Shown in pieces: positions 1-64,000 of a stretch of 64,000 nucleotides of DNA (its first letter is position 1; each line of letters starts with the position of its first letter). A program made the translations under genes and the position numbers. The DNA lies in the NCBI GenBank assembly GCA_047495785.1, contig JBLDXI010000020.1, forward strand, positions 1,860,001-1,924,000. The letters run 5' to 3'. Under the pieces are notes generated by a model. It did not search any database. It saw only the letters and a program-made list of their open reading frames with translations, and was not told where the DNA came from. This DNA is from Lepidodermella squamata (taxonomy: Eukaryota > Animalia > Gastrotricha).

Positions 1-152
1 GCCATTCGGTAATAAATAAACAGGAAACAAATAAAAAGCATGCCATGCGTGTGTTTTATTACGTGTTAAAAATTGCGATTGTACAATATTGCGTTGAAGC
101 AGCCATCATTCATTAGACAAAAAGCAACGAGAAAATCGGACAATTAAATGTA

Positions 153-590
153 TCACTTCTTGAACAAGCGCTTAGGTTTCGGCGCTGGTTGTATTTTGCC
201 CAGCCTCGAACAAAAGAGCCGAAATAAGATCCGGCGTTCCTGCTTGGCAGCACTGCTGTTGCGATCGTGATCGGGGTAAAGTCGGTATCGATTGCTCATA
301 AGCACGCGAGGCTCGAGATCGAAATAGGCCGCCACCTCCTCGTCGGTTGTAGGTGTTGTAGGGTGGATACGATTATCAGGATGCTAAAATATAATATAAC
401 ATAGAGCCAAATAACAAAAATGAAATTAGACTAAAATTACCTCTTCAGCGGTTTTGCTTGGCGTCGTCTTCTGACGATCAGCCACGATTCGGGGTTGTCG
501 CCGTTGTTTCGGGGTACTGGGAGTAGCCTTAACTTTTCGCTCCATGATATCTACCTTACGACAGGGGCGCTTATGACTTGTTGATGACAT
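153..590 (-). CDS. Two-exon small basic protein (~126 aa), unknown function
   Basis: ATG at 590 (MSSTSHKRPCRK...KTAEE), GT-AG intron 440-384, exon 2 in frame with ORF 153..335; AATAAA on the minus strand downstream (~54-59). Confidence 0.65.
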
Positions 591-741
591 GTTAAATAAA
601 ATGAGGTTCTAAAATAAATAAAAAACAGATTTTAGAATCGAACTGAATTTATACGAATTATAGCCTTGCAAATGGCTTGCGGCGAGTTTTCAATAATAGG
701 TTTTTTCATAGAAAACGAGACGTTATTTACAAGGCTAGTTC

Positions 742-1222
742 TAGTGTTTCTTTTCACGGCAAACAGCGAAACGGCAAAGTCGAAACGGCTGAAAATTTCG
801 GCGAGATGTTCGGCCGATAGTTGAATGTAGCGCTTTTTCTCGCTACAAAATTCAAACATTTTACTCGATATCACATATTAGTCACTGTTTACCCACCTTT
901 TAAAAATTTCCAGCTGAGCCAACTTACCTACGGGAAAAACGCAATGACGGGCTACGACCTTGAGCTGATTCAGCATTGGCTTAGCTGCATCGCGATTAAG
1001 CTGGGTTTCGAGTGCTAGAGCCACTTGGTTAGCCAGAAATAGCATTTCTTTTCGGCGATCAAAAACAGCAAAAGGATCGAACAGCTTGAGTTCAAGGACG
1101 CGTACTAGCCGCACTTGTTGCTGTTTCTTTAAGTAATCGTCGACGCGCCGAAATTCAGTCACGGCAGAGCCATAAATCACAGGCTTCTTCAAAGTTGCGC
1201 GCTCTCGCAAACAATAGGCCAT
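742..1222 (-). CDS. Hypothetical basic protein, probably two exons
   Basis: ORF 878..1222 starts at ATG. A ~50-nt intron (gtaaac...tttgtag, ~892-843) gives ...LEIFKRW|REKALHS...REKKH*. An alternative splice into ORF 632..874 is possible, so the 3' end is uncertain. Confidence 0.45.
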
Positions 1223-1801
1223 AATTAAGGTGTATAATTAGTTAATGACAAAACTAAGGATCAAAAATATTCAATAGTATTAAATAGGTAGATATATACA
1301 GAAATATCGAACAAATTAAGGTGGCTAACTGATGCCCAAACAAAATGAGCAATTAATGAGCGCGCAGCTGGATCAATGCGTAGAATATAGAAACGCTTGG
1401 ATGAGAAAAAACTAATGCCGCAATAATTATTATAATAATAGCACCAAGCCGCGGAATAGGCGCACTTTCCGCCTTAAGTAAAAAGATTTTTAAGGTGGAG
1501 AGCGCAATATATGATAAGTCTTATAATAAGTGGTAGAGTTGTAACTGGGCCAAAGTAAAATATTTCGCGAATTTTTGATATATGTCACTCAAACCGACCG
1601 ATGCCGCGAACACATGGAAGATTGAGATCGCTATTTCGACCGATCGTACATCAGAGAGACACACCGTGAATTCACGCCGCCTTAATAAACGCCGGGCGGC
1701 GGGCGCGTTACTGCTTGGAGCGCGCGCACGCATATATAGCTTTACCAGGCACCTTCTAGGCACCAACAGGTGCGCTATACAACCTGAATTTCGACCCTTC
1801 C

Positions 1802-1834
1802 GACCACGGAATGACCACGGAATGACCACGGAAA
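1802..1834. repeat. 3x 11-bp tandem repeat (GACCACGGAAT) in a divergent intergenic region
   Basis: Directly visible. Confidence 0.9.
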
Positions 1835-2033
1835 GGTGTCAATATTTGAGAATAAAAGAATTCAATACGCGCGCAGAAGAATGGCATACGATCGAACAAT
1901 CGCACACCTTTCAATGCGCTGCGCGCGCGCATTCGAGTGGATAGGCGCTAATATTATTACGAATTGAAGCAAGTGGGAAGAGGATGAAAAAAATTAAATA
2001 CGCCTAAACCGCATAACTGAAAAGTAGCAAAAA

Positions 2034-2645
2034 ATGGGCAGGCGCAGAAATGCAGAGCAACTGGCTCAACATCGCGAACAAATGCGGTTGATACGCGCAA
2101 ATAGGACTCCTGACGAAATAGAGAAAGTTCGTGAGCGCGATCGGCGCCGCAAACAAGCCAAAACTGCGCTAATTCAGTCCGTCAAATCGCAAGGTAATTT
2201 TTGGTGAATTTTTAAGGCTGTTATAAATATATGAATAAAAATGCAGATCAGTGTGGCGCGGTAGCATACTTGCCAACGGGATGCAACTACTCAGCGCGGA
2301 CAATAAGCGAACGCGACTTCTTGCGAAAACAAGCATTGATGGCAGAAACGTTCGAGGCGGATAAAATTATTGGTAAATTCAAGTTTATTATATTTTCAGC
2401 CATATTCATCGCATTAATTTTCAGGGCTGTGCGATTTATCGCCGCTCATCGCCAACACACTGCCTCCACTCTCACCTGGCGAAATCACGCCACTGCTGGC
2501 ACCGGACGATGCCGCGCAAACGTGGTGGCAAGAAATTAAAGACGATATGAGAAGCAGCTACCTTTCGCCGCCACTGGCACGTTTTCGCATAGCGATTCTA
2601 CCTAACTGTACTCAAAGCAAAATTCCGGCCATTGAATTTCCATAG
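2034..2645 (+). CDS. Three-exon protein (~170 aa) with N-terminal STPR-like Arg/Glu-rich helix
   Basis: MGRRRNAEQLAQHREQMRLIRANRTPDEIEKVRERDRRRKQAK...; two ~52-nt GT-AG introns (2194-2246, ~2373-2424) keep the frame open to TAG at 2645. Confidence 0.65.
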
Positions 2646-2896
2646 CAATAAAACAGAGATATAATAACGCCTTCTTTTATTTCAACCGCGCTTTTTCAAT
2701 CGATCATGAAAATATACCAAAGTTTGAGAAAAATTAAAGATATCGAAATTGCAGCAAGCCATTTGAGGATCAATTCAATTCTACTTTGCGAATAAGATCA
2801 TTCATTATTATACATAATTATTACAAAAATCAGTTCAGACTTTTTCGGCTGTTTCGAACATAGAGAATAATTAGAAAAAGAAATGCAGTATAATCA

Positions 2897-4571
2897 CTAC
2901 TGCTGAATATTGCCACGACCAGTCAACATGAGATCACCATTAGCAACAGTGGTTATATTAATTTTATCATTTTTTACAGCCAACAACAGGCCAAAAAAAG
3001 CTTTAGAAACGTCCTTACGGTCTAAATTTTCTACAACGTGACTGAAGCAAACATCCTGATTTCTACACAAAACGCTGAGCTGATTTTGACAAAAGCGATC
3101 GTTGTCATCGACAAAACTTAAAATTGAAGAGCTAATTAAATGAATAGGCTGAGATGAGCTATCTAATACAACATCTACCGCACCTACACTAATTTCTTCA
3201 GATTGGGCATCGGCTGATGATGATTCAACACAACACATGAGACTCTTCTTGGCGATCGGGGTGTATTTGTCCAAAATCGAGGTTGCTTTTCGCTTTGGTG
3301 CTGACAGACGGTCAAGAGGAACTCGCGATATCGGTATTTCTTCGTCAATCTGTTCCGGCTGCAAAGCAGGCTGCTGAAGGCGGCTTATCGAAAACTGAGT
3401 TGTCGGAATGATATCGCATCCGTCTCGATCTATAAATGAATACCGATATTTTCAATTCAAAAATTAGTCGTTGTAAATACTTACGGGGGTAATTTATCAG
3501 CCGAACTTCCTTGGAATATGCAAGACCATGAATCGCTGTATATAAAAATAAATATCGATAAGAAGTGAGACCAAATAATTATAAAACTAACCTTCGCAGT
3601 CAGGGTAGGCAGACGAATCATCCAAGATATTCGTGAATGGTAAAGTATCTAAACAAATATAGTAGATAACGCTAACGAATTAATGAAAATCCCAACCTAG
3701 AATGCTGAAAATGTTAGTCCTTAAACGAGAAGAAACTTCGATAGCAGGCCTTCTGATGAGAACGTCAGCTGGGATGATGTGATCACTTCTTAGGCCACCA
3801 ATGCGATCCAAAGCTATTGAGCGACTGAAGAGTGGGGCAAACCAGAAGTCGAATTCCTTCTCTTCATACTCCAGCGTCGTGGCGGAGTTGAGGTGCTTTG
3901 CGGTATCGAAAATAGCAGCACGATCATCCCATTCAGGCACGTCTTTCAAAGTCAAGTACGACGCATGCTCTTCTTTCATCTCCTGAGTTAACAGATCAAA
4001 GATCGGGATGGTTGAATCGATGTCTCCGTTAACCAAGAGTCCAAAGCCATCGTCAACGATGGGTTCAGAATCCACATCAAAGTTGCAATTAGTACCGATC
4101 AACGGGGCACAAGGCAGCTCAAGCTGGTGCGAAGCTGACTCCAAGTAGACCACATCGCATAGCTGAAAGCAACATCATAGTTGAAAAAAACAAAAATAAC
4201 AATCATGGGTATATAATTACCGAACGAATAATGGGCACATCACAGGATGGCAAGCGGCACCCCAGCTGCTCGAGAGCTTTCGACACGTAGGTGTTGGTAT
4301 CGATAGTCTCGACGCGCTTAACAATATCAACCTGCAAAATGCAAAGGGAGTCATTAGCATCATGAAACAGCCTGCTGACTTTCAGGCTGTAAATAGTACT
4401 AAGAACATAAATTAGCTGGCCGTAGGTTCGAAGCTCGAGCGTAACTGCGGAACGAGCAAGATCACAAAACTGCTTAACGTCAACGGTGGCAACGATCGAC
4501 GACAGCAGCGGCTGATTCGCGATAACACGGCGATAAACATTGCTACGGATAAAAGTCGTCAAACTCTCCAT
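2897..4571 (-). CDS. Divergent alpha-kleisin (Rec8/Rad21/Rad21L-like cohesin subunit), 5 exons
   Basis: N-terminal LRTYGQLIYVLSTIYSLKVSRLFHDA matches the Rad21/Rec8 N-domain pattern. C-terminal FSHVVENLDRKDVSKAFFGLLLAVKNDKINI...GDLML matches the C-terminal winged helix. Four short introns splice in frame. Confidence 0.8.
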
Positions 4572-5735
4572 CTAATAATGACAAAGCGGACTTTCAGGTG
4601 AGATTAAAATTGCAAGCCGGTGAGTATAAACTATAAACCAAGCGTTGCCTTAAAGTGATAGACGCAATAAAATCTAACAGCACCAAGGAAGTCGTAAATA
4701 GCTGGCATGTAATCAAACATCAGTTACTTAAAATGCGGTTTGCGTTCTACCCTCGAGCTAACCTATATCTCCGACAATTATATGAGACATCGCAAGCAAG
4801 CACCAAGAAGCACCATAAGGGACAAAGTTTCTAAGTGTTTGCTATCAACAACATATTAGGGCATTTAGCAGTCTCAAATCCAACACGGGCAGATTGGCGC
4901 GCGAATAACGACGTCAAGTGGTTAGAAGCAGCTGCCGCTTTAGGGAAAAAACCGCATCCGAGCCCCCTAGCAACGTTGAACGTTGAAGGGGTTGCTATTT
5001 AATATTTTCATTGTATTCCGATTAACAATATTATTATTTAATATAATATATTTAATAAACAATTAAAAATAAACGTGACAGTCGTTGCGGATTTTCGGCT
5101 TGCAATATGGGCACCGATGACGCTGCCGACAGCATGTGAATGAAACGTGAACCAATTCTTTTCAGTACTGTGATTCAATTACATTGAGTTTTGTCTAGAA
5201 CTTGAAGTTCGAATTTCCGATTAGCAATGGCTACAGCACCCTAGGTAGAGTTAATATGAGCTTATTTTTCCCTGAATATCCAAGAAAATGGGAAAGTCAT
5301 TTTGTTGTCATGGCCCTTGTCAAAGTCTGTGATTGTTCTAATTCCCATTCCTTATCATGTCACATCAAATTAAAACTCAACTTCATCTGATATGCGGAAA
5401 CGTCTGTAAGATAGTGAGCTTATTCGATTAAGTGATTGAGATTCAGCGTCAGCGAGGGCCATAGACGCCAATTCCGTCCAAAAAAAGATTTCGAGAATGA
5501 CCTACGATTTTGACTTGAAAACGAAAAGAGACAGCATCCATCCTCTCGGCAAATTAGTTTTTCACTTCAGTACTGTAGCTCTACTCGGAGATAGTAATGA
5601 AATTTTAATGAATTTTTATTTATTTAATTCCATTTTATTTCAAATGGAAAAAGTCGCGTCTTCGAAACTTGTCGAAGCATGGTGAAAGCCACAACACGCA
5701 AGATAATAAATACAGACACATTTGAAAAACTCTAA

Positions 5736-6089
5736 CTAAACCGCCTGCAGATGGCACTTTTGTTGTACAAGATACGCAATTCTTTCGATAAGTTCGAGTT
5801 TAGAGCATCGGTAAGCTTTGATGTAGTCACTGAAAATTCCGTTGAAAAACTTGCTCGACTGATAGCGCTTGACAAACTTGTCGGATGGTATGTAGTCGAC
5901 TTCGAAACAGCTCGCGCAAGCTTGGATAGCTTTCGAATCAAGATAGCTTCGGGATGAAGGATGAAAGTAGTTCGCTGATTCAAGTTGAACCGCCTTGTTG
6001 TTTGATGGTATTTCCGCCTTCTTCGCTGCAGTGACGGCCAGGGCCACTATCGATACGTGTAAAAGTAAAAGAGTCGTAATAACAGCCAT
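5736..6089 (-). CDS. Secreted 4-Cys family member 1 (long loop, intronless)
   Basis: Signal peptide; CASCF-x32-C-x7-R-x8-C. Confidence 0.85.
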   Translation of the reverse strand: MAVITTLLLLHVSIVALAVTAAKKAEIPSNNKAVQLESANYFHPSSRSYLDSKAIQACASCFEVDYIPSDKFVKRYQSSKFFNGIFSDYIKAYRCSKLELIERIAYLVQQKCHLQAV

Positions 6090-7320
6090 CAGTGAAAAAT
6101 TACAATACCTAAACTTGAAATAAAAACTTGATATACAATAAAACGGAATCGTCTGATAACCAGTTGATCAAACCTGTCGTTCGCAATTGACGTTAACTGC
6201 GTGCCACTTAATTAATTCGCCTTACTGTTTCCTATGCGCCTGATCAGTTGTCACGTTCACAGTTGTTAGTGCAAGATTTTTTACCGCTATCACGTCAATG
6301 TTAGTTATCGTTGATTTGATATTCCGGCGTGGACCCACGTGATGTAAACAGCAAAGTCTGCTGGCGTGAGCTTGGAATTTAAGACAATTCACTGGTGACT
6401 GGTGTCACCTGTCCAGTTCTAAATCATTCGACCAAATTTAGACCAAAATCAATCAATGATAGACATAAGTTTTTATGTAACACGTTGTATAACACTATTC
6501 GTAATTTTCTGAAATTTGAAACAAATTGCACATTATGTCAACGGACTTTAGACCGCGGAAATTTGGAAGAGCCTGGAAAGTTTTGCGGGCCAATGAGGAG
6601 AAACCTCGGACTTGTAAACAGCAAATATTTGTCGCGCAGTTCCAGGGCGCTTTTTATAGCGCATATTTTATACGCGCACGTAGCCTCCATTAAGACTTCT
6701 GATTTCATTAGTCAGTTGTGAAAAACAGCAATATGTGTCAGTTTCGGGTAGCGCGCAAGTTTACAAGACTTTATGTTCATTTAAAAGTGCTATATATCTC
6801 CATCTTTATCTCGGCTGGGATTTTTTGCTATTTTCTTGTTCGACAATTGTCGAAAAGTAATTCGTTCAAAATTCAAATAAAAAGCTATTATTGTTCATAT
6901 TATTCATATTATATGCGTAGGAACTTGAACAGATAAATTGTACCATTATTGCAGAATATAGATCGACAGATACCATTCCACCACGTCAAACTACTCTGAC
7001 ATTCTTACCCGCCTTCAGGAATTTTGGACACAACTGACATGATTCTGATCTCATTGTTTTTCGACGCTATTATGTATCTTGAATGGCTGTTATTAACTAA
7101 AAGGCGAGCAGGAAGCAAACGGGAACGGCTGAACATTTAGGTATAAGATCCTGAACGCCTGAGGTGAGAGATTAATTATTGGCGGGCGTTTCATTGAAGT
7201 TTCTAGTTTCTTGTCATCGTCCTTTGAAATAGCAAGGTGAAATGGACAACTTTTTATTATGGGAACGTTTCTCATCCTTATATAGTTACTTATATAAGGA
7301 CCAGCATTCAGAAACAACAT

Positions 7321-7701
7321 TCATTCCAAGGGGTCGTGAATCGCACACTTTCTAGATCTAAACAATTTCAATCGGTCAATAATTAGCATCTTCGAGCAAC
7401 GATACGCCTTATCCATGTCAGAAAACGCGCTTCGGATGAAAAGTTGGCGCTGCTTGTACCAACTGGCAAACGCCGGCGGCGGAATTCGCTGCAAGCCGAA
7501 ACAACGAGCGCATGCTGTCATGGTCAGGTCGCCCACGTGTCGTTCCAACCATTCTTTGTAGACTCCATGAATGAGGTCGAACTTTCGGCTTGCTCCCTTC
7601 CGATTGGCTCCATCTAAGAACACTCCTCCAGATCTGGATTCTTTTGGTTCTACAGCATTTGTGATGATTAAAAGTAATGAAAACTGAACGTAACTTCTCA
7701 T
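7321..7701 (-). CDS. Secreted 4-Cys family member 2 (long loop, intronless)
   Basis: Signal peptide; CARCF-x33-C-x7-R-x8-C; shares FSDxxKAYRCSK with member 1. Confidence 0.85.
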   Translation of the reverse strand: MRSYVQFSLLLIITNAVEPKESRSGGVFLDGANRKGASRKFDLIHGVYKEWLERHVGDLTMTACARCFGLQRIPPPAFASWYKQRQLFIRSAFSDMDKAYRCSKMLIIDRLKLFRSRKCAIHDPLE

Positions 7702-7918
7702 AATTGATGTAAATCAAAAGCATGGAAATTGAAGACAATATCCAAAATCGATTCTGTAGGATTCATAAAAGTCACCCCGTGACTGCCTCTCGCTCTAAAT
7801 ATCCTTAAGACAATGTCTGATCAGTTTATTAATTTATTTATTTGCGAAGCCGACGTCAAGATGACTACGACGATAATTCACCGTGCACTTCAATTCTCAA
7901 GTTAGGATTAGTCCGTGT

Positions 7919-8338
7919 CTAGTACCTGGTACCATCAGGCCCGCATCGCATTCTGCGAAGATAGGCGATACGCTCAACAACGGGCAACTTAGCGCAACTG
8001 CTAGCCTTGACAAATAGGCTCTGAACAGACCCCATTAGGACAGCTCGAGGATTGGCGGCAATGAAGTCTGAAGAAGGCATTTCTTTGAAGCCAAAACATA
8101 GAGCGCAGGCTCGTTGTGTCGGGATGTCCCAGTTTTCCTCCAGAAACGAACTAATATCTCTGTTCATTTTGTCGTATTTTTCTTTCTTGCTGGCGACCAG
8201 CGCCATGAATTTAACAGCTCTCAGGTTGTCCTTACTCGGCTTCGACTGAGGCGTGGCAGTTCCATAGGCCGGGATGCAATGCCCGATTGCGAAAACCATC
8301 GATGCGCCGATGAAAGCCGTGAAAACGTATGAAGTCAT
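7919..8338 (-). CDS. Secreted 4-Cys family member 3 (long loop, intronless)
   Basis: Signal peptide; CALCFGFKEMPS...CAKLPVVERIAYLRRMRC; TATA-like CTATATAAA ~85 bp upstream. Confidence 0.9.
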   Translation of the reverse strand: MTSYVFTAFIGASMVFAIGHCIPAYGTATPQSKPSKDNLRAVKFMALVASKKEKYDKMNRDISSFLEENWDIPTQRACALCFGFKEMPSSDFIAANPRAVLMGSVQSLFVKASSCAKLPVVERIAYLRRMRCGPDGTRY

Positions 8339-9057
8339 TTTTATATAGCTAAAATTCTAAAAATAATAAATTCGAGACTAATTTGTTTGGCTTAGGTCAG
8401 ATGATGTCTAGGTCGGGAATTTATATAGAGCGAGCAAGTCTGAAGTGTTTTTTCATTTTTTTTTAGGGTCAACGGCAGGATATATTCTGATATCGCTAAT
8501 TTCCGATCTCCGCCGCAAAAAAGCCAACATTATTGTTTTTTACTCAATTATTTTTATTCAGAGTAAATTTACTTAATGTCGTGCGCAGGAAAACAATAGA
8601 AAAACGTGGGCTTTTGTCCTAATACCAAAAAACGATTAACTAACAATTTCTAGACGATTGCACTATACCAAAGAATATACCAACTAACCAGCGCTCCGAT
8701 CCCCTGTGAAGCACTCTTCTCATCGAAAATTCCATGCGATTGACGACTGAGTGCACCCGAGAGTTTGAAATCCCAAACAAGCCCGCGTTTTGGTTGTGAA
8801 TTTGAGGCCATGGATCGCCACAGTATGATAGAATAATTAATAAGCTACAGTGATTTCAACTTTCAGTGATGCAATAGTGCTGTTTATTCTGGAATTGCGG
8901 AATTGAATAGCGATGATCAATGTTAATATGGACTATTGAAACAAATTTTTCGATCCGACCGAAAATGCATAGGGCAATAGGTTTGTAATGAAGGATCAGC
9001 TTCATTTTATTTCAGAAAATTAAAACAATATTTCATCAAAACGGGCACGTAATTAGT

Positions 9058-9450
9058 TCAATGCTTCAGTGAGCCTTCAAGGCCGCATTTCATTTTTCGA
9101 AGGTAAGCAATGCGGTCGAATACCGGGAGGATGGCGCAGTTGCTAGCCTTGAGGTATTGGCTAGGGACTGTACTAAGAAGAACAGCTCGTGGCAACGAGG
9201 AGAGAAAGTTAGCCGATGGCATCTCTCGAAAGCCGAAGCACAGAGCGCAAGCTTTGGCTGTTGGAGCGTCCCATTGCTTCTCCAAATAAGTGTTGAGATC
9301 TTTGTTCATCAGGCCGTATTTCTCCTTGCCTTTGACCAAAGAGAGAAGTTTCGCACTCGACAAAACATTAGCTTGATCTTGAGGCTCAGCAGACACAGGA
9401 ATGCATAGTACGATAGCCAGGAGAATGTAGTGAGAGAGGGTAGCAGTCAT
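9058..9450 (-). CDS. Secreted 4-Cys family member 4 (long loop, intronless)
   Basis: Signal peptide; CALCFGFREMPS...CAILPVFDRIAYLRKMKC; close paralog of member 3. Confidence 0.9.
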   Translation of the reverse strand: MTATLSHYILLAIVLCIPVSAEPQDQANVLSSAKLLSLVKGKEKYGLMNKDLNTYLEKQWDAPTAKACALCFGFREMPSANFLSSLPRAVLLSTVPSQYLKASNCAILPVFDRIAYLRKMKCGLEGSLKH

Positions 9451-9799
9451 TTCGGCGTAAAAAGTAACTTTTCAAGTGGAATAATGAACCATCCTAGAAA
9501 ATTGGAAGGGTTTAAATGGATGGTCAACTCGAGAGTGGGCAATACGAGTGGGCACCAAGGCTGTTTCTCCAATTTCCGAAATGTTTCGCTTTGAATGCAT
9601 CAATTTTTATATCAAGGCTCCTAGAAGCGTAGGAGCAATTAGGATAGCGTAACTGAAGGAAACTGGAAATAATTGGGACTTCAGAAATTCGCACTACTCA
9701 AGCACGTGGTACAAAGTTTTATTATTCAGAAAGCACATTAAATTGGCTCTAGTCCCATATTTCTTCAAGAATAGGAAGTCGGCGTATCAGCTTGGCTGA

Positions 9800-12700
9800 T
9801 CAGCATTTGGTTGATGGGTACAGCGGCAATTGGGGTTTAGCTCCATAAAAGCCTTTGAAGTGTAAGAATGAAGATCAAAATGTAAACACTACATCTGGGG
9901 TTATGCTTACCATACATTCCGTTGTTTGTTGGCTTCCATTTCATGCTAGTCGCTGTGGCTAGCTTCGGTGACGGTGAATGCGGAGTCGCTGGCCGCCACA
10001 TTGGAGTTTTTCTGTTCACACTCTCCGCAGAAGCATTATTGATCAGCGGCAATACGGCCGCAACTGATTTTTCACGTCTGCAGCATATTTTCGCAGCAGC
10101 AATGCATATCAAATCTACGATTAGTTGAAGGTACTCGAAAAGTGTCATGAAGGAGAAACCCAAAAACAGGCCGAGGATGCCACCAACCCATCCAAGTATA
10201 TCAGAAAACTTGGAAAATGAAAGTTTTCAATGTGATGTTAAGTTTGAGTTCAGATTTTTACCGTATAACTTTCCGACTCGGTCAGGGCGTGATAGTTGAA
10301 TTCCCGATAGAAGATGTACACCTCGCCAAATCGGGCACCGATCACTTCGAGTGCAGCCTTTTTAGCCTCAGCTTGATAGGTCGGTGAGTTTTTCGAAATT
10401 TTCGAGCAGGCCCGTAAGGCCGTTAGCATATCGCCCGATTCGCTTGAGTTGCCGCTGTTAATGTCGTTCGCGACATAGGACAAACTTTGGCAGGTTTTGT
10501 CCGTTTGATTTATTCTCGACTCGAAAATACTCAGTATGTTTTCGCACACTTTTGCCTTTATAAACAATTTGGACACGTACTTGAGATGTCTTCATTTCAT
10601 CGGTAGAAACTCACCGCAGCTTTATACCCAGGCCACATCAAATTAGAAACCTCGCTCGTGAAGGTGACATCGCTGCAGTTGAAATGTCTAAAATTAGTAC
10701 TCCAAGGTACCCAATTCAAAAGACATACTCGCAAGAGTCCGGACAGTCGCAATCGATGATCCTCGCAGAGTAATTTGCGAATACATCCTGTTTGCAATTC
10801 CCTATAATTGGGTGCGATGAGCCAAAATTCCGGCAGACAAAAATAACTTACAAAGAGTTGAGTTTGAGTAGAGGCATCGCTGTACTGTCGATAAATCAGC
10901 AAAGGCGCTGCCAGTATTCGGGTAATCAGTGTCGTAGCACTACAAAGCGATTTCGAATTATGTTAAAACAAAGAAAATGTCAATAAAAAGCTACCTTGCA
11001 TCGTTGCATCACAGCTCTTTGATAGCATGTTTTGTAGCATACACTGGCCGAATAGTCAACATCCATGATTTGAGTGAAAGCGTTCGAAGAACTGTTCGGT
11101 TCGAAGGTTCCCCGCTCTCGACATTCGCTGTATTTTGACGTGTAAAACGTCTCCGATACCACACCTAAGCGCTCACTCGATGTCTTGAGAAATAAGGTGA
11201 ATGTAATCATAGCAAGGTCAGAAATCAAATTACAAATGATAGAGCGATCCTTGTCGAAGTTCCAGGCCTCACTGAGATTCCTCCCTCTTCTGGAAAAGGC
11301 ATTTCAGTCTGATTATGGACCTTGATCCGCCATCCCACTCCAACTGTGCTATCCAAGCATCGCTCATAATCCGTGTTGAGTAAAAGGTAGAGCCCGTAAT
11401 CATCTCCTTGTCTCAATGCCATTCTAAGTGACGACCTCAATAAAAACGAGCTTGGTGAAAAGAGGGAGACATACTTTACCCCAGATTCATCATCTCCTGT
11501 TTTTATATCCCAAAGATAATTGCTACTTGACTTCTTATCTTCCAAACTATAGCCAAAGTTGAACGTGAAACAGTTTCCATGTACTGCATTCCAATGCCAA
11601 GTAACGAAATCACTATATAATATTATAAAATTCCCATAAATTTAGGTTTCTAAATGGATTAAGTAGGCATACTTGTCAATATGGCAAGCTTTGCCGTTGT
11701 ATCTACAACCTAGTATCATGTCGCAAAGCTGATGGCCAAGCTCCCTTCGATCCATATAGTCGACATTAGAAATTATCTCTTGAGTCTCGTATGTTTGATT
11801 GAAGGAATTTTCTACGACCTGAGCCGAAGCACTCGAAGCAATATCTTCCAGAATTGTGGGAAAGAAATTCGGGGCATTCGTTTTAGCTTCCACGGCGTTC
11901 CTAGTGGAGAACTGCTTCGCTAATTGAGTTACCGCGGCTTGTAAATTAGTGTATGACCCGCTATCAATGCCGTTTGAGGGGGTGCTAATTTTAGCAGCAG
12001 CACTGGCCACATTAGCGATGATATCGGAGATTTCTTTCGGATTCGCACTGCTGAGAATGACATTCGCTTGGGTGACTGCCGCTGCCACGTCAGTAGCGAT
12101 TACCCCTGCTTGAGAGACTGCAGCCACAGCAGCACTGGCAACAACATTCGCTACAGCATTCGTCAGATTGTCCGGTAAAGTAACAACCGGATTTATCGAA
12201 GGAGTTGAGGCGAGATTCGCTGCGACATTTGACGCGAGATTGCCTAGTACATTAGACTGAGTGCTGAGAATGTTGGCTTGTACACTGGATAACAGATTGT
12301 TCACAGCGATCGTTTGAGTGCTAGGTAAGTTGGCTGCTAAGCTAGACAGCAGCCCGTCCAGCGACGGAGTGGTTCCAACATTGGCAGCCAAGCTTGACAG
12401 CACGTTAGCCAAAATTATCGCATCGGTTGTTCCTAGATTGACGGTCGGCACTGTAACTCCCGGGATCGTTATTGTTGGGACGGTAACAGTTGGAACCGTA
12501 ACTGCCGGAATTGTTACTGTTGGAACCGTAACACCCGGAACCGTAACAGTTGGAATCGTAACTGCCGGAATTGTTATTGTTGGAACCGTAACTGTTGGAA
12601 CATTAACCGTTGGAATTACTGCAGGAAGGGCTCTTTTTCTCCTAGTCTTCTTTTTCAGCCTTTTAGGAAGTTGGTCTGAACTCACCACCCAGGTCGGATT

Positions 12701-13024
12701 ATTGTTGCAGAGAGTAACAGCTGGGAAAGGAAGTTTCAGCGCTGTAACAGCTTTAACCTTAGTATCAGCCTCCCATTGTAACAAATCGTTCGAAAACACA
12801 ATCATCTGCCAATAGAGGCCGTAGACGCAAAGCGCAATTCCACAGAACCACAGGAATTTTTTCAGCACGCCGTATTGCTTGATAAGCTGCGGTATGCCTT
12901 GAAGACTTGTTTCAACGAAGAAGGTTGCTAGGTAGTTGGAGATATTGACATCTCGTAACGCTGGCTTGTCGTACTCTTCGTTTTGGTCTTTGACAATCAC
13001 GCCGTAAGGTGGCCACAGTTTCAT
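9800..13024 (-). CDS. DEG/ENaC (amiloride-sensitive channel family) subunit, multi-exon
   Basis: TSLQG pre-TM1, TM1, FPAVTLCN, GHQLCDMILGCRYNG, HGNCFTFN, Cys-rich thumb (CYKTCYQ..C.C, CDCPDSC), WPG, TM2 GWVGGILGLFLGFS. The last exon and stop position are inferred. Confidence 0.93.
12434..12613 (-). repeat. 12x 15-bp coding tandem repeat encoding P-[TAG]-[VI]-[TN]-[VIL]
   Basis: Directly visible in DNA and protein. Confidence 0.95.
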
Positions 13025-13556
13025 GGCAAAAATTGTCTAAAACTCTCGTATGATTTACACCAGTTTGGAGTCATTTATTTTGATCATGTGAGTTTTCGAA
13101 CTTTTTCAATCAGTAACCTAGCGATGAGACTGCGCGCTTGCCCTCGGAGATTTTTAGAAGCTTTGACGCAAATCTGATGAGTGCGTAAAAATATCAGCTG
13201 CGGAGTGTGTCTAGGTCAGAAAAGTGGTTTGGAGTTGTTGTTTTCAACTCTCGGTGACGTTTTCAAATTACATAAAGCTCATCTTCATCAAAAGACGCGT
13301 AATGTTCACCTTTAGCCAGAAGCGCAGCGTGCAATCTGTCATAGCTGATCAGCCTAATCCCGCCAATGCGGACAAGTGGAAGTTTACGACGTCCTAAAAG
13401 CGTGTGACATCTATTTTGCTATTGGGACAAACCTTTACCCCGCACATTCTCGAGTTATTGACCGTACAATAAAAAGCAAAACGCTGAAAATAATTATAAG
13501 ATTGATTTTTATTCTGAGTGATTCATTACTGAGATCAGGGAGCAAGTATATTTTTG

Positions 13557-13979
13557 TCAAGTTTCAAATTCCCTTGAGGGGGCAATGTTTCCGCACGTAA
13601 TCGTACCGATCCTCTGCCGATAGTTTTAAACATTTCCGAGTTCTGACTGACCGCTTCTGAAGTAACAGGAAGTTTCGGATTAAATGATAAAGGTTCCATT
13701 AATTGATTTACTCACCCTAAAACATTCACGGCATGAATCCGACGTCAACTTTTCGAAATCTGCCTCAAATTGTTTGAGCAAATGGTCCATGCCATCATCG
13801 GAAGATGCCGGCATATCGAGCCAATCCGTCACTTGCTTGTCCATGATGTTGAAAACTATCCTTTGCAAGTTCTCGTCGTCTTCCTGATGTGATTTCGAAG
13901 TTGGCGATGTTCTGGAGGTGGCGGGTGCCGCTATTGCCAGCAGGGGCAATTCAATAATCATAAGTATCAAGAAATGCAT
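13557..13979 (-). CDS. Secreted 4-Cys family member 5 (short loop, 2 exons)
   Basis: MHFLILMIIELPLLAIA...CRECFR | intron 13715-13657 | KRSVRTRKCLKLSAEDRYDYVRKHCPSREFET*. Confidence 0.88.
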
Positions 13980-16900
13980 ATTCGCTCTAAATAATTGTAA
14001 TGAAATGCAAAGTGGATAGCGTGAGGGCAAAAAACGGATTGACAACATGTCAGTTGCAGTGTATCACGTACGAACCGATCATCAACACATCATGTCCTAT
14101 TTGAATCAATGTGAGATAACATTTAATTTGCGCCTCAAATTGAGACAAAGAACGTTTCTGAGCAGATCTAAATATGTCGCCTTGCGCTGAGACGTCTCCG
14201 AAGTCACCTTTCAGTACAACTTGGACTAAATTATGATTTAGACACGGTTGACGAGCCATATCTGTGAACTCAATATTCATGGTCTACATGTTACGGCTTA
14301 AGTACTGTCAGCAGACGTATGCCCCCACGGTAGGAATGAGGTTTGAAATGAATGATAAGTTGCAGTGAAGTGCGACATTCTGCCACAATAAATATATTCG
14401 ATAAATATACGTATTTACCAACACTATTTAAGCTCTAAAGAGTTCGCCAGAAGGACATGATCTCAAAATGAGGGGTAGAAGCATTTCCTTTCCTAATCGA
14501 AAAGCTCACCCCGCGATCCTCAGGATAATCATAACGAAATAAAAATTAAAGATCAAACATACGCTATTTATGTGTAATTTAGTGCCCTAGAGGCTACTAT
14601 TGTCCTATTCTGCGATACAATCTAGGATTAGGGCGAAGACCCTCAAAATGTATAAAGGCTACTAGTTTTTCGAACAAACTGTGAAATCGAAACTGCGAAG
14701 GCTTTGAAAACTTGAGGACTCTTTATTTTAGGAAAAATGGATGATTCAGGGGGTTATATCTGACCCTGAAAATACTTGCACACAATTTGATAATGGGATG
14801 GAACTTCAATTCAATTAAACTTGATTACGACACAATTCCGCACTTGTCGCGAAACATCAGGGAGTCCCTAAAATCTATGCTACGACGATTTCACTTTTGA
14901 CTAATTGATAGCTCAAAACAATTCAGTTAGGCGAATAATCCCAGCTTTCAAAATGAGCATTTTCTTGATATCGCCAATTAATCCTATTAGTGTAACTCAT
15001 TCCATTAAACCACCGAATGTGACAAATAGCGCAAATTAACATATTTGAACGCCCTATAATTCTATTTGATGGACCAAAAAAATAAGAAGAAGTCAGTCTG
15101 ACTTGAAAAAATCGACAAGTATAAGCTTATAAGTTATGGGTGCCCTGAATCTTACTAGATAATCGAGCGAAAAGTAGCTTGTACGAGTGTGAAAAAGCAC
15201 CTCAATTGATTGCCGGAATCCAAGGTTTTAATTTCAGTTAAAAAGGAAGTATTTTTTTCCAAACACACGGACTCGAGAAATGGTCCAATCATTCAGTGCA
15301 TATTCTCCTGAAATAGCGCAGAAAAATAGGGTAAATAACCAAGAATGTTTCGGGCTTGAAAACTTGCATAGAATTTGGGGAAATGTTGACTCGTTTGCGA
15401 CTCGTAAGAACTTTGAAATTCTAAGCCATGGCATAGAAGGAAGGATGCGCAAACTTAAGGACATTCTATTGCACTACAACAGCCAATCTACAACTGACAG
15501 CTGTGTTACGATGAGAAAAATCAATTATAGCTGTACCAGATCAGCGTGAGATCAATATATCAACAAAACGAAATGTCTCCATATGATTTTAGCAAAAAGT
15601 AGCTTTTTCGCAAATTTCGTTTTTTTCAGACAGAAATTCAAATTCAACGTTAGGAAGTGAATCCGTATCGATATTTATACCGAAGGTTAGAGCTATAAAA
15701 TCACATGGTCATTGAATATATTTGATAACTGAATAAATATATGCATTTTTCCTATAAAAATTCTAAAATTGTCTCATTTCTAGTTAAAGCCTTTGTTTTC
15801 AGCTTGGCTTATAAACAAAATATCGTCTAAGCTAAAATAGGTCATCTATTATCTCCAAATATTACGGGAAAAGTGGCTTACATCGAATGTTGGGGGCGAA
15901 GGGTGGGTTTATACGTGCAAAATAAATTCAAGGAAAATGAAAGTCTAGAGTCTAAAGTCTAAAGTATTTTCTTAGAAATACTTGCACGATGAGTTTGGTG
16001 GGCATTGAATAATGAAGCAAAAGGTGATTGAGATGAAACTATCCGAGAAAATTTGCCTTTAATAGTTGTCGCACGTCATTTTTGCGCGTGTTTGCGAAAA
16101 TAATTAAAATTGTAGGACAAGTCCCACTTTTTGCATTAGACATCAGACCCATAATAATAATAATAATAATAGTAGGTCACGCTACAAATGCCACTCAAGC
16201 TACAAATCGGACATTATTTCATGAAAAATGTCAATTTTTTCATAAATTTTTTTCAGTCATGCCATGAAAATGAAAGCTATTCGGAAAGTAATTAAATTAT
16301 GGTATTGAACGGCGAAAGGTGACAAAAGGTGTCAGATTTGTTAAGCCATTAGGTGATAATTGATACGTTCGAATGTCGCGGCTGACACCGATGTCTCCTA
16401 ATTAGTGTCTAATGGATGAGCGGATAAAATAGGCCTTTAATACAGGTGAAAAACAAGCTTATCCTTTTTGCACCCGCGCCTTGGAAAATAACGAGAATGT
16501 AATTCAACTAGTACAATATTCAGCTTCAAGCAATCAATTGATGGAGATTGAGAAGCCCTAGCTATCACAATAATGAAGTTAGCATGTCAATCAGTGCGTA
16601 AGAATCAGTGAAGCTATTAAATTTTTGAAAAATCGAAATTTGGACACGTGATTTATTTTGATAAAAACTTCAAGAATATCTCATATTTCTTGTTATATGT
16701 TCCGCAAGAATTCCCGCTAGTTTTGGCGTAGTCCTTAATCCAATATTTTTGCGGACACGTGATTAGGTAAAAAGGGTCAATTTGTGTGCCAAAGTTAAGT
16801 GCGACGAGTTCCCAGAAAATGACGAATGAGGATGAACATTTCTTTAGATGAAAATCGAAGTTCGAAAGATTGTCGCAATATAGTATACATGAGCAGTGAA

Positions 16901-17192
16901 GCATAAAATCTTGGATAATATACATTACTTGGTATATTAAAATCTCCCTACGCAGGCTGCTTGCGTCATCACAGCGGCTGCGTGTTGTGGAGACAGGTCC
17001 CAATATAAAAATAGGTCACGATGCGCAAGCCGCTATAGCCACTTAAGTGCATTAATGGCGTCATGCGTTGTTCCAAAAAGGCCTTCGAATATTACGTAAC
17101 GGTATATTTTTCGAATTTTTACGTCCCATCCCACTTCCCAGTCATGCAGTTGCCTTTCCTTAGTTTCCTTTAATATATGTAATGCGTAATAG

Positions 17193-17610
17193 ATGACCGT
17201 TAACAAGGGAAAAGTGGGGTTTGGCGATATTTTTACATCGTGAGATTTTAATGCTGCTTTCAAGATCAATGAACTAGGAGCCGAGCGATATCTAAAAGTG
17301 GTCGATAGCCATAAAATTTGCTGAGAAAATGGGCTTCAAAATGGCCAATTTCGAAAAATGCGCGCTATAAAAAATGAGTCTTTGATGTTATTTTCTTATT
17401 CGCAGTCGAGATTTTTCGGGGTAATCTGAGGTTAGGAATCTTGCGAGATGTTCAAATATTTGGATGAAATTTGGATGCTTCCACGTCAATATATATCGAT
17501 AAGCCTTTTCGGCGACACTTTTGGGTCTCCCGTTATTGAGGTGGATGGGAGCCTCCTAGATTTCTACATTTTGAAAATTCAAAATCCTCAAGAAAATCTG
17601 ACTAAGAACC
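17193..17610 (+). repeat. Diverged interspersed repeat A, copy 1
   Basis: Colinear similarity to 26882-27328 (e.g. ATCTGAGGTTAGGA, AAGCCTTTTCGGCGAC, GGATGGG.GCCTCCTAGA). Confidence 0.85.
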
Positions 17611-17797
17611 ACCAGGAATCCAAGAATCGTCCCACTTCAAGTCAATACAGAAAATTCGCCATTTTCGGTCACGAAAACATTAACTGTGAAGTTCTCCTAG
17701 AAATTGATAATTTCAAACTTATAGAAATATAGGGATGGTCCCAAAAAATTTTTCCAGAGAATTATGGATATATCACGTTATAACAGTCTTCATATTA

Positions 17798-17978
17798 CAG
17801 TGGAACCTTGATTCGCCGTCAGCTGATTTCCGTCGGACGGGAAATCAGGGCATGTAAAGATTAGATAGCGACTTCGACCGCAGAGGGGGAAATTAAACGC
17901 ATAACTACCAAGATTTCCCGTCAATTCGGATTTCCCGTCGGGAGTCACCGCAAATGACGGTGAATCAGAGTTCCACTA
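17798..17978. mobile_element. 181-bp MITE, Tc1/mariner/pogo-type ends
   Basis: ~24-bp imperfect TIRs (CAGTGGAACCTTGATTCGCCGTCA / TGACGGTGAATCAGAGTTCCACTA) flanked by TA on both sides; internal GATTTCCCGTC sub-repeats. Confidence 0.85.
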
Positions 17979-18290
17979 TATATTAATCGGACCCTAGGCG
18001 AGGCTAAGTTTCGAGGATAAAGTCTTTATAATATAAGCTTGCCAATTTTTAGCTGTCACTTGGGACTTTATCAGAGGTATTACCCTTGGCTTCCAGCAGA
18101 GCTTTCCAACGATTTTTTATCACCTGGGTGTACCCTATGGCTCATGAATAAATAAATTGTTCGAAGTAAATATGGAATCGAGGTTTTATCTCATTCATTT
18201 TTTATGAAATTTCGTCTATTCGATTTCGGGACGATGAAAAAAGTGGAGGCGATTTTAGTTTCATCATTTTATTTTAAATTTATTTCAATC

Positions 18291-19818
18291 TCAATAATCC
18301 AGCAAAAACACTGGCCAATAAACGACGTTGAACAAAGCGAATGAAAATGGGAACAAAATGCGGGATACGATATCGATTTGCTTAGCAACAGCCTTCGATT
18401 GCTTCGGATCGTTCCACATGTCGATGAAGCAAGCCGGCGCTGGTATGAAGTAGCAAAAGTGAACCGTATCGCCTGAATACGGCAAATTCGTCTTGCCAGC
18501 CTTCACCGCAGCTTCGTGCCGCTTCTTCTTATCCTCAATGTCCTTAGCTCGGCGGGCGAATTGATGGACAATAGCGAATTGGATGGTTGCCAAGAAAACC
18601 ATCATAATACAAGCCGCAATGTATATGTCAATTGATTTTGCATAGTTGACCTTCGGCAAATCGGCTTGGGCAGTGGCGAGTTGAGTTAACATTGTCATGT
18701 TAGTCGTGAATCCAATCGCAGCTCGGCCGATAGTACTGAAGAGAAAAATTTGAAAAAATCCAGCTTAATCAGCTTTCATCATTCATACCTGTCAATTGCG
18801 AGGTAGAAAGCGATCCAAGAGATGAAAACGGTTAAAATGGACGGAATGTAGTTTTGAACGAAAAAGTAGAACAAATCTCGTTTAAGGTGGAAAGTAGCTT
18901 GAATGCACGTGAATTCGCCGGTTTTCAGCTTTTTCGTACAGTCTTCAGTTGTAATTTTCTCCAAGATAAACTGAGGCAGTTCCATTTTGTCTAAGAAAAG
19001 CAGTTGAACTGGGTCCTTTTTCGCCCACAAGAATGCGAGTTCGGTCTTCGGGTAGCCGTAGCTTTCAACTTGAACCGAACAGCGTTGACGATCGAACGGG
19101 AAATCAAGCAGGACCATAGGGCAAAACAAGGTAAGGGTAATGCGGACACTGTAGAAAAGCCGCCCGTTAGGCTTGATATAGGCGAGTCGGTTCTCAAGGG
19201 TGACATCGTGAAATCGACCGGACTTTTCACTGAGGACAGAAAAAAAATAGATTTAATTGCATTGGATATTGGAAAATCGAATTAAAAAATTACTTTGTGA
19301 AAAATAGATCAGGGACCCATAGTTTGACAGCCTCGGACGCCGGCAGGGTGACATAAGCGAAATTTTTGTGTAAATCAGAACGAAGTCGGGGATCTTCCCT
19401 GTAATAATGTAAAAAAATTAAAAAATTGGGACGCGCATTTTTTTACACATACCATTGCATTTGAAGATCGATATCGATTGTGTAGTCCATTTTTGACTCG
19501 GAAATCGGGCCGAATGACGTGATAATGATGTTACAGGTCACGTTGTCCGCCTGCCCGCCGACATGCGGCCGAAAGGCGCTGCTGTAATTACGCGGGTCAT
19601 TGATCACGCGAAATAAATGAATGACTGGAAAAAATCGGGAAAATTCGGGGAATAATTCGAAAAAAATGGTGATTTTACTTACGGTAATCGGAATTGACTT
19701 CGCCGTCGGCTGGAGGTAGCGCAGACCCGGCCATGACCCAGTCGCGCCACGGGTCATTTGTCGCGCCGCAATTTTGAGCGAAAAAATAGGCGATAAGTAG
19801 AACACAACGCCGAAACAT
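18291..19818 (-). CDS. Cys-loop ligand-gated channel subunit, GlyR/GluCl-like lineage, divergent
   Basis: Signal peptide MFRRCVLLIAYFF, LWVPDLFF, Cys loop CPMVLLDFPFDRQRC, ESYGY, loop C CTKKLKTGEFTC, M1-M4, LPKVNYAKSIDIY. Confidence 0.93.
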
Positions 19819-22800
19819 CGGCAAAAATGTCGAAAAATCCTATAAAAAAAATTTAGGTCAAATAAAATGCGGATCCATTTGTTTTGTAAATATTTGAAAA
19901 AATACCCTGGAATCGTGATGGCGTATCAAATTGCAATTTACCTACAATTTTTTCGGGTGCATTTTCGAAGGTGCACCTGCGCTTCGAAAAGCTACAGCCA
20001 GCCATTGTCTGGCTGTGGCACTTGTCATCGTTGCCGGATGATGGTTTGACATATTTTTATTGCGGATTATAATGGCAAAAATAAAGTGCGCAAATAGACC
20101 CTTCATGTCACTCGTCTCTCTCTTTTTTTTCGAAGAAACAGCTTCAAGTGTGTAAAATATACTATTGTATAAATAGCCGCATCGGATCAACCTCTGTCCT
20201 GTTTTTAGAGCGCGGGAAATATGAAAGGACAATATGATATCTGCTCCCGTGCGTGTCGCCAAAACACGACGGTTGCCGCCAAAAGTCAAAATACTTGTAA
20301 TACACAATAGCAGGACGGGTGGATTATGAAGCGCGCGACGTGAAAAATACGACTAAAAAAACTGAAAAACCGGCCCCCAGCGAGACAACGCGTGCGGATA
20401 GATAGATTGTAGAAATATACTATATATCTAGACGAAGACAGACATTATCATCAGACGGATTATATTGTCCGAGGCAAAAATTGTTCGCGTGCGCGCGCAT
20501 CACAGTAGAACCACTTAATGACACCATGCTCGCCACGAAATATCAAACGCCGGGTGCCGCGATGCGCGCTTTCAAGTGGCGCGCATCCGGAAAAATATTA
20601 CTGCGCCATAACGACGTAGTATATTTTCCTCGCCGCGCCCAGCCCTATGACATCTATACCATTGTTATTAGTCGCCAAACAACAATGCTTCATACTATTA
20701 TTATCATTCCTTACACTCACTGTTATCATAGTAATATCCACTTCCTTGAGTGGAAGTGGTGCTATAGCGAATAGAAAAGTATATAATATATTAGGACTCG
20801 TTCGAGGCCAGGAAATATATAAATCGAGTGCAGAACGCTAGTGCTGCTAGAATTAACCACTTAAAGTTATCGGCAATTTTTCCACGGACTATTAGGAAGG
20901 ATGAGCTCTGTTTACAAATGACAACGATAACGCCTTATTAGCCGAAATGTGGCCCACGCGCCCATAAATCGCCTTATAAAGTTCGAGTGTCTGGCTTACG
21001 GCCAGGCAGTTTCATGAGCACCTGGCATTTTCTTATATAATATGTTATACAAGTAGTAGGTGCAAATATTTCAGAACGCCAAACTGACCAGGAAAAAATA
21101 GCTCTTAAATAAATTTTTCCTAACAATAGGCATAGGTACTATGATAGGAAAAAGTCACTACTGGTGACTAGGATCCGTATTTTATAGCGGTTGAATTTTA
21201 TCGGAAGGAAGCGAAAATTGCTAACGAAGCGCGCACTACTACGCGCGTTATACAATAACGCTAATAATGGCCGCAAAAATACAAGTATACATCATTATTA
21301 TTCGGACAGAATATTTCGATGATAGTTGTAGTAAATAATATTAATCAACTTTTGCCTTTTCCCCGAAAGTTTGTCAGCGAAAAAAAAATAGAAATTCGAT
21401 AGATTCGAGGCGGCTGAAAAATACATGTAATTATTATTTATTTTCTTATTTTTTTCATTATTAATGCGCTGAAATAATTTTCCTATATTATAACAAGTGC
21501 AATAGACGGCGATGTAACTAGTAGTCGCTGCTGTTGCTAGTCCCTATGTATATATTGGCTTTTTTATGGACTAGTGAAATATTTTTGGGAGCCGCGGAAC
21601 TCGATAAGCATTGTTTAGTCCAATTTTTCGGCAGCCCCTCTCTATTATTAGCACACAGCTATTAAACAAATGTAGGAAATTTTCTACGCAAGCAATTTTG
21701 ACAGGTTCAAAGCCGCCGTCTATCTCCCGATAATCTCTATACTCTACATTCGTATTGTGTATGATTTTCAACGTTGCTATATAGGAATTTCCGCGTAGCA
21801 AAAAAATAACTATGCTTTTTAAAGATTAAAATCGAGACAGCATGTCTCGGCAAACATTTGACAAGATACACACTTATAGTAATTATGGATTTATCGAAAG
21901 CAACTCTCTCCTTTCTTCGCCGCGTGTTAATATTTTAGTAGCTAGAAGCCTTTATTATTTTAGAATAAAATCAACACAAAAACGCCGAAAGCAACCGCGG
22001 CACCGAGCTGTCCAGTGCGCCTCGATTAATTCCTCGATTATTATTATCATCACGCATACAAAGCGAGCGAGGGGGAGCGAGCGAGAGATTGGGCGGACGA
22101 CCAATTTTTATTCATATTATATTTATAGCTAATTTTTGGTGTTATTCCTTACCTGCGTTCTAAGAAATAAGCGCAGGTGGGTTTATAAATTTTTCACCAA
22201 ATTCATTACCTCAGTTTTACGCCTGCTTCGAGTGTGTCAACAATGTTCGTAGCCACGATTTTTGCAACAAAAATGAAGCAGTGGTTATTATTTTTCACCT
22301 CCTTCCGCCCCTTACTCCTTAATAAATCATAGCGATGCATATTTTAAAGATTTTTCTCGCAAAACTTACTTTTTGCACTGCTGTGATTTTCCCTCTGATA
22401 ATATTCAATTGCTGGTCGTTGCAGGTAAAAAAATACTGTCTTTCGATGTGTAAGAGCACCTATAAAGAAAAAGTAGGTAAGAATATTTGAAGCCACTCAC
22501 AAAATTTCGAAAATTAAATATAGCTCTGCGTATAAAATAGCCCAAGGCTGGGCAGTGGCGATTTCCGTAATTTATTACATTTCATTATATTTACCTGACG
22601 CACATCGTGAGAAAAAAATTCGAAATTTTCGCGCGTAGTAATAGCCGCATATATTTACGCTATAAAACTTTTGCTATAAGATAAAATGTATAATATACGC
22701 TAACCGGCCATCGCCTGCTGCTATTTGAAACAATAAATAGTGTTGAAAATATCTGCCTTAATTATTTTTCCCACAAATTTCTGGTGGCGCTGGTTATATA

Positions 22801-25053
22801 TGTGCTGCAGTAATCTCCGGGAATAATTTATTTACACGGGCGCGCGATCCCTAGCGATTCATCTCATCACTCCCGCGCCTTTTTTGTATACATTTATTGT
22901 TATTTTCATTAATAGAGATAGGATGTAGTTGGCCTACTCAGCGCCCTAAATTTCGCAGTCACTCGGCTTTATGTTATTAGCCGGTTGCGCGCAAACTGCC
23001 AACAATCAACAATTCCTCGCCATATAGCTATAGCTCCAATATTTCAAGCCCGGGAGATTGTATACCAAGCTAGCTCTAGGAACACTAGGTATAATCCTTA
23101 CTGCTGCCTTAAAAATCAGCGCAAAACACGTGGATCGAGGGCGAGCTAAAAGGTAGTAGGATCCTTTAGTTATATAGGATTATATATTTTTCTAAAAATA
23201 CTTTCTATTTTTCTTCTACTGAAGCTAAATAGGTTTACCCAAGGTTTTAAATAAAGATGGCCCAATTCGCTCGAGGTTGTATTTTTCAGTGTTCATCAAT
23301 CAGCCATATAGGAAAACGAATAATTTTCTTTTATTTCTATATTTTTTGCTTATAAATAATTTTTCAAATTGAGGACGCGAAAATTCTCTTAGCAAGTGTA
23401 TTAATCCCCTTTTATCCTTTGGCTTATAAGTCGAGCAAATTTTTACCCATCGCACAGTGAGAGGCTATTATTATATATTAATAGAATAAAATCTTTTTCT
23501 TATCGATTTAACCGAAATTTTCTTCCCAATTAGCGACATGAAGTATGCCAGCAGCACGCAATACACCCGCCTGCGGTGACGAATTCAATTTTTAGTGTAT
23601 AATGCTTTATTCAATTTAAGATCACGGCTTTTTCTATCCTCGACACTGCTCAGCGAAATTTATTCCTAATAGGTTATCACACAAAAAATGTGCCTAGCGA
23701 TAAATTATAAATGCTAGCCTAGTATATTATAAGGATTGCGGTTTATTGTGCAGTAGAGCGTGAAAGATATTGATGATATAACAATCTGGCGGTTTTTCGG
23801 ATTAATTATAGCGACAATAATTTCGCCCCATCTCTCTTGCCTCTTAAGTGCCCATGCGCGCGTTGCTAAATTGATAAATAATTCCGGCGTAAATTTTTTG
23901 AGCTGGCGCAACGTCGTTATAATACCGCGCGCGCAACCCGACTGGCCGGCGGGCGCAGCGCGGAACCGGTGTTTTTATTATAACAACACGCGCACTTGTG
24001 TTCTGCGCGCCTCAATTGCCGAGGCGATTGATTGGTGGTAATATACGCGCGGCGATATTTGCGCTCGCGCTTGCGACAGTAAAGAGGCGTCCTGTTTTAA
24101 ATAGCAGCACGGCCATGCTGGCATTATCCGGCATTATATTGGCAAGTGGCGACGACGGGACATAAACGCGCGCATCATCCATAAATACATACTTAGGTAC
24201 TACTTATATTACCGAGTTGTCTATTAACAATTTTTCCATTTTTGTCGCTCGCCCATGTAAATAATGTATTAAGGCCGTATGATGTGGTGTTTATACGCAG
24301 AGGCAGCAAAAATCGAAAAACGGGGCCGACGAGTGGACGCGCGCGCGTGTTGTGCGCGGGGCTAAAAAATGTTAATTAGGTTTGAGGCGCTCATTTTCGG
24401 GTGCCATCTATCAACGTCTCCATCATCGCCATCATCATCATTACTTATACCAAAACATTTTAATTTCGCCTCGCTACCATTCGCTTCTCAGGCGGCAAAT
24501 CTTACGCCGAAAATGTAAATGAGAAAACTTGTTCGTAGCAAATCATCATTATCAGAAAAATAATATTTAAATATTCCACCACGATGATATAAATGTTTCC
24601 TGTTTGCCAACCAGCTATCACCGTATATCAATACAAACAAATATTAATTTTGTAGGCGGCGCTTCGCCCAGCTCGTTTCAGATAGCGTAAATTTTTTCTA
24701 CTAAATTTTACAATATTTTATTATCATTAGCTAAACGACTCGAGGCGTCAATTTTTTTTAGCGAATGAATATTTATTTTCTATTATAATTTATATTTATA
24801 CCGTTTTCTTTATAATAGAATATTTTGTGTATTTATTGGCGAGACAAGCTGGTTTGTAACACCCTGTGTTATGTCGTGACAAGCCGCCGTCGAAATATCC
24901 TGGCCGCTCTCATCATCGCCCGGCGCCGCGCTAAATAAGCGCGCGAGAAAAAAAAACAGAAAATTTTCAATCGTTGCGGAAATTTTTATACGGCAGAACG
25001 ATTATAGATCAACGACGAGAAGCCACGTGCGAGCGGCGAGTTTAAATGAATAA

Positions 25054-28000
25054 ATGATTTTTGAGGCATTCTTGGCAAGGTGCTGTCTAAAAGCAACACG
25101 CCAACAGCCTGCCGCTGCCAACTTAAAATGCTGGCCGTTGTCTTTAACCTGGATTTTCCTGCTGATTCACACCTCATTTTTACTTCTTTCAAGGTTAGGA
25201 ATTATCTCAAAATTTTTACTATTTTTTACGATTTATTTCTTAGATCCGTGGACGGAGCAGCGGCTCAAAAGCCTGCTAACAAAGCAGCCGCACCTAGTGG
25301 CCATTATCGAAGGTAAAAAATTGGTTATTTTTAGTTTTCATAACATCCGAAATTCATGTTGTAGCATAGCGCATGAATACAAAGTTTCGTCTCTAAATTT
25401 TTCGTCTATTTTTTTCTCACGATTTAATTTTGCCCTTTTTCATGTTCACTCCAATGTCTGTGTTGGACCAATTATTTTGTTGATAATTATAGCGGTCGAA
25501 GTGACGAGGTAACCATCTCTTTTAAAGAGTTGGAAGACGAGAAGCGGTCTCATTATCGACGGTAAAAATTGAAAATTTCATAGAAAATTTCAGATCTTTC
25601 ACTTTTTCGAGAATGTGTCTTCTTTATATATACCTACGTGTGATTTTTCATCATGAATGTTGTTCCACTTCAAGAGTTATCGTACCAACGTTAATCCCGT
25701 TTTGACAAAAAAAAATCTCACTTTTTCATCACGATTCCCGGGTCATGTTGAGTGATTTTTTTAAATATTTTATTGGCGCGAAAAAATAATTTTAAATTTT
25801 TTTAAATTTTTTAACAGAACTCAGTTCATCGAAAAGCTGTTTCATACTTATGATCGAAGAGTTCTTCCAAACCTTGATGGTTAGTTTTGAGATATTTGCT
25901 AATTATTTTATAATTTTTTGAAATTTTCAGGGCCAACCACTGTTAATTGTTCGCTGTTTATCAATAATTTCGACTCGATTTCCGAAGTCACCATGGATTA
26001 CGCCGTGGGTGTCTACCTGCGACAAGCGTGGGTCGATCCTCGTCTTAGGTTCGACCCGCTTCAGAACAACAACGAATCGCTAGTAACACTGGACGCGAAA
26101 TCATTCGACAAGCTATGGGTGCCTGATTTGTTTTTTACAAACGAAAAACGTGCCTCTTTTCATTCGATAACCGTTCCTAATCGTCTCATGTAAGAAAAAA
26201 ATGACCTAGTTATCGTTTTAGTCTATCGACAATTTTTGTGTTTGTCGAAAATCAGACGCCTTAATCCAGCCGGTACCGTGTTGTACAGTGTTCGGCTTTC
26301 GTTAACTCTCAGGTAAATCCTCGAAATAAATGTGTTTATTTCATGTGAATCCTTGCTTTTTCCGTTATACAGTTGTGTGATGGACCTTCGAAAGTTCCCG
26401 TTGGATAGCCAAGTTTGCACGATGATGATTGAAAGCTGTAAGTTACTATTTTTTATTGCACCTAATAATCTAGAACAATTAGCAATTTCCTTCCTGGATG
26501 TCTGTTGCTAAGGACGCATTAACACTTAGCATCTTAGCAACTGAGGTCAAAAAGCTAATAATCAAAAATTTCCGGGTAATACTTTTATAGTGCACTAAGT
26601 TATGAATAATTTAGTGTCCCAAAAAGTCACATTTTCGACAATTTTATGGTTGAATTGACTGACCGAAAATTCTCAGAGGAATGATTAGAGCTTATGATGG
26701 AAATCACGCGGAATTTTGGGGAAATCTTTTCGTATTATTAAAATTGATAATAAATTGTAGTAAAGTTTCTAAATAGCATCGTTTAGCCATAAATCACTGT
26801 TCCACTATGACCCTTCAAAGTTTTAACAATATAATTTCGTTTGATTTCCAATTGGGACATGATCATTCCGTTAAGAAAAAAATGACCGTTAATAACAAGG
26901 GAAAAGTGCGGTCTGGCGAAATTTTCGACATTTTGAGATTTCGATGGCGCTTTCAAGGTTAGTGAATGAGGAGTCGAACGATATAAAGAAAGAGGTTGAT
27001 AGTCATCAGGGTTACTGAGAAAATTGTCTTCAAAGTTTGAGGGCGCGGAAACTGCTAAAATTTCGCAAAATGCGCGCATGAAAAATCAAGTTTTTTATTG
27101 CATCAATTAAGAATTCGGTGCGCAATAAATTATTATGTTATTTCCTCATGCGCCTTTCGACATTTTTTGGGTCATCTGAGGTTAGGAGTCTAGCTAGATA
27201 TTCAAAAATTTTGATGGAAGCCTTTTCGGCGACTCATTCGGATATCCCGTCTTGGAGATGGATGGGGGCCTCCTAGAGGTGTGACTTCCCGCAATTCTAA
27301 ATCATCGAAAAAAACTGACCCAGAACATCTTTTGAACGGTGAAATGATTGTAAATTGAGTTTTTGTTAGTTAAGGAGGATTTTTAAATTCTTTTTATAAT
27401 TTTTTTCAGATGCATATACAACGGATAAAATCATCCTACAATGGCGATCCGACCCGCTCGAAGTGTCCGAAACGCTGATGATCCCGCAGTTCAACCTGCG
27501 GACGTTCGACTTTGCCGACTGCTCGAAGCGGTACGCGACGGGCAACTTCAGCTGCTTGAAAGCGAGCTTCTACCTCGACCGCGACGTCGGCTACTACATC
27601 ATCCAGACGTACCTGCCTAGCGTGCTCGTCGTCGTGCTGTCGTGGGTCGCCTTCTGGATCGACCCGACCGCCGTACCGGCGCGCGTCACCTTCGGTGTCT
27701 TCACTACGCTCATTCTTTCAACCATGTCGTCGAGCGTGCGCTCGACACTGCCGCGCGTCTCCTACGTCAAGGCCATCGACGTCTGGATGTCGGTGTGCAT
27801 GTTTTTCGTGTTCACTGCTCTCATCGAATATGCAATCGTCAACGTTGTGCTGCGCCAGAAGCCGAAGAAGCCGCCCAAGCCTGTTGTGCAGAGCAGCATA
27901 GCTCAGCAGAATATATCGTCGCCAGCCATGCGTGGCCGCCTCGCTACGACGGCCGTCACCGCCAGCCGCACCCCCCACGAGCCGACCAGCCCGGCGTCGT

Positions 28001-29373
28001 CGCACCTCCTATCGTCGCAAGGCGAGCCGTCCGATCACGGTGAAAGTATACGCTACCCGACTACGTCAGCCGCGGATGAGCGCAATAAAGCCTACTACCG
28101 GGGCAATGCAAGCAAACAGATAAGCAATAACAGCGAGGTGTGGATCCCGCTCGAAAACGTCGCAATGTCCTCCTTAAAGGTATAAAATAGATCTTTCACA
28201 AATAAATTTAACCTAGATATTGGGACATTGACCTATTAATTATTGAACAGTGTGTATCGCATGCAATTCAGCAGCCGAATTTTTGGGCGGAAAGTTTGAA
28301 AATAAGCTCTCAAAAATTAGTGACACATTAATTATTTAGAATGGGTCTAAATATTTACACCATCAAATTGGAACTAAATTTAAGCTTTTTAATTTTCCGA
28401 TATTATGTGTTTGATCGATATTTCCTTGTACGATCGATAATGACTTTTATTTGAAAATTTGAGAATATTTAACACCGTATTTGTTCTAATATTAACTTCG
28501 TCGCTAATAATCGCTCATCCCTAATAGGAACGAGGGGCTAGTCGTTCGAAACCTGAAAAATGAAAAATCCACCAACAATTAATTTTCGAATTTCCGAATT
28601 TCGGGATTGAAATTGTTATAGCCTGGCATGGGAATTATAGGAATAAATACGGTATTTCAAGAATCGATATTCAAAATCGATACCAGCTTTACAGCCTTAA
28701 ACCTCTTAACCTCTAAACTTGGAAAACCCATTAGTGCTGGAACCTTCAACTTTCCAATTTTTCCTAATTATTTACCGAATTTCTCCGCTCAATTATAAAA
28801 TCAAGGTAATATTTTTCGGTACTCAATTATTATCCGGACTTGGAGCTAAATTTTCAAAAACATGAATGACCTCGAAATTCGAAGAAAGACGGATACTGGA
28901 CCTTCAAAAGGTTCAATAAAAAGGTTCAGGATATAAACTAGCTGAAAACTGAATGCTGATTTATGAAGTATATTTTTTTGATAATTTTTTAGCATCAAGT
29001 TGTGCCGGAACATCAGGGAGAGACTTCGGTGCCCGTGCCGCCGCGAAGCATCCCGCCGAGCAGTCTGGCGTTGGCGCAGGGTGTCCCACCGGGCGGGATA
29101 GCCGGCGACGATCATCAGGAGACGATAACAAATGCTGCTGCTGCTGGTGGCCATGTACAGGTTGTAGACAACGATAACAATTTGCTGCTGATGCGCGGCC
29201 CATCGCACCCGTTGGACCTATGCTTCTATTGGCACCGAGCTATGACGCGCCTCTCCGAAATGGAGGGCAAGGAGAAGGGGCAAATGGTTGAGAATTGGGC
29301 GCGCAAAATTTTTCCACTCAGTTTCGGCTTTTTCAACGTCGTCTATTGGGTCGTCTATCTCTACTACATCTAA
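25054..29373 (+). CDS. Cys-loop anion channel subunit, glycine-receptor-like
   Basis: YDRRVLP, VYLRQAW, LWVPDLFF, CVMDLRKFPLDSQVC, CSKRYATGNFSC, PAR motif, LPRVSYVKAIDVW, M4. Start codon less certain. Confidence 0.93.
26882..27328 (+). repeat. Diverged interspersed repeat A, copy 2 (intronic)
   Basis: Similarity to 17193-17610. Confidence 0.85.
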
Positions 29374-32300
29374 AACATGAATACCTATACTTGCTTTAAT
29401 CTACAATCTACCCTTGAATTTGATCTTGGCGTATGGAAGGTGCTAATTTTCTCGATTTCTTCTGCTCTCTAAAACTGTTCGGAAAAAAACTAGCAACTTT
29501 TAGATCAATTATTAGAAGCGAAAATCATTGGAGATTATAATAGAAGTTCAACGCTGATATAGAATCTAACCCCAATTTTTCATTTGAATCTACTGAAAAC
29601 GGTTGTGCTAGTACTAATATATGAAATATAAAATATTTAGCGAAAAATTCCGGAAAGTCGCTCGCAATAATTATCGCTTATAATGACAGGAAATCTACTG
29701 CCTATTAATTAGTATTAAGACGGATTCTTTTGCCCGAATTCTTATATTTTACCCCAATTTTAATCGCGCGAATTTTCTTTTCGGCTTTGTTATTTCTGAT
29801 GATACCTACTATACCTTGATAAATCACAGCATCGATTGTTATCTCATCCGATTTTTTATTCACATCAATTAGGTGTACTATAATTTTTCTTCAGGAATAT
29901 TTGATATATAAGGCAGCGAACTCTTGTAATTCTATTTTTTTCTTACGCGATGATGGGACAGATGATGATTCTGAAAAAAATAAATCGGACTCGGCGACTC
30001 GAGGGGGACGTTGTTATTGTATCTTTTTTATCTGATTAAGCGTTTTGAAATAAATAACCCATTGTCCGATTTTCCCCCACGGAAATTTCAGGTCCAGCCG
30101 AGTACTCGATCGTGGCAATCAATTTCGCCCAATGATTTCCTGCCTTTTGTCAATTATTCAGCGAGGCCGGTCTCTATATAAAATGTAAAACAAATTATCG
30201 TGGTAATATTACTATAATATATATCACTATGTGTATAGGCCTTCAATATTTATCGAATATAATAGTAGAGAGGGAGCAGCCGTCGAAAAAAACCACGCTG
30301 CCAAATCAAACAGCATTTTGTTTAAATTGCCATACACCCTGCTATTTAAAAACCGACAAATCTAGCGCGCGTAGGAGGCGGTACCACTGATGATGACGAG
30401 GATGAAGGCTGCGAAACACCACCAGCAAGTATTGCTATGCTATATTTTCAACGACAAAAAATAATAAAACAACACGCAAATCGTGGTGTACTATATTTGC
30501 ATTGAAAGCCGGTTTTTCAAAAAGTTATAGCCAGTTGATAATTATTATGCCGCGGAAAATAATATAATGTCAACTGCTTGTTCTGCGTCAAACTACTAGC
30601 AAACACCGTGCCGATAGATTTGCATCTGATTATTTCTACTACTCTATAAAATTGTTTTCCTGGTTCAAAGAAACGACCTAAGGTTCCCTGGTGGTATAGC
30701 TGGCCAATTTATCCAGGCCCCAAAAGTCCATAATCACGCCTTTTTTGCATTTTATAAAGCGGAAAAATGACCTACCCAATTTTTTCATCTTTAGACAGTT
30801 CTATTATTACAAATTTTTCCGCATGCTGGAATTGAAAAGGTAACCATTTAGAATTTTCTAGCCAGTAGAAAAACTCCGTTATATTGTCTCTAGTCTGTCT
30901 TTAGATTCCGTCCAAGACGTGACTGATTTCACATTCATAAGGGTTGTTTATTTCGTTTTTTAGGTGGTTTATTAACGGTATCATCTATCAAACACGCATT
31001 ATTTTTTTTGGCGCGAATAATGTGTGCGCACCCTGTGAGCCGACTGTGGCTGCAATTTGAGATAAAATTGTCTGCTTGTAAATTGCATTAAAAGACCCGC
31101 GAAGACGCGCTTGACGCCGGGCCGAATATCCGATGTACAACAATATAACACGGCCGCGAATGTATCGCTTAAATCGATGAGCGCGCCCCAGAGTTCACAA
31201 GCCAAGTCATGTGATGCGCACGCAAAATCCGGGCGCGTGTGTTAGGGACCGCGTTAGGTTTCGCGTTCGCCTCAACGCTAATTTGAATATTAGCTCGCAA
31301 CGCCTGCGATGATTTATAGATAGATAATAGTATATGAAATGTAAATAAATTATATAGGGCGCCGGGTTGCGAGCGCGTGTGAAGATTTCGTTATACACGC
31401 GGTATAAGATGACATTTCGCTGAACCGTCGAAATGAACGCGCGCATCACACGCTTCACGTCAAATTTCACGGCGGCACCTTTTTGGCGCGCACGATTTCG
31501 AAAATCGCGCATTTTAAAATTATTATTACATGTCATGTTTTTCGGGCCATACACACAAGTGCATATCAATGAGAATAATTGCTCTTCTGGCAAAAGCACT
31601 TAATAATAATTTTTATTATCCAATGCGTTTAAAAACCGATTTTTATTACATATTATTTATTGCAGGCATATTTTCCGCTGGCATCAAAATGAAGGAAACG
31701 TGATTTATTTCGAACAGCGCGTGCGGTGTCTTATAAATTTTGCGGGCGCGCGCACGCAGTAGGCAATAATTTTTCCCATGGCGCGAGCGCTCAACTACCG
31801 CGCGCGAAATCACGCACGCGCATTATTAGGCTGGATCGCTCGATCGTTCACTTTGGTGCTTTTCGCTACTTTGTCAGTAGTAAGTAAGTAAGTAAGTAAT
31901 GTTTTTATCCGCGCCCAGGCAACAAACACACAGCTTAATAATAAACACGCCTGCGAATATAATGAAGCATATCTCAAAATTATATTGTTGTTATTATTTA
32001 TCGTTATATAAAAGTGACGCGAAGATTTTTCCGTATTACTCGTATAATGTATCTCTTCGCAAGCAATCGAACTTAACAAATCCGCGTGTAATAATAAGTT
32101 GATAATAAGCAGCAATTGAACTGCATTGTTTTCGCCTATATTTTTGTGTCCGATATTTACAAGTTTGTAGATGCCGCTGTTGTTGTTGTTGTTGTTCTAT
32201 TTGCGCAACGACTTTGCGCATAGCTTTGCATATTGTCCTGGCTGCATTTGTTTTTGCTGCTGCTGCTGCTCAGTTTGTGCGCGAGTAATACCTCCCTGAG

Positions 32301-33085
32301 TAATAATCTGCGGCGAAACGCTTTTGTAAAACGGAAACACCGCCGATTAACGGCGCGGCGGATTTTTCAACTCGCGTTAAAAATCGTGTAAACAATACAT
32401 ATTCGAACTTCTTGACTTTTCCGCAAGAATGTCAAACAAATAAAAACATTCGCTTTTTCGCCATTCACCACCTAGCGGCAAATTCTAATTAGCATTTACG
32501 AATTTTTTCACCTCTTGATATTTGCATATCATAAAGTAAGGCCGAAGTAAATATTTATGTCACATGCTTGCGTGGGACAAATGTAGCGCCCAAATTTCGA
32601 CCTTGATTCATCCAAATAAAAAATTTAGTAACCCTTAAATTGCCCCTAGACGTGTCCAACAAAAGTCGACCTAGATTACCTGCTTCATTATGACATTAGA
32701 TTAGTTTAATTTCAGTAAAAACCTGGTCATTTCTAAAAATAGATGGATCGAATGGCCTTTTTTTGCGAAATTCAAGGGTTCCACTCGCTGCATTTCGCTC
32801 CAATTTAATTAAAAATGAATCCCAGTTTGAAAAGGAATCCTGATTTGGTGCAATTTGTGGGACTAAATCATTCGAAATTCAGTCAACCGTGAACGTTTCG
32901 ATAACATGCACAATTTTTATTTTATTCTAATATATAAACCGCACGATATAATATAGGACAGATTAAAAAAAATATCGTCTCATCAAATTTCGGTATATAA
33001 AAATATACCGAAAATGCCGTAGCCATAGTTGACCGGCCAAGCGAGTTGTTTTGCTTTTATAACCCACGATCAATCAACACTAGAC

Positions 33086-36000
33086 ATGAGCAACTTCTTC
33101 GAATGTAAGTCATGTGTCATGTTATAATAATAACCTCCTATCTAGTGCATCTTATTATCGCGTAAAAAAATCTACATTATTTTTCTGTTTTTTTTTTAAC
33201 CAGCTTTGAGTAAGATTGTCTCTGAGCTAAACGCGGCCCTGTCGCAAGTTGCGAATCAAACAACCCTAGACGCGACAACAAGTGTCCCGGACTCTACCAC
33301 TGGCTATACCAGTACCCTTCTCGACCCGTCAAATGCGGTCGTAATACCTTCGCTACTACTGTCATCGAACAACAAATCGCCCCGTTATTTCGCCCCGAAC
33401 CACCAAATCACAGACCTATTCATGACAACGCAGCCTATGCCGTACTTTGAGCCGCGGTTCGTTCTGGTCACCAGCCACAACTACACGCCGTTGAATGACT
33501 CATCGTCGGCCTATGTCTTTCAACAGCAGCCGGAGTCTATTGTCGAGAATTTGCTGCGGATGTTGGTACCTAGCGACATGGGCCTGTTCGAAATCATCGT
33601 TCATCTCCTACTTCTGGTCATGTGCCTCGTTATCGGCGGTATCACCGTCTTCCTTAACGCCGTTGTTCTGCGATGTTTCGCGAAGGAACCGAGTGTTAGA
33701 ACGCCGTCGAATTATTTTATCATGTCCCTAGCTACCACGGACCTATCGATCGGGCTGTTATCGCTGCCGGTTTATACCATGTATTTGATATTGGAGGAAA
33801 AATGGCCGTTTGGGGCGGTTTTCTGCGATGTCTGGCTTGTTATAGACTACACGCTTTGCCTCGTTTCGCAATACACCGTTTTTGCAATAACCGTAGACAG
33901 GTAATTTATAAGAAAAACGGATTGAAAAAACCTCGACTATGAACTATTTGATGAGTTCAATTAATTAGGTAATTTTTAGGAATTTTAGGAAAATCGGGTA
34001 TTTAAGAATTTATTATTGGATCCGGGATATAGCGAAATCATTACCAAATTATTGAAGTACCAAACATCATTGAATTTCGTACCAAATTATTCTAATCAGT
34101 TCAAAACCCCATTTTTGAGACCCAGCCTTCAACCCTAACCTAACCCTAACCCTAACCCTAACCCTCACCAGTTAAATAACGATTAAAATGGTTAGGTATT
34201 AAATTAAATGAAATTAGTTACTGGTGTAAGATTTTCCCTTGGATCCTATAGGGTTTTTATTCTAGCTACATGGTGCCCTAAGCTACGCAGAAAATTTATC
34301 GATGTTGGGTTCCAAGACGGCTGATATCGGGAAAATCACTGATTTGTAAAATCGATACTTGGAATCAATATCGACTCTATAGGATGAAGTATAATTCGAA
34401 AATTGACCGCTCATAGCGCGAAATACGCGTAATATGAAGGTCGATCGGATAGGCATGATAACAAAAAATTTGGGATTCCAGTGAAGACTAGAAATTCGAA
34501 AAACCATATTTAGGGAAAATCTAGTGCTGGAGTCTCAAATTTAGCGCTGGAACCTTAAATTTAGGGTGCGCCCTTGACACACCCAAGAAAAAATCCAAAT
34601 AAATTCCGTAAAATTCTGCGCGAATTCTCTGGTCATTGCTCTGAGAATTTGGTTTAGTCATGAGTCATGATTTAATAAAACAAAATTGGATAAATTGAAC
34701 CTTTGTATAGTTGGAGTTTGGCTCCAATTTTAATTTTTTTGAGAAATTTTAATAAATTTTAATTTTAATTTTAAAATATATGGAGACCTCCGAGAAACTA
34801 GTTTAGGAAGGCTAAGTCATCTTACGCTAATCAGGAATTTTTTCATAACTTTTTTGACGCTCCATTTTGAATAAATTTGAAGCATTTTTCGAATGTTTTT
34901 GTTGAATTTAATCCGCTTCATTTTTCCCCAAGATTCTTTTCTGTGCGGTTTCCGGCAAAATACCACCGATGGCTGACCCAAAGCCGAGCTGGCTGGGCCA
35001 TCGCCGCGATATGGCTGCTATCGGCCGTTGTTTTCGGCTCAACAATCGTCGGCTGGCAATTTTTCGTCGGCGAACGCACCGTCCCGCCCGATCAGTGCTA
35101 CGTGCAATTCATCAGCAGTGCCTTCTTCAACATGATATTCGTTATAGGCTACTTTTGGAGCACCCTAGTTGTCATCGTCATTCTGTACGTTCAAATCGTG
35201 GTCATTGTATGGCGACGGTCGCAACGAACGCGACGAATCGCTGAATCTACCATGAAATCGTTACGCTCGAGTGGCGTTAGGGAAGATTCAACCAACGGAA
35301 CCCCCAGCCATTTCAGCACATTACTAGCCCCGACAGTCGACTGCGACGAGCCTAGTGCTATTAGCGAGGCGAATTTGACAGCGGAACCCGCAAAAAATCA
35401 GTCGTTTTTTTCCAGAATTTTCGAGCGAATTCTTCGAAAGCTTGGACGGAAAACTAAGGGGAAGCACGAAAACGGAGGGGTAAATGTCAATGTGAGCAGC
35501 CCGAATTCAGCTGAGGGTGGTTTGCTGCTTCGAACCACCTGGGACGCGAATGGCACAATCACGACATCGACGTCAACATCAAATTCGAGCCGAAATGGGA
35601 AAAAAGTAGGGCAATCGATTTTTTCATATTTATTTTTATCGATTTTTTGAAATTAAGGCTCGACCTGTTGCAATTCACGATGCCGAGGATTTGACGCCAG
35701 CTAAGCGTATGTCGACCTTGTCGCCTAATAATGGCACCGCTAGTAGCCAAGCTACGACACGGGATACAGATAGCGAGGACGAAGAGGACCATGCTGACGA
35801 AGTGAAAGACACTGTAGCTGATCTCGACAGCCCTGCTCATGATGCAAATAAGGAAAATGACGGCCATACGAGGGTCATTCATTCCGCAGTCGATATTCTT
35901 GCCGCTGATACTGCTCGAGCTGGTTACAGGTCAGTCAGAGTGAAAAAGTGGTGCTTGTTGACGTCACTAGCCATTATTACCACGTTGTTGCGCACAATTA

Positions 36001-36634
36001 GGTCATTCGTTTAATATGACCTATTTTCGAATGACTTTGACCCCATTTTGTATTTAGGTCATCAGTGCACTGTTATAATTATTGTTTGCTTTTGTTTTTA
36101 TTTTATTTTATCATTATCGACACTGCTTTAAACTGCGCACCCGTTTTGGCTTTGGTTGTTGTTTCAACTTCACTTGACGATGAAATTAAAAGACTTGCTT
36201 CGATTATGAATGTCAGCAGCCGGCCGTCGGATATCTGCAAGCAGATGCTGAACTACCGGCACGTGCGCGACAAGCACATGCGCCGCACTTTCATCATGGT
36301 TTCGCTCATTCTCGGCATCTTCGTGCTCACCTGGTCGCCGTTTCACATTCTCGCCATCGTCAAGGGCTTCTGCAACGACTGCGTGCCCAAGTCGCTATAC
36401 AACCTCACATATTGGTTCTGCTACCTGAACAGTCCAATTAGTAAGTTTAAAAAATGTGGGAAAAATCCGAAATAATTTTTAACAAATTTTTCAGACCCAA
36501 TTTGCTACGCCTTGCTGAACAAGAAGATTCGCGATGCATTCTACCGTGTTCTCCACCTAAATGTTGGCAAAAAGACGAGAACACTCTCGGCATTGGTCGT
36601 CTCGAAAAGTCAATCAAATAGTCAAGAAAAATGA
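33086..36634 (+). CDS. Class A aminergic GPCR, B-type muscarinic acetylcholine receptor-like
   Basis: NYFIMSLA, TM3 CDVWLVIDYTLCLVSQYTVFAITVDRF (as I recall, the mAChR-B/GAR-2-type signature), long ICL3, WSPFH, YWFCYLNSPINPICY. A first micro-exon at 33086-33104 is inferred. Confidence 0.88.
34131..34165 (-). repeat. Interstitial (TTAGGG)n-like tract in GPCR intron
   Basis: aaccct aacct (aaccct)x4. Confidence 0.9.
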
Positions 36635-37289
36635 TATCTGATTCTCAGATTTCTGTTATACGTGTACCTACAGCAGTGCAACTTTTAATCAAATTAAAAG
36701 ATTATTATTCGCGAATTTCATTTGATAAATTTAGCTTTATTTTTTTTTATAAAAAATATGAGAGAAAAAATTGACGTCACCACGTGCAATCAGGTATTTC
36801 GCCAGAGGACTTTTTTTAAGCTGGCTCTTTCTTCAGTCAGATACATTTTTTTATATAGCTTGCGAGTAATGTACATTCATCCTTTTTTCACTACGATGTC
36901 TGAACTTTTGATAGTCAGTTGATGCCGCTTTTTTCAAATCTTCATGTATAATAATTGCATTGTCTGTTCAAAAGTGCCTGAATTCTTACAAAACGATACA
37001 AGGCACAGATTACGTTGTAAAAATATGATAATATTTGAAGACGCTTTCTTATGCCGAAATTGAAATAAAATTTGAATTCTTCATTGGAGTGAATTTTGTT
37101 TGAGCGAACTTCATTCGGAATACCGGTTCATTATTTTCGAAAAATCTCTAATATTTCAAAATATTCTCTAAAATTTCAAAAACGAAGTGCCTATTATTTG
37201 TACATAATTATGTGGTACCTATATTTTGACTATTTGCGCATAATTTTTAAAAGTGAACATAGTTATTTCACGAATTTTTTGGGTTTTCC

Positions 37290-37340
37290 TGGTGTTAGGG
37301 TTAGGTTCAGGGTTAGGGCTGGGGTCGGGTTTAGTTTTGA
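37290..37340 (+). repeat. Degenerate TTAGGG tract related to 34105-34170, opposite orientation
   Basis: tggtgttagggttaggttcagggttagggctggggtc. Confidence 0.7.
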
Positions 37341-38318
37341 AAAAAATTATGTAAAAATGGTTAAAATATACCACATAATTATGTACAAATGGGGCACCCT
37401 TTCAAACAAATTTCTAAAAAATTCAAAAAATTCAAAAAATTCTCCCGCGCAATTTAGATAAAATAAAAAGTTATGTCATTTCCTTAGTTTTTGGGGATGA
37501 TGCTGGTATTATGAATTCTTAGACTTGGACTACCCGATTTGAATAAAAAAATGAAAAATATGGCTTACATGAACAAATCCCAATATATTTTTTAATTGAA
37601 TCGTCCGTCAGGTCCAATTATTAGGCGACATCTTCTATCAAGAAAAGTTGAGATCATAAAGTCAGTAAAGGAATATGTTGAATGAATGTTACAACTTTTA
37701 TATATCACGACAATGATGAGAAATTGTTGAACAAATAGAGAAAGAAATAAGCGTGGGTTTGTTTTCCCGAAATCCGTCGCCCAGATATATTCTGTCTCGG
37801 CAAACATTATATGCCTGCACCTGATAGAGGTAGAAATGCTATTAAAACATACGCTTGCCTCTGTGTCGTGAATGAGGGGCTTTTTTCACCATGATCAATT
37901 TCATTAAATTTAGCGCAGCGCATCGGTCATTCGATTGACGCCAACGAAGCGTGTGGTCATCCATCATGAGCCGCGTGATTCGACCTACGACGATGTGTTT
38001 ATTAGGTATATAAGCCGCGACATGTCTACGGTGAGTAATCCAATCGAAGCCAAATCAGCCGAATAGAGGGGGTGCTATAGGTGTGGATGCCCTCACGAGC
38101 AATTGTCATTCTCCTTTTCTCTCAAGGTTTTTTTGCGATTTAGGTCATGACACTTCTTCACTAATAAAGTTTCCAATTTACGTAAAAACCCGGACGTAGA
38201 CGGGATTGCACTTGTTAAGCTTCGAAAAATGCCCCGAGTATTGAACTAAGCCCTAAATCCGCCGATATTTACATAACAACAATTCATTATAGATATTTAA
38301 CTTGTAACGAATCGAGCG

Positions 38319-38751
38319 ATGAATCATCTTCTGAGCGCAGTCTTTCTGATGACCCTTGCGATTTGCATCAACGCGGAAGTTGAAGCACAGGTAGATCAAG
38401 TTCCGGAGGTTACAGCTGGCTCGATCAATCCGCAGCCTAGTATGGGAGCCAACTACATTTCAAGCGTTGATGACGTCGATTCATTGCTGGCCAATGACAT
38501 CTCCGCATTGTCAGACGCAAATCTCGAGGCTCTGCTCGCCATGGTTGAGTTGAACATTAAAAAGCTGAGTATGCAACAGTGCAATCAATGCTTCACGGTA
38601 ATTTTCATTCCTAACTTGATAGGCCTTTCCTAATGTGATTATGTTTACTTGTTAGGTTGGAAGCAAGATGATGCAGCGATGCGTTGGTATGAAATCAAGG
38701 TTGCGGAAGAACTACATCAAAAAGTTTTGCCCTAAAATGAATGTCGATTAA
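38319..38751 (+). CDS. Secreted 4-Cys family member 6 (short loop)
   Basis: Signal peptide...CNQCFT | intron 38598-38655 | VGSKMMQRCVGMKSRLRKNYIKKFCPKMNVD*. Confidence 0.9.
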
Positions 38752-38979
38752 GTTGAATATTTTTACAATTTTAAGTGCATGATTGAGTGTAGTCGTGACA
38801 ATTAATCAGTATAATTTGATAGATTTAGAAATGTCCAGCCTGGTGCTGTTATCTGGAACCTTCCCTTTTCACGCCTAATAAATGTTGACACATGAGTCCC
38901 TGAGACTGAGTCATCCATGTGATTTCAACGAATAAAAGCGCAACTTTTGAGTAAAACGTTTTTCCGATCTAAATTCCTA

Positions 38980-40485
38980 ATGGAAAATCTGAAAGGAACT
39001 AGATGCGTGGTCTGCAGCAAACCTAACGACAAAGTGCGATGTGGAGTTTTTGCCTGCGAAGCTTGCAAGGTTAGTAGATTTTACGTGAATTCCATCGTTT
39101 CTTATTTCCGTTTATCACAGAAATTCTTCGTAAGAAATACTGAGGAAGCCTTCAACTTGAAATGCTTCACAGGCCTTGGAAACTGTCAGATCATATCGCA
39201 GCAAGGGAAAGCACCATGCACCAAATGCCGATACGTCAAATGCTTGGAGGTTGGGATGCAGGTGAAAGGAAGTCCTAACGCTGGATTGGCCCTTCCAGCG
39301 ACATTACCCGAAAGCATTTTGCTGCCAGCTACCCGCCCAGTATTCCCTCATCAAGATTCCGTACCCAGCATAATTCAAGGGCCAGAAATGCATGATGCGA
39401 TGATGTTGGAAAACGTCCTTCAAAGCATTATGAACTCTCATCGATCGTTGACGGGGTTGGAATCCGTGAGTTTGCCCGTATAATCAGTCTTTCGTTGTGG
39501 ATATTTGCTGATTTCAGCTCCCGATGTCATCAAATGTTCCAACCAGTGATAGCAGCCATATTTACTGGCAAACATGCATGAAGCACTTTAATGGTAAAAT
39601 TTCCACCTTAATTTTGCTCGCTGCCCTAATTTCAGCTTTAGTCATGTCCTCCATTGTGGTTTCTTACATCAAGCAACTTCCCGGGTTTCTAATGCTGCCA
39701 ATGACAGATCGGTGTCAGATGTTTGGGAAAGCCATGATTCCTATTGCTGTAGTAAGACTTTCCGCAGCAGCTGCTGCGCTAACAGGAACCGGTGCTAGAC
39801 CGCCAACTTTTCCTTTCTTCGGCGTGAACGATGTCAATATGGGCGAGCTGCTGTTTCACTTTCCATTTTTGATTGTAAGTTTGTTCATGGCGAATTTTCC
39901 CGTTAATAACTTCCCTTTAGCAATCTCTTAAAAAATTTCAGGAGGTAGCGAATGTTTTGTCTTCGTGGCAGCCGACAACAGCCGAATTAGCGCTTTTAGA
40001 GGCGTGCTTATTCTATCAAGGTAAAGCTGACATATTTCGCATTGTGGGGTAATAAGTCGGTCACTGTCAATTATAGCGGGACTGTTCAGTTCGGTGAAAA
40101 TCGATCAAGTGTCGTTAATTCAGGAGGCGAACAAGTGGATTGAGGACTGCTTGGGTGCATTCCTGTCATCTATGACTCAGGATAGTTGTGTCATCCGGCA
40201 AAGAGTACGTTACCCATAATTCATATAAAATCTCCATAAACGATATGACGAACACAGAGCGCTTATTTTCGAGCTGTACTTGACTTGGTGAGATTCGCTG
40301 CGGAAAGTCATGGCGACACAATGATGCGCTTCAGGATGGCAAGGCCTGATCATTTCGACCAAGATCAACATCGAGTGTACTCTGAAATGATAAAGATGCT
40401 AAGTAGCAGCAATCCATCTATTGCTTCATCATTGGAAAAATCGCCATTCAGCAGTCCTTCCCCATTATTCGATATATCTGAATGA
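38980..40485 (+). CDS. Divergent nuclear hormone receptor (one C4 DBD plus LBD)
   Basis: CVVC...CEACK|KFFVRN...C..GLGNC...CTKCRYVKCLEVGM; LBD signature YIKQLPGFLMLPMTDR; several ~50-nt introns. Confidence 0.9.
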
Positions 40486-41351
40486 TTGAAATAATGAATT
40501 TTAGCATACCCGAGTGCTTTCAAACGAAAGCTGAACATTTTCTAGTCGAGTAAACTCACAGATGTTATGAGAAAAGAAAATTTGTTTTCAATTAAACAAC
40601 GGCGCATTTTATGGATAATTAACCTCTAACATTATCCGTCGAGACTAGTGCGGTACTGAGAAGTATCAGCTTGTTTACTGTCCCAATAAATAGGGAAACA
40701 TTGATCCCCAGAAAAATCAAAAACTTGTTTACCAGAAGATAATGCTAGAAGAGCAGGTAGCTGAAAAACGTTCAACGCGCTCATCACCCGCATTGTCACG
40801 TATTCGAGGGTTAAATTTCTTTCAAACTTGAAACCCAATATGGATGTTTACGAAGATACGTGTTTGCTACTCACAGTAAAATTCGAACTTCATGTGTTGC
40901 GCCTTCGGACGTTCTTGATTTCACCTATCAGGCCCCGGACTTTTTTCATGTAATTCGACAGGATTCTCCTTTGAATAGTCAGAGCAAGAGCATGTTGTGA
41001 TCTGCTTGGGATGCTCTTTCGCCGTGCGTGCGTGGGAAAAGTATACGTAGTTCAAATGGGTCGTAGATTGATGCCTGGGCGTTCATATAAATTCGCGAGA
41101 GAGAGTGATCAGGTTTTCAACAATTTTCAACTCGAGATTCATTCTCTAACATGATGCGTTTCTATACTTAGGCACGGTCTTAATTTTTAGCCCAATTTCG
41201 ATTAGGACAACTCGGATTACTCGGTAGAATGCGTTTTTTACAACTACAGCAATGGCCGTTAATTGAAGCGGAAGCTTACTCCCACACATTCAATTTCTGC
41301 CTCAGAGTCATGCCTTTTTTAATTTTAGAAAATTCAGAAGATTTTTAAAAG

Positions 41352-41732
41352 ATGAAGTACCTCCTAATGATTATCCTGTCTAGCCTACTAGTATGCAATA
41401 TTTTCGCTAGTCCCATTGACCGGACGAGTGGCGACTTTTTCGACGATGATCTCGATGCTATTGATGAGACCATGGGCTATGACAACTACGAAGATATTGA
41501 TGATAACCAGCTCTCCGATCTGATTGATCTGCTAAACACCAAAATCGAAGATTTAGGCGAAAAGCAGTGCAGACGATGCTTTAAGGTAACATCTTTTATT
41601 CGTAATTAAAAAATGTCTCTTACGTCATCTCTCATTCATCAGTTTAACCCCGCCATAGAAGCAACATGTTTGGAGCTTCATGGCTCTCAGCGAGCTAATT
41701 ATCTGACGGATAACTGTGGCAAGGAGAAGTAG
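41352..41732 (+). CDS. Secreted 4-Cys family member 7 (short loop)
   Basis: Signal peptide, Asp-rich region, CRRCFK | intron 41586-41642 | FNPAIEATCLELHGSQRANYLTDNCGKEK*. Confidence 0.9.
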
Positions 41733-42133
41733 GAGTGAGCGGCTATAACATTGATGTGTTTAGTTTCTAACGTCTACGTGGAATAAAATAACACTGCTAT
41801 CAGTATTTGCAAACTTCAATGATTTGAAAATATTTCTATAGATCATCTAGGCAGGCGTTATAATTTGATTAAACGGAAGCGGACTTGGAGCCATCGTCAT
41901 CGATTAAGTATCTATCACCTGATTGCGAAGGCGATAAAATTATCCGTATGACCAAGCAAGTGTTTGTCACGCTACAGGAAACAAGGCGAAACTGACGATA
42001 ATTTAATATGTCACAATGATAAGACAGATAAATAAATACTAGCAGACATCAAGGTATCACAGTTCCGCTTCATATATCAAATCTCACATTACTTGAGCGA
42101 AATTGAAATCTTATTTACTGCATAAACTCGGAA

Positions 42134-42525
42134 ATGCTACGCATCCTTTTACCCCTGCTCATCTGCTCGAGTTTGAGTCTGGTAACGGCACAGTATTCAA
42201 ATGCCCTGCCGGAACAAGTGAACAATTCTGGTGCTCTGCAGATTCATATCAAAGGAAGCTTGGCCGCCCTGAGTGAAAATGACCTCGAGGACTTCTTCTT
42301 CTTCGTGCAACAGCGCTTAAACAACTTGACTGCATCCGAATGTGCCTCGTGCTTCAAGGTAACACAGATCCTAGATAAATTTTGATCTAAACTGTTTAAA
42401 TTCTATGCTAACAGGCGAACAAGAACAAGCAACAACTGTGCCAGTCGCTGACAAGCATCAAACGGGCTCAATTTATTGCGAACAACTGTCCGAATCGTCG
42501 AGGCAAAAATTTTGGAGAAGCTTAA
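42134..42525 (+). CDS. Secreted 4-Cys family member 8 (short loop)
   Basis: CASCFK | intron 42359-42414 | ANKNKQQLCQSLTSIKRAQFIANNCPNRRGKNFGEA*. Confidence 0.9.
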
Positions 42526-43555
42526 CTTTCACCGTCTGAATTCTTAGCAGCACGATGTAGTTATCACTTATTATCACATGGGTATATGTTATGATCTAGC
42601 GTTGTGTTTCGATGGAACTAACATGAAATGAGAAATTTGAACGATAGTTGATCTATTTAGATTTAAAAAACCAAACATTTTATGAATAAAGGAGGCAGGA
42701 ACCGCTGTTAGTTAAATTCTCTTGTGCTTGAATTTTATGCGATCAATTGATCATACCCATCATTCTACGAAAAGCGGTGTCTTACGCCGAAATAGGCAAA
42801 GGAAATATATGAATGCTAATAAGATATGCTACAAGGAGTCTAATGAACCTTCAATTTCTCACCCATAAACCATTCCTAATCATGAAAGACAAATTACAGC
42901 ATTCACCTCGCCGATTGTCTTCCTTTTTCAAATATCAAATTTAAACTTCGAGTTGGCATCCATAAATTGCACATATTCGTAATAAATTCAGTAAGGACAA
43001 GGTCGAAATCGAACTTCCTCTTAAAAGTTGACCTTATTTGTTAGTCATGCACTTTCTTTGAAAGTGAAACCAGGGATCCGTACGTTCCCCGTTTCCGCGA
43101 AAATGTCCAACTTCCATGAGTATCATTCCGATCACGCATTCATGAACGAGCTGATTCAGAGAACTTCGTTCTGCTATCAATGATTTTGCCCAAGTATGCA
43201 GTGCTACGCCTACGGATAATTAGAGTCACACTATTAATTAGTTACGTTCTTCAACTCGATGCTCTCGATAGATTTGAGCAACTGACCTGAGCTGAGTTCG
43301 CGGGCATAAAGTGATCCAGCCTAAGATGGTCATATCTAATTGTCTTGGGTCTGATGAACATGAACGTCACGCGGTATCATGAAAATCAAACGCTGTGGCC
43401 TTAAAATTGTCAATCCCAATCAATCTCGTCACCACGCGCTTGGCTATCCAATCCATATAAATAGTAGGTATTTGCGAAAGCTGAACAGCTAAAAATCCGC
43501 ATTCTTTAACAAAATAAATTATACAGGAAATTGATTTTCCTTTTCACACAAGAGA

Positions 43556-43970
43556 ATGCAACGACGACTCTCCTTTATCATGTCAGTAGCTGTAATGTTG
43601 CCAACCTTCATCGCCGCTAATCCACTGGCTGGAAACATTCTTCTTGAAGTTGCCCCTGACGCCAATAATGGGAGTAGCCCTAAAGCCGATCAAGCCGATT
43701 CTGAAGTGCTGACACTTTCACAAATTGAACAGGAGCTCGAGCCACTGTCTGACAGTGAGTTGCAGCGATTTCTCGACTTCGTTGAAGAGCGATACAATAT
43801 GCTGACAACTGAGGAGTGCAATAAGTGCTTTGGGGTAGGTTGCTTCATTCGCTGTATTCCTTTTTTATTTTGTTGTTTTTGATAAGGTTGGATCATTGCA
43901 AGCTCAGGAATGCCTCATGCTGCCACCTGATGAGAGATCGCCGATCATCCGCAGTTATTGCAGGCCCTAA
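43556..43970 (+). CDS. Secreted 4-Cys family member 9 (short loop)
   Basis: CNKCFG | intron 43835-43886 | VGSLQAQECLMLPPDERSPIIRSYCRP*; TATAAATA ~100 bp upstream. Confidence 0.9.
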
Positions 43971-45691
43971 ATCTCGACTGTTAGGAATGGAAATGAACCG
44001 ATATTCAATATTCAATAAACCTTTAACTAGGAAAAATAGATAATAAAAAATAAAGAATACTTAGGATGAACATAATAAGGTAATTATAACTTTTACAGTG
44101 AGCAGCTTCCTTTTTATTTCAAATTCTATCTTCAAGCTGTGACAAAGACGAAACCAAAATGAATTTTAGGGGAACAAATCACAGTAAGAAAAGTTCAACC
44201 TAACTTTCAACATTCCACTCCTTAAGGTAGATGAGGTCTTAAGTTTAAAACATGTTAAGCCAGACTATACCTCATCCGACATGTTTCGGCTTTATAAAAT
44301 ACGGACAATACTGAATCGCCATGAGGGGACTAATGAATTAGCCACTTCCAGCTATGTAATTCCAAAACTGTTCGCATTAAATTGCATGTCCAGAAGTTTG
44401 GCTCGAATCAGACATCAAACTATTACTCTCTAAGGTAATTCATTAGTCAAAAGTTCAAATACCTGAGGCGGTGCCAACAATTGACTACCCCGACATTTAA
44501 GGTCCGTAGCTTGCGCCCAGACAAATGAGCCAAAATAAACATGCGCAAAAGGCCGGGGCTCAAGTATTTTTGGACGCAAGTGACGTCGGCAACTGGGGCT
44601 GTCAATTCTCTATCCTCATATGTAAGGTATTGTTAAGGACGATTTTTGAGGACGATTTTGAATGTGTACAAAACTCGTCATTCGGCTGAAGCGGTCAACG
44701 TTATTCTGTTATAGATCATCTCGAACCTCGAAACCTCTTTAGCCATTATCGCAAATTTAGCACGATTTAAACTGATTTAAGCACCAATTTGCACGGTTTT
44801 TTTCTAAGGGTCTTCTTATTGATCACAGACAGTTCAGCTTGTTGTTAGCGATGCGAGGCTGTCTGATATGAGTCACTTTCCGCCTCCTGTTTTCTAGCGC
44901 ATAAAAATAGACGTTTTCGGCGCCGCTAGCAATAATTTTCCGGATTCAACAACTTTCAAGCCGGATAACCCCAATTTCCGGCGGAACTTGGGGATACCTC
45001 GAGTTATTAAACTTTCAGGCAACTATTTTGAACGAGCACCCTTGGGATTCTCCAGGGAGCAGATTTGAAGCCCCTTCCCCAAACCGAATCATTCCAGTGA
45101 ATTATCGAATTTTATATGAACATTCCAGCCTGAATGGTGATAGTGAATCATCTTACCTTAATGGAGCTTAATGAAGATAAGTCACCGTCGTGCCTGGAAA
45201 AGCTTTTGTACACTTAATAAATTGGGGACGGCAAGAAATCATATAATTTAATCACTGGACTGTCGGTTTCATCGAGAGTGTTACTAATTGCAATCAATTA
45301 GAAATTATAAAAACCGGTCATGTACACGAATGGGAATAGCTAGGACGTTGAAGGGTAAATTCGGGGACATGATGGTAGATTATCTGGTAAATCGGAGACA
45401 GCACGGGATGATTTTCGATTATTATTCTATTTTTTCCGGGCAATGACCGACCCGCACCGCTCGCCTGATTCTGCATCAGAATTGCTTGACGGCTCGTTAA
45501 ATTGACAAGCGTGAAATTTTCGGCGACAAAAATCTCATCAAACAGTTTCATTCAACTTCAAATATCATCGAGCGTGTTAATTGCCGCTGTCAACTGCCAA
45601 TTAATACAGGACATTCAAAACGATCCTGATTACAACACCCGCATTTTCAGTAGAAAAAGCAAGCCCGTCACATTGTTAATTTTCTACAGCA

Positions 45692-46088
45692 ATGACTTCT
45701 ACAAAATTAATTTTTGCTCTTTTAGTCTCTCATCATTTCTACTGCCTGGCCAGGGGCGAGAGAGAACAGAGTCTCCAGACCAGGCACAACTTATCACTAT
45801 CGCCTACTGTAAAATCCAGCCTGCGTGAGTTTTTTTATTCAATAACTATTGCGTTAGCTCTGAATTTATTTGGTTTATATAGAAAAGCTGATCAAGCAAC
45901 TAATGCAAGAGAAAGATGTCGACGCACTGACCCATATTGTGCTGTCATTTCGAGTTCTCAATCACCAGAACCGACTGAGGAAGTGCCTGAAACTTCTAGG
46001 GTCCAAGGCGATTTGCGACAACCAAGTCGCTTTCTACATATGGGCACAAATGCTAGCTAAAGAAGTCATGACGGGGAGCGAACTCTAA
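45692..46088 (+). CDS. Small secreted helical protein with C-x9-C, 2 exons
   Basis: MTSTKLIFALLVSHHFYCLA...SSL | phase-1 intron ~45825-45881 | QKLIKQLMQEKD...RLRKCLKLLGSKAICDNQVAFYIWAQMLAKEVMTGSEL*. Confidence 0.75.
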
Positions 46089-46754
46089 AGGAGGCGAAAT
46101 CGAAATAATTATAAATTGTCAGCTCTCATCAATCAGCTGATGTTGAAAATAAAAGTCAACGACTCACGTCCACTTGTTAGAGCTTTATCAAACTCGATTT
46201 TAATATCTTCCTCCCTCAATTTGGACCCTTCAAGTGGGCCCTTGATAGCAGCAGAAGGGCTTGAAATATACTTTTCGAGTATCATCAGTGGGAGGAATCG
46301 ATGGCTAATCAAAAATTTAGCGGACCAAAACAAAGTTCGATGCACACAATTTTGAACATAGCTTCTAATATCCCGTTCCGATACGTTATCAACTTCATTA
46401 TTTATAGCCACTTATATAATCTATAATAGATGCCTCCCACCTGGTTGCAAGTTCCGGCTATCAATATTGATATAGTAAACACGGCGGAAATAATTTCTCC
46501 CTAGGACAGATGTCTTTATGCCTTGAATCAAATTGCCGAACTTTTTTACGATAAAATCGTTGAAGATTTTGCATCTCATGAATTTAATAATGAGTATCTC
46601 TTTTTTGTTTACACAGATTAATGATTCACTGATTTCTCCGTAGCTGCTGGTTTTCCGAATATATTATTCCTATAATTCTCGTCAGGTCGAGTTCGTGTAG
46701 TTCTTCTTACTTCGTTATACTACGAGTTTTATTAGCCTGGACATTTTTTCTAGA

Positions 46755-47132
46755 ATGCTGACTCAATTGAGTTTAATTGTATTTTGCTTGTTGGCCTTCG
46801 CTTCGGTCGAAGTCGGAGCTCAAATGAAGCTAGCCAGTGAAATAACCGATGCGAAACTTGCGGAAAATGTTCAAAAGATGTTCAAATCCCCGGCTCACGT
46901 ACGGTTATGGAACCGTTTTCAAAGTTTGGTCGACAATAACCGAGCGATTTTAGAAGTGACAGCCCAGGCATGCTCTCAATGCTTTGAGGTCAATTGGGAC
47001 ATATTTTCCATATCCTAAAAATTTAAATTTGCCTATTTTTAGTACAAGTTGGTACTGGCCTTAAAGTGTCTCCACCAACCGGTTGTCGCACGGGTGTCGA
47101 TGATTTACAACTACTGCAGTGTTGCAATATGA
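46755..47132 (+). CDS. Secreted 4-Cys family member 10 (short loop)
   Basis: CSQCFE | intron 46989-47042 | YKLVLALKCLHQPVVARVSMIYNYCSVAI*. Confidence 0.9.
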
Positions 47133-47512
47133 ATTTTTCTAAATAAATGTGATTAATTTGTCGATGTGGGTTAATGCAATTTCCTATTTATAGAAGGGGG
47201 TTTTGTTATAATGAAACAAACTCTGCGAAAATCGATGCCTTGAAATCGATTTTTTATTACGGGGGTTTTAAAATTTTTGTGTGAGACAAACACCTCCGGG
47301 CGCTAGACGCATTAAAGCTGGCAAGCGGTTTACAACAAAATGATGACACCCACAAACTTCCTATTTTCTCATCATGCGAAATGGAGAAATGCATCACGGA
47401 GAGAAAACGGAAATTAGTCGTAATTTGACACACGGGATAATGGCTTTATGTATATCGGTTATGTCTTACTGTGCATTTTTCATAAAAATTGAATATCGCA
47501 TTTTTATTAAAC

Positions 47513-48035
47513 ATGTCTAGTGTAATTAGAATGACGCGAGTGATGTTCCTACTGGGAATGTTGGTTGGTATAGAGATTTCCGCCGAATTAGCTACAGCTT
47601 CGGCTTGGAAGCGACTTTTCACAACGGCCAGTGTTATCGAGCAAAATTCTGCTACCGACAGAAGTCCATACGACTTCTGCACGTCACTGGAGTACAAAAA
47701 GCTGAAGCATAGCATCGAGTTGGCAAATACGCTCAATCAGGCGGTTACTTATGGCAAGAAGAAACCTGGTCTATCTAGCGCCGAGAGCAGCGCCCGCCTT
47801 GCTAGCTATGTGAAGATTCTAAATGACCTGCAAGTGACGATTGGCGAGCTAAGCAGCAGGGCCTGCACGAAACGATACGGGGTGAGTTGCAATTGTAGAT
47901 TGATTCCAGCAAGTTTTTATCGTTTTTTTCCGATTTCAGGCTGATAAGCTTGGTATGCTCAACTGCCTGCGCCGCGACAGCGTTGAACGTGCGGCTTTCT
48001 TACTCGCCAACTGTAAATATGGGAAAAAGCATTGA
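47513..48035 (+). CDS. Secreted 4-Cys family member 11 (Cys2 replaced by Arg)
   Basis: CTKRYG | intron 47882-47939 | ADKLGMLNCLRRDSVERAAFLLANCKYGKKH*; extra upstream Cys (YDFCTS). Confidence 0.85.
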
Positions 48036-49204
48036 AAGAACGAAACTCTGTTACGATAGATTAGGCCGTTTTTGTCTCGATGAGACTTTCATTCAGGAAC
48101 TTTCAATAAAAGCTGGCACATAAAATGTAACGTTGTCGTGTTGGTAAACAGCTGAGATCTCTCGATTTTCTCATCTACGTAATCTGCGTAACTTGAAGCG
48201 TTCAGAATGCATTCGGAACCTTCGTATTCAGTTCAGGTTCATATCTGCAAGATCTTCTATGGCATGGGGTTGATCTCTTGTCAATTTTACAAAAAATTGT
48301 ACGATTGAGCGTGCTTTGAAACTCCATTCACAAGAATTTCCGAGAAGGAAAAAAGATTCCAACATGTCACCTGTCACCTTGAAGTCAATTATTTTCGAAC
48401 TCATCAGCTCATCTTTTTGCTTTCGCTGTGCCTCGGACGTGGCTCCTCGTCCTTCGGACGTTTTTCGCCTTTATTACTCATAGTCCCTTGCAATCAATTT
48501 CCTAATATAAAAAATGTTCGTTTTAGCAATTAGCGATATGATTCATTATCATCCATTTTAAGAAGCATCCAGGCGCCAGATTACAGAACTCCCACAAAAC
48601 CCCCACGACATTAGTGACGCAGGTGCAGGGCGATAATGCGGGAGTAATTCCTTTCATTCATTTATAAGATTCGCCCTGGTGACAAATCCCTCACGTGCGA
48701 TGCCCGCCCTAGAGTTAAATTCCAAGAGTTTTCGTTAATCTAGACCTCCCTCACATAATCTGTGAGTAAAACCACAAGAACTTTCATCAAATCCTATTAC
48801 TTACGCCCTAAAGATGTTCTTCGAAATCGACACCACTAAACCGCACAGCCTGCATTTTATGATGATGAAAAAAGAAAGCAGCTATCGTTACCATTCACTC
48901 AGCCATAAAGCTACAGAAGAGATCTAAAGTATTGCCATGGTGTTCAGCTTCCAAAAGATGTTTGGCACGCTTAAACTGATGAATCATTCATGTCATTATT
49001 TTCAAGGACAGTAAAGGCGTGGAAAGAAGACGGAAGTTATAGTGACGCAGATGCAGGGTAATATTTAGAACGGAAGTCACCCTAGACATCATTTTGTCAT
49101 TTTGGTCAAGGCGCCAGATCAAAAACTCCTACGTTTTCCTCAATTGAAAATTGTCTTGTTGCATCGTTGAAAAATATCAATCAAGCGTTTGTCTCAGTTC
49201 CAAA

Positions 49205-49331
49205 CAGGGCCGGATTATAACTGATTGGAGGCCCGCGGGCACTGTCGAAATGGCGACAATTTTCTAGAAAATGTGTACATTTGCTCCTCATTTCATGCGG
49301 CCCCCGGGCACATGCGTTAATCCGAACCCCA
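49205..49331. mobile_element. Possible degenerate MITE
   Basis: Begins CAGGGCCGGATTA and ends TAATCCGAACCCC (imperfect inverted match); internal GGCCC.CGGGCAC occurs twice. No TSD found. Confidence 0.35.
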
Positions 49332-50108
49332 AGGAAGTATTAAAAGGCCGATCAACAAGGCTTTCGAGGGAGTGACAGTGCGACAGCCACGCAGCGTAAT
49401 GTACCCAGCTTGCCAGTCTCCAAGTTCTCTAAGTTCTGCATGAATCAAAAAGAGTGGGCAAATTCCTAAGATCGGAAACTGTCTCCGTTCAATAATCAAA
49501 TAATTTGGCAAGGTCAATTTTCCAAATATGTCTGCGGGAGAGGATATTGAAATAAGAGACGGTGTGGTCACGGGATGACGTGGTGAAATGATTACTTTTA
49601 TACCTTCAAAGTTTCAAGAGGAAGTGCGAAACAACATTTCCTGTCTCGGTAGCGCAAAATCGCGAATCTACTAGAAACGCGCAATAGACCGTAGACAACG
49701 GTATCGGATGTTCGGAAAGGCGTAGAAATCGTCTGATAACAGGTCAGCTGTACGCGCGAGACAAAATGTTGTTATGAATGAGAACTATTTACTGCCCCCG
49801 GGGTCAAAGAAAGCGAGCGTCTTCCAATCGATTATTCGAGATAGGTTTAAAGAATTGCAGTGAACTAATTCTTCACATATCTGAACTTAGCACTTACCAC
49901 AGACAAGAAGTGTCGGAGGGACTCCGCGTGAGGATCGTCTTCCTGCGGGTCACCTACGCCGAATAGATGCTGTTGTTATGAGAATAAATCACGAATGCGC
50001 GAGCTGTAAACAAGCCACGGTCATGCTGCAGCAATGTTGATAGATCGGGATCGTGTTTCAATACCAGAGAAAAATAGTCGGAGTATAGTCATTCAAAGTT
50101 ATTTCGCC

Positions 50109-50602
50109 ATGGTTAATTTTATCCTATTGCTGTTCATAACTTTACTTGAACTCACCAGAGCTGATGGCGAATTGGTAGGAAATAATTCAGATACACGTGA
50201 TCTGAAAGCTCAATTCAATGGCTTACGATCGATGTTTATCGGCACAGAAACGGGGCTTAATCTTATCGGGAATATCAACAAATTGAAAATGTCACCAGTC
50301 GATGAGGAGAATAACGCAACGAGAGGTTTCGAAAACTCACGCGAGGATTTGAGCTATCTTGAAAGCCACTTCGGCCTTGAGCCGAATATAAGGGCGAAAT
50401 TTGTCAATTGGCTTGAGAATAAACTCAACTTTGCAGCGAAGGAGAAATGCTTAAAATGCTTCAAGGTAAAATTTGTTAAAAAATCACTCTCTTTTCTTAA
50501 TTCTTCGATTTTGAACAGAGGAATTTGTCGAAACTGTTTCCCTGTATCATCAGCCCGCTGAGGACGAAAATTCGGCTTATAAAGAGGACCTGCAAAGGCT
50601 AA
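50109..50602 (+). CDS. Secreted 4-Cys family member 12 (short loop)
   Basis: MVNFILLLFITLLELTRA...CLKCFK | intron 50466-50518 | RNLSKLFPCIISPLRTKIRLIKRTCKG*. Confidence 0.9.
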
Positions 50603-51092
50603 CCTTGTCGGTTATTTATTTCTCATCTTCAATCGACTGCTTTTAAATCACAATTTTTATTATTATTATTATTTGATTCTTAATGCGGAGGTCAAGTGTG
50701 CGCATGCTTAACCTACATTTCTTTATTACCGTGTTCGCTTCAATAAAATGGGCCATTATTTTATGAAACAATTCAAACGTAATTGATTGCTTTAAACTTT
50801 GTTTTTCCTACTCATATTTATACAATGGCGGATGTCGGTTGGAATATATACGATTTTAACAGGGCAGAATGAATGCTGTGTGGGTGTGGTAATTTTCGTC
50901 ATCGCACACTATAATAAATAATAAAAAGGGCTTTTCGTGACACTCCGCAACACATCGATCGTATCATATTATTCGAGGGCGCTAATTGACGAGTACAATC
51001 TGTCGAGACGAGCATCTTCCGACTGCCCGCATTACAGTTTCATAAACAGGATTTATAACAACCCTAGCCTTATTATTTGATTTTTTTACGAG

Positions 51093-51601
51093 ATGGCTAA
51101 CTCGCTTTTGATTACCTTGATCTTCGCAACAGCAGGGCTTGCGGCTTGCAATGAAATTTCAATCGGCGATACCGACCTGAAAGCCAGCTATTCCAACTAC
51201 CTGAAAACTGGCAAATACATCGGCGGGCAGGGCCCTGTTAAACTGAAGGCTAAGGAAGCGTTGGATCTCATCGATCAGCTGGAAAATTTCGACCTTCAAA
51301 GCAGCGACAATTCCGCGAGTGGCGTCGAGTTCGAAAACAGTACGTCAGCAAGAGTTGCATTCCAACTACGTTTTGTCAAATGGATTGAAAAAAACATGCG
51401 AGTAGCGGCTAATAAAGCATGCGTCAGGTGTTACAAGGTAAGAGAGGAATTTTATTTATTAATAAATATTTTTTGTTATTTTTTCCCCGACCGCAGAGAA
51501 TTCCGACGACAATGTTGCAATGTGTATCGCACTCGGATCTGCGGCAAAAAATGACCATGATCCGGAACCACTGCACCGACTACGCAAACGCTGCATTTTG
51601 A
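51093..51601 (+). CDS. Secreted 4-Cys family member 13 (short loop)
   Basis: CVRCYK | intron 51438-51496 | RIPTTMLQCVSHSDLRQKMTMIRNHCTDYANAAF*. Confidence 0.9.
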
Positions 51602-51975
51602 ACATTGAAATTTTTCCACTATTTTGACTGAATATCTCGCCCCGATAATTGCGAATAAAGGCTTGAGTTCGATCATATTTTTGAGTCAAAATATTATCGA
51701 GTGTCCCTTTCCTTTTACCGCATTATGGACGGAATTATAGATATGCATTATGCATGTCTGGGTTTGTCAAAAACGCACCTTATCAGACAGGTCAGGCGAT
51801 GATCTTTCAGAATCTTCAAAGAAATAATAGCTGGATCAAGTGACTAGATGCGTGAGCCGAATGTCCATGCATGGGTGGTTAATTTAGCGATGTGAGAGAC
51901 ACGAAATTCTATTAGGAATAGTTGGTCACCATCAATCAGGTGTCCACCGAAACACTACCCTGAGTCATTTGTTTA

Positions 51976-53128
51976 TTTACCATTAAAAAATAGTCTGTTT
52001 GGGCTCCAGTTTTAATTAACGCCTAATTGGCCTGTCCTCTTGCGCCAATTTGGCTCATCTTAAGACAAAATAAGGTCGCTAACCACTGAGGGCAATTACC
52101 CTTTTCTTTTGACCATCCAAGTTTTGTTAGTTCCGCGAACTCTGATCTTGATACGCTTCCAGCACCATCGTATAGCTTACAACCTTGAATATTTCCCTAT
52201 TCCGCGGAACGATTATTTTCAAGTCAAACGCCCCCAAAAAACGCGGGGGATCCCAGACAGGACAGCAGGTGATCAACTTTTCAGGGTTGACCAAGGGAAT
52301 TCTCCATCTCATCAGCTTTCGTTCGATTTTCAGGAATTATTCAAGAAGCGTGGGGCTTTTAGAGAAACCACCACCCACCCCTTAATATATATTTAATTAA
52401 AAATCGGCATGGGCGCTCTCCTACCTTCACTCTCTGAAATCGAAAGAATGACTAGAATCAGACGATGAGATTCTGAGTTCTGGTCGAAAATCTGGCAAAG
52501 CTGAACGCGGAAAATTGTCGCTAGAAAAAGCAGAGGATGAAATAACATGAAATATCACTGGGGTTCTAACAATCTAACCAACCTTAATATATGTTCATTC
52601 AGCTGCATTTACCATAAAAAATGGTTACGCATCATTGGGCCTCAGTTTGGCAATTTTTTATTGGCGCACCTAATTGGCTTGTCCTTGTGCGCCAATTCGG
52701 GTCATTTTTAAAGAAATTTTTAATGAGATATCGCCAAACCACTGATGTAGAAATAAAAGGGCAATTATCTTCGCCCCTGCTAATACTTTTGACCGTCCAA
52801 GCTTTTCTAGTCCATGAATGCGTCCGCGAACTCTGATCTTGATAAGCAACAGCGTAGGGGTTTAAAAATTGAATAATTCTGCGAAAGTTATTCATTTAAT
52901 TTCTAAGTCAAATTGACCATAAAACGCGGGGGATTTTAGACAGGATAACCTTGGATACTTCAGGCTTTGCAGGTGATCAAGTTTTCAGGGTTGAACGCGT
53001 TAGAAAAAAGGAATTTTTGCCTACAATTTTCCATCTCGTCAGGTTTCGTTCGATTTTCAGGGAAAACTGCCAGCAGCGTGACTTCAGATGATGTTGTTTT
53101 GGGACCACCATTCCTTAAAATAATATCT
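51976..53128 (+). repeat. Two diverged direct copies (~51976-52396 and ~52607-53128) of a ~0.45-kb non-coding unit
   Basis: Shared blocks CCTAATTGGC.TGTCC, TCCGCGAACTCTGATCTTGATA, AAAACGCGGGGGAT, CAGGTGATCAA.TTTTCAGGGTTGA, TTTCGTTCGATTTTCAGG. Confidence 0.88.
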
Positions 53129-53440
53129 TCGCAAATTTTAATGGCGTCATATCAGCGAAAAACAAGCAAATTTGCAGAACAGGAAACCCGGGAATCTTAT
53201 CGCCCACATTTGGTTTGAATTTCAAAATTCATCTCAGCACAATCTACAGGGTGGCCAAAAAGTTCCGCAGAAGGCGAATTCGATGCGCATCTAGTAATGA
53301 GGAGTTTTAAGAAGTTAAAGAATTTCAAGCATTCTTTTGCCAATGGAACTCAATTATTCATTATTATTCATTTAATTTTTTATTATTTTGAAAATTCGTT
53401 GAAATTTAGGATCGAATTTACATCCTACCTGATCCTACCT

Positions 53441-53484
53441 GGGGGAGAGTATTTTTAGATCTCGATCTAAAAATACTCTCCCCC
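53441..53484. repeat. Perfect inverted repeat, 21-bp arms, 2-nt loop
   Basis: GGGGGAGAGTATTTTTAGATC-TC-GATCTAAAAATACTCTCCCCC. Confidence 0.95.
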
Positions 53485-53882
53485 GCGTAATTATGTTAAA
53501 ATAACTGAAAATTATTCTCAGCTCAAGCTATGCAATCTATAAAAACATGGTTTTACTCCCCTCGTTATGGTATTCGAAATATCTTTTATTCATATTATTA
53601 TAAAAGTTCGTTTATATTTAGGATCAAGTTTACCTCCTACCCCCGGAAACTTCTAAAAATACGCTCCTCCTCCTAATATTTTTAATAATTTATTAGGCAG
53701 TTACGCGCGCTCGGATCCGAAATTACCCGTTCTCATTAAAACGCAGTCGAAATCCAGTTCCAAGTTGAAACAATGTTTATTTCGAACAAAATAAGGCCGC
53801 ATAAATAATTTATCTAAGGCGTAGAAACAACGCTGAATGAAATAATTCATTCATATCACGAAAAGTTCTTCATGATGATTCA

Positions 53883-56800
53883 TCAGTCGTCAAAAACAGC
53901 ATCGTCGATGAAAAAATCATCATCAGCAACCACTGACTCATCCTCGCTCATGCTTTGGCTGTCAGCTGATGACGATGAGCTTGTGCCATTGCCGGTTCCG
54001 CTCGGCCGCCCAGCGCCACGGTTGATCGACGCCGCGCCGCCGCCGTTTGGCGCACTCTGAATGCTCGGCGCCGGCTGGCCCGGCAGAACGCTGCCCGTCG
54101 TCGGATTGACGCTTCTCCACGTGTTGGCCGAGTTTCGAATGTTGAGCTGGCTAGCTGGCAGTAGCTTGTCCTTGTAGTCGTACAGCGGCACGTTGAACGA
54201 TGTGAAACACGAACCGGCGAAGCGGAGAAAGCGATGCAGGGTGCTGCTTTGCCAAACTGACCATGTGTTCTTCTCGATATCGTACATGGATAGAGTTCCT
54301 TGCGGCTTGTTCTGAGCGTCATAACCGCCGCAAACGCAAATGCCCTTCACAATCGATTGATCATTTTCGTCGAAAACTGAAAAATTGAAAATAAAATTGG
54401 TTAATTTAAATTTAAATTAATTTGAAATTTTGAAAATTAATCTTAATTTGAACTTTGAGAAAGAAAAAAGGTTCCAACCTGCGAAACAAGCGCCCTCGTT
54501 ATGCATGGATGGGACAGGTTCCGTCAGGTGCCACGTGAGATCGTCCAAGTCGAGGTATTCGCCAGCTGCGATCGGGCGTTTTCGATGATCGACACCGCCA
54601 AACACGTAAATTCGACGCCCGGCGGGGATTACGGTGTGAAAAGCTCGATCATGACGCATACCTGCGAGAAAAAACAGGAAAATTAAATGAAAATTAAATC
54701 GTCAATGCCATACTGGTCAGCTGTTCCCAACGATCGGTTCCAGGGTGGTACCGGAAGACCTCGGCGCAAATATCGCCAATCGAATCATCGCCTTTCCAAC
54801 CTCCTGGAAAATTTAAAATTATTTCCCGATTTTTGCCAATTTTAGCCTAAAACCCACCAAAAGTGTAGAAATAGCCGTCCGATCCTGCGCAGCCAGCCGT
54901 GCCGGAGTACTCCTCAGGCATCGAAGCGATGAAAGACCAAGCATTAGTAGTCGGGTCGTACATTTCGCAGGTTTTGCTAGCCGTGAATCGGTACTCGCCG
55001 CCCGCAACGTAGATTTTTCCGTTGATAGCTGCCGCGGCGAAATAGGCCCGTCGCTCGAGCATCGGTTCGGCTTTCCACCACTTGTTGCAGCGAGGGTCGT
55101 AGCGCCAAACTGTGTTCACAGCCGTAAGGCCTCTTTGACAAATTGCTAAAATAAATGCAAAGGAACAAAAATTAGAAAAATTCAATATTTAAAATAAAAA
55201 TCCTAATAATCCTATTAAAAAGCATTCGTATTCCTAATAAGGTGAATCCTTATCGATCAAGGAAGGAAAATTTTGAAATCGAAAAATTTTGGAAAAATTT
55301 AGTACTGGAACCTTAATTTTAGTCGCCCAAATGGCCTAAATCGGCCAGCTTGAAGTGGTTTTTTTTCTTGGTTTGCCCATTTGATGCGTAAAAATCTATG
55401 ATTTCAGTTTACTTAGATTTGAAACTGGAAAGGTGAAGGCCGAATTTGATTTTTAGACGTAAATTTTAATCTCGCTTGTCTCATAAGTAACGCAAACAAA
55501 GGAAATACACGGAAAAGGAATCAGAAACTCTAAAATGCGAGGGGCATTAGTATCTCATGGCTTGGGAAATCTTAGAAAAATTAGAAAAATCTAAAATGTC
55601 ATAGGAATAGTAATCAACTATGTCTCTTGTAAATGGGATTAAAAAGTCCGAAGCAGATTGATCCAACTTGGTAAAAAAAAACGAAAATTACCGAACCAGT
55701 TACCATTGGAGTTTTCAGGGTTTTCTCAGAATTTCTTTGGTAAAATCGCGTATAAAGAATGGGAGATTCCCCCCATTCTTAAAAAGATTTAATTGAAAAT
55801 TTGAAGTTATTTTGAAGTTTCCTGAACACCCAGGAAATTTTCAATAAAATTGAATTTTGAATTTGGCCCCAGAATTGGAGCTTGTACAGTAATAATGCCA
55901 ATTTTCAAGCTTTTTGGCCATTTCAAGCCTTGAAAAGCGTCCAAAATCCGAAAATTCCAAAATGGGTGAAAAAAACTTACTTCGAGCTCCGCCCATGACG
56001 TAGACAAAGTCGTTGATCGAAACAGCCTGGTGATGCGAGACGGCTTGCTCCGGCACAGCAGTGATAATCGTAACCTCAGACGGATCGTCAGCGTTGATTT
56101 CGACAATCTCAGCCTGCAGCACCTCCTCGCCACTGCTCAACAGCGACTTGCCAGCAACTCGAACCGACACGCGGCGATGCGCTCGCATTCGATTCTGATC
56201 CGAGCAAATCGTCGCCTGCAAATGCGGCTTAGCCAAATAGTCCAAGGCGTCGTAGACTCGTTGAAACGACGAAACATCAGCAATTGTATCACCCTGCGGC
56301 GCCGTAGTCAACTCGTGAGCAATCGGCAACAGTGAAATCAACGCATCGTGATCGACCAACATCAGCCGGATGCACCTCAAAATTTGCCGAACCTTGTAAA
56401 AATCCTGCCGCTCGCCATTAGCATCCAGCCATTTAGTCGCCGTCGCCAACAAATCGGTCTCCTTCATTCTCAAAGTGTCACTTTTCAGCAGTTCGATCAT
56501 TTGGTTGTAAGAGATGCGGCGAAGATGCGCGTCCTTTTTCGACATTTTCGCTATGCGCCGCTCGACGAAGCTTTGAACAGCCGTCACGGTTGAGCGGAGC
56601 GCGTAGAAATCAGCCAGCTGGTACACGCCATCGAGGTTGCGGCTCGTTATCGACGACTGAAGAACCTTCTCGCAGATTTCAACCGCCTTTGGCATTTGTA
56701 GGAAAGTCGCAGTTTTGATCAAATCTTCAAGTTCCGACTGATCTTCGACACTAGTTGCGCCCAGATACGCGACCTCGAGACATTTGACCAGCGATCGGGA

Positions 56801-57046
56801 GGGAATGATCGGCAGTTTGATCTCGCCTGTAGCAAAATCGATGGAGAAAGCATCGCCGCCAGCTTGTTGTTGCTGTTGTTGATTTCGAAAAAGTGAGTGG
56901 AAAAATTGCGACGAAGCGGCGAGAATGTTGCGATGAGCGGCGATTCGAACATCGTCATTCGTGCATAGCGTGACATCGGTTAGGAAAGAATCCATTCGCA
57001 TCTGGTCGAGATTCACGTCTCGAAGGTTGCCGGACGGGCCAGACAT
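53883..57046 (-). CDS. Kelch-like protein (BTB-BACK-Kelch)
   Basis: LTDVTL...AHRNILAASSQFF (BTB), BACK region, several GG-containing kelch repeats (VYVMGG, IYVAGG, IYVFGG, CVCGG), acidic low-complexity tail. Confidence 0.93.
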
Positions 57047-58480
57047 GTTGAAAAAACGCCGTGCGTGAAAAGTGAAACAAAAACAAAAACAATTGAACAA
57101 AACAAAAAGTAATGAAAAATTGCGTAAAAAAATTAAGGCGGAATACTTATTTTCGATTTTCGATTTCACTTTTCATTTTTGGTTTGATGTTGACTCCAAA
57201 CAAAAGGATTTATCTACGTAAAAGTGTTACCAGCTAGCTACTTTGTTCAGCTTTCTCGCTGAATTCTAGATAGAATTCATTTATGGGATTAAAATTTCGA
57301 AAAATTACTCGTGTTCAGTACGTTCCAGAATTCTTACCCGCCAACTGGCAAATGTAAAAATAATGTAAATAAATTCGTAAATAATTGTGAAATAATGTCA
57401 GATAAGCATGATAAAAGCGACTGCCCATTTGACAGGTTTTTTACCCTGGACCACATTGGCCTACTTGCACATTAATTAGAAAAATTCAGTATTAGCAAGG
57501 ATTTTGCTCCTTGTAAAATTGTTACGATGTGTGGTAACCCTGAAGCACTGTTCAATTTTTTTCCGAACTTGAACCTTCAACATACCATTCAGATACCATT
57601 TCGGCTCTAATAGATATAGTATTAGCTCTGTTAAAATTCAGAATTCAGGTTTCAGGATGAAATCTAAGCATTACAACTTGTTCTAAATTTTCCAATTTGT
57701 ACTCACTTTCGATCTAATCACCCTATATCCCTGGCGGTTTTTTATTTTATCGACCTGGTACCCGGTAGAATTTATAAAATTAAACAAGGTTGACCGTAGA
57801 CGGCTTCTAAGAAAAGCATTGGCAAATCAATATAATGATTTGTAAAGACGATATCGGCTTTTCAGGCTGGATCGTCTAACCTCAACTAAAACCGCTAATA
57901 GCACACAAAATGGTACAGCGCTAAAACAGCAACTGTGCAGAACAGCGAATGCGACAAAACAGCAACTTTTGTTATTTCGCGACAAAACTGCGAAAACTTA
58001 CTTATTATAAAAAATGCATCGTGTTTCTGCTCTTATGTCGCAAGTGAAAAAATTAGCTGTTTTGTCGCTTTTTCTGTTTTGGGCATTTGCTGTTATGAAA
58101 GTCCGCCCACAAAATCTCGCAATAGCGAAAGACTAGAAAACTTAGTTCTACAGCCTCAAATCTAGTGGTGGAACCCCAATTGGAACCCCGTGTGTGTCGA
58201 GCTCGACACGCCCTATACGAAATAAAATTTGGTTTCATTAATTGGTTTCACTTTGAGAATTTATGCTCCAATTGTTTCCAATATTTATCCTATTAAATTT
58301 TCAAGCCATTAATCACCCGTTTTTCAGCACCTGAAATAAGCTCCGTAATCATAAACCAAATATTTAAAAATTTATTTTCCAAAAATAGAATGTCACGTGG
58401 CTATAATAATTGTTGAACGATCACAGCAAATAAATAATTCATAAAATTTAAAAGAGATGATATGGAGGTTGTTAGTTCTA

Positions 58481-58817
58481 TCATCCTACTGGTCGAATAG
58501 CTCGCCGTCTGTCCCAAGGCCTGTCCCAGTTAACAGTCGTTGGCTCTTGACGCGGCGCCACCGGAGTTGCCTGAGTCTCAACTAGTCGCGGAGCTGATGT
58601 CGTTGTTTGAGGTCGGGACAATGACGTAGTCGCTGGTGCCACGGTGGTAGAAGCTTGTTCGCCAGTAAATTCTGCTAAAAATGCCACCAGCAAAGCGATC
58701 CCGCCAAGAATAATCACCGAGGTTATCACGGTGTTCTGATAAAAAATAAAAAATGATTTTAGGGTTCAAAATTATTGATTAAAAACTTGCCAAGATGAAC
58801 AGCCAGGTCGCTTGCAT
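58481..58817 (-). CDS. Small single-TM/signal-anchor protein with Thr/Pro-rich region; GC-AG intron
   Basis: MQATWLFIL | 55-nt gcaagt...tttatcag intron 58790-58736 | NTVITSVIILGGIALLVAFLAEF...WDRPWDRRRAIRPVG*. Confidence 0.65.
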
Positions 58818-59704
58818 TTTTTTGTTAAATTTTAAAATTTTATTATTATTTTTCCTCATTTTTCACGTGATTTCCAGTGCCACGCGATTTAAAACCAGCA
58901 CGCGATTAATGCCTTACGCGATCTCGAGGCTTTTTTCCCACAACAATGCTGTGTTCGATCAGGAACCTGCCAGAACGATGCGCAATCAGTCGAACACCTG
59001 TTTGTTAATAAACGAGGCTAAAAATCGGTACCTGTGCCTGCCTTCATAGCATGGCAGGCTGTAGATGGTTTATTTACGAGGTGCGTTGCTAGTAACAGGT
59101 TTGAAAGCAGTATAGTTGCGAGCGAAAATCACGCGAAAATATTGTTATACCTCGGGCGCGCGATAATGGCTTTGAAATGATACAAGGCGCCATACTTATT
59201 CGGATATAAACTATCTATGATATCGGCGTAATAATGCTAAACAATAATTTTCTTCGAACACGCCCGCGTATCCACTTGTTGAAGACGAACCGAGCGCTGA
59301 CAGCTGCGATACAAGTGCGCGCAGTATTGCGCTGCTGATGATGGTTGGTCTGGCGCGCGCGCCCCGAAGCCCGCAGCGCAATTAACAACTTGTTGCCGTT
59401 CAGGAAACGAACGTGAACGTGAACGAGCGCGCGCAAGTTCGTGATGCGCGCGAGCTCAGGCTATCTAAGATACCCAGTAGATATAACACAACCACCAATC
59501 AAGTAATCAATACTTTTAGGGTGGCTAACTCGTACGTCTTCCGCACACCTTGCGATAACCTATAGGCAATTTTATATACGACTACTACTACGTTATATCG
59601 CGCAACCTGCCTCATATAGCGTAATTTTCCTTCCAACTAGCACGCGATACAATTCAATCAAAAGTAACAATAATATAACCTCAAGTTCGTATCCGCACAC
59701 AGAG

Positions 59705-59718
59705 CACCTGCCCACCTG
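59705..59718. promoter_or_regulatory. Tandem CACCTG E-boxes ~230 bp upstream of snail ATG
   Basis: GCACCTGCCCACCTGT; CCAAT box nearby (~59787). Confidence 0.5.
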
Positions 59719-59945
59719 TGTGCGCGCGCGCGCGCGATCCTAGAGTGACCCTAGTAATAAAATCGCTCACGCTATTATTGCTGCCGGCCAATCAGCGCGC
59801 AGCTCGCACGCAATTGGCCCGCGCGCTCATCGCACACGCGCCGCTCCTTACATAAATAAGAAGTATAACAAGGCGCCCCCCAAGAAGATAATACACACAC
59901 GAGTCAATTTGGCTTACTCATTGGTCAATAAATCGCTTTCTTACC

Positions 59946-61555
59946 ATGACAGATCTCAGTAGACATCTTAAACGCGCTAAATCGCCTTCGAACGGCAATA
60001 ATTTTTCTATCATGGCGCTGGCTGCCAACAATTTACTAAATGGTGATAATAAGCCAGGTAATTAATATTGTTTTTTATATCAATAAATATTTTAATCTCT
60101 AATTTTTTCGTCCAGTTTTTCCGAATTTTTCCGCCGAAAATTTGTTGAGCAAACTTGGCATTCCTTCGCCGCAACAAGCGCCGATAAATTTGTCGCTAAG
60201 CGGGGCTATGGATACCAGTAACCCATCGCCACCAGTTGTGGACACCCCAAGCAACAACTGCCCATCGCCGCTATCGATGATTCGGCTAATGGCTGAGGGT
60301 GGGGCGGGAAATATCGTCCAGCCTGAAACAATCGCCCTTCGCGAGCACATGCAACGCCTCGAAGCGTTTTCTGCCTTAAAACAGGAACCGCGCATCGCCC
60401 CGGTTCCAGCTCCGCAACCACAGCAACAACCCCAACCCAACCCACTGGCACTTGTTAATTTGCTAAAAGTCCTTCAACAACAACAAAACGAGCAGAACCA
60501 GGTTGATGCGCTGTGCCGAATGGCCTGGCTGCAGGCGATGATAATGTCCCAAAAAACGGCGCCCGCGCCGCCGCCACGGCTACCACAACCGCCAGTTTTC
60601 GCCGAACTTCTCGCCCAGCTTCAACCGCAACAGCCGTCGCCGGCCGCTAGCAGTGATTCATCGTCGTGGCTGTTATCGGCGCATCTAGCCGCAGCGGCCG
60701 CCGCCGCCCAGCAACAGGGCGCCCACCTCGCGCACCCGCGCACCCCTTCGACAACCCTCTCGTCACCCCTGCCATCGACGCCATCAACCGGGCGCCAAAG
60801 CCTCGGCGGCTCGACGACACCCGCCTCAGGCGCGAGCAAAATTTTCTCAACCGGCTCGACAAAATCATCTTCAAACATCAAACGTCCAGCAAAGTAAATT
60901 GAAAAAATTAATTAATTAAAAAATCCACCTTAATTATTTTAATTATAGAATGGGCTCGTCTTCAGCTGGTTCTTCTTCGGCATCTGGTCGTTATTTGTGC
61001 GACGCTTGTCATAAGATGTATTCCACGTTATCCGGCCTGTCGAAGCACCGACAATTTCACTGCAGTACGCATTTGAAGAAGGAATTTCGCTGTAAATTCT
61101 GCGAAAAGGTCTATCAAAGCCTCGGAGCGTTGAAGATGCACATTCGAACGCACACGCTGCCGTGCCGGTGTAAAGTCTGCGGCAAGTGCTTCTCGCGGCC
61201 GTGGCTGTTGCAAGGCCACATTCGAACGCATACGGGTGAAAAACCATTCACGTGTGGCGAGTGCGGCCGCGCCTTCGCCGATCGGTCAAATTTGCGCGCG
61301 CACATGCAAACGCACTCGGACGTGAAGCGCTACTCGTGCCGGCGGTGCGCGAAAACTTTCTCGCGCATGTCGCTGTTGGTTAAACACGAGGAGAATAGCT
61401 GCCCTGTCCTGCAGGCCGCTGCTTCGGCCGCGTCAGCCGCCGCTGTTCAACTTGTTTCATCCGTTGGCGGGCTCAACAACAAACTCGTCATCGCCTCACC
61501 ACCGCCTATGATGCCTCAATCACCGGCCTCGGAGTCGGAAAACGACGATTATTGA
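59946..61555 (+). CDS. snail: Snail-family C2H2 zinc-finger repressor (5 fingers), 3 exons
   Basis: [63 protein letters not shown] are Snail rather than Scratch fingers; ~55-nt introns at ~60058-60115 and ~60894-60948. Confidence 0.95.
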
Positions 61556-64000
61556 GGCGAAAAAATGTTATATTTATTATATACTACGCATGCTTTTAAT
61601 CAAAAGAAGAAAGATACTTCGTTCGACATTCGTAGCCGCAGTCTTTTAGTGCAAAAAAAATTATTAGAAAAATTATGTCTCTTTCCGCGATCGGTTCGTT
61701 TTTTTATGACAACTTTCTTTGTTACAATTGATATTATTATTATTATTATTATAACTATTGTTTCGAGTGTTATATCGGTATTTAGATGCAAAATACCTAC
61801 ACTGTTTTGATATTAGACAAAGTTTATTAATAAATTTTTCGAGTCGAGTGGAAAATATTTTCGTTTTTATAATATTTTATCGATCGATTGCGCAATTTAT
61901 TTTGATGATAATTTGCGGGTCCAGGTGTTTTGTCGCCTTTCGTGTAAGTCCGGCAGCAGGTTCGCCAAAATCTGTTAAGCGTCACATGCGATTAAAATTT
62001 TAGTCGTTGGCCATCGCACAGATGTGAGACAGGTAATACGCGTTATACTATAGCCAAACATTATTACTATAGCCGGGGTGTTGTTTTAGCCTGAAGAGCC
62101 GGGCGCGTACAATTTCGGGAAGCCACCTTAATAGCGGGCCACGTGGCGCGCCGATCGTTGCGCAACCGGGCAGGTGCGCAAAATTGACTTGACAAGCGCG
62201 AAGAAACCTGTCATTGACGCTAATACGATGACACGACCGTTGGTGGTCGCCATTCGGAAGCTGGGCTATCCGTTCAGTAAACACCTCGGTAGAAAGGCGC
62301 CGCGGCCTTTTGGGTAACTGAGACGCAGCCGCAGCGGCCGCGAAAATTCCGGCGCACGTTCGACACTTCAACGAGCGACGGCGCGCACTCGCGGATTTTT
62401 GACTCAGATTATATTTTCATTGCCGCGCTCGGCTATTGACGCGACGGATTATTTTGGTCTACTGCCGGCGTCTGATTGCATCACTCGCAAAAATAATTGT
62501 TTTCGAGGCGCAGTTCCTGGGCGAGCGCGCCCTGTAATAAAGTTAAATGGCGCTCTTGGAACCGGCCGCTCGGCGCCACCATTATCATCATCATCATCGT
62601 GGCGAGCATCATCATCATGGTGCGCCCCTCAAAATCTGTGTCGTAAAATCGCGCGATGACAATAATAACCCGCATTGTGTAAATGAGAGACTCGTTAGTT
62701 GCCGCCTCGATGGTCGCAGCTAAATTTCCGCGCACCACGGCCGCCGTCATCGCCCGGAAAATTTACTACTGCTTCAAGAGGCGCATCGCGACAGATTGCG
62801 CGCGCGGGCGGGCGGGTGCGCGCATCCACCACGCGCGCAAAATGGGAATGAGCGCGCGTGTGCAATTCAATCAACGATTTTTACACAGTTATTTATCATC
62901 ATTATCTCAGCGCGATCATCTCGTCGTAAGTGCAACCGAGTCAGCCACTTACTTCAGCAGCAGCAGCAGCAATTTAACACAATGACGAAACAAGCAACGC
63001 CCGGCGGCTATGAAAAGTTCACAACATATGTTTGGCGCTTATTATAGCCGGTGTTTTGCGCACAGTTGCGTGTTATTTTTCAATTAATTCCTAGCCACCT
63101 TTTCGATAAAAATCGCGCACATACCTCTACACATTATGAGGTCGATCAAGGTGGCGCGGATATTTTGATAGTACCATGTGCGCATCGCAGTGCATCGATT
63201 AATAATTATTATTTTCGCTACTAGCGTGTAACCAAGCTTGAATAAACAAACGTGTGTTGTTATTCGATGATGAGCCAAAGTAATAATAATAATACCTAAT
63301 AACGAGCTACCTACTACACCACTGGCAATCGTCACTCAATCCACCGGAGTCGGCTTGATAACCGTTATTATTCTACCGGCGCCGGCCAAGCGTGGCGGCG
63401 TATATATATATATATATATATCGATAGGCACGTCTAGTTATAAGGCAAAGAGATAATACAAATAAGCTGAAAATTGCCTCGTATTACCTCGGTGAATATC
63501 GACACCGTGGAATCGCTACTTTGATGCGTTGATGAACTGTAAATATTTCCGCTGGTGCGCGCGCGAACCTGCTCGGCAATTAAAACGCTCGCCTAAACAC
63601 GCGAATGGATTGGTATTATTAAACAAAAAGCAGCGCGCAAAAAGGTGATGCGTCGAGTGATACGCGCCAGATTTTCGGTGCACGCGTGCCGTTTAGCGGT
63701 AGGCCCGAGCGGGTGCGCCGTGTTTGTTGTGCCGGGCGCTGCCGCCGTGGCGCAAAGGCGCACGCGGCGTCAAAGATCTTAAACACCCTGGCACGCGCTC
63801 GTGATTTTCCCGATACACTAACTACTACTATACTAATATAACCGTTAAACGATATTATAAATACTTATACACACGAGTATATTTAACTACAGGTTGCTGA
63901 TAGACTCGATACTGTTATGTGTTTATACAAAAATTGGTGCGCATCTAATCGGCGGAAATAAAAGCGGTGGCGGCGCACCACCGCGCGTGTTTAAACGAGC

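Follow-up and report, generated by a model that had tools for sequence, protein, structure and literature searches.

Thirteen genes in a 64,000 nt window of the Lepidodermella squamata genome very probably belong to a lineage-restricted gastrotrich family of at least 49 genes that encode small exported proteins. These are genuine, active genes, and no described protein family or fold is matched by their products. There is strong support for two forms of the protein: an intronless long-loop form, with two additional short helices in the Cys2-Cys3 segment, and a short-loop form that lacks these 23 residues and has an intron in their place.

Gene models, transcripts and selection

All 13 genes listed in the preliminary description are present, with the boundaries of two of them (g5 and g11) amended. 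Positions given here are those of the window. Genes g1 to g4 are long-loop genes on the reverse strand. They are single open reading frames without introns, with 33 residues in the Cys2-Cys3 loop: g1 at 5736–6089 (CDS including the stop, 117 aa; HMM E 5e-26), g2 at 7321–7701 (126 aa; HMM E 7e-28), g3 at 7919–8338 (139 aa; 52% identical to g4) and g4 at 9058–9450 (130 aa), whose protein was used for modelling.

The models of g5 to g13 agree with the earlier statement that nine genes carry a phase-0 intron of 52–59 nt two codons past the Cys2 position; the introns are GT..AG. The short-loop gene g5 (13564–13979) is on the reverse strand, with exon 1 at 13716–13979, a 59 nt intron at 13657–13715 and exon 2 at 13564–13656; the end of its CDS, formerly placed at 13557, is corrected to 13564. 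The others are on the forward strand. As in g5, the junctions are predicted in g6 (38319–38751; exon 1 38319–38597, intron 38598–38655 of 58 nt, exon 2 38656–38751), g7 (41352–41732; exon 1 41352–41585, intron 41586–41642 of 57 nt, exon 2 41643–41732), g8 (42134–42525; exon 1 42134–42358, intron 42359–42414 of 56 nt, exon 2 42415–42525), g9 (43556–43970; exon 1 43556–43834, intron 43835–43886 of 52 nt, exon 2 43887–43970) and g10 (46755–47132; exon 1 46755–46988, intron 46989–47042 of 54 nt, exon 2 47043–47132). The acceptor of the g9 intron is weak (ATAAG), and an alternative intron of 73 nt would break the 10-residue loop. At g10 the X1 cover is low and a contig spanning the junction is absent. 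After splicing, exactly 10 residues separate Cys2 from Cys3 in g5 to g13, as had been claimed, followed by C-x7-[RK]-x7-C, with the basic residue displaced by one position in g13.

Splice junctions are real in RNA for g11 (47521–48035; ATG at 47531, exon 1 to 47881, intron 47882–47939, exon 2 47940–48035), g12 (50109–50602; exon 1 50109–50465, intron 50466–50518, exon 2 50519–50602) and g13 (51093–51601; exon 1 51093–51437, intron 51438–51496, exon 2 51497–51601). RNA-type X1 contigs show GT..AG skips of 58, 53 and 59 nt, respectively, which after offsets are exactly the introns of these three genes; the same skips are absent from the DNA run X2. X1 depth between genes is zero. In the X1 contigs a spliced leader precedes the g11 transcript, attached at the AG at 47519–47520; the start codon is therefore at 47531 and not at 47513, where it had first been placed. 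The leader sequence has 38 genomic copies, with a GT donor after it.

In pairs of genes unsaturated at silent sites, dN/dS is 0.08–0.32 in the cysteine domain and 0.40–0.67 in the N-terminal spacer, which is thus under looser constraint. The listed allelic differences comprise 20 synonymous and 6 nonsynonymous changes, and all 6 of the latter are in the spacer. The genes are functional, since dN/dS is below 1 and synonymous changes predominate among the allelic ones. These values do not support the “hypervariable surface” that had been taken as a hint of toxins. The family member of a metagenomic relative has a best match of 35% identity, whereas the ThiF-type enzyme of that relative is 75% identical; divergence of the family between species is fast.

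Two forms and the architecture of the proteins

The family, first thought to have 13 genes, has at least 49 members in three tandem arrays, and this count is a lower bound. The long-loop HMM matches members at E values of 1e-23 to 1e-31, and a profile-profile comparison of long-loop and short-loop forms (hhalign) gives a probability of 97.2% and E 3.7e-11. With such values, the matches are not due to chance. The alignment of the two forms has one gap, of 23 residues, exactly at the intron site, and exon 1 of one short-loop gene is also matched by the long-loop HMM (E 6e-5). The frame shared by both forms is a helix, C-x2-C-[FY], and then C-x7-[RK]-x7-8-C. Thus the proposal of one family with a fixed cysteine frame holds, the long and short forms being homologous at the profile level. 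Identity between paralogues is only about 20–30%. In a tree based on 45 columns sub-clades alone are supported: the two-Cys clade (99/98), g5 to g9 (85/89), and g12 with the first extra gene (100/94).

A division of the protein into a signal-peptide-like N-terminus, a fast-evolving spacer and a compact basic helical domain of 50–75 residues is strongly supported. All 36 members tested have, within the first 30 residues, a hydrophobic stretch (10 or more residues, mean hydropathy 2.2 or higher), and none of the 36 has a C-terminal anchor. Where a signal peptide had been described, the N-terminus thus has a hydrophobic core that is signal-peptide-like by hydropathy. For 32 of the 36, the domain has a pI of 8.4–10.3 and a net charge of +2 to +12. 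The AF2 model of the g4 domain is all-helical (pLDDT 84.8, pTM 0.72). In the full-length model of g4, the sole full-length model (pLDDT 80.8), residues 50–130 are mostly above 85, and the spacer is disordered at first and further on makes up the beginning of a roughly 40-residue helix (32–71). Strong support also exists for the C-x2-C-F sequence closing the first long helix, and for the last helix, with an invariant Arg, lying between Cys3 and Cys4. Besides this one Arg, the motif T..AC..CFG..IP is conserved and several polar positions are kept.

All four cysteines are found in 40 of the 51 aligned members. Ten members, which form one well-supported clade, have Cys1 and Cys3 alone, and one, g11, lacks Cys2 alone. 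The g11 protein reads C-T-K-R-Y, with Arg at Cys2 and an extra Cys upstream, and the Arg is retained through a synonymous allelic change. The statement that each of the 13 genes has the four cysteines is corrected accordingly: g11 does not have the four-Cys scaffold. The most likely disulfides are Cys1-Cys3 and Cys2-Cys4, which would fasten the C-terminal part to the end of the long helix; this predicted pairing is based on the joint loss of Cys2 and Cys4 in the 10-gene clade, a single evolutionary event. The four-Cys and two-Cys clades are a natural experiment on disulfide loss.

With respect to origin, it is possible, and rather doubtful, that a gastrotrich-only, disulfide-braced helical fold without solved or predicted relatives gave rise to its short-loop branch by intronization of an internal 69 nt segment encoding two helices. 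A Val (GTN) codon already in place two codons past Cys2 would have served as the donor, and one splicing innovation would have led to a smaller domain and then to the expansion to 11 genes. No coding remnant is detected in the nine introns: compared with the middle segments of long-loop proteins, their in-frame translations do not outscore shuffled introns, of which a fraction of 0.09–0.88 reaches or exceeds the observed score. Because the intron translations score like shuffled introns, intronization is a hypothesis without a sequence trace. Use of the phylogeny to decide the polarity of long and short forms was rejected, as the backbone of the 45-column tree is unresolved. The genes present a clean case of an intron situated exactly at an indel that takes away two helices. 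In-frame GT..AG stretches of 66–75 nt occur in long-loop genes.

Comparison with described families

As proposed from the sequence at the outset, the proteins are not assignable to a described family. Pfam yields zero matches for 28 + 9 family sequences, even at E≤10, and a profile search of PDB sequences finds no relative, the sole match being a glutaredoxin at E=1. An HMM search run exhaustively over 1.84 billion proteins returns just four real clusters; P0005 and P0006 from this search were rejected as relatives, since they are repetitive multi-domain proteins matched on a short Cys-containing stretch. A homologous-protein search with g4 gives no match, an ESM Atlas feature search no usable match, and an Atlas shape search TM values below 0.5. 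The cuticle-collagen N domain, looked for as a sign of nematode origin, is absent from the matches; the controls were negative as well, so this speaks only weakly against such an origin.

The spacing, C-x2-C ... C-x15-16-C, is indeed unlike that of saposin, insulin, CHH/ITP, ShK and defensin proteins. Saposin-like proteins (NK-lysin, amoebapores, C. elegans caenopores) are also small all-helical bundles of similar size, secreted and braced by disulfides as is probable here, often cationic and with C-x2-C in the first helix, and in bacterivores they form antibacterial multigene tandem families. However they have six Cys and three disulfides, and their C-x2-C opens helix 1, whereas the new family has four or two Cys and a C-x2-C that closes a long helix. 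Neither SapB_1 nor SapB_2 is matched in Pfam at E≤10 (28 + 9 sequences), and no saposin-like chain is found among the structural matches; a saposin assignment is thus rejected. The insulin/relaxin superfamily resembles the new family in that insulin-like sets, such as the ins genes of C. elegans, comprise dozens of small helical proteins, secreted and linked by disulfides as is probable here, which are encoded in tandem clusters and differ widely apart from their cysteine frame. It was rejected as the frame differs (B chain C-x11-C, A chain CC-x3-C-x8-C, three disulfides and C-peptide processing, all absent here) and neither PF00049 nor an insulin fold is matched.

Insect chemosensory proteins (CSP; OS-D, PF03392) likewise have four Cys, are helical, about 100–130 residues long and members of large tandem families, and their two disulfides and their secretion have probable counterparts here. 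Their spacing is C-x6-C-x18-C-x2-C with neighbouring, non-interlocked pairs, in contrast to C-x2-C-x10/33-C-x15-16-C, the putative interlocked C1-C3 and C2-C4 pairs, and the basic pI of the new family; there is no Pfam match. CHH/ITP, ShK and defensin-type proteins were rejected on their six-cysteine frames as against four Cys, the all-helical model and the absence of Pfam matches at E≤10, and a thioredoxin/glutaredoxin-type CxxC on the lack of beta sheet in the model and on the glutaredoxin score cited above.

Possible functions

Tentatively, and with the balance somewhat against it, the proteins may serve outside the cell as cationic effectors that resist proteases and attach to anionic surfaces of microbes, either in the gut or at the body surface of this bacterivore, for defence or digestion. 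They would then be analogous in function, without kinship, to NK-lysin and the saposin-like caenopores. The scaffold would be kept by the invariant residues, and the specificity of each paralogue would come from its variable surface. The fit comes from the basic domains, the tandem arrays, the fast divergence between species and the acidic spacers of g5 to g9 (−4 to −13), which resemble the anionic pro-pieces of cationic peptides. Against an effector role are the neutral or acidic domains of g7, g9 and g10, and the lack of a promoter motif common to the family, none surviving multiple testing, GATA sites included. An obvious cationic amphipathic pattern, as in lytic peptides, is found in no helix. 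It should be noted that purifying selection, the invariant Arg and the T..AC..CFG..IP motif would suit a specific binding partner equally as well as a membrane.

It is conceivable, if on the unlikely side, that the proteins are released as signalling ligands and act as hormones, as pheromones or as endogenous modulators of the greatly expanded receptor families of the animal. A rigid disulfide-braced scaffold would show a conserved receptor-binding face that includes the invariant Arg, and variable residues would adapt each paralogue to a receptor of its own. Selection that is purifying on the cysteine domain and looser on the spacer, the conserved polar positions, and a family size and tandem layout like those of the C. 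elegans insulin-like genes, of which there are roughly 40 in clusters, agree with this. The genome has a very large expansion of ligand-gated channels (110 matches at E≤1e-10, 2242 first-look candidates), and channel genes and a GPCR lie inside the cluster. The channel neighbours were rejected as a functional link, since channel genes are so numerous that one as a neighbour means nothing. However no conserved dibasic processing site is found between spacer and domain in the sequences read, about 50 paralogues are many for a hormone family, and the proteins resemble neither insulin, CHH nor any other hormone fold.

A role as structural components of extracellular material, such as cuticle scales, egg shell or adhesive secretion, is quite improbable. 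In such a material the small basic domains would be packed with, or cross-linked to, anionic components of the matrix, and the long N-terminal helix of the model could mediate assembly. Many cuticle protein families are large and tandemly arrayed, as is this one, a lineage-specific family in an animal with lineage-specific cuticular scales. But the proteins are small, single-domain and globular, without low-complexity or repeat composition, and structural proteins made in bulk seldom have paralogues of such low identity. The least probable role is that of soluble carriers for small hydrophobic ligands, like insect chemosensory and odorant-binding proteins, for although the proteins are small, helical and probably secreted and disulfide-stabilised, with about 50 tandem genes, low paralogue identity and dN/dS of 0.1–0.3, the folded domain of just 50–75 residues, minus two helices in the short-loop form, leaves little room for a cavity, the pI is basic, in contrast to the acidic pI usual for carriers of this kind, the cysteine spacing differs, and CSP/OBP are unmatched in Pfam and fold searches.

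Gastrotrichs have hardly been studied by molecular means, and the present gene family ranks among the largest private to them. Its helical fold is small, confidently modelled and without detectable relatives. If the proteins are not antimicrobial or receptor ligands, they are one more lineage-specific secreted family, of a kind common in poorly sampled animals and especially in this genome; if they are, they would represent a new scaffold class.

Gene models and transcripts

The 13 genes of the window (g1 to g13 by position), first described as sharing a four-cysteine domain, were followed up against the whole genome (121 Mb in 151 contigs). The window has a GC content of about 41%, and a typical intron here is about 55 nt. 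The genes g1–g4 are unbroken open reading frames of 117–139 aa on the minus strand and have a long loop of 33 residues between Cys2 and Cys3. For the short-loop genes, g5–g13, a script was used to find phase-0 GT donors 3′ of the C-x2-C-[FY] motif and AG acceptors that restore the C-x7-[RK]...C tail. The donor sits exactly two codons past the Cys2 position in all nine genes. The predicted introns are, in gene order, 59, 58, 57, 56, 52, 54, 58, 53 and 59 nt long, and the gap between Cys2 and Cys3 is exactly 10 residues in each spliced product. Thus the common phase-0 intron and 10-residue loop of the preliminary description are borne out; the g5 coding sequence, placed there as ending at 13557, stops at 13564.

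Two public sequencing runs, X1 and X2, were compared with positions 46000–51700, the region of g10–g13. X1 is labelled merely “RNA?” in its record. Its cover is restricted to the predicted exons, with zero intergenic depth, and its contigs skip three GT..AG segments, 58, 53 and 59 nt long. Corrected by the offsets that the tool states, these are the introns at 47882–47939 (g11), 50466–50518 (g12) and 51438–51496 (g13), whose splice junctions had been predicted; for g10, where X1 cover is thin, no junction contig is found in this run. X2 covers 46000–51700 evenly throughout, without the three splice joints, and thus is DNA. That X1 is RNA follows from its exon-only cover, its splice joints and the leader sequence on one contig's 5′ end. 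The gene models of g11–g13 hold and expression is seen in X1; the family is real and was correctly read. At 49941–50306, just upstream of and inside g12, X1 contigs also have loose ends that are palindromic and joints marked “opposite strands”; these may have arisen in assembly, or the other strain may carry an inverted-repeat variant.

The first 20 letters of one X1 contig on g11 do not belong to the locus and are attached to it at the AG at 47519–47520; this leader ends in GCGAATTTGATTTGTGTCTAAG. A 20-mer from its 3′ end, made up of 18 leader letters and that AG, has 38 genomic copies, some of them in arrays that repeat about every 680 bp, and in a leader gene copy outside the window (L026:1491-1530) a GTATGT donor comes after it. 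Thus the foreign sequence is a spliced leader and the g11 mRNA is trans-spliced. Leader splicing cuts off the ATG at 47513, where g11 had been thought to start, so that translation begins at 47531, and from this ATG the protein has a clean signal-peptide-like N-terminus. Nor does g11 have the four cysteines ascribed to every member: its motif is C-T-K-R-Y, with Arg in the Cys2 position, and an extra Cys is found 66 residues upstream of Cys1. The other allele differs at this Arg codon synonymously only.

Size and two forms of the family

A genome search with g4 as query reveals one additional array on each of contigs C3 and C9. An HMM from 28 long-loop domain sequences (alignment A2), run over all open reading frames of the three regions, finds 4 long-loop genes on C20, the contig of the window, 6 on C3 and 28 on C9. 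Exon-1 queries, together with a local scan for the splice pattern, add two short-loop genes 1–5 kb past the window's right end: one at C20:1925259 (minus strand, 59-nt intron) and one starting at C20:1928729 (L035:4729-5100; plus strand, 49-nt intron), the latter with its basic residue placed at C-x5-R. The short-loop form is seen in the C20 array only. In all, the family comprises at least 49 genes, instead of 13.

In a profile-profile comparison, the long-loop alignment matches the nine spliced short-loop domains with a probability of 97.2% (E 3.7e-11), in keeping with the earlier treatment of g1–g13 as a single family. The alignment pairs the first helix, with C-x2-C-F, and the C-terminal C...R...C helix, and its sole gap, of 23 residues, is exactly at the intron site. 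A Val (GTN) codon, as read by eye, is present at the donor-equivalent position in about 10 of the 28 long-loop genes. Some intronless long-loop genes display an in-frame GT..AG of 42–75 nt, in some of them 66–75 nt, from the codon of the short-loop intron (L016:6367, L022:909 and L022:4014, outside the window, and 5850–5900 in g1, for example). The short form may thus have arisen through intronization of the segment coding for two small middle helices. Two checks lend this idea no direct support: the short-loop introns show no trace of long-loop middle-segment coding sequence, and the family tree gives no polarity between the two forms.

Predicted fold, cysteine pairing and relatives

AlphaFold2 with alignment A2 confidently predicts an all-helical structure for the g4 domain (pLDDT 84.8, pTM 0.72). 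The full-length g4 model has, in order, a signal helix, a disordered stretch, a long helix (residues 32–71) that terminates in C-x2-C, two short helices and two more, with Cys4 in the tail; pLDDT is mostly 86–96 over residues 50–130. In the domain alignment the four Cys and one Arg are invariant; a Thr, Ala-Cys-Ala, a Phe, a Pro, an Ala and two Leu are near-invariant, and other positions are mostly highly variable. All four Cys are present in 40 of 51 aligned members, and an odd pattern is found in g11 only. Ten adjacent C9 genes (G000:C9:4823962-4839894; L019–L021) form one clade (99/98 support) that has kept Cys1 and Cys3 and lost both Cys2 and Cys4. This joint loss, a single evolutionary event, argues for disulfides pairing C1-C3 and C2-C4 over a four-Cys metal site. 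Several of the two-Cys members have a common C-terminal extension with [IK]SF[MLT]RQL.

As first described, the family is not assignable to a known one. Pfam at permissive thresholds gives no match for the 28 full-length long-loop proteins and nine short-loop first exons, and a PDB sequence profile search gives a single match, glutaredoxin at E=1. Foldseek against PDB remains above E of 1 throughout; in the ESM Atlas, TM is below 0.5 by shape and nothing is found by features. Searched exhaustively with an HMM, 1.84 billion representative proteins yield four true clusters (P0001–P0004), all from two ENA assemblies, one of which has a single sample accession in its contig names. Their contigs bear animal genes, and two of these members are in tandem. 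That metagenomic organism is a relative: its ThiF-type enzyme and that of L. squamata are 75% identical. Of its family members, none exceeds about 35% identity with those of L. squamata, and thus the family diverges fast between species. The family is new to the databases, and is larger and more structured than was first seen.

Selection, neighbouring genes and possible roles

In five paralogue pairs unsaturated at silent sites, dN/dS of the cysteine domain is 0.08–0.32; for the spacer between N-terminus and domain, with a usable estimate in three pairs, it is 0.40–0.67. Two haplotypes of near-equal depth, with small indels, are found in X2 at 46000–51700, and thus the sequenced animal appears highly heterozygous there. 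Across both runs there are 94 differences over 5.7 kb, 40 of them listed; those listed for g10–g13 are 20 synonymous and 6 non-synonymous, and all six are in the spacer. Thus the genes are maintained by purifying selection. At the level of paralogue pairs and allelic differences, nothing indicates diversifying selection of the kind typically seen in toxins, and the reading of a hypervariable surface that points to toxins is not supported. In 32 of 36 members the domain has a basic pI (8.4–10.3), and the g5–g9 spacers are acidic. No conserved dibasic processing site was seen by eye ahead of the domain.

Two Cys-loop ligand-gated channel genes are inside the cluster (18291–19805, minus; 27463–29373, plus), and a ligand-gated channel gene also adjoins a metagenomic family homologue. 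The channel family is very large in L. squamata, one query of the whole genome giving 110 matches at E<=1e-10 from 2242 first-look candidates. Channel genes are so numerous that closeness to family members carries no weight. A 460-aa open reading frame at 11642–13024 (minus), putatively similar to the N-terminal part of a DEG/ENaC channel, has an extended tract of P[TA]VT[VI]P-type repeats within a presumed extracellular loop. Directly 3′ of g6, the reading frame at 38947–39483 (plus) displays a divergent nuclear-receptor-type zinc-finger region, C-x2-C-x13-C-x2-C.

A specific ligand-receptor role is rather unlikely, but purifying selection and the invariant Arg suit it nearly as well as the features below suit an effector. 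Structural matrix proteins are improbable, and carriers of small ligands more so. The effector reading is tentatively preferred because of predicted export, a small helical domain that is probably disulfide-braced, positive charge, tandem expansion and fast between-species divergence, together with a putative anionic pro-piece in some members. The family may thus resemble in kind the helical effectors with which other bacterivores kill microbes or digest.
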